Below are positions 1 through 64,000 of a DNA stretch of 64,000 nt, in pieces. The stretch's first letter is position 1. Each line of letters starts with the position of its first letter. This stretch comes from Ranitomeya imitator (taxonomy: Eukaryota), in assembly GCF_032444005.1 (NCBI RefSeq), contig NC_091284.1:14942001-15006000 (forward strand). Reading direction: 5' to 3'. The notes under the pieces were generated by a model. The model ran no database searches, was not told the DNA's origin, and saw only the letters and a list, made by a program, of their open reading frames with translations. The position numbers and the translations under genes were made by a program.

Positions 1-747
1 CCCTTAAATAACACACAGCATTGCCACATCCGTAACAATGCATCGTATGAAGTGATTAAATTTTTTTATTCAGCACCGTGAACGCTTTTTTTTTTTTTAT
101 CCAGCCATGCAACAAATGAATTAAAAAGAGATAAAAAAAAGTCACGTGTCCCAAAAATGTACAGATTAAAAAAATACATCTTAAATTATGCAAAAAAAGA
201 AACAACAAACCCTCACACTGCTCTGTAAAAAGGAAAACAATAACGTTATCGCTCTCAGAATATTGAGACTAAAAGTGATAAGATTTGTTTTAGAAAGGAC
301 TTGTTCTCATGCAAAAGTAGTCAAACCAAAAACGTTATAAATTGGGTATTACAGTACGGTAATTGTATCGACCTCCAAAATAAAGCTGAAATGTTAAATA
401 TGCTGCACTGTGAATGCTGCAAAAAAAGAAAACATTTAAGATTTATTACATTTTTTTTCATCCTTAATAATAAAAAAGGGAAAAAAATGTGATCAAAAAG
501 TCGTCATTATCCAGAAATGGCGCAAATGAAAATGACAGATTGTCCTGCGGAAAATGAGCCCTAACAAAGTTCTGTCTACAGGCAATAAAAAAAGGGGGAT
601 AGGTCTCAAAAAAAGATTTCTCTTATCAGTGATCCACAGACAGGAAAACAATGTGAACGGCGTCAGGTATAAAATATAAAAAGAAAAAGAAACACGGCAG
701 GAAAGCAGTTCTCAGTATTTATAAAAAGTTAATAAAAAGTAATGTTA

Positions 748-1076
748 GGGTACGTTTAGACTAGCGTTGTGCTAGTGTGCGTCGGCGCCGCGTCGGGCGA
801 CGCAGCGGCGACGCACGCGTCATGCGCCCCTATGTTTAACATGGGGGGCGCATGCGTTTTTGCTTGTTGCGTTTTGCGACAAATGCGTCTTTTTTGCCGC
901 AAGCGTCGGACCAAGAAAACGCAACAAGTTGCATTTTTCTTGCGTCCGATTTTCGGCAAAAAACGACGCACGCGTCGCAAAACGCAGCGTTTTTGCGTGC
1001 GTTTTGCCGCGTTTTTCGGTGCGTTGTGCGTCGCGTCGCCAACGCAGCGGCGCACAACGCTAGTCTGAACGTAGCC
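748..1076. mobile_element. PIF/Harbinger (Tourist-like) MITE, largely palindromic and CpG-rich
   Basis: TIRs GGGTACGTTTAGACTAGCGTTGTGC / GCACAACGCTAGTCTGAACGTAGCC, flanked by TTA on both sides (745-747, 1077-1079). Confidence 0.8.
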
Positions 1077-1568
1077 TTATATGGATCCCAATACTAAACC
1101 CCGGACAAACAGCTACAGCCACACCCAGATAATGATAAGAAAAGCTTCTTTCAAAAATGGGCCTGAACTGAAGGTGTTAATGTACAGTGGGTGCGGAAAG
1201 TATTCAGACCCCCTAAACATTTTTCACTCTTTGATTCATTGCAGCCATTTGGTAAATTGAAAAAAGTTCATTTTGTCTCATTAATGCGCACTCTGCACCC
1301 CATCTTGACTGAAAAAAAACCAGAAATGTAGAAATTTTTGCAAATTTAATAAAAAAGAAAAATTGAAATATCCCATGGTCATAAGTCTTCACCCCTTTGC
1401 TCAGACACTCATATGTAAGTCACATGCTGTCCATTTCCTTGTGATCCTCCTTGAGATGGTTCTACGCCTTCTTTGGAGTCCAGCTGTGTGTAATTAATCT
1501 GATAGGACTTGATTTGGGAAGACGCACACCTGTCTATATAAGACCCCACAGCTCACAGTGCATGTCAG

Positions 1569-2346
1569 TGAAGCGATGGCCGGGGGACCACCACGGTGCA
1601 GGAAGACTACTGTACACAAGATGAGGTGCGAGCAACAAAGCGTAGATTTATTGGAAGGCAAGGAATGAAGGGAATGAGGAAGATGCAAACAGGGGTATAC
1701 AATGGCAAGAGACCATTTACAAGAGTAATAAACTTTATCTTTTCCGTAAAATAGCACGGTGCTCCAACTATTGCAGACTCAAAATATGTCTAACAAGCAA
1801 ATGTAAACAACAAACAAGTGATGATGCTACTCTACGTATAACCTCCCTGGCCTTTACTACGCAGGCCACATGGCTCCCGTGTACTGACTATTGAAGCCTA
1901 CACTAGGCCTTAACAGGTGCACAAAACAGGAACAAACTCACGGTGATGTAGGAGAATCAGGTCCAGTCCCAGGGGGGCCCCCCAGCAGTCTAATACGGTG
2001 GTGCGCACGGCTTTCTGTCAGCTCTGTGAAATGTGGTCTTCTCCTTGCTCCTGGATCCTAGGGATGCTCCTGGAAATCCCTTTCTCTGTATCTTCGTGGC
2101 TCTCTTGCAGCTATAACAGGACACAGTTCTTCTCTCTTTCAGCTATCAGCACAAAAAGTCCTCTCTGCAGCAGCCTCAGCTCACACACGCTGCTCCAGCT
2201 CCACCCCTGCACTCTGCACAGAATAGTTCATTACAACGATTATTACAGGGGAGAAGCAGAACATTCCATCACCACAGACAAGGGGGTGCAGCCTCTTAAA
2301 GTGACAGCGTGTTCCTTACTGTCCATAACACCGCCACCCTCTTACA
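1569..2346. mobile_element. Solo LTR (778 bp) inserted in the Tc1 element
   Basis: TG...CA ends with a 4-bp TSD TCAG (1565-1568, 2347-2350). The uninterrupted site is visible in the related Tc1 copy near 57760-57790 (minus). Confidence 0.8.
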
Positions 2347-2364
2347 TCAGACCAAAAGAAAATC

Positions 2365-3330
2365 ATGAGGTCAAAGGAACTGGCCAAGGAGCTCAGAGAC
2401 AGAATTGTGGCAAGACACAGATCTGGCCAAGGTTACACCAGGATTTCTGCAGTACTCAAGGTTCCTAAGTGCATAGTGGCCTCCATAATCCTTAAATGGA
2501 AGAAGTTTGGGACCACCAGAAGTCTTCCTAGACCTGACCGTCCAGCCAAACTGAGCAATCGTGGGAGAAGAGCCTTGGTGAGAGGTAAAGAAGAAGCCCA
2601 AGATCACTGTGGCTGAGCTCCAGAGATGCAGTAGGGAGATGGGAGAAAGTTCCACAAAGTCAATTATCCCTGCAGCCTCCACCAGTCGGGCCTTTATGGC
2701 AGAGTGGTCCAACGGAAGCCTCTCCTCAGTGCAAGACATGAAAGCCACATAGAGTTTGCTACAAAACACATGACGGACTCCCAGACTATGAGAAATAAGA
2801 TTCTCTGGTCTGATGAGATGAAGATAGACCTTTATGGTGATAATTCTAAGCTGTATGTGTGGAGAAAACCAGACACTGCTCATCACCTGCCCAATACAAT
2901 CCCTACAGTGAAACATGGTGGTGGCAGCATCATGCTATGGGGGTGTTTTTCAGCTGCAGGGACAGGACGACTGGTTGTCATTGAAGGAAACATGAATGCG
3001 GCCAAGTACAGAGATATCCTGGATGAAAACCTCTTCCAGAGTGCTCTGGACCTCAGACTTGGCCAAAGGTTCACCTTCCAACAAGACAATGACCCTTCAT
3101 GGCTTCAGAACAACTCTGTGACCATTCTTGACTGGCCCAGCCAGAGTTCTGGCCAAAACCTAATGGAGCTTCTCTGGAGAGACCTGCAAATGGCTGTCCA
3201 CCAACGTTCACCATCCAACCTGACGGAACTGGAGAGGATCTGCAAGGAAGAATGGCCGAGGATCCCCAAATCCAGGGGTGAAAAACTTGTTGCATCATTC
3301 CCAAGAAGAATCATGGCTGTACGAGCTTAA
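2365..3330 (+). pseudogene. Tc1 DD(34)E transposase, frameshifted
   Basis: N-terminal MRSKELAKELRDRIVARHRSGQGY paired-type HTH; WSDE, KHGGGSIMLWGCF and FQQDND motifs; split across ORFs 2365-2616 and 2704-3330, with a deletion after QQDNDP. Confidence 0.9.
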
Positions 3331-3589
3331 AAGGTGCTTCTACCCAATACTGAGCAAAGGGGCTGAAGACTTATGACCATGGGATAGTTCAGTTTTTCTT
3401 TTTTAATAAATTTGCAAAAATGTCTACATTTTTGTTTTTTTTTCAGTCAAGATGGGGTGCAGAGTGAACATTAATGAGGAAAAATGAACTTTTTTTGAAT
3501 TTACCAAATGGCTGCAATGAAACAAAGAGTGAAAATTGTAAAGGGTTCTAAATACTTTCCGTACCCACTGTATAATGTCAGCGACTCAC

Positions 3590-3644
3590 CTCCTCCTTCT
3601 CATTATTATCTGTGCTTGTTTGGTGAATCTGAGAGGGAATCGTC
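3590..3644 (-). CDS. Cytoplasmic exon of a CD200R-like receptor ([K]TIPSQIHQTSTDNNEKEE)
   Basis: Acceptor ctctctttttacAG, donor GTgagtc; 55 bp; phase-2 start matches the phase-2 end of the TM exon; phase-0 end. Confidence 0.7.
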
Positions 3645-3711
3645 CTGTAAAAAGAGAGTGAAAAAAACATAAAGAAACAGGACAGAGAAACATTGCATCA
3701 TGTCCCATAAT

Positions 3712-4975
3712 CAGCACTCGGACCAGCAGAATAGTGAGTGCAGCTCTGGAGTATAATACATGATGTAAATCAGGATCAGTAATGTAATGTAATGTATGTA
3801 CACAGTGACTGCACCAGCAGAATAGTGAGTGCAGCTCTGGGGTATAATACAGGATGTAACTCAGGATCAGTAATGTAATGTATGTACACAGTGACTGCAC
3901 CAGCAGAATAGTGAGTGCAGCTCTGGGGTATAATACAGGATTTAACTCAGGATCAGTAATGTAATGTATGTACACAGTGACTGCACCAGCAGAATAGTGA
4001 GTGCAGCTCTGGGGTATAATACAGGATGTAACTCAGGATCAGTAATGTAATGTAATGTATGTACACAGTGACTGCACCAGCAGAATAGTGAGTGCAGCTC
4101 TGGGGTATAATACAGGATGTAACTCAGGATCAGTAATGTAATGTATGTACACAGTGACTGCACCAGCAGAATAGTGAGTGCAGCTCTGGGGTATAATACA
4201 GGATTTAACTCAGGATCAGTAATGTAATGTATGTACACAGTGACTGCACCAGCAGAATAGTGAGTGCAGCTCTGGGGTATAATACAGGATGTAACTCAGG
4301 ATCAGTAATGTAATGTATGTACACAGTGACTGCACCAGCAGAATAGTGAGTGCAGCTCTGGGGTATAATACAGGAGGTAACTCAGGATCAGTAATGTAAT
4401 GTATGTACACAGTGACTGCACCAGCAGAATAGTGAGTGCAGCTCTGGGGTATAATACAGGAGGTAACTCAGGATCAGTAATGTATGTACACAGTGACTGC
4501 ACCAGCAGAATAGTGAGTGCAGCTCTGGAGTATAATACAGGATGTAACTCAGGATCAGTAATGTAATGTATGTACACAGTGACTGCACCAGCAGAATAGT
4601 GAGTGCAGCTCTGGGGTATAATACAGGATGTAACTCAGGATCAGTAATGTAATGTATGTACACAGTGACTGCACCAGCAGAATAGTGAGTGCAGCTCTGG
4701 GGTATAATACAGGATTTAACTCAGGATCAGTAATGTAATGTATGTACACAGTGACTGCACCAGCAGAATAGTGAGTGCAGCTCTGGGGTATAATACAGGA
4801 TGTAACTCAGGATCAGTAATGTAATGTATGTACACAGTGACTGCACCAGCAGAATAGTGAGTGCAGCTCTGGGGTATAATACAGGATGTAACTCAGGATC
4901 AGTAATGTAATGTATGTACACAGTGACTGCACCAGCAGAATAGTGAGTGCAGCTCTGGAGTATAATGCAAGATGT
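3712..4975. repeat. Tandem array, ~86-bp unit, ~14 copies
   Basis: Unit TCAGGATCAGTAATGTAATGTATGTACACAGTGACTGCACCAGCAGAATAGTGAGTGCAGCTCTGGGGTATAATACAGGATGTAAC, with TGTAA copy-number variants. Confidence 0.95.
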
Positions 4976-6760
4976 GACTTAATCAGTTAGTGCACCATTA
5001 ACAATATAACTCAGGTTGTTCCTGTGCTGTTGGAGCTGCTGTTCCCAATTTTGTGTCCACTGTAGCCAATCAACAGTCCCTGATCTCCTGCAGCTTTAGA
5101 ATATTTCACCAGACCGTTCATTTCTTCTGATAAAATAGTAAAGAGTGCAGTCAGTAAGCAGTCACAGATTGGCTGCAGCAGTCACTTGACACAAAAATGG
5201 GAACAGTGTCGCCCATTTCACTGTATTTGCGGCTCTGCAGGAGGTGAGTGATTGATGAATGATGAAGCTGGTGTTGTCCAGGAATAGACAATTATATGAA
5301 TGGGATTCTGTCGCCCCCAAAACGGAAACTGAACCACTTATACATTCATCTAGAGGCCTCCAGATGAATGTATAAGAATCACACATGTGATAAAGATTTT
5401 TCTTATTTTGTTTTCTGGCTATCCATCTTATTATATACATAAATGAGGGGGCTTCAGGCACCAGGGGGGCACCGCTCCATCACCTCAATTATAATCGTCT
5501 GCCCCTCCGCTGATGACGATTGACAGTGCTCCAAGGTGCACTGCCTATAGTGAACCCTTAGCCCTCCATGTAGGCTCGCACAGCACCGTGGAGAGGTGAC
5601 CACACGTTCTGCAGAAACCGAGTGCACAGGGTGAGGAGCAAGAGCCACGATACTGAGTAGTGGCTAATACATGAGGAGTGCAGACATCTTGAACTGTGTT
5701 CTGCACCAGATTACAGAGGGAGGATTACCGTAACTGTCCTTGGTATAGGAGATGGACCGCTGATATAGAAGATGAGAAGGAGACCACCCTGACAGAAAGT
5801 GTCCCCCTGAAAGTAGGTAGGAGCTGCCTGACATCCAGGTGAGCGGACCTGAGAGAATGTGATATGTCCATAGTTAGGAGACAGGAATCCAGGAGAGTGT
5901 TGCCCTAAGGCAGAGTGCCGGTTGGTGAGGGCTCAAAGGGACTTTCAGGAGCTGCCAGTGGACTAAGTATATCTGAGGGGTGTGAGACCCCCGGGGAGTA
6001 ATGGACCTCACTGTGACCTGTATGGAGAGCTTCAACAGTGTGTGATGGAGGATAGATGGTGGCACGAGCCCAGGCACACCACAGACCATGGAAAAGTGGG
6101 GAATGGCTGCAGAAATGCTTCATGGGTATTGACGTCTGAATTAGTATAAGTACAAGTGGTTACATAGTGGATGCAAATGAAGCCATTTGGAACTGGTCCT
6201 ATCGACCAGCTTCTTAATGGGGATCCAATGCGTGCTCGGTGTACACCGCAGGGACGGACATCCAGTCTGCGTCCTCCTTACTGGTATTTATAAATACATC
6301 TATCACTCCTCTGTGGGTCATTTGCATTTAAGCTGTTCCATCCAGCATGTCCACATGGATATTCTGTCTCTGAACCCTGCTTATGCAGGTACTATACAGA
6401 TGATCAGGTTTTAAATACATCAGATAGGGATTATATACATTAGGTAGGACTGCTCTATATGGGTATACCTTGACAATTGGTGGAGCAAAAAAAACGTATT
6501 AACTAAATACCCTGTTTTTTTCCATCTTTTGACAAGCAGCACTTGCTTATTACTGTGATTTTTTTTTACAACAGAGTATTTTTGACCTCACTGTGCTTTT
6601 TTGTGTCTTCAAGTGTTTTGGTGGTGTGAACAGGTTCCTACAGACTTGTTCAATGTGCAAGTAGCCCATGTGTTTTTGGTATTCATAAATGCTGGAGGCC
6701 GCCGGTTATTTTCCCCTTTTGGCCCATCACATGTATAATGATGATTAGGGGTTCACTTAC

Positions 6761-6866
6761 TTGTGGTTTGTACAGAACTTCCAATAAATAATGCCAGCTA
6801 TAATAACCAATATAATTGCTCCCGTTACTGAACACAATATAGAAATGATTTTGTTGCTGGACGGCT
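6761..6866 (-). CDS. Transmembrane exon of a CD200R-like receptor ([E]PSSNKIISILCSVTGAIILVIIAGIIYWKFCTNH[K])
   Basis: Acceptor ctctcttttttttttcAG, donor GTaagt; 106 bp; phase 1 start, phase 2 end; ~22-aa hydrophobic helix followed by WK. Confidence 0.85.
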
Positions 6867-7801
6867 CTGAAAAAAAAAAGAGAGAACAATAAGACACTTG
6901 TTCTGCAGATTGGAAACTAGAAGGAGTCGGGCGATGTCTCCCGGAATGACCTGATACCAGACCGGTTCCCTCCGCTATGTGGTCGGTACGTGCAGCAGAG
7001 TACATGGAAGGGACAAACATCACAACATCCCTGAGAAACCATAGAAACCGCTCATACACGCTCTGACCATGATGTCAGCCATCCGTGACTCCGTCCACTG
7101 CAGGTTTCTACAAACCAGTCGCATTTGTATGCCACATACACACAATGGATTGGTGCGTGCCCGTCAGATGTAAACCGGTCAGAGGCCTGTAATCTGCGGC
7201 TCTTCACCAGTAATTATGAATCTAGAGATAAGCAAATCTGTGGAAATTCATATTCAGATGATTCACCCAAATGTAGCTGGAAAATGTAGATAGTATTAAA
7301 TAAATTCAGTGCAAATTGACCAGGAAGGTAAAAACAGAACCTCTTGCTCCTCAGCCCGCGTCTCACATGTCCTACCACTGTCGATCCTCCGATCAGCTCA
7401 TCAGTCTTCTATCTTCTCTTTTTCTCCAGGTGTTGTTCACCAGGTCCCTCTCTGACACTGGCTATAACGTACTGACCTCGTTGCCTCACCCCAGAGGAGC
7501 AATATCCATCATGAACGAGCAGTGAAGGGCCTAGTGAAGAACAACCGTGCAAGACGCCAGGAAAGGGAAAAACATAAAAGAGAGAAGGCAGAGGAGCCAA
7601 TCGGAGGATGAAGACAGAGGAGTATAAGATTTTATAAAACTGGCATTTATGCATCAAATTTGTGCTGGAAATTGTATGGATCAAGTTCTGGAGAACCTGA
7701 ATTTTTTGGAAATTACAATCTACAGTCCCCTGGAGTCTGCTGATTTCCTAACCTGCAGAGAGTTGTAGTCAATGGTACAAATGTTGAGGGCATGGATGGA
7801 T

Positions 7802-8864
7802 TGTAATGAAGACAATCTAGGTTATCGCCCAGGGCCCAAGGCTAGATTACCATCATAATGTTTGACACACCACCATCAGTGGCGCACATCTCTGGGCAGG
7901 GAGCTTTCCTGCCAACAATACAGAATGGCAGCACAGCTCCAAGGGTGCTCCCTTCACCTTTTCGGTCATGTGCTGGTGATGACCTTATCAGCCGGCACCG
8001 GGCAATGAGGTCTGGAACGCACATGGTTGTGCCACGGTCCAGGGATAGCCTGAGCGGCGTAACTAACTGAGCACCTGACTCTTTGCTTGAGACCCCGATG
8101 GTGGGGTCAGACTTGGCTCCAGGTGCTACTCCAGGACGGACCCATGGAGCCATGACAGCTGACCACCACGGGGGACAGGGAAGCAAGGCCGGTCAATGAC
8201 TGGTTAGCAGGCATGATCCAAGCAGGGCTGGAACAGGGACATGAGACCACCACAAGACGGGATCTCATATGCAGGTTCTCAGGTGCCGGTTCAGACAGGG
8301 TAGATAAGCGCAACAGGTACAGATCAGAAAGATCAGGATTGGGACAAAGCACATGTGGGACGGATTCGGGTATAGATAAAGCAGGAAAGACTGGGACAAA
8401 TACAGACAGGGCGGATTGGATCAAGAGCACTAACTAACTAAGTTGCTAAGACACCTCCCAACAGAGGATGATATCTTCAAGAGGTCTCCCAGTTATTGGC
8501 TGGGGACGTCTTTAGCAGTGTGTGCGCTGGCCCTTTAAAAGTCAGAGAGTGTGCGCGCCCTAAGCACACTCCCAGGAGATCTGCGCGCCATGCGCAAGCA
8601 TTTGGAATAGACAGACACAGAGAGAGCGTGGATGGGTGATCAGACACACCAGCGTCCCTGCAGGGAGAGGACACGTGCAGGGATGCCGACGGTGTCCTAA
8701 CCCTGTCATTGTGCCGACATGTACATGATGGCCACAAGGAGAAGTGGAGCTGCAGGTGATCGTCTGGAGAGGTAAATATTATAAACATTTTTAATAAAAT
8801 AATTGAAGTGACCGCAGTCTCCGCCTCCTGGTGATTTGAGATTCTCAAACGAAGCGTCATCACA
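7802..8864. mobile_element. Old LTR-like segment (probable degenerate solo LTR)
   Basis: TGTAATGA...TCATCACA imperfect terminal inverted repeat; no clean TSD; non-coding. Confidence 0.35.
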
Positions 8865-10134
8865 CGGAAAGTAGTAGAAAAAATATCAGTTGGATAATGT
8901 AGTGGGGGAAGGATAGGGAATTTTTAATTTTAAGTATATTACAAAAAGATTAGATTATAGCATTAAATAGATAGAATTTAGGATGAAAACAAAGCTTAGG
9001 TTTGGAGCACCTCTTTAACTAATGCGCACTGAGTGATCTGCCCCATATCATCCAATTTTGTTATACAGTGGGGAGAATACGAATCTGATCCACTGCTAAT
9101 TTTCCCACCTACAGAGAATGGAGAGGTCTATTATTTTTATTGTAGGTACACTTCACCTGTGAGAGACAGAATCTAAAAATAAAATCCAGAATATCACATT
9201 GTAGGATCGTTACATAATTAATTTGCATTTTATTACATGAAATAAGTATTTGATCACCAACCAGTGTGTATTCTGCTCTCACAGACCTGTTAGTTTTTCT
9301 GTAAGAAGCCTCCATTTCTGCACTTGTATTATTTGCACCTTGTGACGGGGTGTACGGCAGAGCAAGTAGGGACAACAGGCCGAGGGATGATTCAACAGAT
9401 TTATTATCAAGAACGCTGGAACAACACATGCAGGTAGATCTACAGAGTCCACAATTAGTCCAATGGAACAGGTTCGGGGGCACCTCCCGATAATCCTTGT
9501 GCCAGGTAACAAAGCAATAGTCCAAGGGATCCCAAATCTCACAAACGACAAGATATGTCCTCAGCTCAAGTCTCGCCCCGTTCGCTTCCACAGTCCTAGA
9601 TGGGCGTGGGGTCTTGCCTCAGCTAAGAATCCTCACTCCTTCTCCTTCAAGGATCAACTCACATCTGATCTCAAAATAAGAATGGATTGTCTGAGCTCCT
9701 GGGATCCGCCCATGAAGGGGAGTAGGGGTCACACCTTCTATTCAATGGTTGGGTCCACCAGAAGATTCTAGACTGGTGGGCTCCACATAGTCTATGTAGT
9801 ATGTACATTTGACTAGCCACCTGCTGTGAGGAAGAATGGCTATTCCTCCACTAGTGATGTTGACAAAGCTTAATTACATTAGAGCTTAGGGCTGCAAGTA
9901 TTGGTGGAAGGAGACATTGTTACAGGTGAACTCCCAGCCAAGAAAATACATAAATTACAGCTAATAGAAACCAGAGAACAGTTACATACATCAAATGGCA
10001 TATTATTTAAATACAGGACAGGGCAAAAGTACATATCACGACAATCCCTTCCCCTCCCAATTTGTGTACGTACCAGGGACCTCTACAGGTCGCTGGTTAA
10101 GTACACACAGGAGGAGCGTAACTTACATGTGGCT

Positions 10135-10605
10135 TCATGCAGCCACAAATTGACATCTTAGCTCTCCCACATCATTGCCCAGGAGAACATCTGCAGGCAG
10201 ACCACCCATCACCCCAACCACACATTGCCTGACCCCAAAACCAAAGTTCAGATCCACAGTGGCTGTGGGAATAGTCCTCCATTGTCCACCAGCCAGTTCA
10301 ATGACAATCCCAGGTCCTCGATGGATTGCCTCAGGCCGAACCACTCGGGGATCAGCCAGTGTGAGGAAAGCCCCTGAGTCACAAAATCCAATAAGTCTCT
10401 GTCCATCCAGCACGACCTCCTGCAAGTGCTTACCTCGATGAGCAGAAGTCGTCATAGCTGCGGGTCGCACACCATAAACTCCTAGTGGTGCAACATGGGT
10501 GGGTGAGGCACTAGGCCAGTCCTCACGTAGTGGTGACACGTCGTCCTCCATGGCACTTGGGTGTACATAATTAATAATATGACTGGGTACAGGATTAATC
10601 CTCAT
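10135..10605 (-). pseudogene. Retropepsin-type aspartic protease, separated from gag by stops/frameshifts
   Basis: LIGFCDSGAFLTL (D-S-G active site) and DVLLGND (ILG.D motif). Confidence 0.8.
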
Positions 10606-10851
10606 TTGAACAGCTGGGCAGGAGGCTTGCAGATGCCCCGGCTGTCCACATCGATAGCATCTCTGCTGGGTCTCACTCCATCCAAGGCGTCCTCTTGGGC
10701 GAGGGGTAAGGGAACCTGGAGGCCGGCTTCCACCTGAAGGTGCTGTAGGGGTTTGAGGACGACTTCTCCATGAGCTGGCTGGGCATGAGGCCTGCAGATG
10801 CCCCAGATGCCCACAACCATAACACTTGCGCTCTGCTACTTCCTCTCCTCG

Positions 10852-12009
10852 TCATATTCCAGAAAACGCAGTAGAAGCAACTGGAGGCACATTTACATGG
10901 GTATCAGCATGAGGTGGTGGCTTAGAGGAACGGGGAACAATGGGGACAGAAGAACAGGGGGCCACCGGTGTTGTGGAGCTGGTAGGCCTCTCTCCATCCT
11001 CCAACAGAACCCTCCACTGAGGCTTGATGATGAGAGCCTCATCAGCTAGAGCTGCAGCTTCCTCCACAGTGGCTGGTCTCCTCTCACGCACCCATTCCCG
11101 GATCTCAGCAGGGCACTTGAAGTAAAACTGCTCTTTTAGGATAACCTGGAGGAAGGTCTCCCAGGTTAAGGCCTCCTCTGCCTCCAGCCAGCGATTACAT
11201 ATTTGTTTGAGTCTGTGGGCATACATCTTGAAAGACACTTCCTCATCACAGGCTAAAGTACGGAACTGAGTCCTGTAAGTGTCTGGGGTAACAGCATAAT
11301 GTTCTAGAATAGTCCGTTTAATCTCCGCATACTCACAGTTCCCCTGAGGGTCCATAGCTCTATAGGCTGTGGCAGCTCCACCCTCTAAGAGCCCCACCAG
11401 ATGTCGGACTCGGTCCCTTTCCGGGACTTCCATTAATCGACACTGATGCTCAAAGTCCTGGAAGAAGCCCTCAATATCGCCTGCAGCCTCATTAAAGGGC
11501 TTGAAGTCTTTGCGGGACACTCTGGGGAGTTCCCTCATGGTGGGTGCTGGGGTTAGAGTCTGTCTGGAGCTTCTAGCTGCTTCCAAAGCGATCTGCCTCT
11601 CCAGCAATGCCATCTCCTGAGCTCTGTCCTCGGCTCTGTGAATGGCCTCCCTCTCCTCGGCTCTGTGAATGGCCTCCCTCTCCCTCTCCTGAGCTCGGTG
11701 AATGGCCTCTTTCTTATAGTCTATGGTGGCCTCTTCTCCCAGCAATGCCAACTCCTCCTCGTACCACACAACCCACTGACTTTTTAGGGTATTTACCTCT
11801 GGCTGCAGTCTTTCCTCCATTTGCTGTGAGGATCCTTCCTCAGCGTCATCTTGCAGGCGAACTCCTTCCAAAGCCTCAATAAGCTGCTCCTTGGAGAGTC
11901 CCTTAAAACGGACTCCTACTTCACGGGCCTTTGATTGTAGGCTCCCCAAAGTCCAGATCTTGTACTCTGCGGTGCTGGTTCCCGATGTTGATGGGCCTTT
12001 GTCCTCCAT
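10852..12009 (-). CDS. Gag with a SCAN-like capsid C-terminal domain
   Basis: Starts MEDKGPSTSG; contains LKEQFYFKCPAEIREWVRERRPATVEEAAALADE, which fits the SCAN consensus LEQF..LP.E...WV....P....A..LA. Confidence 0.8.
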   Translation of the reverse strand: MEDKGPSTSGTSTAEYKIWTLGSLQSKAREVGVRFKGLSKEQLIEALEGVRLQDDAEEGSSQQMEERLQPEVNTLKSQWVVWYEEELALLGEEATIDYKKEAIHRAQEREREAIHRAEEREAIHRAEDRAQEMALLERQIALEAARSSRQTLTPAPTMRELPRVSRKDFKPFNEAAGDIEGFFQDFEHQCRLMEVPERDRVRHLVGLLEGGAATAYRAMDPQGNCEYAEIKRTILEHYAVTPDTYRTQFRTLACDEEVSFKMYAHRLKQICNRWLEAEEALTWETFLQVILKEQFYFKCPAEIREWVRERRPATVEEAAALADEALIIKPQWRVLLEDGERPTSSTTPVAPCSSVPIVPRSSKPPPHADTHVNVPPVASTAFSGI

Positions 12010-14134
12010 TCCTTCTGCTCTGGTCCCACTGCTTGCCACCAGTTTGTGACGGGGTGTACGGCAGAGCAAGTAGGGACAACAGGCCGAGGGATGATTCAAC
12101 AGATTTATTATCAAGAACGCTGGAACAACACATGCAGGTAGATCTACAGAGTCCACAATTAGTCCAATGGAACAGGTTCGGGGGCACCTCCCGATAATCC
12201 TTGTGCCAGGTAACAAAGCAATAGTCCAAGGGATCCCAAATCTCACAAACGACAAGATATGTCCTCAGCTCAAGTCTCGCCCCGTTCGCTTCCACAGTCC
12301 TAGATGGGCGTGGGGTCTTGCCTCAGCTAAGAATCCCCACTCCTTCTCCTTCAAGGATCAACTCACATCTGATCTCAAAATAAGAATGGATTGTCTGAGC
12401 TCCTGGGATCCGCCCATGAAGGGGTAGGGGTTACGCCTTCTATTCAATGGTTGGGTCCACCAGAAGATTCTAGACTGGTGGGCTCCACATAGTCTATGTA
12501 ATATGTACATTTGACTAGCCCCCCTGCTGTGAGGAATAATGGCTATTCCTCCACTAGTGATGTTGACAAAGCTTAATTACATAAGAGCTTAGGGCTGCAA
12601 GTATTGGGGGAAGGAGACATTGTTACAGGTGAACTCCCAGCCAAGAAAATACATAAATTACAGCTAATAGAAACCAGAGAACAGTTACATATATCAAATG
12701 GCATATTATTCAAATACAGGACAGGGCAAAAGTACATATCATGACACACCTGTTTGAACTTGATACCTGTATAAAAGACACCTGTCCATGAGTCGCCCCC
12801 CAGGACAGTGGGGTACTCTGTACAGGGTCCGGTCGCATTTAAAGGGGATGTCACGGTGGCTGCAACCTGGTCCGTGGCCCTGGGCACTCAAATAAAAGGG
12901 AAAAGTCTTTTAAGGGTTTGGTGAATAAAGTTTGTGTTCGTAACGCCACCTGTGGTATTCGGTCAGTGGGGACCAACACTGCTTAGAAGGGTCCTCTGGG
13001 GTGATGTTATGGCAGCTAGATGGTATAACTTCCCACAGGTGAAGTTGGATCCCCAGGGCTCCCAGTGTAGTGAGCAAGGATGGTGGGTTGCCGCTAAATA
13101 AATGGAGGACACAGGGTTGCAGTCTTTACCTGGTTTACTGAAGTTGTAGTCAACCTCAGTCCAGGGTACTGGCAACAGGTGTTGATGGAGTCCATGCAGC
13201 CCGGAAATATGTGGGAATCCCTTTGACAGGCCAGTTTGGGAGGCTTCCACTATGCGCTGGTTTCTGGTCTCTTGCTACCTGTGGTTGTGTGACAAGGTAC
13301 ACTTCTCGCCTGTCCTGGGACAGTACCTGTATGGTAGGCAGCTTGAGCCGTTTAGCTGGGGTCTCTTTATACGGTGACTCCAGGCTCTGGAATGCTGCTG
13401 TACTCCAGGTTTAATGTGGGCAAGTTGCTTTAAACTTTCTGCCCTCCGGTTCTGCTGTGGGACTTGCAGTTGGCCACAACCTCGAGCTCCCGATGCCCGG
13501 TTCTTGCGCTCTAGCTATAAGGAGGCCCTGTCGCAGCCCTCCTTTAGCTCTTAGGTTCCTACATCCTCCCTCACTCTCTGCTTGTCTGCACTAGACTGCC
13601 TGACTCCTCCTCCAGACCAAGATGTAAATTGAGGGAAGTGTAGCACCCCAGGTAGCCGGTTGCTGCAGTGATGTTGCCTTCCCTTCAGGGAGAGTGATGT
13701 CATGCTTGGAGGCAAGGGGGATTCTTTCTATCAGGTAAGGCACTTACATTCAACACATCTGAATCTAGGACAAGAGGGGGAGCTCAGGACCCGGATTCAG
13801 GGGAACTTCCTTAGACTTCATGTGTCCTGGTCTGGAGGAGGAGCCAGTCAGTTAGTAGCGAGTTGTAGAGGAGTGAGAAGAGGAGAACGATGTCTGGAGC
13901 AGACGTAGGGGCCGAGCAGCCACGAGGGGGCTGCTGCCCCTGGAAAGAGTGAGAAGCAGAAGGAGAGTTGAATTGTGAAGGAGCTTAGAGGGAAGAAGCA
14001 CAGTGGAGGAAAGGGCTCAGGAGGGGAACAGCAGAAGGACTCCCTCAGAGCCAGAGCACAGAAGCTGGGTACCGGGAGCCCGAGGTCTTGTTGTTCTCCA
14101 GGACGAGCGACAGAACCAGAGGGCATAGTACTAT

Positions 14135-14503
14135 ATGCACCCCTGAATTCCATGCACCTCTCTCCTCCTGCTCTACCTGGTACATCTGAACTGTCTTCTA
14201 ACCTGGAATACCCACTGCACCCCTAAATTCCATGCACCTCTCTCCCCCTGTTCTACCTGGTACGTCTGAACTGTCTTCTAACCTGGAATACCCACTGCAC
14301 CCCTGAATTCCATGCACCTCTCTCCCCCTGTTCTACCTGGTACGTCTGAACTGTCTTCTAACCTGGAATACCCACTGCACCCCTGAATTCCATGCACCTC
14401 TCTCCCCTGTTCTACCTGGTACATCTGAACTGTCTTTTAACCTGGAATACCCACTGCACCCCGGAATTCCATGCACCTCTCTCCCCCTGTTCTACCTGGT
14501 ACG
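14135..14503. repeat. 80-bp tandem repeat, ~4.6 copies
   Basis: CCCTGAATTC recurs at 14141, 14221, 14301, 14381 and ~14460. Confidence 0.9.
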
Positions 14504-14588
14504 CTGCTACTTTTTCCCTGACTTTTAATTCCATGAATCATGCTTCTAATTTATTGCATGCTGATATATCCATGCTTTTCACACCTAA

Positions 14589-15343
14589 GGGTACCGTTAC
14601 ACTATACGATTTACCAACGATCACGACCAGCGATACGACCTGGCCGTGATCGTTGGTAAGTCGTTGTGTGGTCGCTGGAGAGCTGTCACACAGACAGCTC
14701 TCCAGCGACCAACGATGCCGAGGTCCCCGGGTAACCAGGGTAAACATCGGGTTACTAAGCGCAGGGCCGAACTTAGTAACCCGATATTTACCCTGTTTAC
14801 CAGCGTAAAAAACAAACAAACAGTACATACTTACATTCCGATGTCTGTCCCTTGCCGTCTGCTTCCCGCACTGAGTGACTGCCGCCCGTAAAGTGAAAGC
14901 ACAGCACAGCGGTGACGCGGTGACGTCACCGCTGTGCTCTGCTTTCACTTTACGGCCGGCAGTCACGCAGTGCGGGAAGCAGACGGCAAGGGACCTGACG
15001 GACACCGGAATGTAAGTATGTACTGTTTTTTTTTTTTTACATTTACGATGGTAACCAGGATAAACATCGGGTTACTAAGCGCGGCCCTGCGCTTAGTAAC
15101 CCGATGTTTACCCTGGTTACAAGCGAAAGCATCGCTGGATCGGTGTCACACACACCGATCCAGCGATGACAGCGGGAGATCCAGCGACGAAAGAAAGTTC
15201 CAAACGATCTGCTACGACGTACGATTCTCAGCAGGGGCCTGATCGCTGCTGCGTGTCAGACACAGCGATATCGTAACGATATCGCTGGAACGTCACGAAT
15301 CGTACCGTCGTAGCGACAAAAGTGCCACTGTGTGACGGTACCC
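14589..15343. mobile_element. PIF/Harbinger MITE with internal palindromic modules
   Basis: TIR GGGTACCGTTACAC / GTGTGACGGTACCC; TAA TSD at 14586-14588 and 15344-15346. Confidence 0.88.
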
Positions 15344-16893
15344 TAACACTATCCTCCTATCTTATTCTATCTTCAGCTTTGATGGCAGTCAAATGTTCAT
15401 TTAACTGCAATCTGCTAATTGTCCCCTGCTGTGGACTGTCCTCCACCTCCTTCATCCTCCCCCTCCCTCTCTCACCTGGCTTCATTTCGTGGACTCTTGA
15501 ATGGTATAAGTTGAATGGAGCTGGTCAGATTTGACTGTAGTCAGATGTGACATCATTTGAAGTGACATCTTTTAAGTGTATCACCAGAAATCGGCCAGAC
15601 GGTAAGGCTCATGTATTCTAATTTTACTTGCTTTTCTTTTCTTCCCTTACTATTTAACCATACTCACATTTGTCCTCACTGTTTTCGCTCCACTATTCCT
15701 CACTCTCCTTCGCTAACCTTTACCCCTGCACCCTCAAACCAAATAACTATCTCCCCCTCTGTCCCAAACCCCACCTCGCCTCACCCACAGACCTGCTTAA
15801 CATACAATATAAGCCTACTGCTCTCTTTAGGGGTATTTAGTCCTCCGGCTGTGACGAGGTGTCTAGGATTTGTTAGGTACACCCCACGGCTACTTCTAGT
15901 TGCGCTGTTAAGATCAGGATTTGCGGTCAGTATAGTTACCACCTACTCCAGTGAAAGTTTTCATGCTCCTCCAAGGTCACCGGATCACAACAGTACAACT
16001 GGCCCATAATGAGTTAAATGCTTCTCAGAAGAAGGGAAGAAAGGTGTTGAGCCATTTTTTTTTCTTCAGTCTGCTTTATTTTCTCTTCCCTCTTTATCTC
16101 TGGGTGGCTGAGGAGCTTTGTGCTAGCATGAATGTTCAGGAAATAGCTTCTCGTGTAGACCAGCTTGCTGCTAGGGTACAGGGTATTTCAGATTATATTG
16201 TTCAGACTCCTGCTTTAGAACCAAAGATTCCTACTCCTGATTTGTTTTTTGGTGACAGGTCCAAATTTTTGAGTTTTAAAAACAACTGTAAACTGTTTTT
16301 TGCTCTTAGACCTTGATCCTACGGTGATTCCATTCAGCAGGTAAAAATCGTCATCTCCCTGCTGCGTGGCGACCTGCAGGATTGGACGTTTTCCCTGGAA
16401 TCTGGGAATCCGGCTTTGCTTAATATAGACTCCTTTTTTCAGGCTTTGGGATTACTATATGATGAACCTAATTCTGTGGATCAAGCTGAGAAGACCTTGT
16501 TGGCCCTGTCTCAGGGTCAAGAGGCGGCAGAATTGTATTGTCAGAAATTCGGAAAATGGTCTGTGCTGACTAAATGGAATAATGATGCTTTGGCGGCAAT
16601 TTTCAGAGAGGGTCTTTCTGAATCCGTTAAAGATGTTATGGTGGGGTTTCCCACGCCTTCCGGTCTGAGTGATTCTATGTCTCTGGCCATTCAGATTGAC
16701 CGGCGCTTGCGGGAGCGCAGAACTGTGCGCGCTGTGATGTTGTCCTCAGAGCAGATTCCTGAGCCAATGCAGTGTGATAGGATTCTGTCTAGAACGGAAC
16801 GACAAGGATTCAGACGTCAGAATGGGTTGTGTTATTATTGTGGCGACGCTTCTCATGTCATTTCAGTCTGCCCTAAGCGGACAAAGAGGATCG

Positions 16894-17683
16894 TGTTGTG
16901 AATTCTGTTGTCAAGCTCCCTCCTGTGGTCGTGAATGGTACTTCGGTGAGTTCTGTCCGTGGGCTCCCTCTGGTGGCTGTCAGTGGAGCTGCTGCTTCTG
17001 AGGTTCCTTACACAGGTGACATGGTTTATCCTTTGGTTGGCTTCTCTATTTAACTCCTCTTAGATCGTTACTCCATGCCAGCTGTCAATGTTTCTGCATT
17101 GGTTCAGTTCGCTCCTGGATCTTTCTGGTGACCTGTCTACTCCAGCAGAAGCTAAGTTCCTGATAATATCTAATTCGTTCATTGTTTTCTTGTCCAGCTG
17201 GATATCATGATTTTGTCTTGCTAGCTGGAAGCTCTGGGATGCAGAGTGGCGTCTCCGCACCGTTAGTCGGTGCGGAGGTCTTTTTTGCACACTCTGCGTG
17301 GTCTTTTGTAGTTTTTTGTGCTGATCGCAAAGCTACCTTTCCTATCCTCTGTCTATTTAGTAAGTCTGGCCTCCCTTTGCTGAAACCTGTTTCATTTCTG
17401 CGTTTGTGACTTTCACCTTTACTCACAGTCAATATATGTGGGGGGCTGCCTTTTCCTTTGGGGAATTTCTCTGAGGCAAGGTAGGCTTTATTTTCTATCT
17501 CTAGGGCTAGCTAGCTCTTAGGCTGTGACGAGGCGCCTAGGGAGCGTCAGGAGCGCTCTATTTCTAGTGTGTGTGATAGGATTAGGGATTGCGGTCAGCA
17601 GAGCTCCCATATCCCAGAGCTTGTCCTGCGTGAGTTTTAACTATCAGGTCATTCCGGGTGCTCCTAACCACCAGGTCATAACA
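16894..17683 (+). mobile_element. Chromovirus solo LTR inserted at the end of gag of element A
   Basis: TGTTGTG...CATAACA; flanking direct repeat GGATCG (16888-16893, 17684-17689); removing it restores the reading [10 protein letters not shown]. Confidence 0.88.
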
Positions 17684-20534
17684 GGATCGCTAGTTCATTT
17701 ACCATCAGTACTGTACAACCTAAATTTCTGTTATCTGTATCCTTGATCTGCTCATTGTCATCATTTTCTGTCATGGCGTTTGTGGATTCAGGCGCCGCCT
17801 TGAACTTAATGGACTTTGACTTTGCCAGGCGTTGTGGTTTTCCCTTGCAGCCTTTGCAGAACCCTATTCCTTTAAGGGGCATTGATGTTACACCTTTGGC
17901 TAAAAATAAGCCCCAGTTTTGGACACAGGTGACCATGCGCATGGCGCCAGCCCATCAGGAAGATTGTCGATTTCTGGTGTTGCATAATTTGCATGATGCT
18001 ATGGTGCTGGGTTTTCCGTGGTTGCAGGTACATAATCCTGTGTTGGATTGGAAGTCCATGTCTGTGACTAGTTGGGGTTGTCAGGGGGTTCATAATGATG
18101 TTCCTTTGATGTCAATCTCCTCTTCTTCCTCTTCTGAAATTCCAGAGTTTTTGTCTGATTTTCAGGATGTATTCGATGAGCCCAAGTCCAGTTTCCTTCC
18201 ACCGCACAGGGACTGCGATTGTGCTATTGACTTGATTCCAGGCTGTAAGTTTCCTAAGGGTCGACTTTTCAACCTGTCTGTGCCTGAACATACCGCCATG
18301 CGGAGCTATATTAAGGAGTCTTTGGAGAAAGGGCATATTCGGCCATCTTCTTCACCGTTGGGAGCGGGGTTCTTTTTTGTTGCTAAAAAAGATGGTTCCT
18401 TGAGACCCTGTATTGATTATCGCCTCTTGAATAAAATCACGGTCAAGTTTCAATACCCTTTACCTTTGCTTACCGATTTGTTTGCTAGGATTAAGGGAGC
18501 TAGTTGGTTTACGAAGATTGACCTTCGGGGTGCATATAATCTTGTTCGTATTAAGCAGGGTGATGAATGGAAAACTGCGTTTAACACGCCCGAAGGCCAT
18601 TTTGAATACCTTGTGATGCCATTCGGGGCTCACTAATGCTCCATCTGTTTTTCAGTCCTTCATGCATGATATCTTCCGGACTTATATTGATAAGTTCTTG
18701 ATTGTATATTTGGACGATATTTTGATTTTTTCCGATGATTGGGAGTCTCATGTGGAACAGGTCAGGATGGTATTTCAGATCCTTCGTGACAATGCCCTGT
18801 TTGTGAAAGGGTCTAAGTGTCTCTTTGGGGTGCAGAAGGTCTCTTTTTTGGGCTTTATTTTTTCTCCCTCTTCTATAGAGATGGATCTGGTTAAGGTTCA
18901 GGCCATTCATGATTGGATTCAGCCCACATCTGTGAAGAGCCTTCAGAAATTTTTGGGTTTTGCAAATTTTTATCGCCGTTTCATTGCTAATATTTCCAGC
19001 GTGGTTAAACCCTTGACCAATTTGATGAAGAAAGGCGCTGATGTGGCGAATTGGTCCTCTGCGGCTGTCTCTGCCTTTCAGGAGCTTAAACGTCGTTTTA
19101 CTTCTGCTCCGGTGTTGCGTCAACCGGATGTTTCTCTTCCGTTTCAGGTTGAGGTTCTGAGATTGGGGCAGGGGCCATTTTGTCTCAGAGGGATCCTGTT
19201 GGTTCCTTAATGAAACCGTGTGCCTTCTTTTCCCGTAAGTTTTCGCCTGCTGAACGCAATTATGATGTCGGCAATCGGGAGTTGTTGGCTATGAAGTGGG
19301 CGTTTGAGGAGTGGCGACATTGGCTTGAGGGAGCTAAGCACCGTATTGTGGTCTTGACTGATCATAAGAATTTGATTTACCTCGAGTCTGCCAAACGGCT
19401 GAATCCTAGACAGGCTCGATGGTCTTTGTTTTTTTCCCGTTTTGATTTTGTGGTCTCGTACCTTCCGGGTTCTAAGAATATTAAGGCTGATGCCCTCTCT
19501 AGGAGTTTTTTGCCTGATTCTCCTGAGGTCTTAGAACCGGTCAGTATTCTGAAAGAAGGGGTGGTCCTTTCTGCCATTTTCCCTGATTTACGACAGGTTC
19601 TTCAGGAATTTTGTTGTGAGTTCTGTTTTTGGGCTCCCTCTGGTGGTTACTGATGGTACTGGGTGACTTGTGTTCTCTGCGGTCTCTGGTGTCCACCTGT
19701 TCCATCAGGTTATGGGAGTTTCCTATTTAACCTGGCTTTTTTGTCATTTCCTCGCCGGCTATCAATGTAATCAGCGTGTCTTTTTACCTCTGCTACCTGC
19801 GTCTGTTATCTTCAGGACAAGCTAAGTTTTGATTTTCCTGTTCCACGTTTTGTTTAATTTTTGTCTTAGTCCAGCTTGCAGATATGTGATTCCTTGCTGC
19901 TGGTTGCTCTAGTGGGCTGAAATTACTCCTCATGTTCCATGAGTTGGCACATGAGTTCAAGTAATTTCAGGATGGTTTTTTGAAGGGTTTTTCGCTGACC
20001 GCGCAGTTCACTTTTGTATCCTCTGCTATCTAGCTTTAGCGGGCCTCATTTTTGCTGATTCTATTTTCATAACTACGTATGTGCTTTCCTCTCATTTCAC
20101 CGTTATTACATGTGGGGGGCTGCTATTTCTGTAGGGTGTTTCTCTGGAGGCAAGTGAGGTCTGTGTTTCTTCTAATAGGGGAAGTTAATCCTTCGGCTGG
20201 CGCGAGACGTCTAGGAATCATCGTAGGCACGTTCCCCGGCTACTGCTAGTTGTGTGTTTAGGTTCAGGATCGCGGTCAGCTCAGGTTCCATCACCCTAGA
20301 GCTTGTTTTGTTTTTGTGCTTGTCCTTTTGTGATCCCCTGCCATTGGGATCATGACAGTATAGCCGGCCAGAAAAAATTGGTCATCGTTTTGGCTGAAGT
20401 AGGAGGAAAAGTAGTCTGAGGAAGTTGTTTTTTTTTTTTTCCCTCCTCAGTGTTTGCTGCCTAGCCTTAATTGCAGCTTGGCTGCTTCTTTCCTCCTCTT
20501 AATCCTTGAATGGCTCTGACCTCAGCTGTTTATC

Positions 20535-22046
20535 ATGGACGTCCAGAGTTTGGCTTCCAGCCTGAATAATCTTGCTGCTAAGGTTCTAAATATACAAGAT
20601 TTTGTTGTACATACTCCTATGTCTGAACCTAGAATTCCTATCCCAGAGTTTTTTTCTGGAGATAGATCTAGTTTTCTGAATTTTAGGAACAATTGCAAGT
20701 TGTTTCTTTCCTTGAAATCTCGCTCCTCTGGAGACCCTGCTCAGCAGGTTAAGATTGTTATATCTTTCCGGCGGGGTGACCCTCAGAATTGGGCATTTGC
20801 ATTGGCACCAGGGGATCCTGCGTTGCTCAATGTGGATGCGTTTTTTCTGGCATTGGGTTTGCTCTATGAGGAACCTAACCTAGAGATTCAGGCTGAAAAA
20901 GCTTTATTGGCTCTCTCTCAGGGGCAAGATGAAGCAGAAATATATTGTCAGAAATTTCGGAAATGGTCGGTGCTTACTCAGTGGAATGAGTGCGCTCTGG
21001 CTGCAAAATTCAGAGATGGCCTTTCTGAGGCCATTAAAGATGTTATGGTGGGGTTCCCGGCGCCTACAGGTCTGAATGAGTCCATGACTATGGCTATTCA
21101 GATTGATCGGCGTTTACGGGAGCGCAAACCTGTGCACCATTTGGCGGTGTCTTCTGAACAGGCACCTGAGATAATGCAATGTGATAGAATTCAGTCCAGA
21201 AGTGAACGGCAAAATTATAGGCGGAAAAATGGATTGTGTTTTTATTGTGGTGATTCAGCTCATGTTATATCAGCATGCTCTAAACGCACAAAAAAGGTTG
21301 ATAAGTCTGTTGCCATTGGTACTTTACAGTCTAAGTTCATTCTGTCTGTGACTCTGATTTGTTCATTATCATCCATTATCGTCGATGCTTATGTGGATTC
21401 AGGCGCTGCCCTGAGTCTTATGGATTGGTCATTTGCCAATCGCTGTGGGTTTAGTCTGGAACCTCTGGAAGTTCCTATTCCTTTGAAAGGAATTGACTCT
21501 ACACCTTTGGCTATGAATAAACCTCAGTACTGGACACAAGTGACCATGCGTATGACTCCCGTTCATCAGGAGGTGATTCGCTTCCTGGTACTGTATAATT
21601 TACATGATGTCTTAGTGCTTGGTCTGCCATGGTTACAAACTCATAACCCAGTCCTGGACTGGAAAACAATGTCTGTGTTAAGCTGGGGATGTCAGGGGGT
21701 TCATGATGATGCATCTCCGATTTCTATCGCTTCATCTACTCCTTCTGAGGTTCCGGTATTTTTGTCTGATTATCGTGAAGTTCTTGAGAAGCCTAAGCTC
21801 AGTTCGCTTCCTCCTCACTGGGATTGCGATTGTGCTATAGATTTGATTCCTGGCAGTAAATTCCCTAAAGGTCGTTTGTTCAATCTGTCAGTGCCAGAGC
21901 ATACTGCTATGCGGAATTATGTTAAGGAGTCCTTGGAAAAGGGACATATCCGTCCATCTTCGTCCCCTTTAGGAGCAGGTGTTTTTTTTCGTGGCCAAAA
22001 AAGATGGTTCCTTGAGGCCTTGCATAGATTATCGTCTTTTGAATAA
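20535..22046 (+). CDS. Gag-protease-RT N-terminus of element C
   Basis: EPRIPIPEFFSGDR capsid motif, CFYCGDSAHVISAC zinc knuckle, VDSGA protease. The frame is lost at ~21985 inside the RT motif [12 protein letters not shown]. Confidence 0.9.
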   Translation: MDVQSLASSLNNLAAKVLNIQDFVVHTPMSEPRIPIPEFFSGDRSSFLNFRNNCKLFLSLKSRSSGDPAQQVKIVISFRRGDPQNWAFALAPGDPALLNVDAFFLALGLLYEEPNLEIQAEKALLALSQGQDEAEIYCQKFRKWSVLTQWNECALAAKFRDGLSEAIKDVMVGFPAPTGLNESMTMAIQIDRRLRERKPVHHLAVSSEQAPEIMQCDRIQSRSERQNYRRKNGLCFYCGDSAHVISACSKRTKKVDKSVAIGTLQSKFILSVTLICSLSSIIVDAYVDSGAALSLMDWSFANRCGFSLEPLEVPIPLKGIDSTPLAMNKPQYWTQVTMRMTPVHQEVIRFLVLYNLHDVLVLGLPWLQTHNPVLDWKTMSVLSWGCQGVHDDASPISIASSTPSEVPVFLSDYREVLEKPKLSSLPPHWDCDCAIDLIPGSKFPKGRLFNLSVPEHTAMRNYVKESLEKGHIRPSSSPLGAGVFFRGQKRWFLEALHRLSSFE

Positions 22047-24639
22047 GATTACAGTCAAATATCAGTATCCTTTGCCATTGTTGACTGATTTGTTCGCTCG
22101 CATTAAGGGGGCTAAATGGTTCACTAAGATTGATCTTCGGGGTGCGTATAATCTTGTGCGGATAAGGCAGGGTGATGAGTGGAAAACCGCATTTAATACG
22201 CCTGAGGGCCATTTCGAGTATTTGGTGATGCCTTTTGGACTTTCTAATGCTCCTTCTGTCTTCCAGTCTTTTATGCACGATATTTTCCGTGAATATCTGG
22301 ATAAATTTATTATCGTGTATTTGGATGATGTTTTGGTTTTTTCTGATGACTGGGAGTCTCATGTTCAGCAGGTCAGGAAGGTGTTTCAGGTCCTGCGGGC
22401 CAATTCCTTGTTTGTAAAAGGCTCAAAGTGTCTCTTTGGAGTCCAGAAGATTTCTTTTTTGGGGTATATTTTTTCCCCTTCTACTATTGAGATGCATCCC
22501 GTCAAGGTTCAGGCTATTTGTGACTGGACGCAGCCTACATCTCTTAAGAGTCTACAGAAGTTCTTGGGCTTTGCTAATTTTTATCGTCGCTTCATAACTA
22601 ATTTTTCTAGTGTTGTTAAGCCTTTGACGGATTTGACTAAGAAGGGTGCTGATGTTACTGATTGGTCTCCTGCGGCTGTGGAGGCCTTTCAGGAACTTAA
22701 GCGCCGGTTTTCTTCTGCTCCTGTGTTGCGTCAGCCAGATACCTCGCTTCCTTTTCAGGTTGAGGTTGATGCTTCCGAGATCGGAGCGGGGGCGGTTTTG
22801 TCACAGAGAAGCTCCGATGGCTCAGTGATGATGCCATGTGCGTTCTTTTCTAGAAAATTTTCGCCCGCTGAACGGAATTATGATGTTGGTAATCGGGAGC
22901 TTTTGGCCATGAAGTGGGCATTTGAGGAGTGGCGTTATTGGCTTGAGGGTGCTAGACATCGTGTGGTGGTCTTGACTGATCACAAAAATCTGATGTACCT
23001 TGAGTCTGCCAAGCGTCTGAATCCTAGACAGGCTCGTTGGTCACTGTTTTTCTCCCATTTCAATTTTGTGGTTTCATACCTGCCAGGTTCAAAGAATGTG
23101 AAGGCGGATGCTCTTTCTAGGAGTTTTGTGCCTGACTCCCCTGGAAATTCTGAGCCCACTGGTATCCTTAGGCATGGGGTGATTTTGTCGGCTGTCTCCC
23201 CAGACTTGCGACGTGCTTTGCAGGAGTTTCAGGCGGATAAACCTGATCGTTGTCCGCCAGAAAGACTGTTTGTTCCGGATAATTGGACCAGTAGAGTCAT
23301 CTCTGAGGTCCATTCTTCTGTGTTGGCAGGTCATCCTGGAATATTTGGTACTAGAGACTTGGTGGCCAGGTCTTTTTGGTGGCCTTCCTTGTCGAGGGAT
23401 GTGCGTTCTTTCGTGCAGTCTTGTGGAGTTTGCGCTCGGGCTAAGCCTTGCTGTTCTCGGGCCAGTGGATTGTTGTCACCTTTGCCTATCCCGAAGAGGC
23501 CTTGGACACACATTTCCATGGACTTTATTTCGGATCTCCCTGTCTCTCAAAAAATGTCCGTCATATGGGTTGTGTGTGACCGCTTTTCTAAGATGGTTCA
23601 TCTGGTACCCTTGCCTAAGTTACCTTCCTCCTCTGAGTTGGTCCCTCTGTTTTTTCAAAACGTGGTCCGTTTGCATGGCATTCCGGAGAACATCGTTTCT
23701 GACAGGGGATCCCAGTTTGTGTCTAGATTTTGGCGGACGTTCTGTGCTAAGATGGGCATTGATTTGTCCTTTTCGTCTGCATTCCATCCCCAGACGAATG
23801 GCCAGACGGAACGAACTAATCAGACTTTAGAAACTTATTTAAGGTGTTTTGTTTCTGCTGATCAAGATGACTGGGTTTCCTTTTTGCCGCTTGCCGAGTT
23901 TGCCCTTAATAATCGGGCTAGTTCTGCTACCTTGGTTTCTCCTTTCTTTTGTAATTCGGGGTTTCATCCTCGTTTTTCCTCTGATCAGGTGGAACCTTCT
24001 GATTGTCCTGGAGTGGACATGGTGGTGGATAGGTTGCATCAGATTTGGAGTCATGTGGTGGACAATTTGAAGTTGTCCCAGGAGAGGGCTCAGCAGTTTG
24101 CTAATCGCCGTCGCCGCGTGGGTCCTCGACTTCTTGTTGGGGACTTGGTGTGGTTGTCTTCTCGTTTTGTTCCTATGAAGGTCTCTTCTCCTAAGTTCAA
24201 GCCTCGGTTCATCGGTCCCTATAGGATCTTGGAAATTCTTAACCCTGTGTCGTTTCGTTTTGATCTCCCGGCATCGTTTGCTATTCATAATGTGTTCCAT
24301 CGGTCGTTGTTGTGGAAGTATGAGGTACCTGTTGTTCCTTCGCTTGAGCCTCCTGCTCCGATGCTGGTGGAGGGTGAATTGGAGTATGTTGTGGAGAAGA
24401 TCTTGGATTCTCGTGTTTCCAGATGGAAACTCCAGTATTTGGTCAAGTGGAAGGGTTATGGTCAGGAGGATAATTCTTGGGTGATTGCCTCTGATGTTCA
24501 TGCTGCCGATTTGGTCCGTGCTTTTCATAGGGCTCATCCTGGTCGCCCTGGTGGTTCTCGTGAGGGTTCGGTGACCCCTCCTCAAGGGGGGGGGTACTGT
24601 TGTGAGTTCTGTTTTTGGGCTCCCTCTGGTGGTTACTGA
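21979..24639 (+). CDS. RT-RNaseH-integrase-chromodomain of element C
   Basis: YLDD RT motif, VDASE RNaseH, H-H/C-C zinc finger, MDF/SDRG/E integrase triad, GPY motif, and chromodomain YVVEKILDSR...YLVKWKGY...SW. Confidence 0.93.
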   Translation: MFFFVAKKDGSLRPCIDYRLLNKITVKYQYPLPLLTDLFARIKGAKWFTKIDLRGAYNLVRIRQGDEWKTAFNTPEGHFEYLVMPFGLSNAPSVFQSFMHDIFREYLDKFIIVYLDDVLVFSDDWESHVQQVRKVFQVLRANSLFVKGSKCLFGVQKISFLGYIFSPSTIEMHPVKVQAICDWTQPTSLKSLQKFLGFANFYRRFITNFSSVVKPLTDLTKKGADVTDWSPAAVEAFQELKRRFSSAPVLRQPDTSLPFQVEVDASEIGAGAVLSQRSSDGSVMMPCAFFSRKFSPAERNYDVGNRELLAMKWAFEEWRYWLEGARHRVVVLTDHKNLMYLESAKRLNPRQARWSLFFSHFNFVVSYLPGSKNVKADALSRSFVPDSPGNSEPTGILRHGVILSAVSPDLRRALQEFQADKPDRCPPERLFVPDNWTSRVISEVHSSVLAGHPGIFGTRDLVARSFWWPSLSRDVRSFVQSCGVCARAKPCCSRASGLLSPLPIPKRPWTHISMDFISDLPVSQKMSVIWVVCDRFSKMVHLVPLPKLPSSSELVPLFFQNVVRLHGIPENIVSDRGSQFVSRFWRTFCAKMGIDLSFSSAFHPQTNGQTERTNQTLETYLRCFVSADQDDWVSFLPLAEFALNNRASSATLVSPFFCNSGFHPRFSSDQVEPSDCPGVDMVVDRLHQIWSHVVDNLKLSQERAQQFANRRRRVGPRLLVGDLVWLSSRFVPMKVSSPKFKPRFIGPYRILEILNPVSFRFDLPASFAIHNVFHRSLLWKYEVPVVPSLEPPAPMLVEGELEYVVEKILDSRVSRWKLQYLVKWKGYGQEDNSWVIASDVHAADLVRAFHRAHPGRPGGSREGSVTPPQGGGYCCEFCFWAPSGGY

Positions 24640-27124
24640 TGGTACTGGGTGACTTGTGTTCTCTGCGGTCTCTGGTGTCCACCTGTTCCATCAGGTTATG
24701 GGAGTTTCCTATTTAACCTGGCTTTTTTGTCATTTCCTCGCCGGCTATCAATGTAATCAGTGTGTCTTTTTACCTCTGCTACCTGCGTCTGTTATCTTCA
24801 GGACAAGCTAAGTTTTGATTTTCCTGTTCCACGTTTTGTTTAATTTTTGTCTTAGTCCAGCTTGCAGATATGTGATTCCTTGCTGCTGGTTGCTCTAGTG
24901 GGCTGAAATTACTCCTCATGTTCCATGAGTTGGCACATGAGTTCAAGTAATTTCAGGATGGTTTTTTGAAGGGTTTTTCGCTGACCGCGCAGTTCACTTT
25001 TGTATCCTCTGCTATCTAGCTTTAGCGGGCCTCATTTTTGCTGATTCTATTTTCATAACTACGTATGTGCTTTCCTCTCATTTCACCGTTATTACATGTG
25101 GGGGGCTGCTATTTCTGTGGGGTGTTTCTCTGGAGGCAAGTGAGGTCTGTGTTTCTTCTAATAGGGGAAATTAATCCTTCGGCTGGCGCGAGACGTCTAG
25201 GAATCATCGTAGGCACGTTCCCCGGCTACTGCTAGTTGTGTGTTTAGGTTCAGGATCGCGGTCAGCTCAGGTTCCATCACCCTAGAGCTTGTTTTGTTTT
25301 TGTGCTTGTCCTTTTGTGATCCCCTGCCATTGGGATCATGACAGAATTTCAGGCTGATAAACCTGACCGCTGTCCTGTGGGGAAACTGTTTGTTCCTGAC
25401 AGATGGACTAGTAGAGTGATTTCTGAGGTTCACTGTTCCGTGTTGGCTGGTCATCCTGGCATTTTTGGTACCAGAGACTTGGTTGGTAGGTCCTTTTGGT
25501 GGCCTTCTTTGTCGCGTGATGTGCGTTCTTTTGTGCAGTCCTGTGGGACTTGTGCGCGGGCCAAGCCTTGTTGTTCCCGTGCTAGTGGGTTGCTTTTGCC
25601 ATTGCCGGTCCCTGAGAGGCCCTGGACGCATATTTCTATGGATTTTATTTCCGATCTTCCGGTTTCCCAGAGGATGTCGGTTATCTGGGTTGTTTGTGAC
25701 CGGTTCTCTAAGATGGTTCATTTGGTGCCTTTGCCTAAATTGCCTTCCTCTTCGGATTTGGTTCCGTTGATTTTTCAGCATGTGGTCCGTTTGCATAGTA
25801 TTCCGGAGAATATTGTGTCCGACAGAGGTTCCCAGTTTGTTTCTAGGTTTTGGCGGGCCTTTTGTGCTAGGCTGGGCATTGATTTGTCTTTTTCTTCTGC
25901 GTTTCATCCTCAGACAAATGGCCAGACCGAGCGAACTAATCAGACTTTGGAGACTTATTTGAGATGCTTTGTGTCTGCTGATCAGGATGATTGGGTGGCC
26001 TTCTTACCATTGGCCGAGTTTGCCCTTAATAATCGGGCTAGTTCTGCTACCTTGGTTTCGCCTTTCTTTTGTAATTTTGGTTTTCATCCTCGTTTTTCTT
26101 CTGGGCAGGTTGAGCCTTCTGACTGTCCTGGTGTGGATTCTGTGGTGGACAGGTTGCAGCAGATTTGGGCTCATGTGGTGGACAATTTGGTGTTGTCTCA
26201 GGAGGAGGCTCAACGTTTTGCTAACCGTCGTCGGTGTGTTGGTTCCCGGCTTCGGGTTGGAGATCTGGTCTGGTTGTCTTCCCGTCATGTTCCTTTGAAG
26301 GTTTCTTCTCCTAAGTTTAAGCCTCGGTTTATTGGTCCTTATAGGATTTCTGAGATTATTAATCCGGTGTCTTTTCGACTGGCGCTTCCGGCCTCTTTTG
26401 CTATCTATAATGTCTTCCATAGATCTTTATTGCGGAAATATGTGGAGCCCGTTGTTCCCTCTGTTGATCCTCCGGCCCCTGTGTTGGTTGATGGGGAGTT
26501 GGAATATGTTGTTGAGAAGATTTTGTATTCCCGTTTTTCGAGGTGGAAGCTTCAGTACCTGGTCAAATGGAAGGGTTATGGCCAGGAGGATAATTCTTGG
26601 GTTTTTGCCTCTGATGTCCATGCTGCTGATTTGGTTCGTGCCTTTCATCTGGCTCATCCTGATCGGCCTGGGGGCTCTGGTGAGGGTTCGGTGACCCCTC
26701 CTCAAGGGGGGGTACTGTTGTGAATTCTGCTTTTGGGCTCCCTCCGGTGGTTGTAGATGGTAATGCAGTTGTCCCTGGGCTGCAGGCTTGGAAAGGTGTA
26801 TCTGCTAATTGCAGTTCTGACTGGGGTATTTAGGTTTGCAGGACTCATTAGTCCTTGCCAGTTGTCTATGTCCCCCCCCTATATCTCAGAACTAATCTCC
26901 CACTATCTTCCCTCACATAATCTTTGATCCTCCCAAGACCTCCTTCTCTCCTCCACACTTATCCGCTCCTCACTCAACCGCCTCCAAGATTTCTCCCGAA
27001 TATCTCCCATCCTCTGGAATTCCATGCCTCACCACGTCCGACTATCCAACACCCTCGGCTCCTTCAGACGGAACCTGAAAAACCCAGCTCTTCAGGAAAG
27101 CCTATAGCCTGCAATAACCATTCT

Positions 27125-27480
27125 ACCGCCTCACCAACCACCCGAGCTGCCGCCTCACCAACCACCCGAGCTGCCGCCTCACCAACCACCCGAGCTGCAG
27201 CCTCACCAACCGCCCGAGCTGCTGCCTCACCTTCCACCTGTGCTGCTGCCTCACCAACCACCCGAGCTGCCACCTCACCAACCACCAGAGCTGCAGCCTC
27301 ACCAACCACCCGAGCTGCCGCCCCACCAACCACCTGAGCTGCCGCCTCACCAATCACCCGAGCTGCTGCCACATCACCAACCACCTGAGCTGCTGCGTCA
27401 CTACCACCAGAGCTGCCACCTCACCAACCACCCAAGCTGCCGCGTCACCACTGCCAGAGCTGCCGCCTCACCACCACCAG
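27125..27480. repeat. 24-bp minisatellite in the L2 3' UTR
   Basis: Unit GCCTCACCAACCACCCGAGCTGCC. Confidence 0.9.
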
Positions 27481-27510
27481 TGCTGCAGAACACCGACCTC
27501 CTGTTTCTTC

Positions 27511-28309
27511 TGTTATGAACTGGTGTTTTAGGAGCAACATGGGCCGAGCTCTGAAGGAGTTGGTACCTGTACTGACCGCAGTCCCTAAGCTCAACACAAC
27601 ACTAGAAGTAGCTGTGGGATGTTCCTGTCACTCCCTAGACACCTCGTCACAGCCTGAGAGCTAACTACCCCTAAAGATAGAAACAGGAAAGCTATCTTGC
27701 CTCAGAGAAAATCCCCAAAGGATAGATAGCCCCCCACAAGTAATGACTGTGAGTGGAGAGAGAAAAGACATACATAGAATGAAACCAGGATGTAGCAAAG
27801 GAGGCCAGTCTAGCTAGATAGATAGGACAGGACAGAATACTGTGCGGTCAGTATTAAAAACTACAAAAATCCACACAGAGTTTACAAAAATCTCCACACC
27901 TGACTAAAGGTGTGGAGGGTAAATCTGCTTCCCAGAGCTTCCAGCTTAACTGAATTAATCCATACTGACAAGCTGGACAAAACATAGAATGCACAGAACG
28001 AATAAGTCCACAACATGTGGACAGAAAAGAGCAAAGCAAGGACTTATCTTTGCTGAACTGGTCAGGAAATCAGGGAAATCCAAGCAGAGATGTGAATCCA
28101 ACCAGGAACCATAGACAAGTGGCACTGGCTGAAGGGAAGAGCCAGGCATAAATAGCCGAGCAGAAAGACAATCAGTGGAAGCAACTGCAGACTGCTAAAT
28201 CCAAGGAGCAGCCATTCCACTTAAAACCACCGGAGGGAGCCCAAGAGCAGAACTCACAAAAGTGCCACTTACAACCACCAGAGGGAGCCCAAGAGCGGAA
28301 TTCACAACA
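27511..28309 (-). mobile_element. Chromovirus solo LTR in reverse orientation
   Basis: Reverse complement begins TGTTGTGAATTC and ends CATAACA; flanking direct repeat TTCTTC (27505-27510, 28310-28315). Confidence 0.88.
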
Positions 28310-28457
28310 TTCTTCCCCATTATCCCAAAGAATGTAAGTCCGCAATGACAGGGTCCTCTCCCCTTTGTACCAGTCTGTCATTGTAAATTTGTTTACAGTT
28401 AATGATATCTATAACCCTGTATGTAACCCCTTCTCATGTACAGCACCATGGAATTAA

Positions 28458-29646
28458 CCCCTTCACGACCTTGCCCTTTTCCGTTTTTGCGTTCTCGTTT
28501 TTTGCTCCCCTCCTTCCCAGAGCCATAACTTTTTTATTTTTCCATCAATATGGCCATGTGAGGGCTTGTTTTTTGTGGGACAAATTGCACTTTTCAACAA
28601 CATCATTGGTTTTAGCATGTCGTGTACTAGAAAATGGGAAAAAATTCCAAGTGCGGTGAAATTGCAAAAAAAGTGCAATCCCACACTTGTTTTTTTGTTT
28701 GGCTTTTTTGCTAGCTTCACTAAATGCTAAAACTGACCAGCCATTTTGATTCTCCAGGTCATTACGAGTTCATAGACACCAAACATGTCTAGGTTACGTT
28801 TTATCTAAGTGGTAAAAAAAATTTCAAACTTTGATAAAAAAAATAATTGCGCAATTTTTGCGTGCTGAGCTGGCGTTTTTAATGATACCATTTTAGTGCA
28901 GATACATTCTTTTGATCGCCCGTTATTACATTTTAATGTCGCGGTGACCAAAAAACCATAATTCTGGCGTTTCGATTTTTTTTTTCGTTTAGTGATCAGG
29001 TTAATCCTTTTTTAATTGATAGATCAGGCGATTCTGAACGCGGCGATACCAAATATGTGTAGGTTTCAATTTTTTTTATTGTTTTATTTTGAATGGGGCG
29101 AAAGGGGGGATGATTTAAACTTTTATATTTTTTTAATTTTTTTCATATTTTTTAAAACATTTTTTTTTTACTTTTGCCATGCTTTAATAGCCTCCATGGG
29201 AGGCTAGATGCAGGCGCCTCTCGATCGGCTCAGCTACATAGCAGCGATCATCAGATCGCTCCTATGTAGCTGAAATGCAGGTGTGCTGTGAGCGCCGACC
29301 ACAGGGTGGCGCTCACAGCAGGCCGGCATCAGTAACCATAGAGGTCTCAAGGACCTCTATGGTTACCATCCTGACGCATCGCCGACCCCCGATCATGTGA
29401 CGGGGTTGGTGATGCGACCATTTCCGGCCGCGCGGCCGGAAGCGCCGGTTAAATGCCTCTGTCAGAGTTTGACAGCGGCATTTAACTGGCTAAAAGCTGC
29501 AGTTTAATCGCGATTTCACCCACCACTATTGCAGGCACATGTCAGCTGTTCATGTCCCGGCTTTGAGGTGGGTTCAGTGCCGGAGCCCGCATCAAAGCAG
29601 GGGATCCAACCTCCGCCGTAATAGTACGACGGAGGTCGGGAAGCGG
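28458..29646. mobile_element. Non-autonomous piggyBac-type element
   Basis: TTAA|CCCCTTCACGACC ... GGTCGGGAAGCGG|TTAA, inserted in the L2 tail. Confidence 0.82.
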
Positions 29647-30501
29647 TTAATGGTGCTATATAAATAAATAATAATAAATAATATGTCAATTGCCTGTAAC
29701 AAGTCTGAGGTGAAGCAGTAACCCTAAGAGCCGGGTCATCTAAGAGATCCTATAAACAGGCTCAAACTGCCTATCGAACATACATCTGTCTTAGGACAGG
29801 AGAGAGGGGACTCTGTCAGCAAGCTTTAAGCCGCAGGGACCTCACCATCTGGCGCAAGTAGGATAGTCTTACGGACCTCACCTGAAGTGGGATCCCTTAT
29901 TGCCTCCAAGCCGGCCGGACTACAGCAACCCTACACCTGGTACCCTGGACTGAGGACTGCTACCATCAGTAAACCAGGTAAAAGACTGCAAACTCTGTCT
30001 CCTCCACTTACTCGTCGGCTTACACCATCTTGCCATACACTTGGGAAGCCCTGGGGACCCCGCATCACCTGTGGGAAGCGTTACCATCTTGTTGCAACAA
30101 CATCAGCCCTTTAAGCAGCGTCAGTCCCTACTGACCACAGGTGGCGTCACGAACAATAGACATTTCAAATCCCTTTAAAGACCTTTCCCTTTAATTGGGC
30201 ACCCAGGGCCACGGACGGGTCGCAGCCACCGTGACATCCCCTTTAAGACCGGACCCGGTACCGACTACCCCGCTGCCCTGGCGGGGCGTTCCAGAAGCTC
30301 CCCTAAAACCGGGTTTTGAGCTCCCCCTTCTGGCCTGGATTCAGAATGTGTTGTGTGTTACAGCTTACCTGCCAAACGGATCCTTCCTGTGTCCAGGCAT
30401 GGCATAACCCTCCCCGAGAGGAAGGCAGCACCACTGTGGTGCCCGAACTCCTGGGGTGCCACATCCACACACTCAATCAATCACACTCCAACCTCTCCAT
30501 C

Positions 30502-31509
30502 ATGGCTAAGACCAAAGAGCTTTATAAGAACACCAGGGACAAAATTGTAGACCTGCACAACAGACCTTGGATGGGATACAGGACAATAGGCAAACAGCTT
30601 GGGGAGAAGGCAACAACTGTTTCACAATTATTAGAAAATGGAAGAAACATAAGATGCCTGTCAATCTTCCGCTGTCTTGGGCTCCATGCAAGGTCTCACC
30701 TCATGGGGTAACGAAGATTCTGAGAAAGGTCAGGAATCAGCCCAGAACTATACAGGACAGCCTGGTCAATGGCCTGAAGAGAGCTGGGACCTCAGTCTCA
30801 AATATTACCATTAGTAACACTACACTGTCATGGAGCAAAATCCTGCAGGACACAAGGTCCCCATGCTCACACCAGCACATGTCCAGGCCCGTTTGAATTT
30901 CACCAATGACCATCTCAATTATCCAGAGGAGGCATGGGAGAAGGTCATCATGTGGTCAGATGAGAACAAAATAGAACTAGTATCAACTCCACTCGCTGTG
31001 TTTGGAGGAATAAGGATGAGTATAACCCGACAAACACCATCCCACCCGTGAAGCATGGTGGGGGAAACCTTTTCAGGGTGCTTTTCTGCAAAGGGGACAG
31101 AACAATTGCATCATAGTTAAGGGATGGATGGATGGGGTCATGTATCATGAGGTTTTGGCCAACAACCTCCTTACCTCAGTAAGACCATTGAAGATGGGTC
31201 ATGATTGGGTCTTCCAACATGACAATGACTCAAAACACACAGCCAGGGCAATAGAGGAGTGGCTCCGTAAGAAGCATTTCAAGAATGTGGAGTGGCCTAG
31301 TATCCAGACCTGAACCCAATAGAAAATATTTGGAGGAGCTGAAACTCAATGTTGCTTAACGACAGCCCCAAAACCTGAATGATCTGGAGAAGATCTGTAT
31401 GGAGGAGGGGGCCAAAATCCCTGCTGCAGTGTGTGCAAACCTGGTCAAAAACCACAGGAAACGTCCAACCTCTGTAACTGCAAACAAAGGTTTCTGGACC
31501 AAATATTAA
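30502..31509 (+). pseudogene. Tc1 transposase relic of the 9066-31811 element
   Basis: [29 protein letters not shown] and [22 protein letters not shown] motifs across several frameshifts. Confidence 0.85.
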
Positions 31510-31548
31510 GCTCTGTTTTTCTATTGTATCAAATACTTATTTAATGCT

Positions 31549-31640
31549 GTTACTGTATGTGATATCTGTAATTTGTATGTAACCCCTTCTCATGTACAGC
31601 ACCATGGAAGTAATGGTGCTATATAAATAAATAATAATAA
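31549..31640 (+). mobile_element. Short 5'-truncated L2 tail inserted in the right TIR region of Tc1
   Basis: Matches the L2 3' end at 28415-28457 plus 29650-29680, ending in (AAT)n. Confidence 0.7.
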
Positions 31641-32061
31641 TGCAAATTAACTATGTAAGAATCATACAATGTGATTTTCTGGATTTTATTTTTAGATTCT
31701 GGCTCTCGCAGGTGAAGTGTACCTCTGATAATAATTACAGACCGCTCCATTCTTTGTGGATTGGAAAACTTCTAAAATCATCAGTGGATCAAATACTTAT
31801 TTTCCTCACTGTATAATAGTGCCGTCCCGTATTTTACAGCGTCCTCTTGTTATATATAGCGACTTTTCTTATTACATAGTATCCTCTATTAGTTATAGCG
31901 CTATGTTATATTTAGTGCTGCACATAAAGGAAAAAATTTGCACTCTGCTGTCATTTTTCCCTCTGCAGATGTACAGCAGAGCACCTGTGTGTTAATCACG
32001 TGACCTAAAAGACGATCTATCAAAGTGGTTCATCTGACATGTCACGTGATACATTGGGGGC

Positions 32062-34255
32062 TATCTGTTATGGGGGATTGCGGATGACGCTCTGTTATGG
32101 GGGATCTGTGGATGATGCACTGTTATGGGGGATCTGTGGATGATGCACTGTTATGGGGGATCTGTGGATGACGCACTGTTATGGGGGATCTGTGGATGAT
32201 TATTATTATTATTATACATTTTTATAGCGCGCACTGTTATGGGGGATCTGTGGATGATGCGCTGTTATGGGGATCTGTGAATGATGCTCTGTTATGGGGA
32301 TCTGTGGATGAGGCACTGTTATGGGGGATCTGTGGAGGATGCACTGTTATGGGGATCTGTGAATGATGCTCTGTTATGGGGATCTGTGGATGAGGCACTG
32401 TTATGGGGATCTGGGGATGAAGCACTGTTATGGGGGATCTGTGGATGAGGCACTGTTATGGGAGATCTGTGGATGATGCACTGTTATGGGGGATCTGTGG
32501 ATGACGCACTGTTATGGGAGATCTGTGGATGACGCACTGTTATGGGGGATCTGTGGATGACGCACTGTTATGGGGATCTGTGGATGATGCTCTGTTATGG
32601 GGATCTGTGGATGAGGCACTGTTATGGGGGATCTGTGGATGAGGCACTGTTATGGGGATCTGGGGATGATGCACTGTTATGGGGGATCTGTGGATGATGC
32701 ACTGTTATGGGGGATCTGTAGATGATGCCCTGTTATGGGGATCTGTGGATGATGCACTGTTATGTGGGATCTGTGGATGATGCACTGTTATGGGGATCTG
32801 TAGATGATGCACTGTTATGGGGATCTGGGGATGAGGCACTGTTATGGGGATCTGTGAATGATGCTTTGTTATGGGGATCTGTGGATGAGGCACTGTTATG
32901 GGGATCTGGGGATGATGCACTGTTATGGGGGATCTGTGGATGATGCACTGTTATGGGGGATCTGTAGATGATGCCCTGTTATGGGGATCTGTGGATGATG
33001 CCCTGTTATGTGGGATCTGTGGATGATGCACTGTTATGAGGGATCTGTGGATGATGCACTGTTATGTGGGATCTGTGGATGACGCACTGTTATGGGGGTC
33101 TGTGGATGAGGCACTGTTATGGGGATCTGTGGATGAGGCCCTGTTATGGGGATCTGTGGATAAGGCACTGTTATGGGGGATCTGTGGCTGATGCACTGTT
33201 ATGGGGATCTGTGGATAACGCACTGTTATGGGGGATCTGTGGATGACGCACTGTTATGGAGATCTGTGGATGATACTCTGTTATGGGGGATCTGTGGATG
33301 ATGCCCTGTTATGGGGGATCTGTGGATGACACACTGTTATGGAGATCTGTGGATGATACTCTGTTATGTGGGATCTGTGGATGATGCACTGTTATGGGGA
33401 TCTGTAGATGATGCACTGTTATGGGGGTCTGTGGATGAGGCACTGTTATGGGGATCTGTAGATGATGCACTGTTATGGGGGATCTGTGGATGAGGCCCTG
33501 TTATGGGGATCTGTGGATAAGGCACTGTCATGGGGATCTGTGGCTGATGCACTGTTATGGGGATCTGTGGATAACGCACTGTTATGGGGGATCTGCGGAT
33601 GACGCACTGTTATGGAGATCTGTGGATGACGCACTGTTAAGGGGGATCTGTGGGTAATGCACTGCTATAGGGATCTGTGGATGATGCTCTGTTATGGGGG
33701 ATCTGTGGATGATGCCCTGTTATGGGGGATCTGTGGATGACACACTGTTATGGGGATCTGTGGATGATGCACTGTTATGTGGGATCTGTGGATGATGCAC
33801 TGTTATGGGGATCTGTAGATGATGCACTGTTATGGGGGTCTGTGGATGAGGCACTGTTATGGGGATCTGTAGATGATGCACTGTTATGGGGGATCTGTGG
33901 ATGATGCACTGTTATGGGGATCTGTGGATGAGGCCCTGTTATGGGGATCTGTGGATAAGGCACTGTCATGGGGATCTGTGGCTGATGCACTGTTATGGGG
34001 ATCTGTGGATAACACCCTGTTATGGGGGATCTGCGGATGACGCACTGTTATGGAGATCTGTGGATGACGCACTGTTAAGGGGGATCTCTGGGTAATGCAC
34101 TGCTATAGGGATCTGTGGATGATGCTCTGTTATGGGGGATCTGTGGATGATGCCCTGTTATGGGGGATCTGTGGATGATGCACTGTTATGGGGATCTGTG
34201 GATGACGGACTTTTAAGGGGGTTCTGCATATGACGCATTGTTATGGGGGCTCAAC
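32062..34255. repeat. 27-28-bp minisatellite, ~80 copies
   Basis: Unit GCACTGTTATGGGG(G)ATCTGTGGATGAT. Confidence 0.95.
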
Positions 34256-35164
34256 GGATGATAATACAGCATTTTATCTTAATTAACCAGACATGTATTT
34301 TCAATAAGCCAGGAGGAATAGACTGTTATCTATATGCTGACTTTTGAATTTATGTGTTTGTTCTTTGTTTGGTTAAGAAAACACAGACTTTTGTTTGTAT
34401 AAGCCAGTAATATTGACTTTAAGTTGACGTTTGTTGTAACATATTGTGCTGTTATCCTTGATGACTAGAGACACAGGGTAATTGAACAATGATGTTTGCT
34501 GATATGTTGATTACACATTGTACAGGCCAGCTAGTTTGTTGACCTACAAACATTGAAGGATAAACTATAAATGCTCAAACAAGGAGTTAATCTTGTCATA
34601 CCTTCCTCTTGACCCCTGGATAATGACTTGAAGGACAACAGTTGTGAACTATATAAGGGAACTATTTCTCCATACAAACAGATTCAGACATCCAAGAGAT
34701 CAAGATAACCAGAGATTCTGTACAAAATCAAAGCCAGAAACACTCCACAAGACAGCAATCAATACATCATGGCTCCATCAAGAGGGACACAGATTTGACA
34801 TTCTGCAGGATGTCAGCTTAGGGGACCATGATCCCGGCTATAAGAATACAGATCTGCTCCATTGATTATCACTGAACCCAAGGATATATTTGGGGTAGTC
34901 ATGATTGGGACCCACTGGTCACCTGAGCCCATGGATACACTTGGTAAAGCCAGCATTGGGACCCCCCTGGAAGGGCCGGCTCCAGGTTTTCGTTGGCCAC
35001 GAGCAAAACAGTTTCTCTGGGCCCCTTTAACACATACCATGATTCATGATGCACAGATATGGCAGAGAAATATAGATATAGTACTATGCCAAAGATTTCA
35101 CTCACTTCTTACATTACATGAGTGATCTATATTGTAAATTCTACAAAAGCTCAGACAGTGGACA

Positions 35165-35610
35165 GTATAGTCCTACATACAGTATTCTGGGCACCACATA
35201 GTGCTCCATACAGAATAATGAGCCCCATATAATGCTCCATACAGTATAATGAGCCCCACATAGTGCTCCATACAGTATAATGAGCCCCATATAATGCTCC
35301 ATACAGTATAATGAGCCCCATATAATGCTCCATACAGTATAATGAGCCCCACATAGTGCTCCATACAGTATAATGAGCCCCATATAATGCTCCATACAGT
35401 ATAATGAGCCCCATATAATGCTCCATACAGTATAATGAGCCCCACATAGTGCTCCATACAGTATAATGAGCCCCATATAATGCTCCATACAGTATAATGA
35501 GCCCCATATAATGCTCCATACAGTATAATGAGCCCCATATAATGCTCCATACAGTATAATGAGCCACGTATATTTTCTCCATGCGGAATAATGAGCCCCA
35601 TATATTGCTC
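35165..35610. repeat. 31-bp minisatellite, ~13 copies
   Basis: Unit GAGCCCCATATAATGCTCCATACAGTATAAT. Confidence 0.93.
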
Positions 35611-36012
35611 CATTCAGTAACTGGTGGAGGGTAGTTGGCCTTGGACGCTCTGAAGTCACAGCTGGTGAGTCAGCGGAAGGGTTACACACTGTAATTTGCA
35701 CCATCTCGGGTATTTGCTGGGACTGTTCTATGTGTTATCAGCCTGTTTTGCTGTTCAGTAAAGTATGGCCACACTGTCTTACCCTCACTCTGTGCTGTCT
35801 GAGTAGTATTATGCCCACAGTAAAAGTGGGTATTCGGTGGGTTTAGCCTTGGTCCATGTGGTTTCGGCTAGTGCACTAGGGCACCCGCTGACTTTCCGTG
35901 TCACCACAGCACTGTTACGGGGCAGTTGAGGTTTTGTGATTGACATACTCCAATGGACGATCTGATGTTACACAGTTGTGGATGAAGCAACATTAAAATA
36001 GTTATAAGATAC

Positions 36013-36357
36013 CTGTGACGTGAATTGTCCAGGATTTGTGAATTCTTCCTAATGAGGGCTCTACTGTAGTAATCTCACAGGAATAATTCCCGGCGTCCTC
36101 GGGTCGGGCGTCTCTTATTTGGAGCTTCGGGGGGATTTCTGCGCTCGTGAAGGAGATTCTGGGGTCTGTGAAGTTTGATACATTTTTTACTCCTTCTGAT
36201 GTAAAACGTAGAACGTGAGATCCGTTTTCTTTCCTCCAGACGATCACTGTAATCAGTGACACATTTCTGATTTTGTTGGTTTCTTCTGAGCAGCTGAAAG
36301 TCACCGAGTCCCCAGCGGAAAATGACAGAACCGGAACCGAGGAGGCGGGAGCCGAGT
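36013..36357 (-). CDS. Ig V-set domain exon of a CD200-receptor-like protein
   Basis: Acceptor ctcctcttctcttccAG, donor GTatct; 345 bp, phase 1-1. GDSVTFSC (B strand), VIVW (C strand), LQIRDARPEDAGNYSC (D.G.Y.C), several N-x-S/T sequons. SNFTDPRI and GRIHKSWTIHV resemble, from memory, CD200R NCTDERI and GNFHRGYHLQV. Confidence 0.88.
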
Positions 36358-36486
36358 CTGGAAGAGAAGAGGAGATCGGAATCACTGTCACACCTTATAG
36401 ATAGTGGGGTCATGAAATGTGACGTTACTACTGAGCACCAATACAGTCCTGTACAGTGACAGCCACACGGCCCGTTATATAAGAAC

Positions 36487-36526
36487 AACCCCAGGAAGAA
36501 GCAGTCGCGAAACGCGCGTCGGGGTT
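36487..36526 (+). ncRNA. Degenerate minimal type I hammerhead-like motif in a Penelope-like relic
   Basis: AACCCC-AGGAAGA-A-GCagtcGC-GAA-ACGCGCGT-C-GGGGTT: stem I, variant core, stem II, palindromic stem III and a UC cleavage site. Confidence 0.5.
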
Positions 36527-37064
36527 CTCGGAGGTACAGCGTGCCATCTGGCATCACATTTGGGAAGTGGCATATAGATCCAGGTAATATGTGTTTATTA
36601 GGGGCTCCAACTCTGGATTTATGCTAACTATATGGTGCACACACTGGATAATGTTGCGGCAATTTGGCATCCTGTGGGCATTTGGCTCAGCTGCTAGTTA
36701 CCTAAACTAATACAACATGCACTTGCACTTTGGATACATGCTCCGTTAGTTGTTATTGTGGATTACCCCTTACAATTAACTATTTGGGTGCAATGTGACT
36801 TGGATATTGAGGCATTGATGCATTTGCACTTTAATATCACAATCTGCTTCACCAGATAGGGAATTTCCCATATAAATTTAGAGGAATTGGGTGAGGATAT
36901 GATGTGAACGCTACTTTGAATATCCATAGTCAGCATTTCACGAAAGGGAGCTTGCAAATTTCATTTTTTGGATATCTACATATATATGCCCGAGCTGACC
37001 TCTTTCATATAATTGTTCTTGGTTTAGAGGCACTATTTTTAATTCTGTATGTTTATTGTATGTA

Positions 37065-39575
37065 CTAGATGGTGGCCCGATTCTAACGCATCGGGTATTC
37101 TAGAATATGCATGTCCACGTAGTATATTGCCCAGCCACGTAGTATATTGCCCAGCGACGTAATATATTGCCAAGCCACGTAGTGTATAGCAGAGCCACGT
37201 AGTATATTGCCCAGTCACGTAGTATATTGCCCAGTCACGTAGTATATTGCCCAGCCACGTAGTATATTGCCCAGCCACGTAGTATATCGCCCAGTCACGT
37301 AGTATATCGCCCAGCCACGTAGTATATTGCCCAGCCACGTAGTATGTTGCCCAGTCACATAGTATATTGCCCAGTCACGTAGTATATTGCCCAGTCACAT
37401 AGTATATTGCCCAGTCACGTAGTATATTGCCCAATTCACGTAGTATATTGCCCAGTCACGTAATATATTGCCCAGCCACGTAGTATATCGCCCAGTCACG
37501 TAGTATATTGCCCAGCCACGTAGTATATTGCCCAGCCACGTAGTATATTGCCCAGTGACGTAGTATATTGCCCAGTGACGTAGTATATTGCCCAGCCACG
37601 TAGTATATTGCCCAGCCACGTAGTATGTTGCCCAGTCACATAGTATATTGCCCAGCCACGTAGTATAATGCACAGTCATGTAGTGTATTGCACAGTCATG
37701 TAGTATATTGCCCAGCCACGTAGAATACAGCACAGAGCCACGTAGTATATCGCCCAGTCACGTAGTATATTGCCCAGTCACAAAGTATATTGCCTAGCCA
37801 CGTAGTATATTGCCCAGTCACGTAATACGGTATATTGCCCAACCACGTAGTATATTGCCCAGTGACGTAGTATATTGCCCAGTCACGTAGTATATTGCCC
37901 AGTGATGTAGTATATTGCCCAGCCACGTAGTATATTGCCCAGTCACGTAGTATATTGCCCAGTGATGTAGTATATTGCCCAGCCGCGTAGTATATTGCCC
38001 AGTGATGTAGTATATTGCCCAGCCACGTAGTATATTGCCCAGTCACTTAGTATATTGCCCAGTGATGTAATATATTGCCCAGCCACGTAGTATATTGCCC
38101 AGTGACGTAGTATATTGCCCAACCACGTAGTATATTGCCCAGTGACGTAGTATATTGCCCAGTGACGTAGTATATTGCCCAGTGATGTAGTATATTGCCC
38201 AGCCACGTAGTATATTGCCCAGTGACGTAGTATATTGCCCAGTGACGTAGTATATTGCCCAGTGACGTAGTATATTGCCCAGTCACGTAGTATTTTGCCC
38301 AGCCACGTAGTATATTGCCCAGCCACGTAGTATATTGCCCAGTGACGTAGTATCTTGCCAAACCACGTAGTATATTGCCCAGCCACGTAGTATATTGCCC
38401 AGTGACGTAGTATATTGCCAAACCACGTAGTATATTACCCAGCCACGTAGTATATTGCACAGCCCACGTAGTATATTGCCCAGCCACGTAGTATATTGCC
38501 CAGCCACGTAGTATATTGCCCAGTGATGTAGTATATTGCACAGCCCATGTAGTATATTGCCCAGCCACGTAGTATATTGCTCAGTTACGTAGTATATTGC
38601 CAAGTGACATAGTATATTGCACAGCCCACGTAGTATATTGCCCAGCCACGTAGTATATTGCCCAACCACGTAGTATATTGCCCAGTGACGTAGTATATTG
38701 CACAGCCCACATAGTATTTTGTCCAGCCACGTACTATATTTCCCAGTCACGTAGTATATTGCCCAGTCACGTAGTATATTGCCCAGTCATGTAGTATATT
38801 GCCCAGTCACGTAGTATATTGCCCAGCCACGTAGTATACAGCACAGAGCCACGTAGTATATTGGCCAGTCACGTAGTATATTGGCCAGTGACGTAGTATA
38901 TTGCCCAGTCATGTAGTATACAGCACAGAGCCACGTAGTATATTGGCCAGTCATGTAGTATATTGCCCAGCCAGGTTTGTCACAGGTTAAAAAATAAAAA
39001 ATAAACATATGCTCACCTTTCCGAAGGCCCCTTGTAGTCCACGGCAGCTTCCGGTCCCAGGGTTGGTATGAGCGCAGGACCTGTGATGATGTCGCGGTCA
39101 CATGACCGTGACATCATGGCAGGCCCTTCTCCCATACCATCTTTGCCACCGGAACCTGCAACGGAAGATGGCGGCCGGCGCGAGCGACTACGGAGGGGGA
39201 GTATAGCAGGTTTTTTGTTTTTTTTTAATTATATTTAACATTACATTTTTTTACTATTGATGCCGTATAAGCAGCGTCAATAGTAAAAAGTTGGGGACAC
39301 ACAGGGTTAATAGCGGCAGTAACGGAGTGCGTTACCCGCGGCATAATGCAGTCCGTTACCGCCGGCATTAACCCTGTGTTAGCGGTGACTGGAGGGGAGT
39401 ATGCGGGCGACAGGCACTGACTGCGGGGAGGAAGGAGCGGCCATTTTCTTTTGGACTGTGCCCGTCGCTGATTGGTCGCAACAGCCATGACAGGCAGCTG
39501 GCAAGACCAATCAGCGAATGAATAACCGTGACAGAAGGAGAGACGGAAGTGACCCTTAGACAATTATATATAAGA
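37065..39575 (-). mobile_element. Non-autonomous Helitron filled with a 20-bp minisatellite
   Basis: On minus: A|TC 5' end and a 3' hairpin CCCGAT-gcgttaga-ATCGGG followed by CTAG|T; array unit AGTATATTGCCCAGCCACGT at ~37135-38965. Confidence 0.85.
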
Positions 39576-39749
39576 TGTTTAAATAAAGGTATATTTTTTA
39601 ATCAAAAAAGAAAGAGACACTTCTTGATTCAATATAGTTTAATAACTATTTTGATCAGTATGTTCATATATAAGAACGAATAGTCTATATGCGGACCTGC
39701 AGGAAATACAGCGGTCCTGGTGTCATGTATTCGCTTACCGAACTTAACC

Positions 39750-41175
39750 CTTTCCTGCAGAAGCCAACATTTTCTCAAACCTGATCTGGGTCCCTTTATG
39801 TGATAATACCTCTGGAGCTTCCATGTATCCAGTGATTCTGATATTATTCTTTTTTTTTTTTTTGCCACACATTGTACAGTATGTTAATAGTAAATTTAGG
39901 TCGATAATATTTGTGTTTATGAAAATATTGGAAATTTGACAATAATTTTGAATAATTCTCAAGTTTTGAACATTGGATTACATACCCTCACACCAAATAG
40001 TTATACCACGGAAAATAAAGGCTATATTTTTTAAATATCATTCTCTTCAGTAGGATGATCGAAGTGTTATGAGTTTAACAGTGATTTTTCATTTTTTTTT
40101 ACAGAAAAAAAATTATAAAAACTGTTTTACTAGGGGACATTTTTTTTTATTGACTTTAGGGGCCTAGAAGTCAGAAAACCTCCAAACAAAAACCTATTTC
40201 GTAAACTTCACCCCTTAGTGACGGAGCCAAATTTGTGAGATTTCACCAGTGTCAATTTATGTGGTAATAACTCTGCAACGCTTCAACAAATCCCAGTGAT
40301 TTTGAGATTGTTTTTTCGTGACACATTATACTTTATGATGATGGTAAATTTAGGTCGATATGTTTTGTGTTTATTTATAAAAAAAATATCAGAAATTTGA
40401 GAAAAATGTAAAAAACTTAGCAATTTTCAAACTTTGAATGATTATCCCTTTAATCCCGATAGTCATACCACAGAAAAACATTAATAAATAACATTTCCCA
40501 CATGTCGGCTTTACATCAGCGTCATTTGTAAAATGTTCTTTTATTTTGTTAGCATTTTAGGAGGTTTAAAAATGTAGCAGCAATTTTTTATTTTTTCAAG
40601 GAAATTTACAAAATGTATTTTTTTAGGGAGCTATCCATGATTGAAGTGCCCTTAGTGGTCCCATATATTGGGAAACCCCCCAAAGTGATACCATTTTAGA
40701 AACAGCACCCCCTGACATATCAAAAACTGCAGTCAGGTAGTTTATTAACCCTTCAGGTGATTTTCAGGAATTAATGCAAAGTGGCATGACAGAAATGAAG
40801 AAGTGTATTTTTACCACCTAAATGCCGCTAACTTCTGAACAGGTTACAACAGCCGGCAGACTCTAAGGCCTCTATTTGGTCTTGAATTGCCATCGCAAAC
40901 ATCAGGACCACACAATCATGATCTGAGGGCACCAATTGGGATAAAGAGGGAGCCCCCCACACTCTGGTAACCATATATAATGATGTAGTCACTATTTACA
41001 GCAGCATCTAAGGGGTTAAACAGAGTTGGACGGTGCAAACACTGATCGTGGCTGATGCAACAAGTTGTCAGCTATAGTGGACAGCCGACAGCTGCTGGAT
41101 TGTCACCTGTATGGGGAGACTATTCTCTTATATGTAAGGTCAGTTAAAAGACGTATTGGCTGTCATTAAGGGGTC
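39750..41175. mobile_element. AT-rich non-autonomous TTAA-type DNA transposon fragment(s)
   Basis: TTAACCCT start and AAGGGGTTAA / AAGGGGTCAA ends; non-coding. Confidence 0.4.
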
Positions 41176-41304
41176 AAACCGCATTCAGAACATTTGCTGA
41201 CCCCTCAGGATCTTCACAGGAATTAATGCAAGGTGGAATAATTACTTTTTTCACAAAAATGTTGCTTTGGCTCGAAAATTTTCATTTAGTACACGAACAC
41301 CCAA

Positions 41305-43904
41305 AAATTATAGGGAGAAAAATATTTTACCTAATAAACTAATTAAAGCTGCCCAAAATAAAACAGAGAAGCACATTGCTAAGGAGAGTAAAACTAATCC
41401 CAAACTGTTCTTCAACTACATCAATAGTAAAAGAATCATAAGTGAAAGTGTAGGAAAAAATGGTTGTAGATGACGAGGAAACAGCTAATATATTAAACAC
41501 CTTCTTCTCCACAGTATTCACGGTAGAAAATAAAATGGCGAGAGAAAACCCTATATTAAGGGTCACCAATCTAACCCAAGAAGAGGTGCGAAACCGGCTA
41601 AATAAGATGAAAATAGATAAATCTCCGGGTCCGGATGGCATACACCCACGAGTACTAAGAGAACTAAGTAATGTAATAGATAAACCATTATTTCTTATTT
41701 TTAGGGACTCTATAGCCACGGGGTCTGTTCCGCAGGACTGGCGCATAGCAAATGTGGTGCCAATATTCAAAAAGGGCTCTAAAAGTGAACCTGGAAATTA
41801 TCGGCCAGTAAGTCTAACCTCTATTGTTGGTAAAATATTTGAAGGGTTTCTGAGGGATGTTATTCTGGATTATCTCAATGAGAATAACTGTTTAACTCCA
41901 TATCAGCATGGGTTTATGAGGAATCGCTCCTGTCAATCCAATATAATCAGCTTTTATGAAGAGGTAAGCTATAGGCTGGACCACGGTGAGTCATTGGACG
42001 TGGTATATCTCGATTTTTCCAAAGCGTTTGATACCGTGCCGCACAAGAGGTTGGTACACAAAATGAGAATGCTTGGTCTGAGGGAAAATGTGTGTAAAAA
42101 TGAACAAAGCATATACAGAATGGGAGGCATAGGGCTAAGCAACAGCACATGTGAAAAAGACTTGGGTATACTAATAGATCACAGACTGCACATGAGTCAA
42201 CAGTGTGATGCAGCAGCAAAAAAGGCAAATCAAATTCTTGGCAGTATTAACAGAAGCATACAGTCTAGATCATGTGAAGTCATTATTGCCCTCTACTCCT
42301 CTTTGGTCAGACCTCACCTGGAATACTGGGTCCAGTTTTTTGCACCACATTTTAAAAAAGACATCAACAAACTGGAGCAAGTTCAGAGAAGAGCGACCAG
42401 AATGGTGACCAGTCTGCAAACCATGTCCTATGAGGAACGGTTACAGGATCTGGGAATGTTTAGCTGCAAAAAAGAAGACTGAGAGGAGACTTAATAGCTG
42501 TCTACAAATATCTGAAGGGCTGTCACATTGTAGAAGGATCATCTTTATTCTCATTTGCACAAGCAAATACTAGAAGCAACAGGATGAAACTGAATGGGAG
42601 GAGACACAGATTAGATATTAGAAAAAACATTTTGACAGTTAGGGTGATCAAAGAGTGGAACAGGCGGCCACAAGAGGTGGTGAGTTCTCCTTCAATGGAA
42701 GTCTTCAAACAGAGGTTGGACAGACATCTGTCTGGGATGATTGAGTGAATCCTGCTTTGAGCAGGGGGTTGGACCAAATGACCCAGGAGATCCCTTCCAA
42801 CTCTAACATTCTATGACGTAACTGGCTTAGTGACAGAAAGCAGAGGGTGGTTATAAATGGTAGATTCTCTAACTGGGTCGCTGTGACCAGTGGGGTACCG
42901 CAGGGGTCGGTATTGGGACCTGTTCTCTAACATATTCATTAATGATCTGGTAGAAGGTTTACAGAGTAAAATATCGATATTTGCAGATGATACAAACCTA
43001 TGTAAAGCAGTTAATACAAGAGAAGATAGTATTCTGCTACAGATGGATCTGGATAAGTTGGAAACTTGGGCCGAGAGGTGGCAGATGAGGTTTAACAATA
43101 ATAAATGTAAGGTTATACACATGGGAAGAAGGAATCAATATCACCATTACACACTGAACGGGAAACCACTGGGTAAATCTGACAGGGAGAAGGGCTTGGG
43201 GATCCTAGTTAATGATAAACTTACCTGGAGCAGCCAGTGCCAGGCAGCAGCTGCCAAGGCAAACAGGATCATGGGGTGCATTAAAAGAGGTCTGGATACA
43301 CATGATGAGAGCATTATACTGCCTCTGTACAAATCCCTAGTTAGACCGCACATGGAGTACTGTGTCCAGTTTTGGGCACCGGTGCTCAGGAAGGATATAA
43401 TGGAACTAGAGAGAGTACAAAGGAGGGCAACAAAATTAATAAAGGGGATGGGGGAACTACAATACCCAGATAGATTAGCGAAATTAGGATTATTTAGTCT
43501 AGAAAAAAAGACGACTGAGGGGCGATCTAATAACCATGTATAAGTATATAAGGGGACAATACAAATATCTCGCTGAGGATCTGTTTATACCAAGGAAGGT
43601 GACGGGCACAAGGGGGCATTCTCTGCGTCTGGAGGAGAGAAGGTTTCTTCACAAACATAGAAGAGGATTCTTTACTGTTAGGGCAGTGAGAATCTGGAAT
43701 TGCTTGCCTGAGGAGGTGGTGATGGTGAACTCAGTCGTGTGGTTCAAGAGAAGCCTGGAAGTCTTCCTGGAGCAGAACAATATTGTATCTTGCAGTGATT
43801 AGGTTCTGTAGAAGGACGTAGATCTGGGGATTTAATCTGACGGAATATAGGCTGAACTGGATGGACAAATGGCTTTTTTCGGCCTTGCTAACTATGTTAC
43901 TATG
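41305..43904 (+). mobile_element. CR1 LINE (family A), 5'-truncated and interrupted
   Basis: ORF2 motifs [31 protein letters not shown] and FADD; tail TAACTATGTTACTATG. Confidence 0.92.
42099..42816 (+). mobile_element. 3' end of a second CR1 family (B), inserted in the family A copy
   Basis: Independent ORF2 C-terminus (CEKDLGILID...LEQVQRRATRMV) and an ATTCTATGA tail; family A resumes at 42818. Confidence 0.85.
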
Positions 43905-46049
43905 AATACGCCTATGCCTCCTATGTGGTAGTAAACCACTGTTTGGGCGCAGGGCTCAGAAGGAAGGGAGCGCTTTGAAATTCGTAGCAATTTTAGCAGG
44001 AATATAATGTGGATGCTATGTTGATTTACAGAGCCCCTGAGGTGCAAAAACATCAGAAAACCACCCACAAATTACCCAATTTTAGAAACTACACCCCTCA
44101 AGAAATGTATCTATGGATGTAGTGAGCATCTTGATCTCTGTATCTTGAGCCCGCAGGCGATTCATTTAATTTTATAAGACTTGAAAATGAAAAAGTGATT
44201 TTTTTTCCCACTAAAATGTTACTTTAGCCCCTCATTTTCAATTTTCACCAGGAGTAGTATGTCATCAGAAACTAGTGTTCGGCCCAAGTGTGGAGCTCAG
44301 AATTGAAGGCATGCCATATTATAGTGCAGATTTTGCTGGAATGGTTTCCAGGTTCCATGTCACATAGACAAAGCCCCTGAGATAGAACAACAGAACCCAA
44401 AAATGTGACCCCATTTAACACACTATACCGATAACCAAATTTATCTAGGACACGGCTATAAATATTTTTTTAAAAATGGCATTTTCAGCAATAAAAGGTT
44501 GCTTTAGCCCCAGATTTCTCATTTTCAAAATTGTTATTAAGTGAAAATGAACCCTATAATTTGTTACGTAATTTTTTCCAATCATGGCAACACGTCATAT
44601 GTGCCTGTACAGTACGGTTTGGCCACACAGCAGGACTCGAGAGGGAAGGACCGATTTGACTTTTGGGGAACAAATTTAACTAGACTACATTTTCAGTGCC
44701 AGAACAGCAGAAACACCCCCTCAAATGACCCCATTTTGGAAATTACACTCCTTTGGAATTCATCCTCGGGTGTAGTGTCGATTTTGGCCACACTGATGAT
44801 TTCCACACATAAACAGCAGTGGATGTTTCTAAGCCTCTGCAATCCATCAACTAGGCGGTGGAACTCCAGTTGGTCCTTGAATTCTCCAGGGTGCTAGCTG
44901 ATCTCAACATATAGAGAGAGACTTCCCAATGCCCAGTTCCTGATACTGCACCCACTTTGTCCGATGCTGTGGATGGCTTGATGGAGAGAACCATCCTAGA
45001 TGTAAAGAAGGTGAGAGGTGTCAGTTTTCTTCTAGTGGATGAAAGAAGTTGTGGTCCTGAAAATAAGTCAGCCTCCAACTTCTCAGCAGAGAGTCCTCGT
45101 AGGCTTGAAGAAGAGGGGGCATAGGGGGGATACTGTAGCGCTCCTACCGGCTCCCCTACGTGGTGTCCCCTTCTCGCTCCATGCTGGGACAACGGCTTAA
45201 GTCATGCTTCAGCTTCCTGATTTGTAGTCTCCTGGTCCCAGTGTGGCCAGTCCTGTATCCATAGTCCCCTGGTCCTGGAGGGGCAAGCGCCTGAACTTTG
45301 TCCCCAGGTCCCGGAGAGGAGAGTGCCTGAACCTTATCACCTGGTCACGGAGCAATCAGTGCTTGAATTTCATCCCTTTGTCCCGGAAGGGCTATGCCTG
45401 AACATTGTCCCCTGATCCTGGTGTGGCCAGTCCTGTTCCCAAAGTCCCCTGACCCTAGTGCGGCATTACATGAACATTATCCCCCGGTCCATGAGTGGCC
45501 AAACCCTGATCCAGTATACTAGACTAGCATGTCTGAACTGAGACCTAAATCCGTGTCAGCATACCTGACCTCTAGGGTCAGCAGCTGCATCACTGGGTTC
45601 TGCCCAGGAGTGGTACCTGGCGGCTACCTACAGCCCAATCTGTCTCCACCATCAGGAGCTCCAGTGAACACCAGGTAGTCGCCCCTTCCTGGGTGGGCCC
45701 GGACCTGTGGCACAGTGGGTGCACAAATCCACATGTGCCAAGTAAACTTAGCAACATCATACATTTGGATTCTTTCTGATGTTTAGACACTGTGGGACTC
45801 AGAAGGGGAATTTACATTTGGGAGTGAAGATGTCAATGGATTTTATTGGAGGAGCTGTGTCACTCTTCCAGAGCCCTTGTGCTACCGGTAACATGGAAAC
45901 CTCTTCATGTAACAGATGAGCCTGCGTGGGGGATGTTTATTTGTGGGTTGAGATGAAGCTTTTATTGGTCCCATCTAAATTATCTTCTTTATGTGACTCA
46001 TCTTTTTCACACTGTGGTTCTCTGAATTTTTCAGTTCCTTTCTCTGTTT

Positions 46050-46900
46050 TTTACTTTGGATCTCAGCTCACTGTATTCTAATATTCCACATAATCGTGGC
46101 TTAGCAGCCCCGAGAATCTATATCCTCCTCGCAGATTGTTTTTTTATTAGGAGGTATTGATTTCATATTACATCATAATGTTTTTTCCTTTGACAATGTT
46201 ATTTTTCAGCAGACGAGGGGTGTGCAATAGCGACTCGCTTCGCCCCTAGTTGCATAAATTCATACATGGCGTCTTTTGAGTCCTTTTTCGCTGCTTAACA
46301 TGTATTATTTCATGGGCGATTTATAGACAATTTATTTTTTATTTGGTCGGGTACTTGAGAACAGTCATTTGTTGATTCATTTAACTATAATTCCTCAGAC
46401 CCTTTAAATTGCTTTTAACTATTTACAAACGTATATTATTTTTTCGGACTTGGATAACCCTAAGGATCCTGGAAATATTGAGAAAGTTGTAACCAAAACA
46501 GACTTGAAAATTGCCGATATAAACAGTTTTCTCAGGTATGATAGTGAAAACTGGAAATTTTATGAAAATTTTAAATAATTCACAATTTTCACATTTTGAC
46601 TTTTTTATGCCCTTACAACAGATAGTCAAACTGTGACGACACAAAGTCAACCGGGATCGCCGCTCAGCAATCTTGACAGGCGATCCACCCATCCGACAGC
46701 TCTTTGCACCTACTACTCTACGGAAACCTGGTGAGTCAGACCAGAGCTAGTAGCAATCAGTGCTAGATATTGCGTTTGTACATATGGTATATCTACTCTC
46801 CACACTGCACAGTAGTTACAGGGCGCACAACAGGAGCACCGGTGGGGGATTTTATCTTGTATTTTATTTTGCATATACGCCCTTCCAGTAGTGATATATC
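46050..46900. pseudogene. Degraded Penelope-like RT relic
   Basis: Plus-strand translation gives LDLSSLYSNIPHNRGL, DFILHHNVFSF, GCAIATRFAPSCINSYMASFE and RFIDNLFFIW, matching PLE RT motifs. Confidence 0.6.
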
Positions 46901-48309
46901 CTTAAGCACGGCATCAGTTCTTTTATAGCAATTTTTAATTTTTGTTCCCATTTTGCTTTAATTACTGTGAAGCACTTGAAGGGTTAAAAACTTTCTAAAT
47001 GTAGTTTTTAATACCTTGAGGGGATCAGTTTTTAAAATGTAGTCACTTGTGTGTTTTTTGACCTATAGCTATTGTTTGGGTATACGGGCGGGCTCAGAAG
47101 GGAAGGAGCGCTATTTTAATTTTGGTGCAATTTTGTCTGGAAAACATTGTTTATGCCATGTCACATTTGCCGAGCTCCACGCGTACCAAAACAGTAGAAC
47201 CCCCTTACAACTGACATCATTTTGTAAACTAGCTACCCCGCTAAAGAAATTCAACAAGCGGTGTGGGGAACATCTTGAAACCACAGGTGCTTCACAGAAG
47301 TTTACAACATTGGGATGTGAAAATGAAAAATTCAATTTTTTCCAAAAAATTGTTTCTTTAGTCCAAAATTTTTCATTTTCACTAGCATAAAAGGAGAAAA
47401 TGGACCATGCAATTTGTTGTGCAATTTCTCCTGAGTATGCTGATACCCAAAATGTGGTAAGGAACTACTGTTTTTTCATTTTCACAAGAGTAGAAGGAGA
47501 AAACAGACCCCAAAATGTGTTGTGTAAATTTCTCCTGAGTACAATAATATTCAATATTTGGTTGTAAACTACTCTTTTGGCACACAGAAGGGCTTGGAAG
47601 GCAAGAACCATTGCTTGAATTTTGGAGCACCATTTTGAATAGATTTCGGACGCCATGTCACCTATGAAGAGCCCCTGACAGGCTAAAATTTTAACCCTTA
47701 AATGATTCACATAATTGAATAACATTGACTGTAAAATGTAAAAAATACCACTAACATAAAGCACAGGAGCACTTTGGATGGAAGGAGCGCTATTTAACTT
47801 TGGAGCACAGATTTTTCAAGAATAATTTGCAAAATCCATTTGCAGTGCCTTGTACATTATACCCAGCTTGTGCTTCTTCTGGAGAGACGCACCCCGTAAA
47901 TTAAATTGGCTGTCCTCACTACAGTAACGCCAAACATAAAAATGCTAACTATGGTTTAATATGCAAATTGGCTCTTCAGAGAGGAAGAAGACTTGAACTC
48001 TATATCACCACCTGTTGGAAGCTATGGTTTAGACATAAATGTGAGATGAGCCTTATTGAGATCTTTGGGAGGCAGAATGAACAAATCAACAGCAGGTGAA
48101 GAATTAGTTTTAGTTATTTTTTATGCCATTCCTTGTATAAGTGATAATGAGACTTTATTCTTCAGGTCGGTATGATTACAGCGATACCAGATTTTTATCG
48201 TGTTTTCATGTTTGGCTGCTGTCACGCACTAAAAGACGCTTTTTATTGCAAAAACTTGCATTCCCATATTTTGAGATCTATAATTTTTCCATATTTTGGC
48301 CAACAGAGT

Positions 48310-48475
48310 CATAATAATGATAATAATCTTTATTTATATAGCGCCAACATATTCCGCAGCGCTTTACAGTTTAACAGCTTCAAACACAACAGTCATAAGT
48401 AACAATGTTAACAATACAATAATTAAAGCAAAATAAGACGACCCTGCTCGTGAGCGCTTACAATCTACACTGAGG
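48310..48475 (-). mobile_element. L2/SINE-type 3' tail fragment
   Basis: Plus strand AATAATCTTTATTTATATAGCGCC...GACCCTGCTCGTGAGCGCTTACAATCTA. Confidence 0.55.
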
Positions 48476-48604
48476 TGGAAATAGCCCAGTCATCCAGGGT
48501 CTATAGTGGCCAGAGATTACAGCAAAAGTGACAGGAGAAGTCATAGCAGAGCAGAAATGCAGCTTACTACTTGGGCAGATGCCCTTATGTCTGGTGCATG
48601 AAAA

Positions 48605-50288
48605 ACGGTGGAAAATGAAATGCTAGGTGAAATCCCAAGAAACAATGAAAACCCTATATAAAGGGTCACCAATCTAACCCAAGAAGAGGTGCGAAACCGG
48701 CTAAATAAGATCAAAATAGATAAATCTCCGGGTCCGGATGGCATACACCCACGAGTACTAAGAGAACTAAGTAATGTAATAGATAAACCATTATTTCTTA
48801 TTTTTAGGGACTCTATTGCGACAGGGTCTGTTCCGCAGGACTGGCGCATAGCAAATGTGGTGCCAATATTCAAAAAGGGCTCTAAAAGTGAACCTGGAGA
48901 TTATAGGCCAGTAAGTCTAATCTCTATTGTTGGTAAAATATTTGAAGGGTTTCTGAGGGATGTTATTCTGGATTATCTCAATGAGAATAACTGTTTAACT
49001 CCATATCAGCATGGGTTTATGAGAAATCGCTCCTGTCAAACCAATCTAATCAGTTTTTATGAAGAGGTAAGCTATAGGCTGGACCACGGTGAGTCATTGG
49101 ACGTGGTATATCTCGATTTTTCCAAAGCGTTTGATACCGTGCCGCACAAGAGGTTGGTACACAAAATGAGAATGCTTGGTCTGGGGGAAATTGTGTGTAA
49201 ATGGGTTAGTAACTGGCTTAGTGATAGAAAGCAGAGGGTGGTTATAAATGGTATAGTCTCTAACTGGGTCGCTGTGACCAGTGGGGTACCGCAGGGGTCA
49301 GTATTGGGACCTGTTCTCTTCAACATATTCATTAATGATCTGGTAGAAGGTTTACACAGTAAAATATCGATATTTGCAGATGATACAAAACTATGTAAAG
49401 CAGTTAATACAAGAGAAGATAGTATTCTGCTACAGATGGATCTGGATAGGTTGGAAACTTGGGCTGAAAGGTGGCAGATGAGGTTTAACAATGATAAATG
49501 TAAGGTTATACACATGGGAAGAAGGAATCACTATCACCATTACACACTGAACGGGAAACCACTGGGTAAATCTGACAGGGAGAAGGACTTGGGGATCCTA
49601 GTTAATGATAAACTTACTTGGAGCAGCCAGTGCCAGGCAGCAGCTGCCAAGGCAAACAGGATCATGGGGTGCATTAAAAGAGGTCTGGATACACATGATG
49701 AGAGCATTATACTGCCTCTGTACAAATCCCTAGTTAGACCGCACATGGAGTACTGTGTCCAGTTTTGGGCACCGGTGCTCAGGAAGGATATAATGGAACT
49801 AGAGAGAGTACAAAGGAGGGCAACAAAATTAATAAAGGGGATGGGAGAACTACAATACCCAGATAGATTAGCGAAATTAGGATTTTTTAGTCTAGAAAAA
49901 AGACGACTGAGGGGCGATCTAATAACCATGTATAAGTATATAAGGGGACAATACAAATATCTCGCTGAGGATTTGTTTATACCAAGGAAGGTGACGGGCA
50001 CAAGGGGGCATTCTTTGCGTCTGGAGGAAAGAAGGTTTTTTCACCAACATAGAAGAGGATTCTTTACTGTTAGGGCAGTGAGAATCTGGAATTGCTTGCC
50101 TGAGGAGGTGGTGATGGCGAACTCAGTCGAGGGGTTCAAGAGAGGCCTGGATGTCTTCCTGGAGCAGAACAATATTGTATCATACAACTATTAGGTTCTG
50201 TAGAAGGACGTAGATCTGGGGATTTATTATGATGGAATATAGGCTGAACTGGATGGACAAATGTCTTTTTTCGGCCTTACTAACTATG
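48605..50288 (+). mobile_element. CR1 LINE (family A), 5'-truncated, with the RT-to-end ORF intact (48689-50194)
   Basis: 501-aa open frame with all RT motifs; TAACTATG tail. Confidence 0.95.
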
Positions 50289-53150
50289 TAAGAACGCAAT
50301 CTTATATATACAGATGGAACGGTACGACCTGGGAGATGTCAGGAGAAGCACAGGGAAAGTGAAGCATGAATACTGTGCGGAACCCCATGTTAATGCTGTA
50401 ACTGGTCTGGACGAGCTGAGGAAGTATTCAAGTAAATTTGTTTGTTTAAAGTTGGAACTGGACTCAGTCTCTCTTTGCGTGCAATTGACAGGAGTGAACC
50501 TTCAACAATCCAGAGGGGAACCGCAGAAAGCAGAGAGACAGGTACGCTGACCAAGGGACATATGTCGGGTGGCCAGGGTGTGTTCCAACAGCTGTCATTG
50601 CGGGCCACGAATTCGGCTCTGGCACCCATAACAGTGGCAGAAAGTGACAATAGCGCATATTTCACCGGGATCCTACGACGCACATTTAGTTGAAATATAT
50701 TACAGAGCAGAAACCCACCGGCTCAAAAAAGTGACACTCTGTAGCCCGTATTTAGACAGTGATGGGTCATAATAAAGGCGACCTCTACTAAGGCCTTTTC
50801 CACCATAATTGGAGTCGGTGGTTTTGGTTGTAGTAAGTGGTAGATGCCAAACAAGTGATAAGTAAGTGGTTGAGGCAGTGGTGCACACCGACAGAATAGG
50901 CCCCTGTTCAAGAACAATATAAGGGCCCTTTGCATCCATTTGTTCATCATAATGCACAATTTCACCTGCTTTGGTGCTCATGGAGGCCTCTTGACCTCAT
51001 GGGCCCCAGTGTGGCTGCACAGGTCGCGCCAATGATATGTCCACCCTTGGGTTTCGAGATAAGGAGAAGGTCATGGAAGTGACTAAGTCTAAAATCGATC
51101 CACATGTCATGTCATTACTTATTTTCCATGGTGTGGTTTGCAATTAATCACTAACATCAACAGGAAAATTATTCACACTGTATTTGAAGCAATTTTTTAT
51201 GTGGATATTTAAGTAAATCTCCTTCTAATCCAAGTCTAAAAACTGCGTGCGAATGCCTCCAGTCTGCATTCACCATCTGAAAGAAATGGACAGATGTTTT
51301 GTGAAGTCTCCTCCTAGGCACATCCTAGTTGATTCAGTTTCTTTCTTATCCGTTTTTTCCCTGAATCAGGTACACTATTTAATCCACCTTCTTTTATCCG
51401 TTGACTCTTACAATGGCTCACGTAACACGGATGGAACTCTGAAGTACACCGTCCGTCTTCCTAGCTTCATCCGAGTCTCATGGATCTCATAGCCTTTCTT
51501 GGCCAATTGTGATCCACAAACTCTGACGAGGATAGGATGTGTCCTGAGACTCGCGGACCGGAGACACAGACTGACTTGTGAATGGCTCAATGAAAGTCTA
51601 TGGGTCCGAGAATAAACAGAAGCACTAGGACTTGTCACACGGATGTGTGAATGTAGCCTTAGAGAAAGTATCCAAACCATAGGGCAGTGGACCCTTCAAG
51701 AAATGTTTTTCACACCATGTGGACTTGTTGGGTCAGGGATACTTAGTAGGTGTAGAGATTCTATGAGGATAATATAAGGTGACCATTTGTTTGGGTGGTT
51801 TGGTGTCCTCCCCCTCTCTAACTATTGTTTAACATTTCCTAATAATTTTATTTCTGGGGTTTCTGGTTACTGTGGGTAGGATGTGGTATCTCTAAACATG
51901 ACTGTTCTTTCTTCCACTTCCTGTTTCTCATGGTCCTAAACTTCTTTTTATGTTCAAAAAAAGGCAACTTTATGATTAGCATTTATTAAAAAAATCTCCT
52001 ACTGTGTGGTACATACAGCTTAGAATCAGAACTACGTGTCTCCATGGTTACAGACTACAAACAAACCCAGCGTAGTCTGGTGCCACAGTCATGAAGCTGC
52101 ATTTACACCGGTTGATAATCCATCAGATTCTTACGCTTACGGCCCATTGTTCATGATAACTGCGTAGTGTGAAAGTGATGAGTGACTGAGCCATGTGTCC
52201 AAAAATGCTCGTTCATCCTGTAGGAAATCATTTAGGTGACCTAAAGAATTCTCTATCAACTTTTGAAAATTGTGTAACATAAATGGAAAATGTTTCCTCG
52301 TTCAACGACTTGACCGGCAAAAAGGAGCAGAGGAAATTCAAGTCCGAAATAGGTGTAATCGTGCTCCAAACCAAAAAATAATTCAGGACTCGCAGTCGGA
52401 GAATAGGAATCAGTGATCCCGGTCCACGATATTGCGACATAACGATCACTATTCCACCATTTCACTCCCGCTTCTCCGTCCTGTGTAATTATTTATCTGA
52501 CATCATTTCCTTGCCACGAGTTACAATCATGTAAAGCCTTAACCCCCTTCCTGAAATGGACAATTTCCATTTTTGTTTTTTTTCCCCTCTTCTTTCAAGA
52601 ACCATAACTTTATTTTTATTTTTCAGTCCACATCGCCATATGAGGGACTGTTTTTTTGTGGGACAAGTTGTACTTTTCAATTACACCATTCATTTTACCA
52701 AGTAGTGAACTGGAAAATGGAAGAAAAAATTCCAAGTGCAGTGAAATTGTGAAAAACACATAATTCTGACATTGTGTTTTGGGAATTACTTTTAGCGGAC
52801 ATTGAGTGGTAAAAATGACCTGGCAGTGTGATTCTCCTCATCAGGGCTCATTCTCACTTGCGATGAAATCGGACGAATGCAATTCGATTAAAAATCGGAT
52901 TACATTTTGACCAATGTTATTCTATCATTGTGTGTTCATCTGCGATTTAATTTTTGCACCTCGGATCGGTTCACGATCTTACTGGAAAAAATGGCAGTAT
53001 ACCAGAAATCGGATCACACTTGACAATGGAAGCCAAAGGGTGTGAGAAAAAAAAAATCACACAGCACTCGGACCATGCGAGCGCCGTCCAATTTTTACAT
53101 GCCAGCAATTCAGCAGCCACATACTGTAAAATCACTGCAGGAGACGACAG

Positions 53151-54593
53151 CATAGTAACATAGTAACATAGTTAGCAAGGCCAAAAAAAGCCATTTGTCC
53201 ATCCAGTTCAGCCCATATTCCATCAGAATATATCCCAAGATATAGAGTACGTCATTTTAAAGAACCTAATAACTGTATGATATAATATTGTTGCGCTCCA
53301 GGAAGACATCCAGGCCTCTCTTGAACCCCTCGACTGAGTTCGCCATCACCACCTCCTCAGACAAGGAATTCCAGATTCTCACTGCCCTAACAGTAAAGAA
53401 TCCTCTTCTATGTTGGTGGAAAAACCTTCTCTCCTCCAGACGCAGAGAATGCCCCCTTGTGACCATCACCTTCCTTGGTATAAACAGATCCTCGGAGAGA
53501 TATTTGTATTGTCCCCTAATATACTTATACATGGTTATTAGATCGCCCCTCAGTTGTCTTTTTTCTAGACTAAATAATCCTAGTTTTGCTAATCTCTCTG
53601 GGTATTGTAGTTCCCCCATCCCCCTTATTAATTTTGTTGCCCTCCTTTGTACTCGCTCTAGTTCCATTATATCCTTCCTGAGCACCGTTGCCCAAAACTG
53701 GACACAGTACTCCATGTGTAGTCTAATCGGGGATTTGTACAGAGGCAGTATAATGCTCTCATCATGAGTATCCGGACCTCTTTTAATGCCCCCCATGATC
53801 CTGTTTGCCTTGGCAGCTGCTGCCTGGCACTGGCTGCTCCAGGTAAGTTTATCATTAACTAGGATCCCCAAGTCCTTCTCCCTGTCAGATTTACCCAGTG
53901 GTTTCCCGTTCAGTGTGTAATGGTGACATTGATTCCTTCTTCCTATGTGTATAACCTTACATTTATCATTGTTAAACCTCATCTGCCACCTTTCAGCCCA
54001 AGTTTCCAACTTATCCAGATCCATCTGTAGCAGAATACTATCTTCTCTTGTATTAACTGCTTTACATAGTTTTGTATCATCTGCAAATATCGATATTTTA
54101 CTGTGTAAACCTTCTACCAGATCATTAATGAATATGTTGAAGAGAACAGGTCCCAATACCGACCCCTGCGGTACCCCACTGGTCACAGCGACCCAGTTAG
54201 AGACTATACCATTTATAACCACCCTCTGCTTTCTATCACTAAGCCAGTTACTAACCCATTTACACACATTTTCCCCCAGACCAAGCATTCTCATTTTGTG
54301 TACCAACCTCATGTGCGGCACGGTATCAAACGCTTTGGAAAAATCGAGATATACCACGTCCAATGACTCACCGTGGTCCAGCCTATAGCTTACCTCTTCA
54401 TAAAAACTGATTAGATTGGTTTGACAGGAGCGATTTCTCATAAACCCATGCTGATATGGAGTTAAACAGTTATTCTCATTGAGATAATCCAGAATAACAT
54501 CCCTCAGAAACCCTTCAAATATTTTACCAACAATAGAGGTTAGACTTACTGGCCTATAATTTCCAGGTTCACTTTTAGAGCCCTTTTTGAATA
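53151..54593 (-). mobile_element. CR1 LINE (family A), 5'-truncated, open frame to the stop
   Basis: RT motifs in ORF 53266-54669; (CATAGTAA)n tail at 53151 on plus. Confidence 0.95.
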
Positions 54594-56063
54594 CTATTTT
54601 GAAGCATAGAATAGATTGATTACATACAGTAAATACACATAGAAGAGATATACAGATGTCTGTGACCAATACAGTTAGTACAGTGTGTGTGCAGTTTACT
54701 GTATGTGTAATTAATTAATAAAAGATTATTTTTATGAAAAAAATGGCATGGGCTCCAGCGCAATTTTCTTAACCAGCAGAGGGAAAGCCACGGCTGGGGC
54801 AGATGTTTATTACCTGGGAAGGGGATAATACTCATGGTGCTTCCCAGGCTGTTAAGTTCAGCTCACAGCTCTCTAAGATGCGCCATTCTGCTACTTAGCC
54901 TCGCTCTTCCCATTTGCACTGATGCGGTGGGAAGTGGGGTGATAGTTGGGGGGTTGATGTCACCTTTTTATATTTTTTCCTTCTTTTAATATCTTTATTT
55001 TTTATGGGGAGAAAATGGGGTAATTTTTTTTTTACTGTATTTATTAGTTGTTGTTTTTTTTTAGTTTCCCTAGAGGACCAGAACCTACGATTCCTGCATA
55101 CAAAGTAAATTCATAGTGAAACATTTTTCTGTCATCACGAATATGTCCAAAAAAATAGAAGTAAGCGCTGGGCACCAAACAATAACATCAGGGGGAAAAT
55201 ATGATCTGCCAGGGCTAGGAGGGAAAAGCAGCGTTGGTGTTCAGTAGATACTGTACAAATAAAGTATAATAATAAGAAACAATAAATTATGGCACTCGCC
55301 GAGCTGCATAAAAATCCTTCGTTTCCAAAATAAGTGCCTATCAACCTTATTTAGGACTTGAATTTCTTCTCCTTTTTGACAGTTGAATCGTTGAAAGAAC
55401 GAACAATCTCTATCTACATTACACAATTTTTGAAAGTTGAAAGAATTTTTTCGCTTGACTAAACAATTCTACGCAAGAGGAAGAAGCATTTTTGGCCACA
55501 TGGTTCAGTTGCTGAACGCATTCACATCACACCATTATCGTGAACGATGGGTCGTTATCGTTAATGTTAGAATCTGACGGATCATCGGACGGTGTAAATG
55601 CAGATTTAGTCTCTTATCTGCCTCCTCTTTCATGGTCTATAGGGGCAGAGGGAGTGAGATCACACACAATCTGGAGAATCTACAGACAGCAAAAGAGGAG
55701 GCAGATGAAACAAAGTCAGAGGAAGACATGACTTCAGGATCAGACTACAATGGGTTTGTGTGTTGTCTGTAACCTTGGAGACACATCAATCCGCATATGA
55801 GCTGCACCCGCAAAAAAGGTTGGGGGCTACACAATCCTTAACCCCTTCCCACTCGTGGTACAAAACCATTAAATCTATAACGCCAATGCCGTCGTCCCTG
55901 CATGTCCTTGTCCCTCCTCCAGGCAGGAATGCCGACATTCCCACTGCCCCAACTGCGTGGCTGTGTCTCCATTCCCTGCTGAGGCTTCCTGTGTATGCGC
56001 ATGAGGCACAGGACTGACAGAAGTTTACCTAGTGAGCGCTATCCAAATCTTAAAGGGGCAGTG

Positions 56064-57229
56064 CAGCGCCGCAGGGTCCTGGTCGTTGCAGTAATGTAAT
56101 TCTTCCACCAGGGGGAGTGATGTTACATCTGATGGAAATAAAGGAGATCACCTTACCAGGTATCACAAACTACACAACACACTTCACACTCCAGGCCGCC
56201 AGGGGGAGCCATGCTTCTATCTATTAGGGCACTCCTCACAATTAGGTAAAACTGGTAGTCTGGATAGGAAGTGAGACAGAAGCTGGGTGGAGAGGGAGAG
56301 AGCCAGACGCAGACTGAGTTCTGCAGAGGACGAGGGTCCACGGAGCTGCGCCTGCCCCACGTGCGGCAGCATCCTAAGAAAGAGACATTAGAAAGGAATT
56401 GTTTTGTAGTGAGTGAGAAACGAAGTCATAGCACAAGGAGAGGAATCCAGAGGGAGTTCTGCCCTGTAATAGGCTGCCTCCCTCTGAGGCGCAGAAGCCG
56501 GTAGCCAGAACACCGAGGGAGTAAGGATCTCTATGCTTTACTTCAGAGACTGGCAGGACAGTTAATTCTACGTTGGCTGCCTGACCTTTTACCCAGGAGG
56601 CACGGTGGCAACTTGTGGGGGCTGGGGCATCTCTAGGGTCCCTGTAAAAAGCCTCAGGCACCAGTCATACGGGTTTGTCCTATCCTATCCATCAGGGGGA
56701 CAGAGAGAAAGTGATAACATCTGCAACAGTTGTGAGGACCTCACCGAGTTGCTCAGCAGGGAGGGACTACAATACACAGGCACTAGAGGAAGGCTACTGA
56801 TTTCCACCTGGATAAGGGGACTCTGGAGTTGCCTTCAGACTGGTCGAACTCTGCCTGCCCTGTGATCTGGTGCTCTGGACTGTGGACACTGAAGCCTCCA
56901 GTAAAGGTAAAGAGACTGCAACCTTGTGTCCTCGTTATTCTCTGCGCCTCACACCATCCACCGTCACCACCTACACACCGGGAAGCCCTGGGGACATACT
57001 TCACCTGTGGGAAGGTATACCATCCAGCTGCCATAACATCACCCGAGCGGACCCCTAAGCAGTGTCGGTCGCCACAGGTGGCGTCATGAACATTATCCTA
57101 TAAACATTCGTCCTTTTATTGGATGCCCCTCAAAGGGCCACGGACCAGGTCAGGCCACCGTGACATTCCCGACGAGAACCGAAGGACCCGGTACCGAGTA
57201 CCCTATTGCCCTGACGTGGGGGCGCTCCA
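56064..57229 (+). mobile_element. Solo LTR (~1.17 kb) of the X/Y family
   Basis: TGCAGCGCC...GGCGCTCCA ends; flanks GCAG / GAAG (TSD with one mismatch); homologous to 13639-14120 and 29900-30293. Coordinates approximate by 1-2 bp. Confidence 0.75.
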
Positions 57230-57563
57230 GAAGCACGCATTCTTTGGAAATACCTCAGCCAATAGCTGGGAGGCATCAATATATAAGGCACACTCCCCAG
57301 TAGGGAGGTGCCTGAGCAACGCTCCCACCTTAATTTTGTTAGTGTTGTGCAACTAGTCAGTTGCCAGTACACCACAAGACGGGGTAATAATATTGTACAG
57401 GAGTTTTGATTACACAATAAATACCAACAAAATTTAAACTAACCAGAAAAAACTCATCTTTAATTCATCTTTATTAAATAGCAATAAAACATACAGAGAC
57501 ATATCATAAAAACTAAGTTTAAAGGGGATTGTTTTTCCAGAGATAGAAGTGGTCAATCATATA

Positions 57564-58150
57564 CAGTGGGTATGGAAAGAATTCAGCCAGGTCTAGGAAG
57601 ACTTCTGTTGGCCCCAAACTTCTTCCATTTATGGATTATGGAGGCCACTGTGCTCTTAGGAACCTTGAGTACTGCAGAAATTCTGTTGTAACCTTGGCCA
57701 GATCTCTGCCACAATTCTGTCTCTGAGCTCCTTGGCCGATTCCTTTGACCTCATGATCCTCATTTGGTCTGACATGCACTGTGAGCTGTGAGGTCTTATA
57801 TAGACAGGTGTGCGTCTTTCCAAATCAAGTCCTATCAGTTTAATTACACACAGCTGGACTCCAAAGAAGGAGAAGAACCATCTCAAGGAAGATCACAAGG
57901 AAATGGACAGCATGGGACTTACATATGAGTGTCTGAGCAAAGGGTCTGAAGACTTATGACCATGTGATATTTCAGTTTTTCTTTTTGATCAAATTTGCAA
58001 AAATTACTACATTTCTGTTTTTTTCAGTCGAGATGGGGTGCAGAGTGCACATTAATGAGGAAAAATTAACTTTATTGAATTTACCAAATGGCTGCAATGA
58101 AACAAAGAGTGAAAAATTGAAAGGGGTCTGAATACTTTCCGCACCCACTG
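57564..58150 (-). mobile_element. Internally deleted copy of the 1185-3570 Tc1 family
   Basis: TA at both ends; one full TIR plus the transposase 5' end (MRSKESAKELRDRIV) joined to ~27 bp of the other TIR. Confidence 0.85.
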
Positions 58151-59128
58151 TATACACACAAAGTAAATGCATGAGTTTACAACTATTGGGATAAGATGAT
58201 AGGTATTTCAATCTATCAAAAAATCTATGTACAGTAAATCATGTGAGACTATAGACAAAACAGGCGCGTGTTAAGATACTGTGGCTCTATCTGGTGGCTA
58301 TGTGCAAAAATTAGGTAAGTTGAAGGTTCCTATCGGGTTTAAATACCTAGATATATAAATATATATACAAAATCACAAAAGATAAGCCTCATTTCAAGAC
58401 TAGTAAATATAGTTAGATAAATAATTATAAGCATTATATTCAACGCAGAAGGATAAAAATGTGATGGACTGGTCAAAAGATAACCCATATAGTGAGAGGA
58501 CACAGAGCAAAAAAAGGGTCTAATCACAGCAAACAGTGCGTCAAACCCATGGGGTAGAAAAGTAAAAAAATAATATGTATATAAAGTGCTAGCAAGTGCT
58601 ATATAGCATATCCATGAGTCTGGTGCAACCAGCTAAAATTGTGGAGATAAAAATCCTAATAAGAAAGTCTGGAATCAATGTCCTAAAACAACGTGCTGCA
58701 AGTCTACAGAGTGAGGTCTGATATTTACCGCTGTTTCGTTTCACCACGTCGGCTTCCTCCGCTTTAATGCAGCTATATACGCGCTTCCTTTTTGAGGGCT
58801 GAGTTGTATTTTTCATTTCCACCAATTTCAAGTACTTATAACTTATTGATTAAATTTTATTAACTCTTTCTAAGGGGCTGGAAAAAAATCCAGCAATTCT
58901 GTCTGCGATCACAATGTTACTTTTATTCTATGGGTCCTTATGATTACGGTGATATCAAATGTGTTGTTTTATTATGTTTTACGTATTCGCAGTAATATCT
59001 CATCCCCTGTAGAAATTATTATTTTTTGTTTCTGCATTTCAAGAGCCAGAACCGTCTTACGTGGGATTATCGTTTTGTGGGACGAGTCATATATTTCATT
59101 ACAACCATCTTTGGATAAATATAAATGA

Positions 59129-60701
59129 CTAGATGGTGTCCCGATTCTAACGCATCGGGTATTCTAGAATATACATGTCCTTGTAGTATATTGCCCAGCC
59201 ACGTAGTATATTGCCCAGTCATGTAGTATATTGCCCAGTTGCGTAGTATATTGCCCAGCCGCGTAGTATATTGCCCAGTCACGTAGTATATTGCCCAGCC
59301 ACGTAGTATATTGCCCAGTCACGTAGTATATTGCCCAGCCACGTAGTATATTACCCAGCCACGTAGTATATTGCACAGTCACGTAGTATATTGCCCAGCC
59401 ACGTAGTATATTACCCAGCCACGTAGTATATTGCCCAGTCACGTAGTATATTGCCCAGCCACGTAGTATATTACCCAGTCACGTAGTATATTGCCCAGTC
59501 ACATAGTATATTACCCAGCCACGTAGTATATTGCCCAGTCACGTAGTATATTGCCCAGCCACGTAGTATATTGCCCAGCCACGTAGTATATTACCCAGTC
59601 ACATAGTATATTGCACAGCCACGTAGTATATTGCCCAGCCACGTAGTATATTGCCCAGTCGCGTAGTATATTGCCCAGCCACGTAGTATATTGCCCAGTC
59701 ACGTAGTATATTGCCCAGTCACGTAGTATATTGCCCAGCCACGTAGTATATTGCCCAGCCACGTAGTATATTGCCCAGCCGCGTAGTATATTGCCCAGCC
59801 ACGTAGTATATTGCCCAGCCACATAGTATATTGCACAGCCACGTAGTATATTGCCCAGTCACGTAGTATATTGCCCAGCCACGTAGTGTATTGCCCAGCC
59901 ACGTAGTATATTGCCCAGTCACATAGTATATTGCCCAGCCACATAGTATATTGCACAGCCACGTAGTATATTGCCCAGTCACATAGTATATTGCCCAGCC
60001 ACATAGTATATTGCACAGCCACGTAGTATATTGCCCAGTCACGTAGTATATTGCCCAGCCACGTAGTATATTGCCCAGCCACGTAGTATATTGCCCAGCC
60101 GCGTAGTATATTGCCCAGTGACGTAGTATATTGCCCAGTCACGTAGTATATTGCCCAGCCACGTAGTATATTACCAAGCCACGTAGTATATTGCCCAGCC
60201 ACGTAGTATATTGCCCAGTCACATAGTATATTGCCCAGCCACATAGTATATTGCACAGCCACATAGTATATTGCCCAGTCACATAGTATATTGCCCAGCC
60301 ACGTAGTATATTGCCCAGCCACGTAGTATATTGCACAGCCACGTAGTATATTGCCCAGCGACGTAGTATATTGCCCAGCCACGTAGTATATTGCCCAGTC
60401 ACGTAGTATATTGCCCAGTCACATAGTATATTGCCCAGTCACATAGTATATTGCCCAGTCACGTAGTATATTGCCCAGTCGCGTAGTATATTGCCCAGCC
60501 GCGTAGTATATTGCCCAGCCACGTAGTATATTGCCCAGCCACGTAGTATATTGCCCAGTCACATAGTATATTGCCCAGTCACGTAGTATATTGCCCAGTC
60601 GCGTAGTATATTGCCCAGCCGCGTAGTATATTGCCCAGCCACGTAGTATATTGCCCAGCCACGTAGTATATTGCCCAGTCACATAGTATATTGCCCAGCC
60701 A
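59129..60701 (-). mobile_element. Second copy of the minisatellite Helitron, 3' part only
   Basis: Same CTAG and hairpin terminus and the same 20-bp array; no 5' TC end seen. Confidence 0.8.
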
Positions 60702-61030
60702 TGTTGTTCTGTCCTCACTAGCTGAGGCAGGCTCATACGTAGCTATACAGTCAGCTAAACCGCTATACCGGGGTCCAATAAGGAGACTGTGGTTGAGTCT
60801 GTGCTTTATTAAACGTAGTGGTATATTGATGCGGTGAAACTGTGAACAATGATATACATAGAATCAGTGCATGGTATAGAACAGATACATAATACATATA
60901 GTAACGAAGAAAATGTGGCACTCACCCAGAAGAACTGCTAAATTAGTTTTCTTTATTCATCGTGCGGTAAAACAAAACATTTTTGGAGAGGCGGCTGGGA
61001 TCGGGTAATGGTGCGGGGAGAAGGAAAAAA

Positions 61031-61070
61031 GGACGACGATCGTTTCGCGCAAATGCGCTTCAACGGGTCC
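61031..61070 (-). ncRNA. Mirror copy of the PLE hammerhead-like motif
   Basis: Exact reverse complement of 63334-63373. Confidence 0.65.
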
Positions 61071-61264
61071 AGGTGCACAAATTAAAAACGTCATATCCTT
61101 TATAGGGAACCAGCTGACGTAATACTTGCAGGTGTGTGAATTAAAAACACAAATAGTTAAGTGCAAAAACAATATTAACAAGCACAAATAAATTGTAACA
61201 TTATCAAGCATATATGAAAAAAGAATCTTCTCTGATATTACAAAAAAAAGAGTCTTATCTGATA

Positions 61265-62334
61265 TTACAAGAAAATCGACATGTCTAATTTATCGTTAAG
61301 ACCAATAGGTCCCTGGGCATTGGTATCCATTATCCATTTTGCCTCCCGTTGTAGTAAAATTTTATTGCGATCTCCGCCCTGCACGGGGTGTTTTACAACT
61401 TCTAAGCCAGCGAACCGCAAAACATTGGGGTTCGCATTGTGGTACTCATGTACATGTTTGATAAACCGGGGGCAGCCTTTACCAGATAATACTGAGTTAT
61501 AATGCTCTTTAAATCTGGTAACCATCGGACGTATTGTTTTGCCGATATAATAAAAAAGACATGGGCAGAGAATTAAATAGACTACGTATTGGGTTTTGCA
61601 TGTGATTAAATGCCGAACGAAATGGCGAACAGGACCTATGCGGATAGGATTCTCCAACAGTCTTAAATGGCAAAACTTACAGTTTCCACACTTGTGGTTA
61701 CCTGTTGGTTGTGCACGTGTGAGCCAATTACTATCTACCGGAGATAACCTGTTGGTAACTAACAAGTCGCCCAAATTTTTTGTCCGCTTATAGCCAAATC
61801 TTGGCCGATTCATGGCCACTGCTGATAAATCTCTGTCATTTTGCAAAATGTGCCAGTTTTTATTTATGGCCGCATAGATGTTCTTATCGATGGGGCTATG
61901 CGTAAAAGTAAACGTAAATCTTTTTTGTCGTTCATCATCTTCACGATGAAGCTGTTGTTTGCGCTTACGAGTTTTTAATAACTCGTTTTGGGAAAGTTGT
62001 TTAACACGCTGTTCAGCTGCTGTTAAGATATAGGGAGGATAATTTCTTTTTAGGAAATCATTTTTTAACTCCGCTAACTGGCGTTCAAAGCTTATTTCGT
62101 TATTGTTAATTTTTCTGTAACGTACCATTTGGCTATACGGGAGACTATTTTTAGTGTGTTGTGGGTGCGCACTAGAGAAATGCAACAAACTATTTGTTGC
62201 ACTCGATTTTTTATGTACTTGCGTACTCAAAATTCCATCCGTAATATTAAGCTTGACATCCAGAAATTCAAGAGTATTACCGCCATAGCAAGCTGTAAAT
62301 TGCATGTTTTCGTTGTTTACCTCATTTAGATACT
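61265..62334 (-). CDS. PLE ORF C-terminal part (RT thumb, zinc knuckle, GIY-YIG endonuclease), 5'-truncated
   Basis: Open frame from YLNEVNNENMQF to DKLDMSIFL*. Confidence 0.85.
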
Positions 62335-63333
62335 TTGAAGAAAAATATGTTACCTCCATTACGAACCCTTTTTTGAAATTTATCCGTTTATTTCTTAGAT
62401 TCGCAGACGATATTTTTATCGTCTGGGATGGTTCCCATAATGATTTTGACTCCTTTGTTGAGTATCTAAATGAGGTAAACAACGAAAACATGCAATTTAC
62501 AGCTTGCTATGGCGGTAATACTCTTGAATTTGCATAGCCCCATCGATAAGAACATCTATGCGGCCATAAATAAAAACTGGCACATTTTGCAAAATGACAG
62601 AGATTTATCAGCAGTGGCCATGAATCGGCCCAGATTTGGCTATAAGCGGACAAAAAATTTGGGCGACTTGTTAGTTACCAACAGGTTATCTCCGGTAGAT
62701 AGTAATTGGCTCACACGTGCACAACCAACAGGTAACCACAAGTGTGGAAACTGTAAGTTTTGCCATTTAAGACTGTTGGAGAATCCTATCCGCATAGGTC
62801 CTGTTCGCCATTTCGTTCGGCATTTAATCACATGCAAAACCCAATACGTAGTCTATTTAATTCTCTGCCCATGTCTTTTTTATTATATCGGCAAAACAAT
62901 ACGTCCGATGGTTACCAGATTTAAAGAGCATTATAACTCAGTATTATCTGGTAAAGGCTGCCCCCGGTTTATCAAACATGTACATGAGTACCACATGGCT
63001 TAGAAGTTGTAAAACACCCCGTGCAGGGCGGAGATCGCAATAAAATTTTACTACAACGGGAGGCAAAATGGATAATGGATACCAATGCCCAGGGACCTAT
63101 TGGTCTTAACGATAAATTAGACATGTCGATTTTCTTGTAATATCAGATAAGACTCTTTTTTTGTAATATCAGAGAAGATTCTTTTTTCATATATGCTTGA
63201 TAATGTTACAATTTATTTGTGCTTGTTAATATTGTTTTTGCACTTAACTATTTGTGTTTTTAATTCACACACCTGCAAGTATTACGTCAGCTGGTTCCCT
63301 ATAAAGGATATGACGTTTTTAATTTGTGCACCT

Positions 63334-63373
63334 GGACCCGTTGAAGCGCATTTGCGCGAAACGATCGTCGTCC
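63334..63373 (+). ncRNA. Minimal type I hammerhead-like ribozyme (variant core) in the PLE 3' region
   Basis: GGAC-CCGTTGA-A-GCGCatttGCGC-GAA-ACGATCGT-C-GTCC. Confidence 0.65.
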
Positions 63374-64000
63374 TTTTTTCCTTCTCCCCGCACCATTACC
63401 CGATCCCAGCCGCCTCTCCAAAAATGTTTTGTTTTACCGCACGATGAATAAAGAAAACTAATTTAGCAGTTCTTCTGGGTGAGTGCCACATTTTCTTCAT
63501 TACTATATGGACTGGACTTGGTTTTTTTCTTGTGAAGCACCCCCGTATCCTGCTTTATTTGTGCTTGCTGCATGACTCCCGTGGAGACACTGTGCTTCCT
63601 CGTTGTGAAGAGTTAGTGCATTTTGAGCCTGGTGCCGCCTACATACTCTTTTCTATTGTCTAGATACATAATACACATGATATACATTATGCATAACATT
63701 TAGAAAGCTAGTGACTAAACTGGGAGTACAACTGGTTAAACTAAGCTAATATAGAGCAGGAATATCTATATGAAGCATAAAGACATACCGGCAATGCAAT
63801 CGCAAGGGGGATGAAGTGAAGCGTCTTTCCTTGAAGAAAGTGAAAGGAAAAATGGAGGGAAATGGAGGCTGAGCTACCATAATGCATTGCAAAGGAGGAG
63901 GAGAATCAGACATGGATATTACAAAAACAGAAGATTGAACTGCCAACATAACTCTGACCGCTAGAGGGAGCCAAAGCATCACAAACAAATAAAGATATGA

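What the first reader, a model, noticed from the sequence alone, without database searches (positions are those of the whole stretch)
3590..36357. Hidden immune receptor gene: CD200R-like protein apparently with a single Ig domain
Seen: three exons with canonical splice sites and matching phases (1-1; 1-2; 2-0) encoding V domain - short stalk - TM - cytoplasmic ...TDNNEKEE. Established: mammalian CD200R has V plus C2 domains, and its tail continues ..EE-DEMQPYASY..NPLY. I found no C2 exon in the non-repetitive parts of the 29-kb intron. The TM has no charged residue, suggesting it is not an adaptor-coupled activating form. Inference: a V-only paralogue, or a CD200R/TIGIT/CD96-cluster relative. 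The signal exon and the terminal, possibly NPxY-bearing, exon were not located and may lie outside the window.
Basis: partly seen in the sequence, partly recalled or inferred. Interest (0 to 1): 0.7.

Follow-up and report, generated by a model that had tools for sequence, protein, structure and literature searches.

The report
Frog V-only CD200R-like receptor gene
The three exons are real: they form the middle of a poison-frog gene that RefSeq already predicts but has not named, encoding a small surface receptor with one antibody-like domain and a tail partly resembling that of the inhibitory immune receptor CD200R. The family is unnamed and mildly interesting; the gene is not hidden.

Summary
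Three minus-strand exons (36357-36013, 6866-6761, 3644-3590) have canonical AG/GT sites and the stated phases. Their translations match residues 11-179 of RefSeq models XP_069616626.1 and XP_069616625.1 ("uncharacterized protein", Ranitomeya imitator) at 100%. The annotated gene spans about 100 kb, so the signal exon and last exon lie outside the window.

The single-V architecture is real. Orthologues in more than 12 anuran species and relatives in catfish and characins all join V directly to TM. A 1.2-kb contig from a related frog carries the uninterrupted coding sequence. The Xenopus laevis V-to-TM intron is 536 bp with no Ig reading frame. The 29-kb intron here holds only transposons and satellites.

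The CD200R affinity is partly supported:
- **For:** a confident V-domain model matches CD200RLa and CD200R best, narrowly ahead of nectins.
- **For:** the unseen last exon carries Y-x-x-R-x-N-T-L-Y, the distal half of the published CD200R signalling motif. It is present in 35 family tails and in 0 of 207 control proteins.
- **Against:** there is no C2 domain, the proximal PYx(S/T)Y spacing is not met, and sequence searches do not single out CD200R.

PVR/TIGIT signature motifs are absent. The best reading is an unnamed V-only relative of CD200R, probably inhibitory through a PTB-domain adaptor. That function is inferred.

The parts
36013..36357 (-). V-set Ig exon (phase 1/1). Encodes DSAPASS...SWTIHVT, with the two canonical Cys, the invariant Trp and DAGNYSC, plus four N-x-S/T sites.
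   Evidence: Splice sites read. Pfam ig/V-set. 100% identical to P0007 residues 11-125. AF2 V-domain model has pLDDT 88.9.
6761..6866 (-). Stalk plus transmembrane exon (phase 1 to 2): EPSSNK-IISILCSVTGAIILVIIAGIIYW-KFCTNH(K). No charged residue in the membrane span.
   Evidence: Splice sites read. Identical to P0007 residues 126-161. Predicted helix at residues 139-158.
3590..3644 (-). First cytoplasmic exon (phase 2 to 0): (K)TIPSQIHQTSTDNNEKEE. It ends in the acidic stretch that precedes the tyrosine motifs of the last exon.
   Evidence: Splice sites read. Identical to P0007 residues 161-179. TIPSQIHQTS is conserved across neobatrachian orthologues.
6867..36012 (-). 29.1-kb intron between the V and TM exons. 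It contains no Ig-like reading frame and is filled with Ty3/gypsy pol ORFs, a SCAN/gag-like ORF and several satellite arrays.
   Evidence: Six-frame motif scans. Pfam of the long ORFs. Tandem repeats.
3645..6760 (-). 3.1-kb intron between the TM and cytoplasmic exons, including an 86-bp satellite (3722-4979, 14.6 copies).
36358..64000 (-). Part of the intron upstream of the V exon. The signal-peptide exon is not here. The stretch holds non-LTR RT fragments, 20-bp arrays and a perfect 1-kb palindrome.
   Evidence: Gene range is about 100.7 kb.
1..3589 (-). Part of the intron downstream of the cytoplasmic exon. The last coding exon (PVYDN...FNTLYD...) is not here. The stretch holds a Tc1/mariner transposase remnant at 2704-3330 (+).

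Best explanation
The window holds exons 2-4 of a five-coding-exon, roughly 100-kb gene of the mimic poison frog Ranitomeya imitator. The product is a 226-residue type I membrane protein: signal peptide, one glycosylated V-set domain, a six-residue stalk, an uncharged TM helix and a 56-residue tail. It belongs to an unnamed family of V-only receptors found in anurans and in catfish and characins. The V domain folds most like the ligand-binding V domain of CD200R/CD200RLa. The tail keeps the distal part of the CD200R signalling motif: an acidic run, P-x-Y, then Y-x-x-R-x-N-T-L-Y. Inferred mechanism: after ligand binding through the V domain, the tail tyrosines are phosphorylated. The NxxY tyrosine then docks a PTB-domain adaptor of the Dok type, as in CD200R (Dok2 then RasGAP), giving ITIM-independent inhibition. 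The frog-specific pY-D-N site could additionally bind Grb2. What is shown: the gene model, the architecture, the conservation, the fold ranking and the presence of the motif. What is inferred: homology with CD200R, the ligand, phosphorylation, the adaptor and the inhibitory sign.
For: Gene model: exon-by-exon identity to XP_069616626.1 and XP_069616625.1. V-only architecture: orthologues from Dendrobates, Phyllobates, Anomaloglossus, Eleutherodactylus, Bufo, Dendropsophus, Leptodactylus, Engystomops, Pseudophryne, Hyperolius, Rana, Lithobates, Discoglossus and Xenopus all lack a second Ig domain. A 1209-nt contig carries the uninterrupted 211-codon coding sequence. The same signal/V/TM/cyt1/cyt2 exon plan occurs in X. 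laevis, where the V-to-TM intron is 536 bp with no Ig ORF, and in a catfish. Fold: the V-only AF2 model (pLDDT 88.9, pTM 0.80) gives Foldseek ranks 1, 2, 5, 6 and 10 to the four CD200R/CD200RLa entries, with the best TM-score (0.77) and lowest rmsd (2.5-2.6 A). Tail: the published CD200R motif has E/D278-282, P285, Y286, S/T288, Y289, K/R292, N294, I/L296 and Y297, with P295 replaced by Val, Ser or Thr outside mammals (PMC8007030). The regex Y..[KR].N.[ILVM]Y hits 35 family proteins on file and 0 of 207 other proteins (334,191 residues). Fish CD200R has YVQRVNSIY against YFERFNSVY in the fish members of this family. Y297 is the Dok2 docking site.
Against: Sequence-only searches do not single out CD200R. 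phmmer of the V exon against PDB gives mouse CD200R4 E 0.02, behind Dpr, vaccinia OPG185, nectin-2 and NITR. Family profiles give Robo, contactin, titin, JAML and CD226 first, with no CD200R in the best 60. The Foldseek margin over nectin-1 is small (E 1.7e-7 against 2.0e-7), and the first, lower-confidence model ranked CRIg first. The proximal half of the CD200R motif is not met: Y1-Y2 spacing is 7 instead of 3, and the fish members lack Y1 and the acidic run. A few members replace R by H or S (P0002, P0012, P0037). A short tyrosine motif can arise by convergence. No expression, ligand or signalling data exist.
Confidence: 0.6

Rival explanations
1. It is the frog's true CD200R orthologue that has simply lost its C2 domain.
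For: The best structural matches are CD200R/CD200RLa V domains. The distal tail motif and an acidic run before it are present.
Against: V-only relatives with the same five-exon plan exist in catfish and characins. Canonical fish CD200R tails read PYASYVQRVNSIYN, so the two types differ within fishes. BLAST from human CD200R1 found CD200R homologues in three amphibian species. No source names any of the hits listed CD200R. The PYx(S/T)Y spacing is not met.
Confidence: 0.1
2. It is a member of the PVR/nectin-like group (TIGIT, CD96, CD226, PVRIG): a single-V inhibitory receptor that binds nectin-type ligands and signals through an ITT-like Y-x-N site.
For: It has the single V + TM + tail layout of TIGIT. 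Nectin-1 and nectin-3 D1 rank 3, 4, 7 and 8 in Foldseek. CD226 domain 2 matches the family profile end to end at E 3e-11. The frog tails carry a Y-D-N site, the Grb2-type consensus used by the TIGIT ITT-like motif.
Against: The PVR-family signature is not met in 27 family V domains: (V/I)(S/T)Q in 7, AX6G in 1, T(F/Y)P in 0, and none of the three in the R. imitator protein. TIGIT is absent from the best 50 Foldseek matches and the best 60 sequence matches. The tail has no ITIM: no [SIVL]-x-Y-x-x-[ILV] in ...EEPVYDNIQDDYFFRFNTLYDQT... (read directly). The Y-D-N site is missing in the fish members.
Confidence: 0.12
3. It is an independent V-set receptor family whose tail motif resembles CD200R by convergence. 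The NxxY motif serves endocytosis or sorting, or the Y-x-N site serves Grb2-mediated activation, rather than Dok-mediated inhibition.
For: NPxY/NxxY motifs are common and mostly serve trafficking. V-set folds are hard to tell apart, with Foldseek E-values within a factor of 20 across many families. Sequence profiles give no CD200R preference.
Against: Two independent features point the same way. The V fold ranks all CD200R-family entries in the top 10. The match covers five positions of the motif (Y, K/R, N, I/L/V, Y), with Thr or Ser at the 295 position as in non-mammalian CD200R.
Confidence: 0.16
4. It is a pseudogene or an annotation artefact, with chance open frames among repeats.
For: The exons sit in a sea of transposons and satellites.
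Against: The frames are open and the splice sites canonical. The V core and tail motif are conserved from catfish to frogs. An uninterrupted spliced coding sequence occurs in a 1.2-kb contig of a related frog.
Confidence: 0.02

Closest known systems
CD200R1 (CD200 receptor 1; inhibitory, signals through Dok2 and RasGAP)
   Same: Both are type I membrane receptors with an N-terminal V-set domain, and CD200R is the best structural match (4bfi_A, 9gwt_P, 4bfg). Both have an uncharged TM and a tail without an ITIM. Both have an acidic run followed by tyrosines, ending in Y-x-x-K/R-x-N-x-I/L-Y with Thr or Ser at the 'P295' position, as in non-mammalian CD200R.
   Different: This protein has no membrane-proximal C2 domain. 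Its proximal tyrosines are spaced P-x-Y-(6)-Y instead of P-Y-x-S/T-Y, and the fish members lack the first tyrosine and the acidic run. V-domain sequence identity is only about 18-21%, and no sequence search prefers CD200R. The ligand is unknown.
CD200RLa / CD200R4 (activating CD200R paralogues)
   Same: CD200RLa is the top Foldseek match (4bfe_C: E 1.7e-7, TMq 0.77, rmsd 2.6 A). CD200R4 (4bfe_A) is the only CD200R-family chain listed by phmmer with the V exon (E 0.02). Frogs also have tail-less paralogues of this family, which suggests a comparable inhibitory/activating pairing.
   Different: The gene in this window has a long signalling tail and no charged TM residue, so it is not the adaptor-coupled type. 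It also has no C2 domain.
TIGIT (PVR/nectin-like family)
   Same: Both have a single V domain, a TM and a short tyrosine-bearing tail. The frog tails have a Y-x-N site of the Grb2-binding kind.
   Different: The PVR-family signature motifs are absent. There is no ITIM. TIGIT is not among the best structural or sequence matches.
Nectin-1 and nectin-3, domain 1
   Same: They are the second-best structural matches (TMq 0.67-0.72).
   Different: Nectins have three Ig domains and an afadin-binding tail. Their signature motifs are not present here.

Membership tests
Immunoglobulin superfamily, V-set | Ig V-type domain: Cys...Trp...D-x-G-x-Y-x-Cys core and a nine-strand sandwich | tested here: met
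   Pfam ig E 2.2e-9 and V-set E 1.3e-6, both above the curated cut-offs. The motif scan found it. The AF2 model has pLDDT 88.9 and nine strands.
CD200R family | N-terminal V domain of the CD200R type | tested here: inconclusive
   By fold, the four CD200R/CD200RLa PDB entries take ranks 1, 2, 5, 6 and 10 with the highest TM-scores, but nectin-1 follows at nearly the same E-value. By sequence there is no preference.
CD200R family | Membrane-proximal C2-type Ig domain (V + C2 ectodomain) | tested here: not met
   No Ig-like frame in the 29-kb intron. The RefSeq models, more than 12 anuran orthologues and a spliced contig all join V directly to TM. The X. laevis V-to-TM intron is 536 bp with no Ig ORF.
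CD200R family | Distal tail motif Y289-x-x-K/R292-x-N294-x-I/L296-Y297 (PMC8007030) | tested here: met
   The R. imitator protein has YFFRFNTLY (encoded outside the window). The regex hits 35 family proteins on file and 0 of 207 controls.
CD200R family | Proximal tail motif: E/D278-282, then x-x-P285-Y286-x-S/T288-Y289 | tested here: not met
   Frogs have (E)EKEE-P-V-Y, then six residues before the next Tyr, so there is no S/T288 equivalent. Fish members lack the acidic run and the first Tyr. The resemblance is only partial (acidic run and P-x-Y).
CD200R family | Binds CD200; recruits Dok2 at phospho-Y297 | not testable with these tools
   Needs binding and signalling assays.
CD200R family | Genomic neighbourhood with CD200, BTLA and other CD200R paralogues | not testable with these tools
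   Flanks of at most 10 kb showed no informative neighbour in X. laevis or a catfish. The R. imitator and D. tinctorius genes alone span about 100 kb, and no DNA was returned for them.
PVR/nectin-like family (TIGIT, CD96, CD226, PVRIG) | V-domain submotifs (V/I)(S/T)Q, AX6G and T(F/Y)P (PMC8981293) | tested here: not met
   Found in 7, 1 and 0 of 27 family V domains respectively. None of the three is in the R. imitator protein.
TIGIT | Cytoplasmic ITIM plus ITT-like motif | tested here: not met
   There is no [SIVL]-x-Y-x-x-[ILV] in the tail read. A Y-D-N site exists in frogs but not in the fish members.
Adaptor-coupled activating receptors (DAP12 or FcR-gamma partners) | Charged residue (K or R) in the TM and a short tail | tested here: not met
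   The TM IISILCSVTGAIILVIIAGIIYW has no charge and the tail is 56 residues. Some frog paralogues do have ...RWI... at the start of the TM and a short tail.

The most novel reading that the evidence does not exclude
The gene represents an old sister lineage of CD200R, present in both ray-finned fishes and frogs and so older than their split. This lineage has only the ligand-binding V domain, keeps the Dok-type Y-x-x-K/R-x-N-x-L-Y docking site, and in frogs is paired with tail-less paralogues whose TM starts with an arginine. That would be a second ITIM-independent inhibitory/activating receptor system. No amniote member appeared among the listed hits, and those lists are truncated.
Probability: 0.3. 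Interest if true: 0.55.

Novelty: new variant of a known kind. Interest (0 to 1): 0.35.

Why it matters
CD200R is the textbook inhibitory receptor that works without an ITIM, and it is an open question whether other receptors use its motif (PMC8007030, discussion). This family is V-only, conserved from catfish to frogs, and keeps just the distal half of that motif. It therefore offers a natural test of which residues are needed for Dok-type signalling. It also gives a handle on how the CD200R/nectin-like receptor group diversified. For genome annotation, it gives a rationale for naming a set of 'uncharacterized' or misnamed models ('CEACAM2-like', 'zig-8-like', 'otk-like', 'roundabout 2-like'). 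It does not reveal a new kind of system.

Tried and rejected
- **Joined peptide not built.** Exons were searched one by one by reference. After that, the database proteins P0007 and P0243, identical to the exons, stood in for the spliced product.
- **Single-exon PDB search and family-profile PDB searches** gave only generic Ig hits, so they cannot assign a subfamily.
- **First AF2 model of the whole protein** (pLDDT 62) gave a non-discriminating Foldseek list headed by CRIg. It was replaced by the V-only model.
- **Foldseek against viral structures** returned generic viral Ig membrane proteins and was not informative.
- **Missing exons.** Searches for the signal and terminal exons in the window found nothing. 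A 'DMSLY' word at 57505 (-) is a chance match, and so is a 13-residue V-like match at 557-519 (-), which is flanked by stop codons.
- **C2 exon.** Pattern scans of the intron found only transposon ORFs.
- **Synteny.** Fetching loci gave no informative neighbours within 10 kb in X. laevis or Pangasianodon, and no DNA was returned for the roughly 100-kb dendrobatid genes.
- **dN/dS.** Not computed between close species because no orthologue DNA could be fetched.
- **Literature.** Searches for this family under CD200R, Xenopus or teleost found nothing specific.
- **Operators' conditions.** No contig taken for human was met, and the window has no N.


Full report
**1. What is in the sequence**

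The gene lies on the minus strand. Reading the DNA gives three exons.
- The V exon is 36357..36013, with cag|AC at the acceptor and CAG|gtatct at the donor, phase 1/1.
- The stalk plus TM exon is 6866..6761, with ttttcag|AGCCG and CACAA|gtaagt, phase 1 to 2.
- The cytoplasmic exon is 3644..3590, with ttacag|GACG and GAGGAG|gtgagt, phase 2 to 0.

The V exon scores above Pfam's cut-offs for ig and V-set. The TM stretch is uncharged. The window has no N.

**2. The model is not chance, and the gene is not hidden**

The joined peptide was not assembled.

The V exon alone found frog proteins at 53-59% identity. A second word search, seeded with one of them, returned P0007. P0007 is XP_069616626.1, an 'uncharacterized protein isoform X2' of Ranitomeya imitator. 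tblastn of P0007 against the window is 100% identical across the V exon. It is also identical, within the exon boundaries, across the other two exons, joined exactly as proposed.

Isoform X1 (P0243, XP_069616625.1, 226 aa) begins with the signal peptide MLPAPATALSTLLCVLLLT. Both isoforms end PVYDNIQDDYFFRFNTLYDQTPAVPMAQRPNKPQRKRP. Neither end is encoded in the window. The annotated gene spans about 100.7 kb of an 848-Mb chromosome. The Dendrobates tinctorius orthologue spans about 96 kb.

So the window comes from R. imitator and holds coding exons 2-4 of 5.

**3. Is the single-V architecture real?**

It is, on four lines of evidence.
- Six-frame scans of the 29-kb intron for Ig signatures found nothing. 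This covered both a V-type pattern and a loose C...[YFW]xC pattern.
- The long ORFs in that intron are Ty3/gypsy protease, RT, RNase H, integrase and chromodomain, plus a SCAN/gag-like ORF. The rest is satellite.
- Every orthologue recovered joins V to TM directly. These are Dendrobates, Phyllobates, R. variabilis, Anomaloglossus, Eleutherodactylus, Bufo (two species), Dendropsophus, Leptodactylus, Engystomops, Pseudophryne, Hyperolius, Rana, Lithobates, Discoglossus and Xenopus laevis.
- A 1209-nt contig (L001) carries the whole 211-codon coding sequence without interruption. Where a gene range could be seen, the gene spans 6.8 kb in a catfish, about 18.8 kb in X. laevis and about 100 kb in dendrobatids. 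The contig therefore most likely comes from spliced RNA.

In X. laevis the exon plan is signal / V / TM / cyt1 / cyt2. The V-to-TM intron there is 536 bp with no Ig frame. A catfish relative has the same plan.

**4. Which family?**

Sequence methods do not resolve the V domain.
- phmmer against PDB gives weak, mixed V-set hits: Dpr, vaccinia OPG185, antibody light chains, nectin-2 at 0.007, NITR at 0.01, PVR at 0.015 and CD200R4 at 0.02.
- Family profiles are swamped by multi-Ig proteins, with JAML and CD226 domain 2 the best immune-type hits.
- The exhaustive HMMER search and a profile word search, with names looked up for 20 hits, define the family. It comprises anuran proteins and roughly 200-residue proteins of catfishes and characins.
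- Almost all are 'uncharacterized'. A few carry evidently automatic names (CEACAM2-like, zig-8-like, otk-like, roundabout 2-like). None of the hits listed is called CD200R, TIGIT or BTLA.
- More distant V-domain relatives include two-V proteins of gar, cichlid and grouper.

Two other lines point to CD200R.

*(a) Structure.* A V-only AlphaFold model built on 27 family sequences is confident (pLDDT 88.9, pTM 0.80). Its Foldseek PDB ranking is shown below.

| Rank | Entry | Protein | Score |
|---|---|---|---|
| 1 | 4bfe_C | mouse CD200RLa | E 1.7e-7, TMq 0.77, rmsd 2.6 A |
| 2 | 4bfi_A | mouse CD200R | TMq 0.77, rmsd 2.5 A |
| 3-4 | 5b21_A, 6lsa_A | nectin-1 D1 | TMq 0.72 and 0.70 |
| 5 | 4bfe_A | mouse CD200RLa | TMq 0.75 |
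| 6 | 9gwt_P | human CD200R1 | TMq 0.75 |
| 7-8 | 5b22_A, 5b22_B | nectin-3 | TMq 0.67 and 0.68 |
| 10 | 4bfg | mouse CD200R | TMq 0.72 |

The margin over nectins is small, so this is supportive rather than decisive.

*(b) Tail.* Timmerman et al. 2021 (PMC8007030) define the CD200R signalling motif. In mammals it is EEDExxPYxxYxxKxNxxY. Across vertebrates the conserved positions are E/D278-282, P285, Y286, S/T288, Y289, K/R292, N294, I/L296 and Y297. Position P295 is replaced by Val, Ser or Thr outside mammals. Their table gives these tails:
- fish CD200R: PYASYVQRVNSIYN
- bird CD200R: PYTTYVQKENVIYN
- mammal CD200R: PYASYTEKNNPLYD

The frog proteins read ...EKEEPVYDN(I/A)x(D/E)(D/E)YF(L/F)RFNTLYD. 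The fish relatives read ...QYFERFNS(V/I/L/M)YG. The distal half, Y-x-x-K/R-x-N-x-[ILVM]-Y, occurs in 35 family proteins on file, always near the C-terminus. It occurs in none of 207 other fetched proteins (334,191 residues, mostly Ig-superfamily).

The proximal half is only echoed. Frogs have an acidic run and P-x-Y, but the first and second tyrosines are 7 apart rather than 3. The fish members lack both the acidic run and the first tyrosine.

**5. Alternatives tested**

The PVR/TIGIT signature is (V/I)(S/T)Q, AX6G and T(F/Y)P (PMC8981293). In 27 family V domains these occur in 7, 1 and 0 members, and none occurs in the R. imitator protein. The tail has no ITIM. TIGIT is absent from all best-match lists.

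A true CD200R orthologue that lost its C2 domain is unlikely. V-only relatives with the same exon plan occur in otophysan fishes, while canonical fish CD200R tails are of a different type. CD200R homologues have also been reported from three amphibian species.

Synteny could not be examined.

**6. How it most likely works**

- **Shown:** a type I membrane glycoprotein with one V domain, an uncharged TM and a 56-residue tail. The tail has three conserved tyrosines: Y-D-N, D-Y-F and N-T-L-Y.
- **Established for CD200R:** phospho-Y297 in the NxxY context recruits Dok2, which recruits RasGAP and dampens Erk and Akt signalling without an ITIM.
- **Inferred here:** the matching Y-x-x-R-x-N-T-L-Y site works the same way, which would make this an inhibitory receptor. 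The frog-specific pY-D-N would fit a Grb2 SH2 site (consensus quoted from my own knowledge; Grb2 recruitment by the TIGIT ITT-like motif is).
- **Unknown:** the ligand. CD200 is the obvious candidate to test.

Frogs also have one- or two-V paralogues with a TM beginning ...RWI... and almost no tail (P0003, P0163, P0043, P0087, P0025, P0046). That suggests paired activating partners, as in the CD200R family. This too is inference.

**7. Verdict**

The gene is already predicted in RefSeq but unnamed. It is best described as a V-only variant of the CD200R-like receptor type, belonging to an unnamed family shared by frogs and otophysan fishes. It is of modest interest.

Noticed in passing
window 60895-61901 and 62532-63509: A perfect (100% complementary) inverted repeat of about 1 kb per arm, reported as three contiguous blocks, with 630 nt between the arms. 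It carries a 408-codon ORF (61265-62491, -) with no Pfam match. It could be a very recent palindromic duplication, a foldback element or a long-read assembly artefact.
   Followed up: partly
window 21979-24639 (+), 25338-26723 (+), 17743-18636 (+), 20535-22046 (+): At least two Ty3/gypsy-type retrotransposon copies lie inside the V-to-TM intron. One has an 886-codon open pol (RT, RNase H, integrase, chromodomain), so it is possibly young.
   Followed up: partly
window 10852-12255 (-) and 10138-10851 (-): A 467-codon ORF with a SCAN domain (E 1.4e-15), followed by a frame with CCHC zinc knuckles. This is the gag-like part of a retroelement in the same orientation as the gene.
   Followed up: partly
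window 3722-4979; 32065-34249; 35176-35619; 37116-38970 and 59183-60701: Several satellite arrays are present. An 86-bp unit (14.6 copies) lies directly upstream of the cytoplasmic exon. A 27/55-bp minisatellite has GC skew of about 0.49. A 31-bp array lies about 400 bp downstream, in the direction of transcription, of the V exon's donor site. The same 20-bp unit forms two arrays 20 kb apart.
   Followed up: no
window 2704-3330 (+), with 1998-2468 (+): A Tc1/mariner-type transposase remnant (DDE_3) lies in the intron before the unseen last exon.
   Followed up: partly
window 48689-50194 (+), 53266-54669 (-), 41460-42482 (+), 42890-43543 (+): Non-LTR reverse-transcriptase ORFs. Two of them, about 470-500 codons each, are in opposite orientation and hit the same RVT_1 region with almost equal scores.
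   Followed up: no
related proteins P0003, P0163 (Hyla sarda), P0043 (Pseudophryne), P0087 (Rana), P0025 (Hyperolius), P0046 (Pyxicephalus): Frog paralogues of the family have one or two V domains, a TM that begins with a conserved ...RWI... and a tail of only a few residues. They are possible adaptor-coupled activating counterparts. P0010 (Anomaloglossus) has two tandem V domains and no TM.
   Followed up: no
L003 (X. laevis CM004468.1, 1.89-1.93 Mb) against this window: Intron size differs enormously between orthologues. The V-to-TM intron is 536 bp in X. laevis and 29,146 bp in R. imitator. The whole gene is about 18.8 kb against about 100 kb, entirely through transposon and satellite gain.
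   Followed up: partly
fish relatives P0075 (Astatotilapia), P0114 (Silurus), P0174 (Hemibagrus): Some fish relatives carry two tandem V domains. The cichlid protein has ITIM-like sites (SFVQYHAQL, VTYGVL) instead of the NxxY motif, so tails have been swapped within the wider V-domain group.
   Followed up: no

Follow-up and report, generated by a model that had tools for sequence, protein, structure and literature searches.

A family of Ty3/gypsy chromoviruses in this Ranitomeya imitator genome is likely primed by its own RNA, through the capped 5' terminus predicted for it, and this terminus is itself likely copied into the primer-binding site (PBS) of the progeny; judged from the DNA sequence, this reading has a probability of about 85%. 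The family has no TGG-type PBS for a tRNA; instead, the nine bases behind its left LTR pair with the stretch in which its RNA is predicted to begin. We observed pairing between nine LTR nucleotides (hereafter R1-R9) and the PBS, covariation of the two, mutation hot spots at R9 and behind the PBS, a near-invariant C at position 10, mirrored 2-nt spacers and a 6-bp target duplication. The idea of self-priming in vertebrate Tf1/sushi elements is not new, as it has been proposed in print.

Elements in the window

The window (the whole stretch of 64,000 nucleotides analysed) contains two elements, C and A, and two solo LTRs (Table 1). Both elements had been called chromoviruses in the preliminary description, in agreement with the order protease, RT, RNase H and integrase, a C-terminal chromodomain, LTRs bounded by TG...CA and a polypurine tract (PPT). 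The best PDB match was Ty3 Gag-Pol (E 4e-131), and the gag matches were weak (PEG10, E 0.0019; DUF4939, E 0.038, below the cut-off). Gag-pol forms a single frame, with at least 1,300 codons in 37 of the 150 rows listed (hand count); in the window's copy of element C, the frame changes near 22,000, which disrupts it. The gag of element A contains a CCHC knuckle. The target duplication was 6 bp in 14/14 copies, as opposed to 5 bp in Tf1.

The PBSs of C and A lack TGG, as first described, and each is preceded by the LTR end ACA and the spacer GT. All six strings quoted in that description were found at their positions, and both PBSs are exact reverse complements of 9-mers lying 30 nt after TATTTA, the Tf1/sushi trait of a PBS complementary to the part of the LTR in which the RNA is predicted to begin. 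For element A, the complementarity is exact, but the PBS lies behind a 5' LTR remnant and the 9-mer within a 3' LTR remnant, and the two remnants do not overlap; intact A-family copies bridge this gap, both remnants and gag being 94-97% identical to the same loci. The 9-mers of the solo LTRs do lie at a similar spacing, and PBS types matching both are present elsewhere in the genome.

Table 1. Features of elements C and A and of the solo LTRs, in positions of the window.
Feature	Position	Strand	Remarks
Element C 5' LTR (TGTTG...CATGACA)	19612..20357	+	99.5% identical to own 3' LTR
Element C TATA-like TATTTAA	19724..19730	+	predicted RNA start 30 nt further on
Element C predicted 9-nt self-primer R1-R9, GCCGGCTAT	19754..19762	+	R9, the family's mutation hot spot, is 19762
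Element C GT spacer, LTR end to PBS	20358..20359	+	mirrored by AC between PPT and 3' LTR
Element C PBS ATAGCCGGC	20360..20368	+	
Element C post-PBS triplet	20369..20371	+	near-invariant C (putative cap copy), then two hypervariable bases (putative untemplated additions)
Element C gag-pol	20535..24636	+	gag, protease, RT, RNase H, integrase, SH3_Tf2-1, chromodomain
Element C PPT, T and AC spacer	24584..24597	+	
Element C 3' LTR	24598..25343	+	second copy of 9-mer at 24740-24748
Element C 6-bp target duplication GAATTT	19606-19611 and 25344-25349		
Element A 5' LTR remnant	15824..15992	+	U5 end only
Element A PBS ACAACTGGC and following C	15995..16004	+	
Element A broken gag-pol	16128..26715	+	split where a solo LTR and element C intervene; last part is integrase with chromodomain
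Element A 3' LTR remnant	26716..26871	+	TATTTAG at 26827; 9-mer GCCAGTTGT at 26857-26865
Solo LTR	16894..17683	+	9-mer GCCAGCTGT at TATA+30 (17077); 6-bp target duplication
Solo LTR	27511..28309	-	9-mer GCCACTTGT at TATA+31 (minus strand, 28123); 6-bp target duplication

Pairing of the LTR with the PBS

The LTR 9-mer, read blind at TATA+30, paired with the PBS at 9/9 positions in 104 of 133 copies and at ≥8/9 in 123, in a de-duplicated, enlarged set from which 18 copies without a TATA were left out. Many copies were selected by a pattern with a fixed GGC at PBS 7-9. In A-family copies chosen by gag alone, pairing was perfect in 38/52 and reached ≥8/9 in 49/52, and another set chosen by gag alone gave 9/9 pairing in 19/25. 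The junction pattern had 43,129 matches in the genome, versus 830 for the control. Perfect pairing was found in 85 of 105 copies at +30, as against 0-1 at every other offset from +24 to +36 (one place counted twice), and shuffling of the PBSs among copies (10,000 rounds) gave a mean of 15.7 perfect pairings and a maximum of 30; chance pairing is thus excluded. The edges are sharp (R10 pairs in 5/105 copies and R0 in 17/105), and a primer of 10-11 nt was rejected as the rule (R-1 pairs in 28/105).

The covariation first seen between C and A held genome-wide in 12 paired primer/PBS types, differing by at least 13 paired steps. We judge self-priming, as originally suggested, to be the best reading. 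One paired type arose on two separate branches of a low-resolution tree. When the whole region was folded, the helix between primer and PBS was favoured for just 6 of the 11 types. No counterpart was found to the third duplex of the Tf1 "pretzel", and the leader duplex was no better than shuffles in 10/11 types. A possible second duplex, of R13-15 with the ACA of the LTR end, pairs in 103, 99 and 93 of 104; as it is invariant, it cannot be tested by covariation.

The hot spot at R9

The last base of the predicted primer was altered in 140 LTRs, versus 22 altered at R10 and six at R13. The change is often common to both LTRs of an element, and a matching PBS change was never found: PBS1 was unaltered in 17/17 readable R9-variant elements, and R9 was normal in all 13 PBS1 variants (10 places). 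Among the listed R9 rows, 62/100 fall in 27 multi-LTR clusters, and no two R10 or R13 rows are as close together as these. Parsimony gave 16-17 changes among 18 variant copies, indicating that the R9 variants are of independent origin. Family A contains 114 R9 variants as a raw count, with 13 same-allele neighbour pairs and one pair with different alleles among 100 listed rows (hand count). A hot spot at R9, often in both LTRs and unmatched in the PBS, places the putative cut after nucleotide 9, where RNase H would free the primer.

Bases behind the PBS

Position 10 was a C in 105/105 copies, with T47/C41/G17 at the corresponding R0, and in 26/26 and 58/61 copies chosen by gag (the latter from family A; 3/61 not C). 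The next two bases were counted from the junction, because the A-run caused alignment columns to misplace them. In family C, positions 11-12 display 12 dinucleotides among 100 listed rows (hand count) and require 25-27 parsimony changes each, versus at most eight for any one column in either alignment used. Only family C shows this hot spot strongly; it is weak or absent in the other subfamilies. In family A, positions 11 (A39/C18/G3/T1) and 13 vary and 12 is fixed, and two further types, each sampled in small numbers, revealed no variation at 11-12 (7/7 CA; 6/6 AA). In family C, a near-invariant C followed by two hypervariable bases fits copying of the cap and then untemplated additions.

Origin of the paired changes

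The covariation had been interpreted as compensated double mutation. Self-priming would then be real, but selection would maintain the pairing by acting on two mutations that arose independently, with the primer removed uncopied and the C behind the PBS kept for RNA structure. We consider this improbable; more likely, the next PBS is written by RT from the primer, such that one mutation yields a paired change. Double mutants are possible among tens of thousands of copies, but seven of the at least 13 paired steps are transversion pairs, with no G-U intermediate, and the paired types distinguish LTRs that are 97.6-99.0% alike. The genome contains 18 rare PBS3 variants, with a partner change at R7 in six of the 17 readable, a proportion that points to templated copying rather than double mutation; the two paired copies checked in full had the R7 change in both LTRs. 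The 11 unpaired variants comprise five resembling CpG decay and six unexplained singletons, so that 6/12 variants are paired once the CpG type is excluded. Four of the singletons are G-U wobbles, which are also expected with selection and count in its favour, but on a low-resolution tree they fall apart from the paired copies. An invariant base may likewise simply be selected, but this leaves unexplained a hot spot beginning directly behind position 10, and for Tf1, copying of the PBS into the cDNA has been reported (PMC11042837). Of ten ATTG variants considered as paired changes, five were set aside, since loss of a CpG from the ATCG type by decay accounts for them better. Trees drawn to see whether the PBS of recombinant copies goes with U3 instead of gag gave a hint of this for a single copy (L053) but no clear picture, and they were not used.

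An origin of the hot spots in errors of assembly or alignment next to the A-run, or in a small number of master copies that had mutated, is very unlikely. Positions 11-12 do adjoin an A-run of variable length in a single assembly, and contigs from public runs left the spot unresolved, but the substitutions are to all four bases, were read from the junction without alignment, and agree between tandem duplicates (L041/L042, L197/L198, L203-L206). The R9 variants, for their part, comprise three alleles on two backgrounds, are scattered over the tree and occur in two LTRs 5 kb apart. Slimmer still are the chances of priming by a small RNA of the host, be it a whole tRNA, half of one or something else, with the LTR match a structural helix or by-product: half-tRNA priming is known in some copia lineages (PMC6317226), but none of the 12 PBS types starts with TGG, the PBS tracks its own LTR even in three-copy variants, each of which would require a new host RNA, and the R9 hot spot lies where a self-cut predicts.

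Discussion

We infer the following cycle for self-priming with templated copying of the primer. Transcription would begin at the G of GCC, a start for which the TATA at -30 and the hot spot behind position 10 give indirect support; nucleotides 1-9 would anneal to the PBS, and the RNA would be cut after nucleotide 9, by RNase H if the element is Tf1-like. Minus strong-stop DNA would terminate opposite nucleotide 10, and an untemplated base at its end would occasionally, once the first strand transfer has taken place, become fixed at R9 in the two LTRs of the progeny; copies altered in this way would prime poorly and therefore leave no matched lineage. Plus strong-stop DNA would copy the uncut primer and then the cap G, yielding the PBS and its C, RTs being reported to be able to read the cap as G (PMC4038843). 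One or two untemplated bases would then be added and, following the second transfer, would form the variable positions 11-12. Since the primer would be the template for the top strand of the PBS, a change that is tolerated inside the primer would become a paired change one cycle later. The cDNA, ending in ACTG...CAGT, would lose two bases and integrate with the 6-bp duplication.

Self-priming has been demonstrated experimentally for Tf1/Tf2 of Schizosaccharomyces pombe and, in the accounts consulted, only inferred for vertebrates. The elements described here resemble Tf1/Tf2 in their chromodomain integrase, the probable lack of a tRNA site (no TGG start), a PBS complementary to the predicted RNA 5' end, the single gag-pol frame and tandem elements with one LTR in common. 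For Tf1/Tf2, an RNase H cut generating the primer, copying of the PBS into cDNA, which retains it, and untemplated 3' additions have been reported (PMC7175516, PMC11042837), whereas here they are deduced from sequence. Pairing extends over 9 nt here and 11 nt there, and our elements differ from Tf1/Tf2 in the GT that separates the LTR from the PBS (with AC as its mirror at the PPT), the longer target duplication, the failure to find a third "pretzel" duplex and the 12 primer versions in one genome. The A-family gag has a CCHC knuckle, which fission-yeast elements are reported to lack. As in vertebrate sushi elements, the LTR ends TGTTG...CATRACA are close to the reported Sushi att motif (PMC3601003), gag weakly matches PEG10 and the PBS is self-complementary; however, there is one frame here, whereas elements outside fission yeasts are reported to have mostly a -1 frameshift. 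In plants, the Tcn1 (gypsy) and TAR (copia) lineages, for which self-priming is predicted, also have a PBS complementary to their own LTR, as deduced from sequence (PMC6317226), but they belong to other hosts and other lineages, and the relevant passages of that account mention no junction hot spots or cap signature.

Slightly better than even odds can be given to the genome preserving, base by base, a fossil record of reverse transcription by self-priming, with a cut after nucleotide 9, the m7G cap serving as template each time round and bases added without a template at the two strand transfers. A primer copied into its own binding site would evolve with that site as one unit, and the two may be self-correcting, with each subfamily acquiring a private primer after a single mutation. 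This would provide single-base predictions for a vertebrate family, namely the RNA start, the cut site, both strong-stop ends and the extra cap-derived C. It would also offer a DNA-only mapping route for any large self-priming family, from variants common to both LTRs and a hot spot behind the PBS, and covariation of primer and PBS in self-priming elements need not signify compensatory selection.

Elements in the window

Two chromovirus elements, C and A, are present in the window, C being nested within A; they are assigned to the Tf1/sushi group by their features rather than by a tree. A additionally houses one solo LTR; another, in minus-strand orientation, is found behind A. The six short sequences from which the preliminary description deduced self-priming were all recovered in place, with exact pairing. 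The PBS of A sits behind a U5 remnant and its 9-mer within a remnant of the 3' LTR, with no overlap between these remnants, but on sequence comparison both of them and gag match the same intact loci (94–97%), which carry the same primer/PBS pair as A. Target-site duplications were 6 bp long in 14/14 measurable cases (40 stretches, loci L164-L232), and also occur at three window sites. A single long frame was found in 37 of 150 listed copies (hand count). In family C (the genome-wide relatives of C), the first frame often stops after about 497–508 codons, other copies having ~1,376, and a frame break recurs at one place in many copies (window counterpart near 22,000). A 20-nt tandem unit was found at two of the places with tandem arrays in the window.

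Features of the window and tandem element arrays elsewhere in the genome
Feature	Coordinates	Remarks
Direct repeats, ~705 bp, 98% alike	9340-12746	Flank minus-strand frames, one of which has a CCHC-like motif; reads as a short LTR-like element different in kind from C and A
Element C	19612-25343	LTRs 99.5% alike, 6-bp target duplication, Ty3/gypsy chromovirus domains
6-bp target duplications	19606-19611/25344-25349; 16888-16893/17684-17689	
Three related RT-like frames, 94–98% alike	41454-43904; 48647-50289; 53159-54714	One inverted; resemble a CR1-type LINE
Several tandem arrays; an inverted repeat of 1 kb, its copies 97% alike	3722-4987; 27123-27486; 32065-34262; 36979-38976; 59183-60707; 60895-63509	
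Tandem element arrays	G000:C1:757837604-757867380; C1:468230779-468245765	4–6 elements, ~4,960–4,990 bp spacing, apparently sharing LTRs

Primer/PBS covariation

The genome that contains the window (5.96 Gb, probably of a frog) yielded 43,129 matches to the junction pattern LTR end-GT-N6-GGC, versus 830 for a control. The predicted self-primer (R1–R9) was taken at TATA+30 in the LTR, blind to the PBS, and paired at 9/9 positions in 85 of 105 copies, whereas each other offset from +24 to +36 gave 0–1 perfect copies and shuffling of PBSs among copies gave a mean of 15.7 (maximum 30); 18 of 123 gag-linked junctions had no TATA and were left out, and the set includes one place twice. An enlarged, de-duplicated set (18 without TATA left out) contained 104/133 perfect pairs and 123/133 with at least eight pairs, confirming genome-wide the covariation that the preliminary description had seen in two elements. 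Many copies of the covariation set were picked by a pattern fixing GGC; selection on gag alone gave 19/25 perfect in family C (26/30 loci readable) and 38/52 in family A (61/70 readable). The 12 paired types (matched primer/PBS versions) require at least 13 paired steps, seven being transversion pairs, and separate LTRs 99.0, 97.6, 95.6 and 95.2% alike. The edges of the pairing are sharp (R10 pairs in 5/105, R0 in 17/105). The GT spacer ahead of the PBS mirrors an AC after the PPT, with 13/14 ending in GGGGGTAC, and these spacers would fix the primer 3' end independently of pairing. The covariation supports the reading that these elements prime with their own RNA 5' end, to which we assign a probability of about 0.93.

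When the natural regions were folded, the primer:PBS helix had a probability of 0.74 or more in six of the 11 types; in the other five it did not exceed 0.28. Pairing of R13–15 with the ACA at the LTR end is possible in 103, 99 and 93 of 104 copies, the bases being invariant, and the leader duplex was no better than shuffles in 10/11 types. The three-duplex "pretzel" outlined for Tf1 RNA (bioRxiv 2022.12.06.519325) is therefore only partly seen.

Maintenance of the pairing

A rare base at the third PBS position occurs in 18 copies, all of which were retrieved and 17 of which could be read: six had the partner change at R7, six were unpaired and five resembled CpG decay of another type. The R7 change was on both LTRs in two paired copies examined in full, and the tree placed the origin of one paired type on two branches. 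As LTR pairs are about 0.5% apart, a chance partner change would be rare, so the pairing of half the non-CpG cases indicates a direct primer–PBS link. The simplest reading, which we consider likely, is templated copying, in which plus-strand synthesis would copy the primer into the next-generation PBS; Tf1 cDNA reportedly retains a PBS reverse-transcribed into DNA (PMC11042837), and the title of a further cited paper states that the self primer stays unremoved. Maintenance by selection would predict G-U wobbles, and four of the unpaired copies are such wobbles, but a tree of low resolution does not cluster them with the paired copies. In one copy, L171 (G000:C1:17936900-17943050), the 5' LTR primer is of one type and the PBS and 3' LTR of another; it is likely a conversion or a recombinant.

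Hot spots at the junctions

The base following the PBS (position 10) was C in 105/105 copies, although the LTR base able to template it varied (T47, C41, G17). It was also C in 26/26 family C and 58/61 family A gag-picked copies, the three exceptions including one misread junction and one deletion. Family C positions 11–12 showed 12 dinucleotides among 100 rows, AA in just 45 (hand count), and 25–27 parsimony changes each, versus 33–34 when shuffled and at most 8 in any column of two tree-building alignments. The Tf1 RT is described as putting untemplated bases on most cDNA ends (PMC11042837), and RTs as able to read the cap as G (PMC4038843). Plus strong-stop DNA would then end with the PBS, a cap-copied C and one or two untemplated bases, and the C may well be the cap read by RT. 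The spot is weaker in family A (11 and 13 vary, 12 fixed) and was not seen in small samples of two other types (7/7, 6/6); a preference for adding A on an A-rich template could hide it outside family C.

At the primer 3' end, family C had R9 other than T in 140 LTRs, as against 22 with R10 other than C and six with R13 other than T. Among 100 listed R9 rows, 62 fall in 27 clusters within 15 kb; R10 and R13 variant rows formed none. In 20 retrieved clusters, selected for an allele common to both LTRs, the first PBS base was still A in 17/17 readable elements. In a 74-copy tree, 18 R9-variant copies required 16–17 changes, close to the 17.3–17.5 with shuffled labels, which argues for independent origins. 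Conversely, all 13 copies with PBS first-base variants (10 places) had a normal R9. Family A had 114 R9 variants (no matched control), 100 rows giving 13 same-allele pairs and one discordant pair (hand count). Changes common to both LTRs point to an origin during reverse transcription: minus strong-stop DNA would end opposite nucleotide 10, and an untemplated base added there would become the R9 change. The position of the variants fits a primer cut after nucleotide 9. The resulting 3'-mismatched primer would be a dead end. L170, L183 and L272 carry small deletions, duplications or insertions within or just behind the 9-mer, in both LTRs of L170, which fit a mis-registered first strand transfer.

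Relationship to known systems

For Tf1, self-priming is reported as demonstrated, the primer being 11 nt long and cut by RNase H (PMC7175516). Papers that cite Butler et al. 2001 describe it as implicated in elements ranging from those of fungi to those of vertebrates (PMC4600332, PMC6317226, bioRxiv 2022.12.06.519325). The observation in the preliminary description is real and its interpretation is supported, but self-priming as such was already known. The element is predicted to work as Tf1 does, differing in its 9-nt primer, GT/AC spacers, 6-bp duplication and single long frame. The target-site duplication of Tf1 is shorter, at 5 bp. That of SM-Tcn1 is likewise given as 5 bp. The tandem element arrays are reminiscent of Tf1 tandem insertions described as independent of integrase (PMC11042837), or else of unequal crossing-over. 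A weak search, with thin coverage of subscription papers, turned up no vertebrate self-priming family for which covariation of primer and PBS across the genome, hot spots at the junctions or a base derived from the cap had been described. What these elements add is a copy-level record of the self-priming mechanism.
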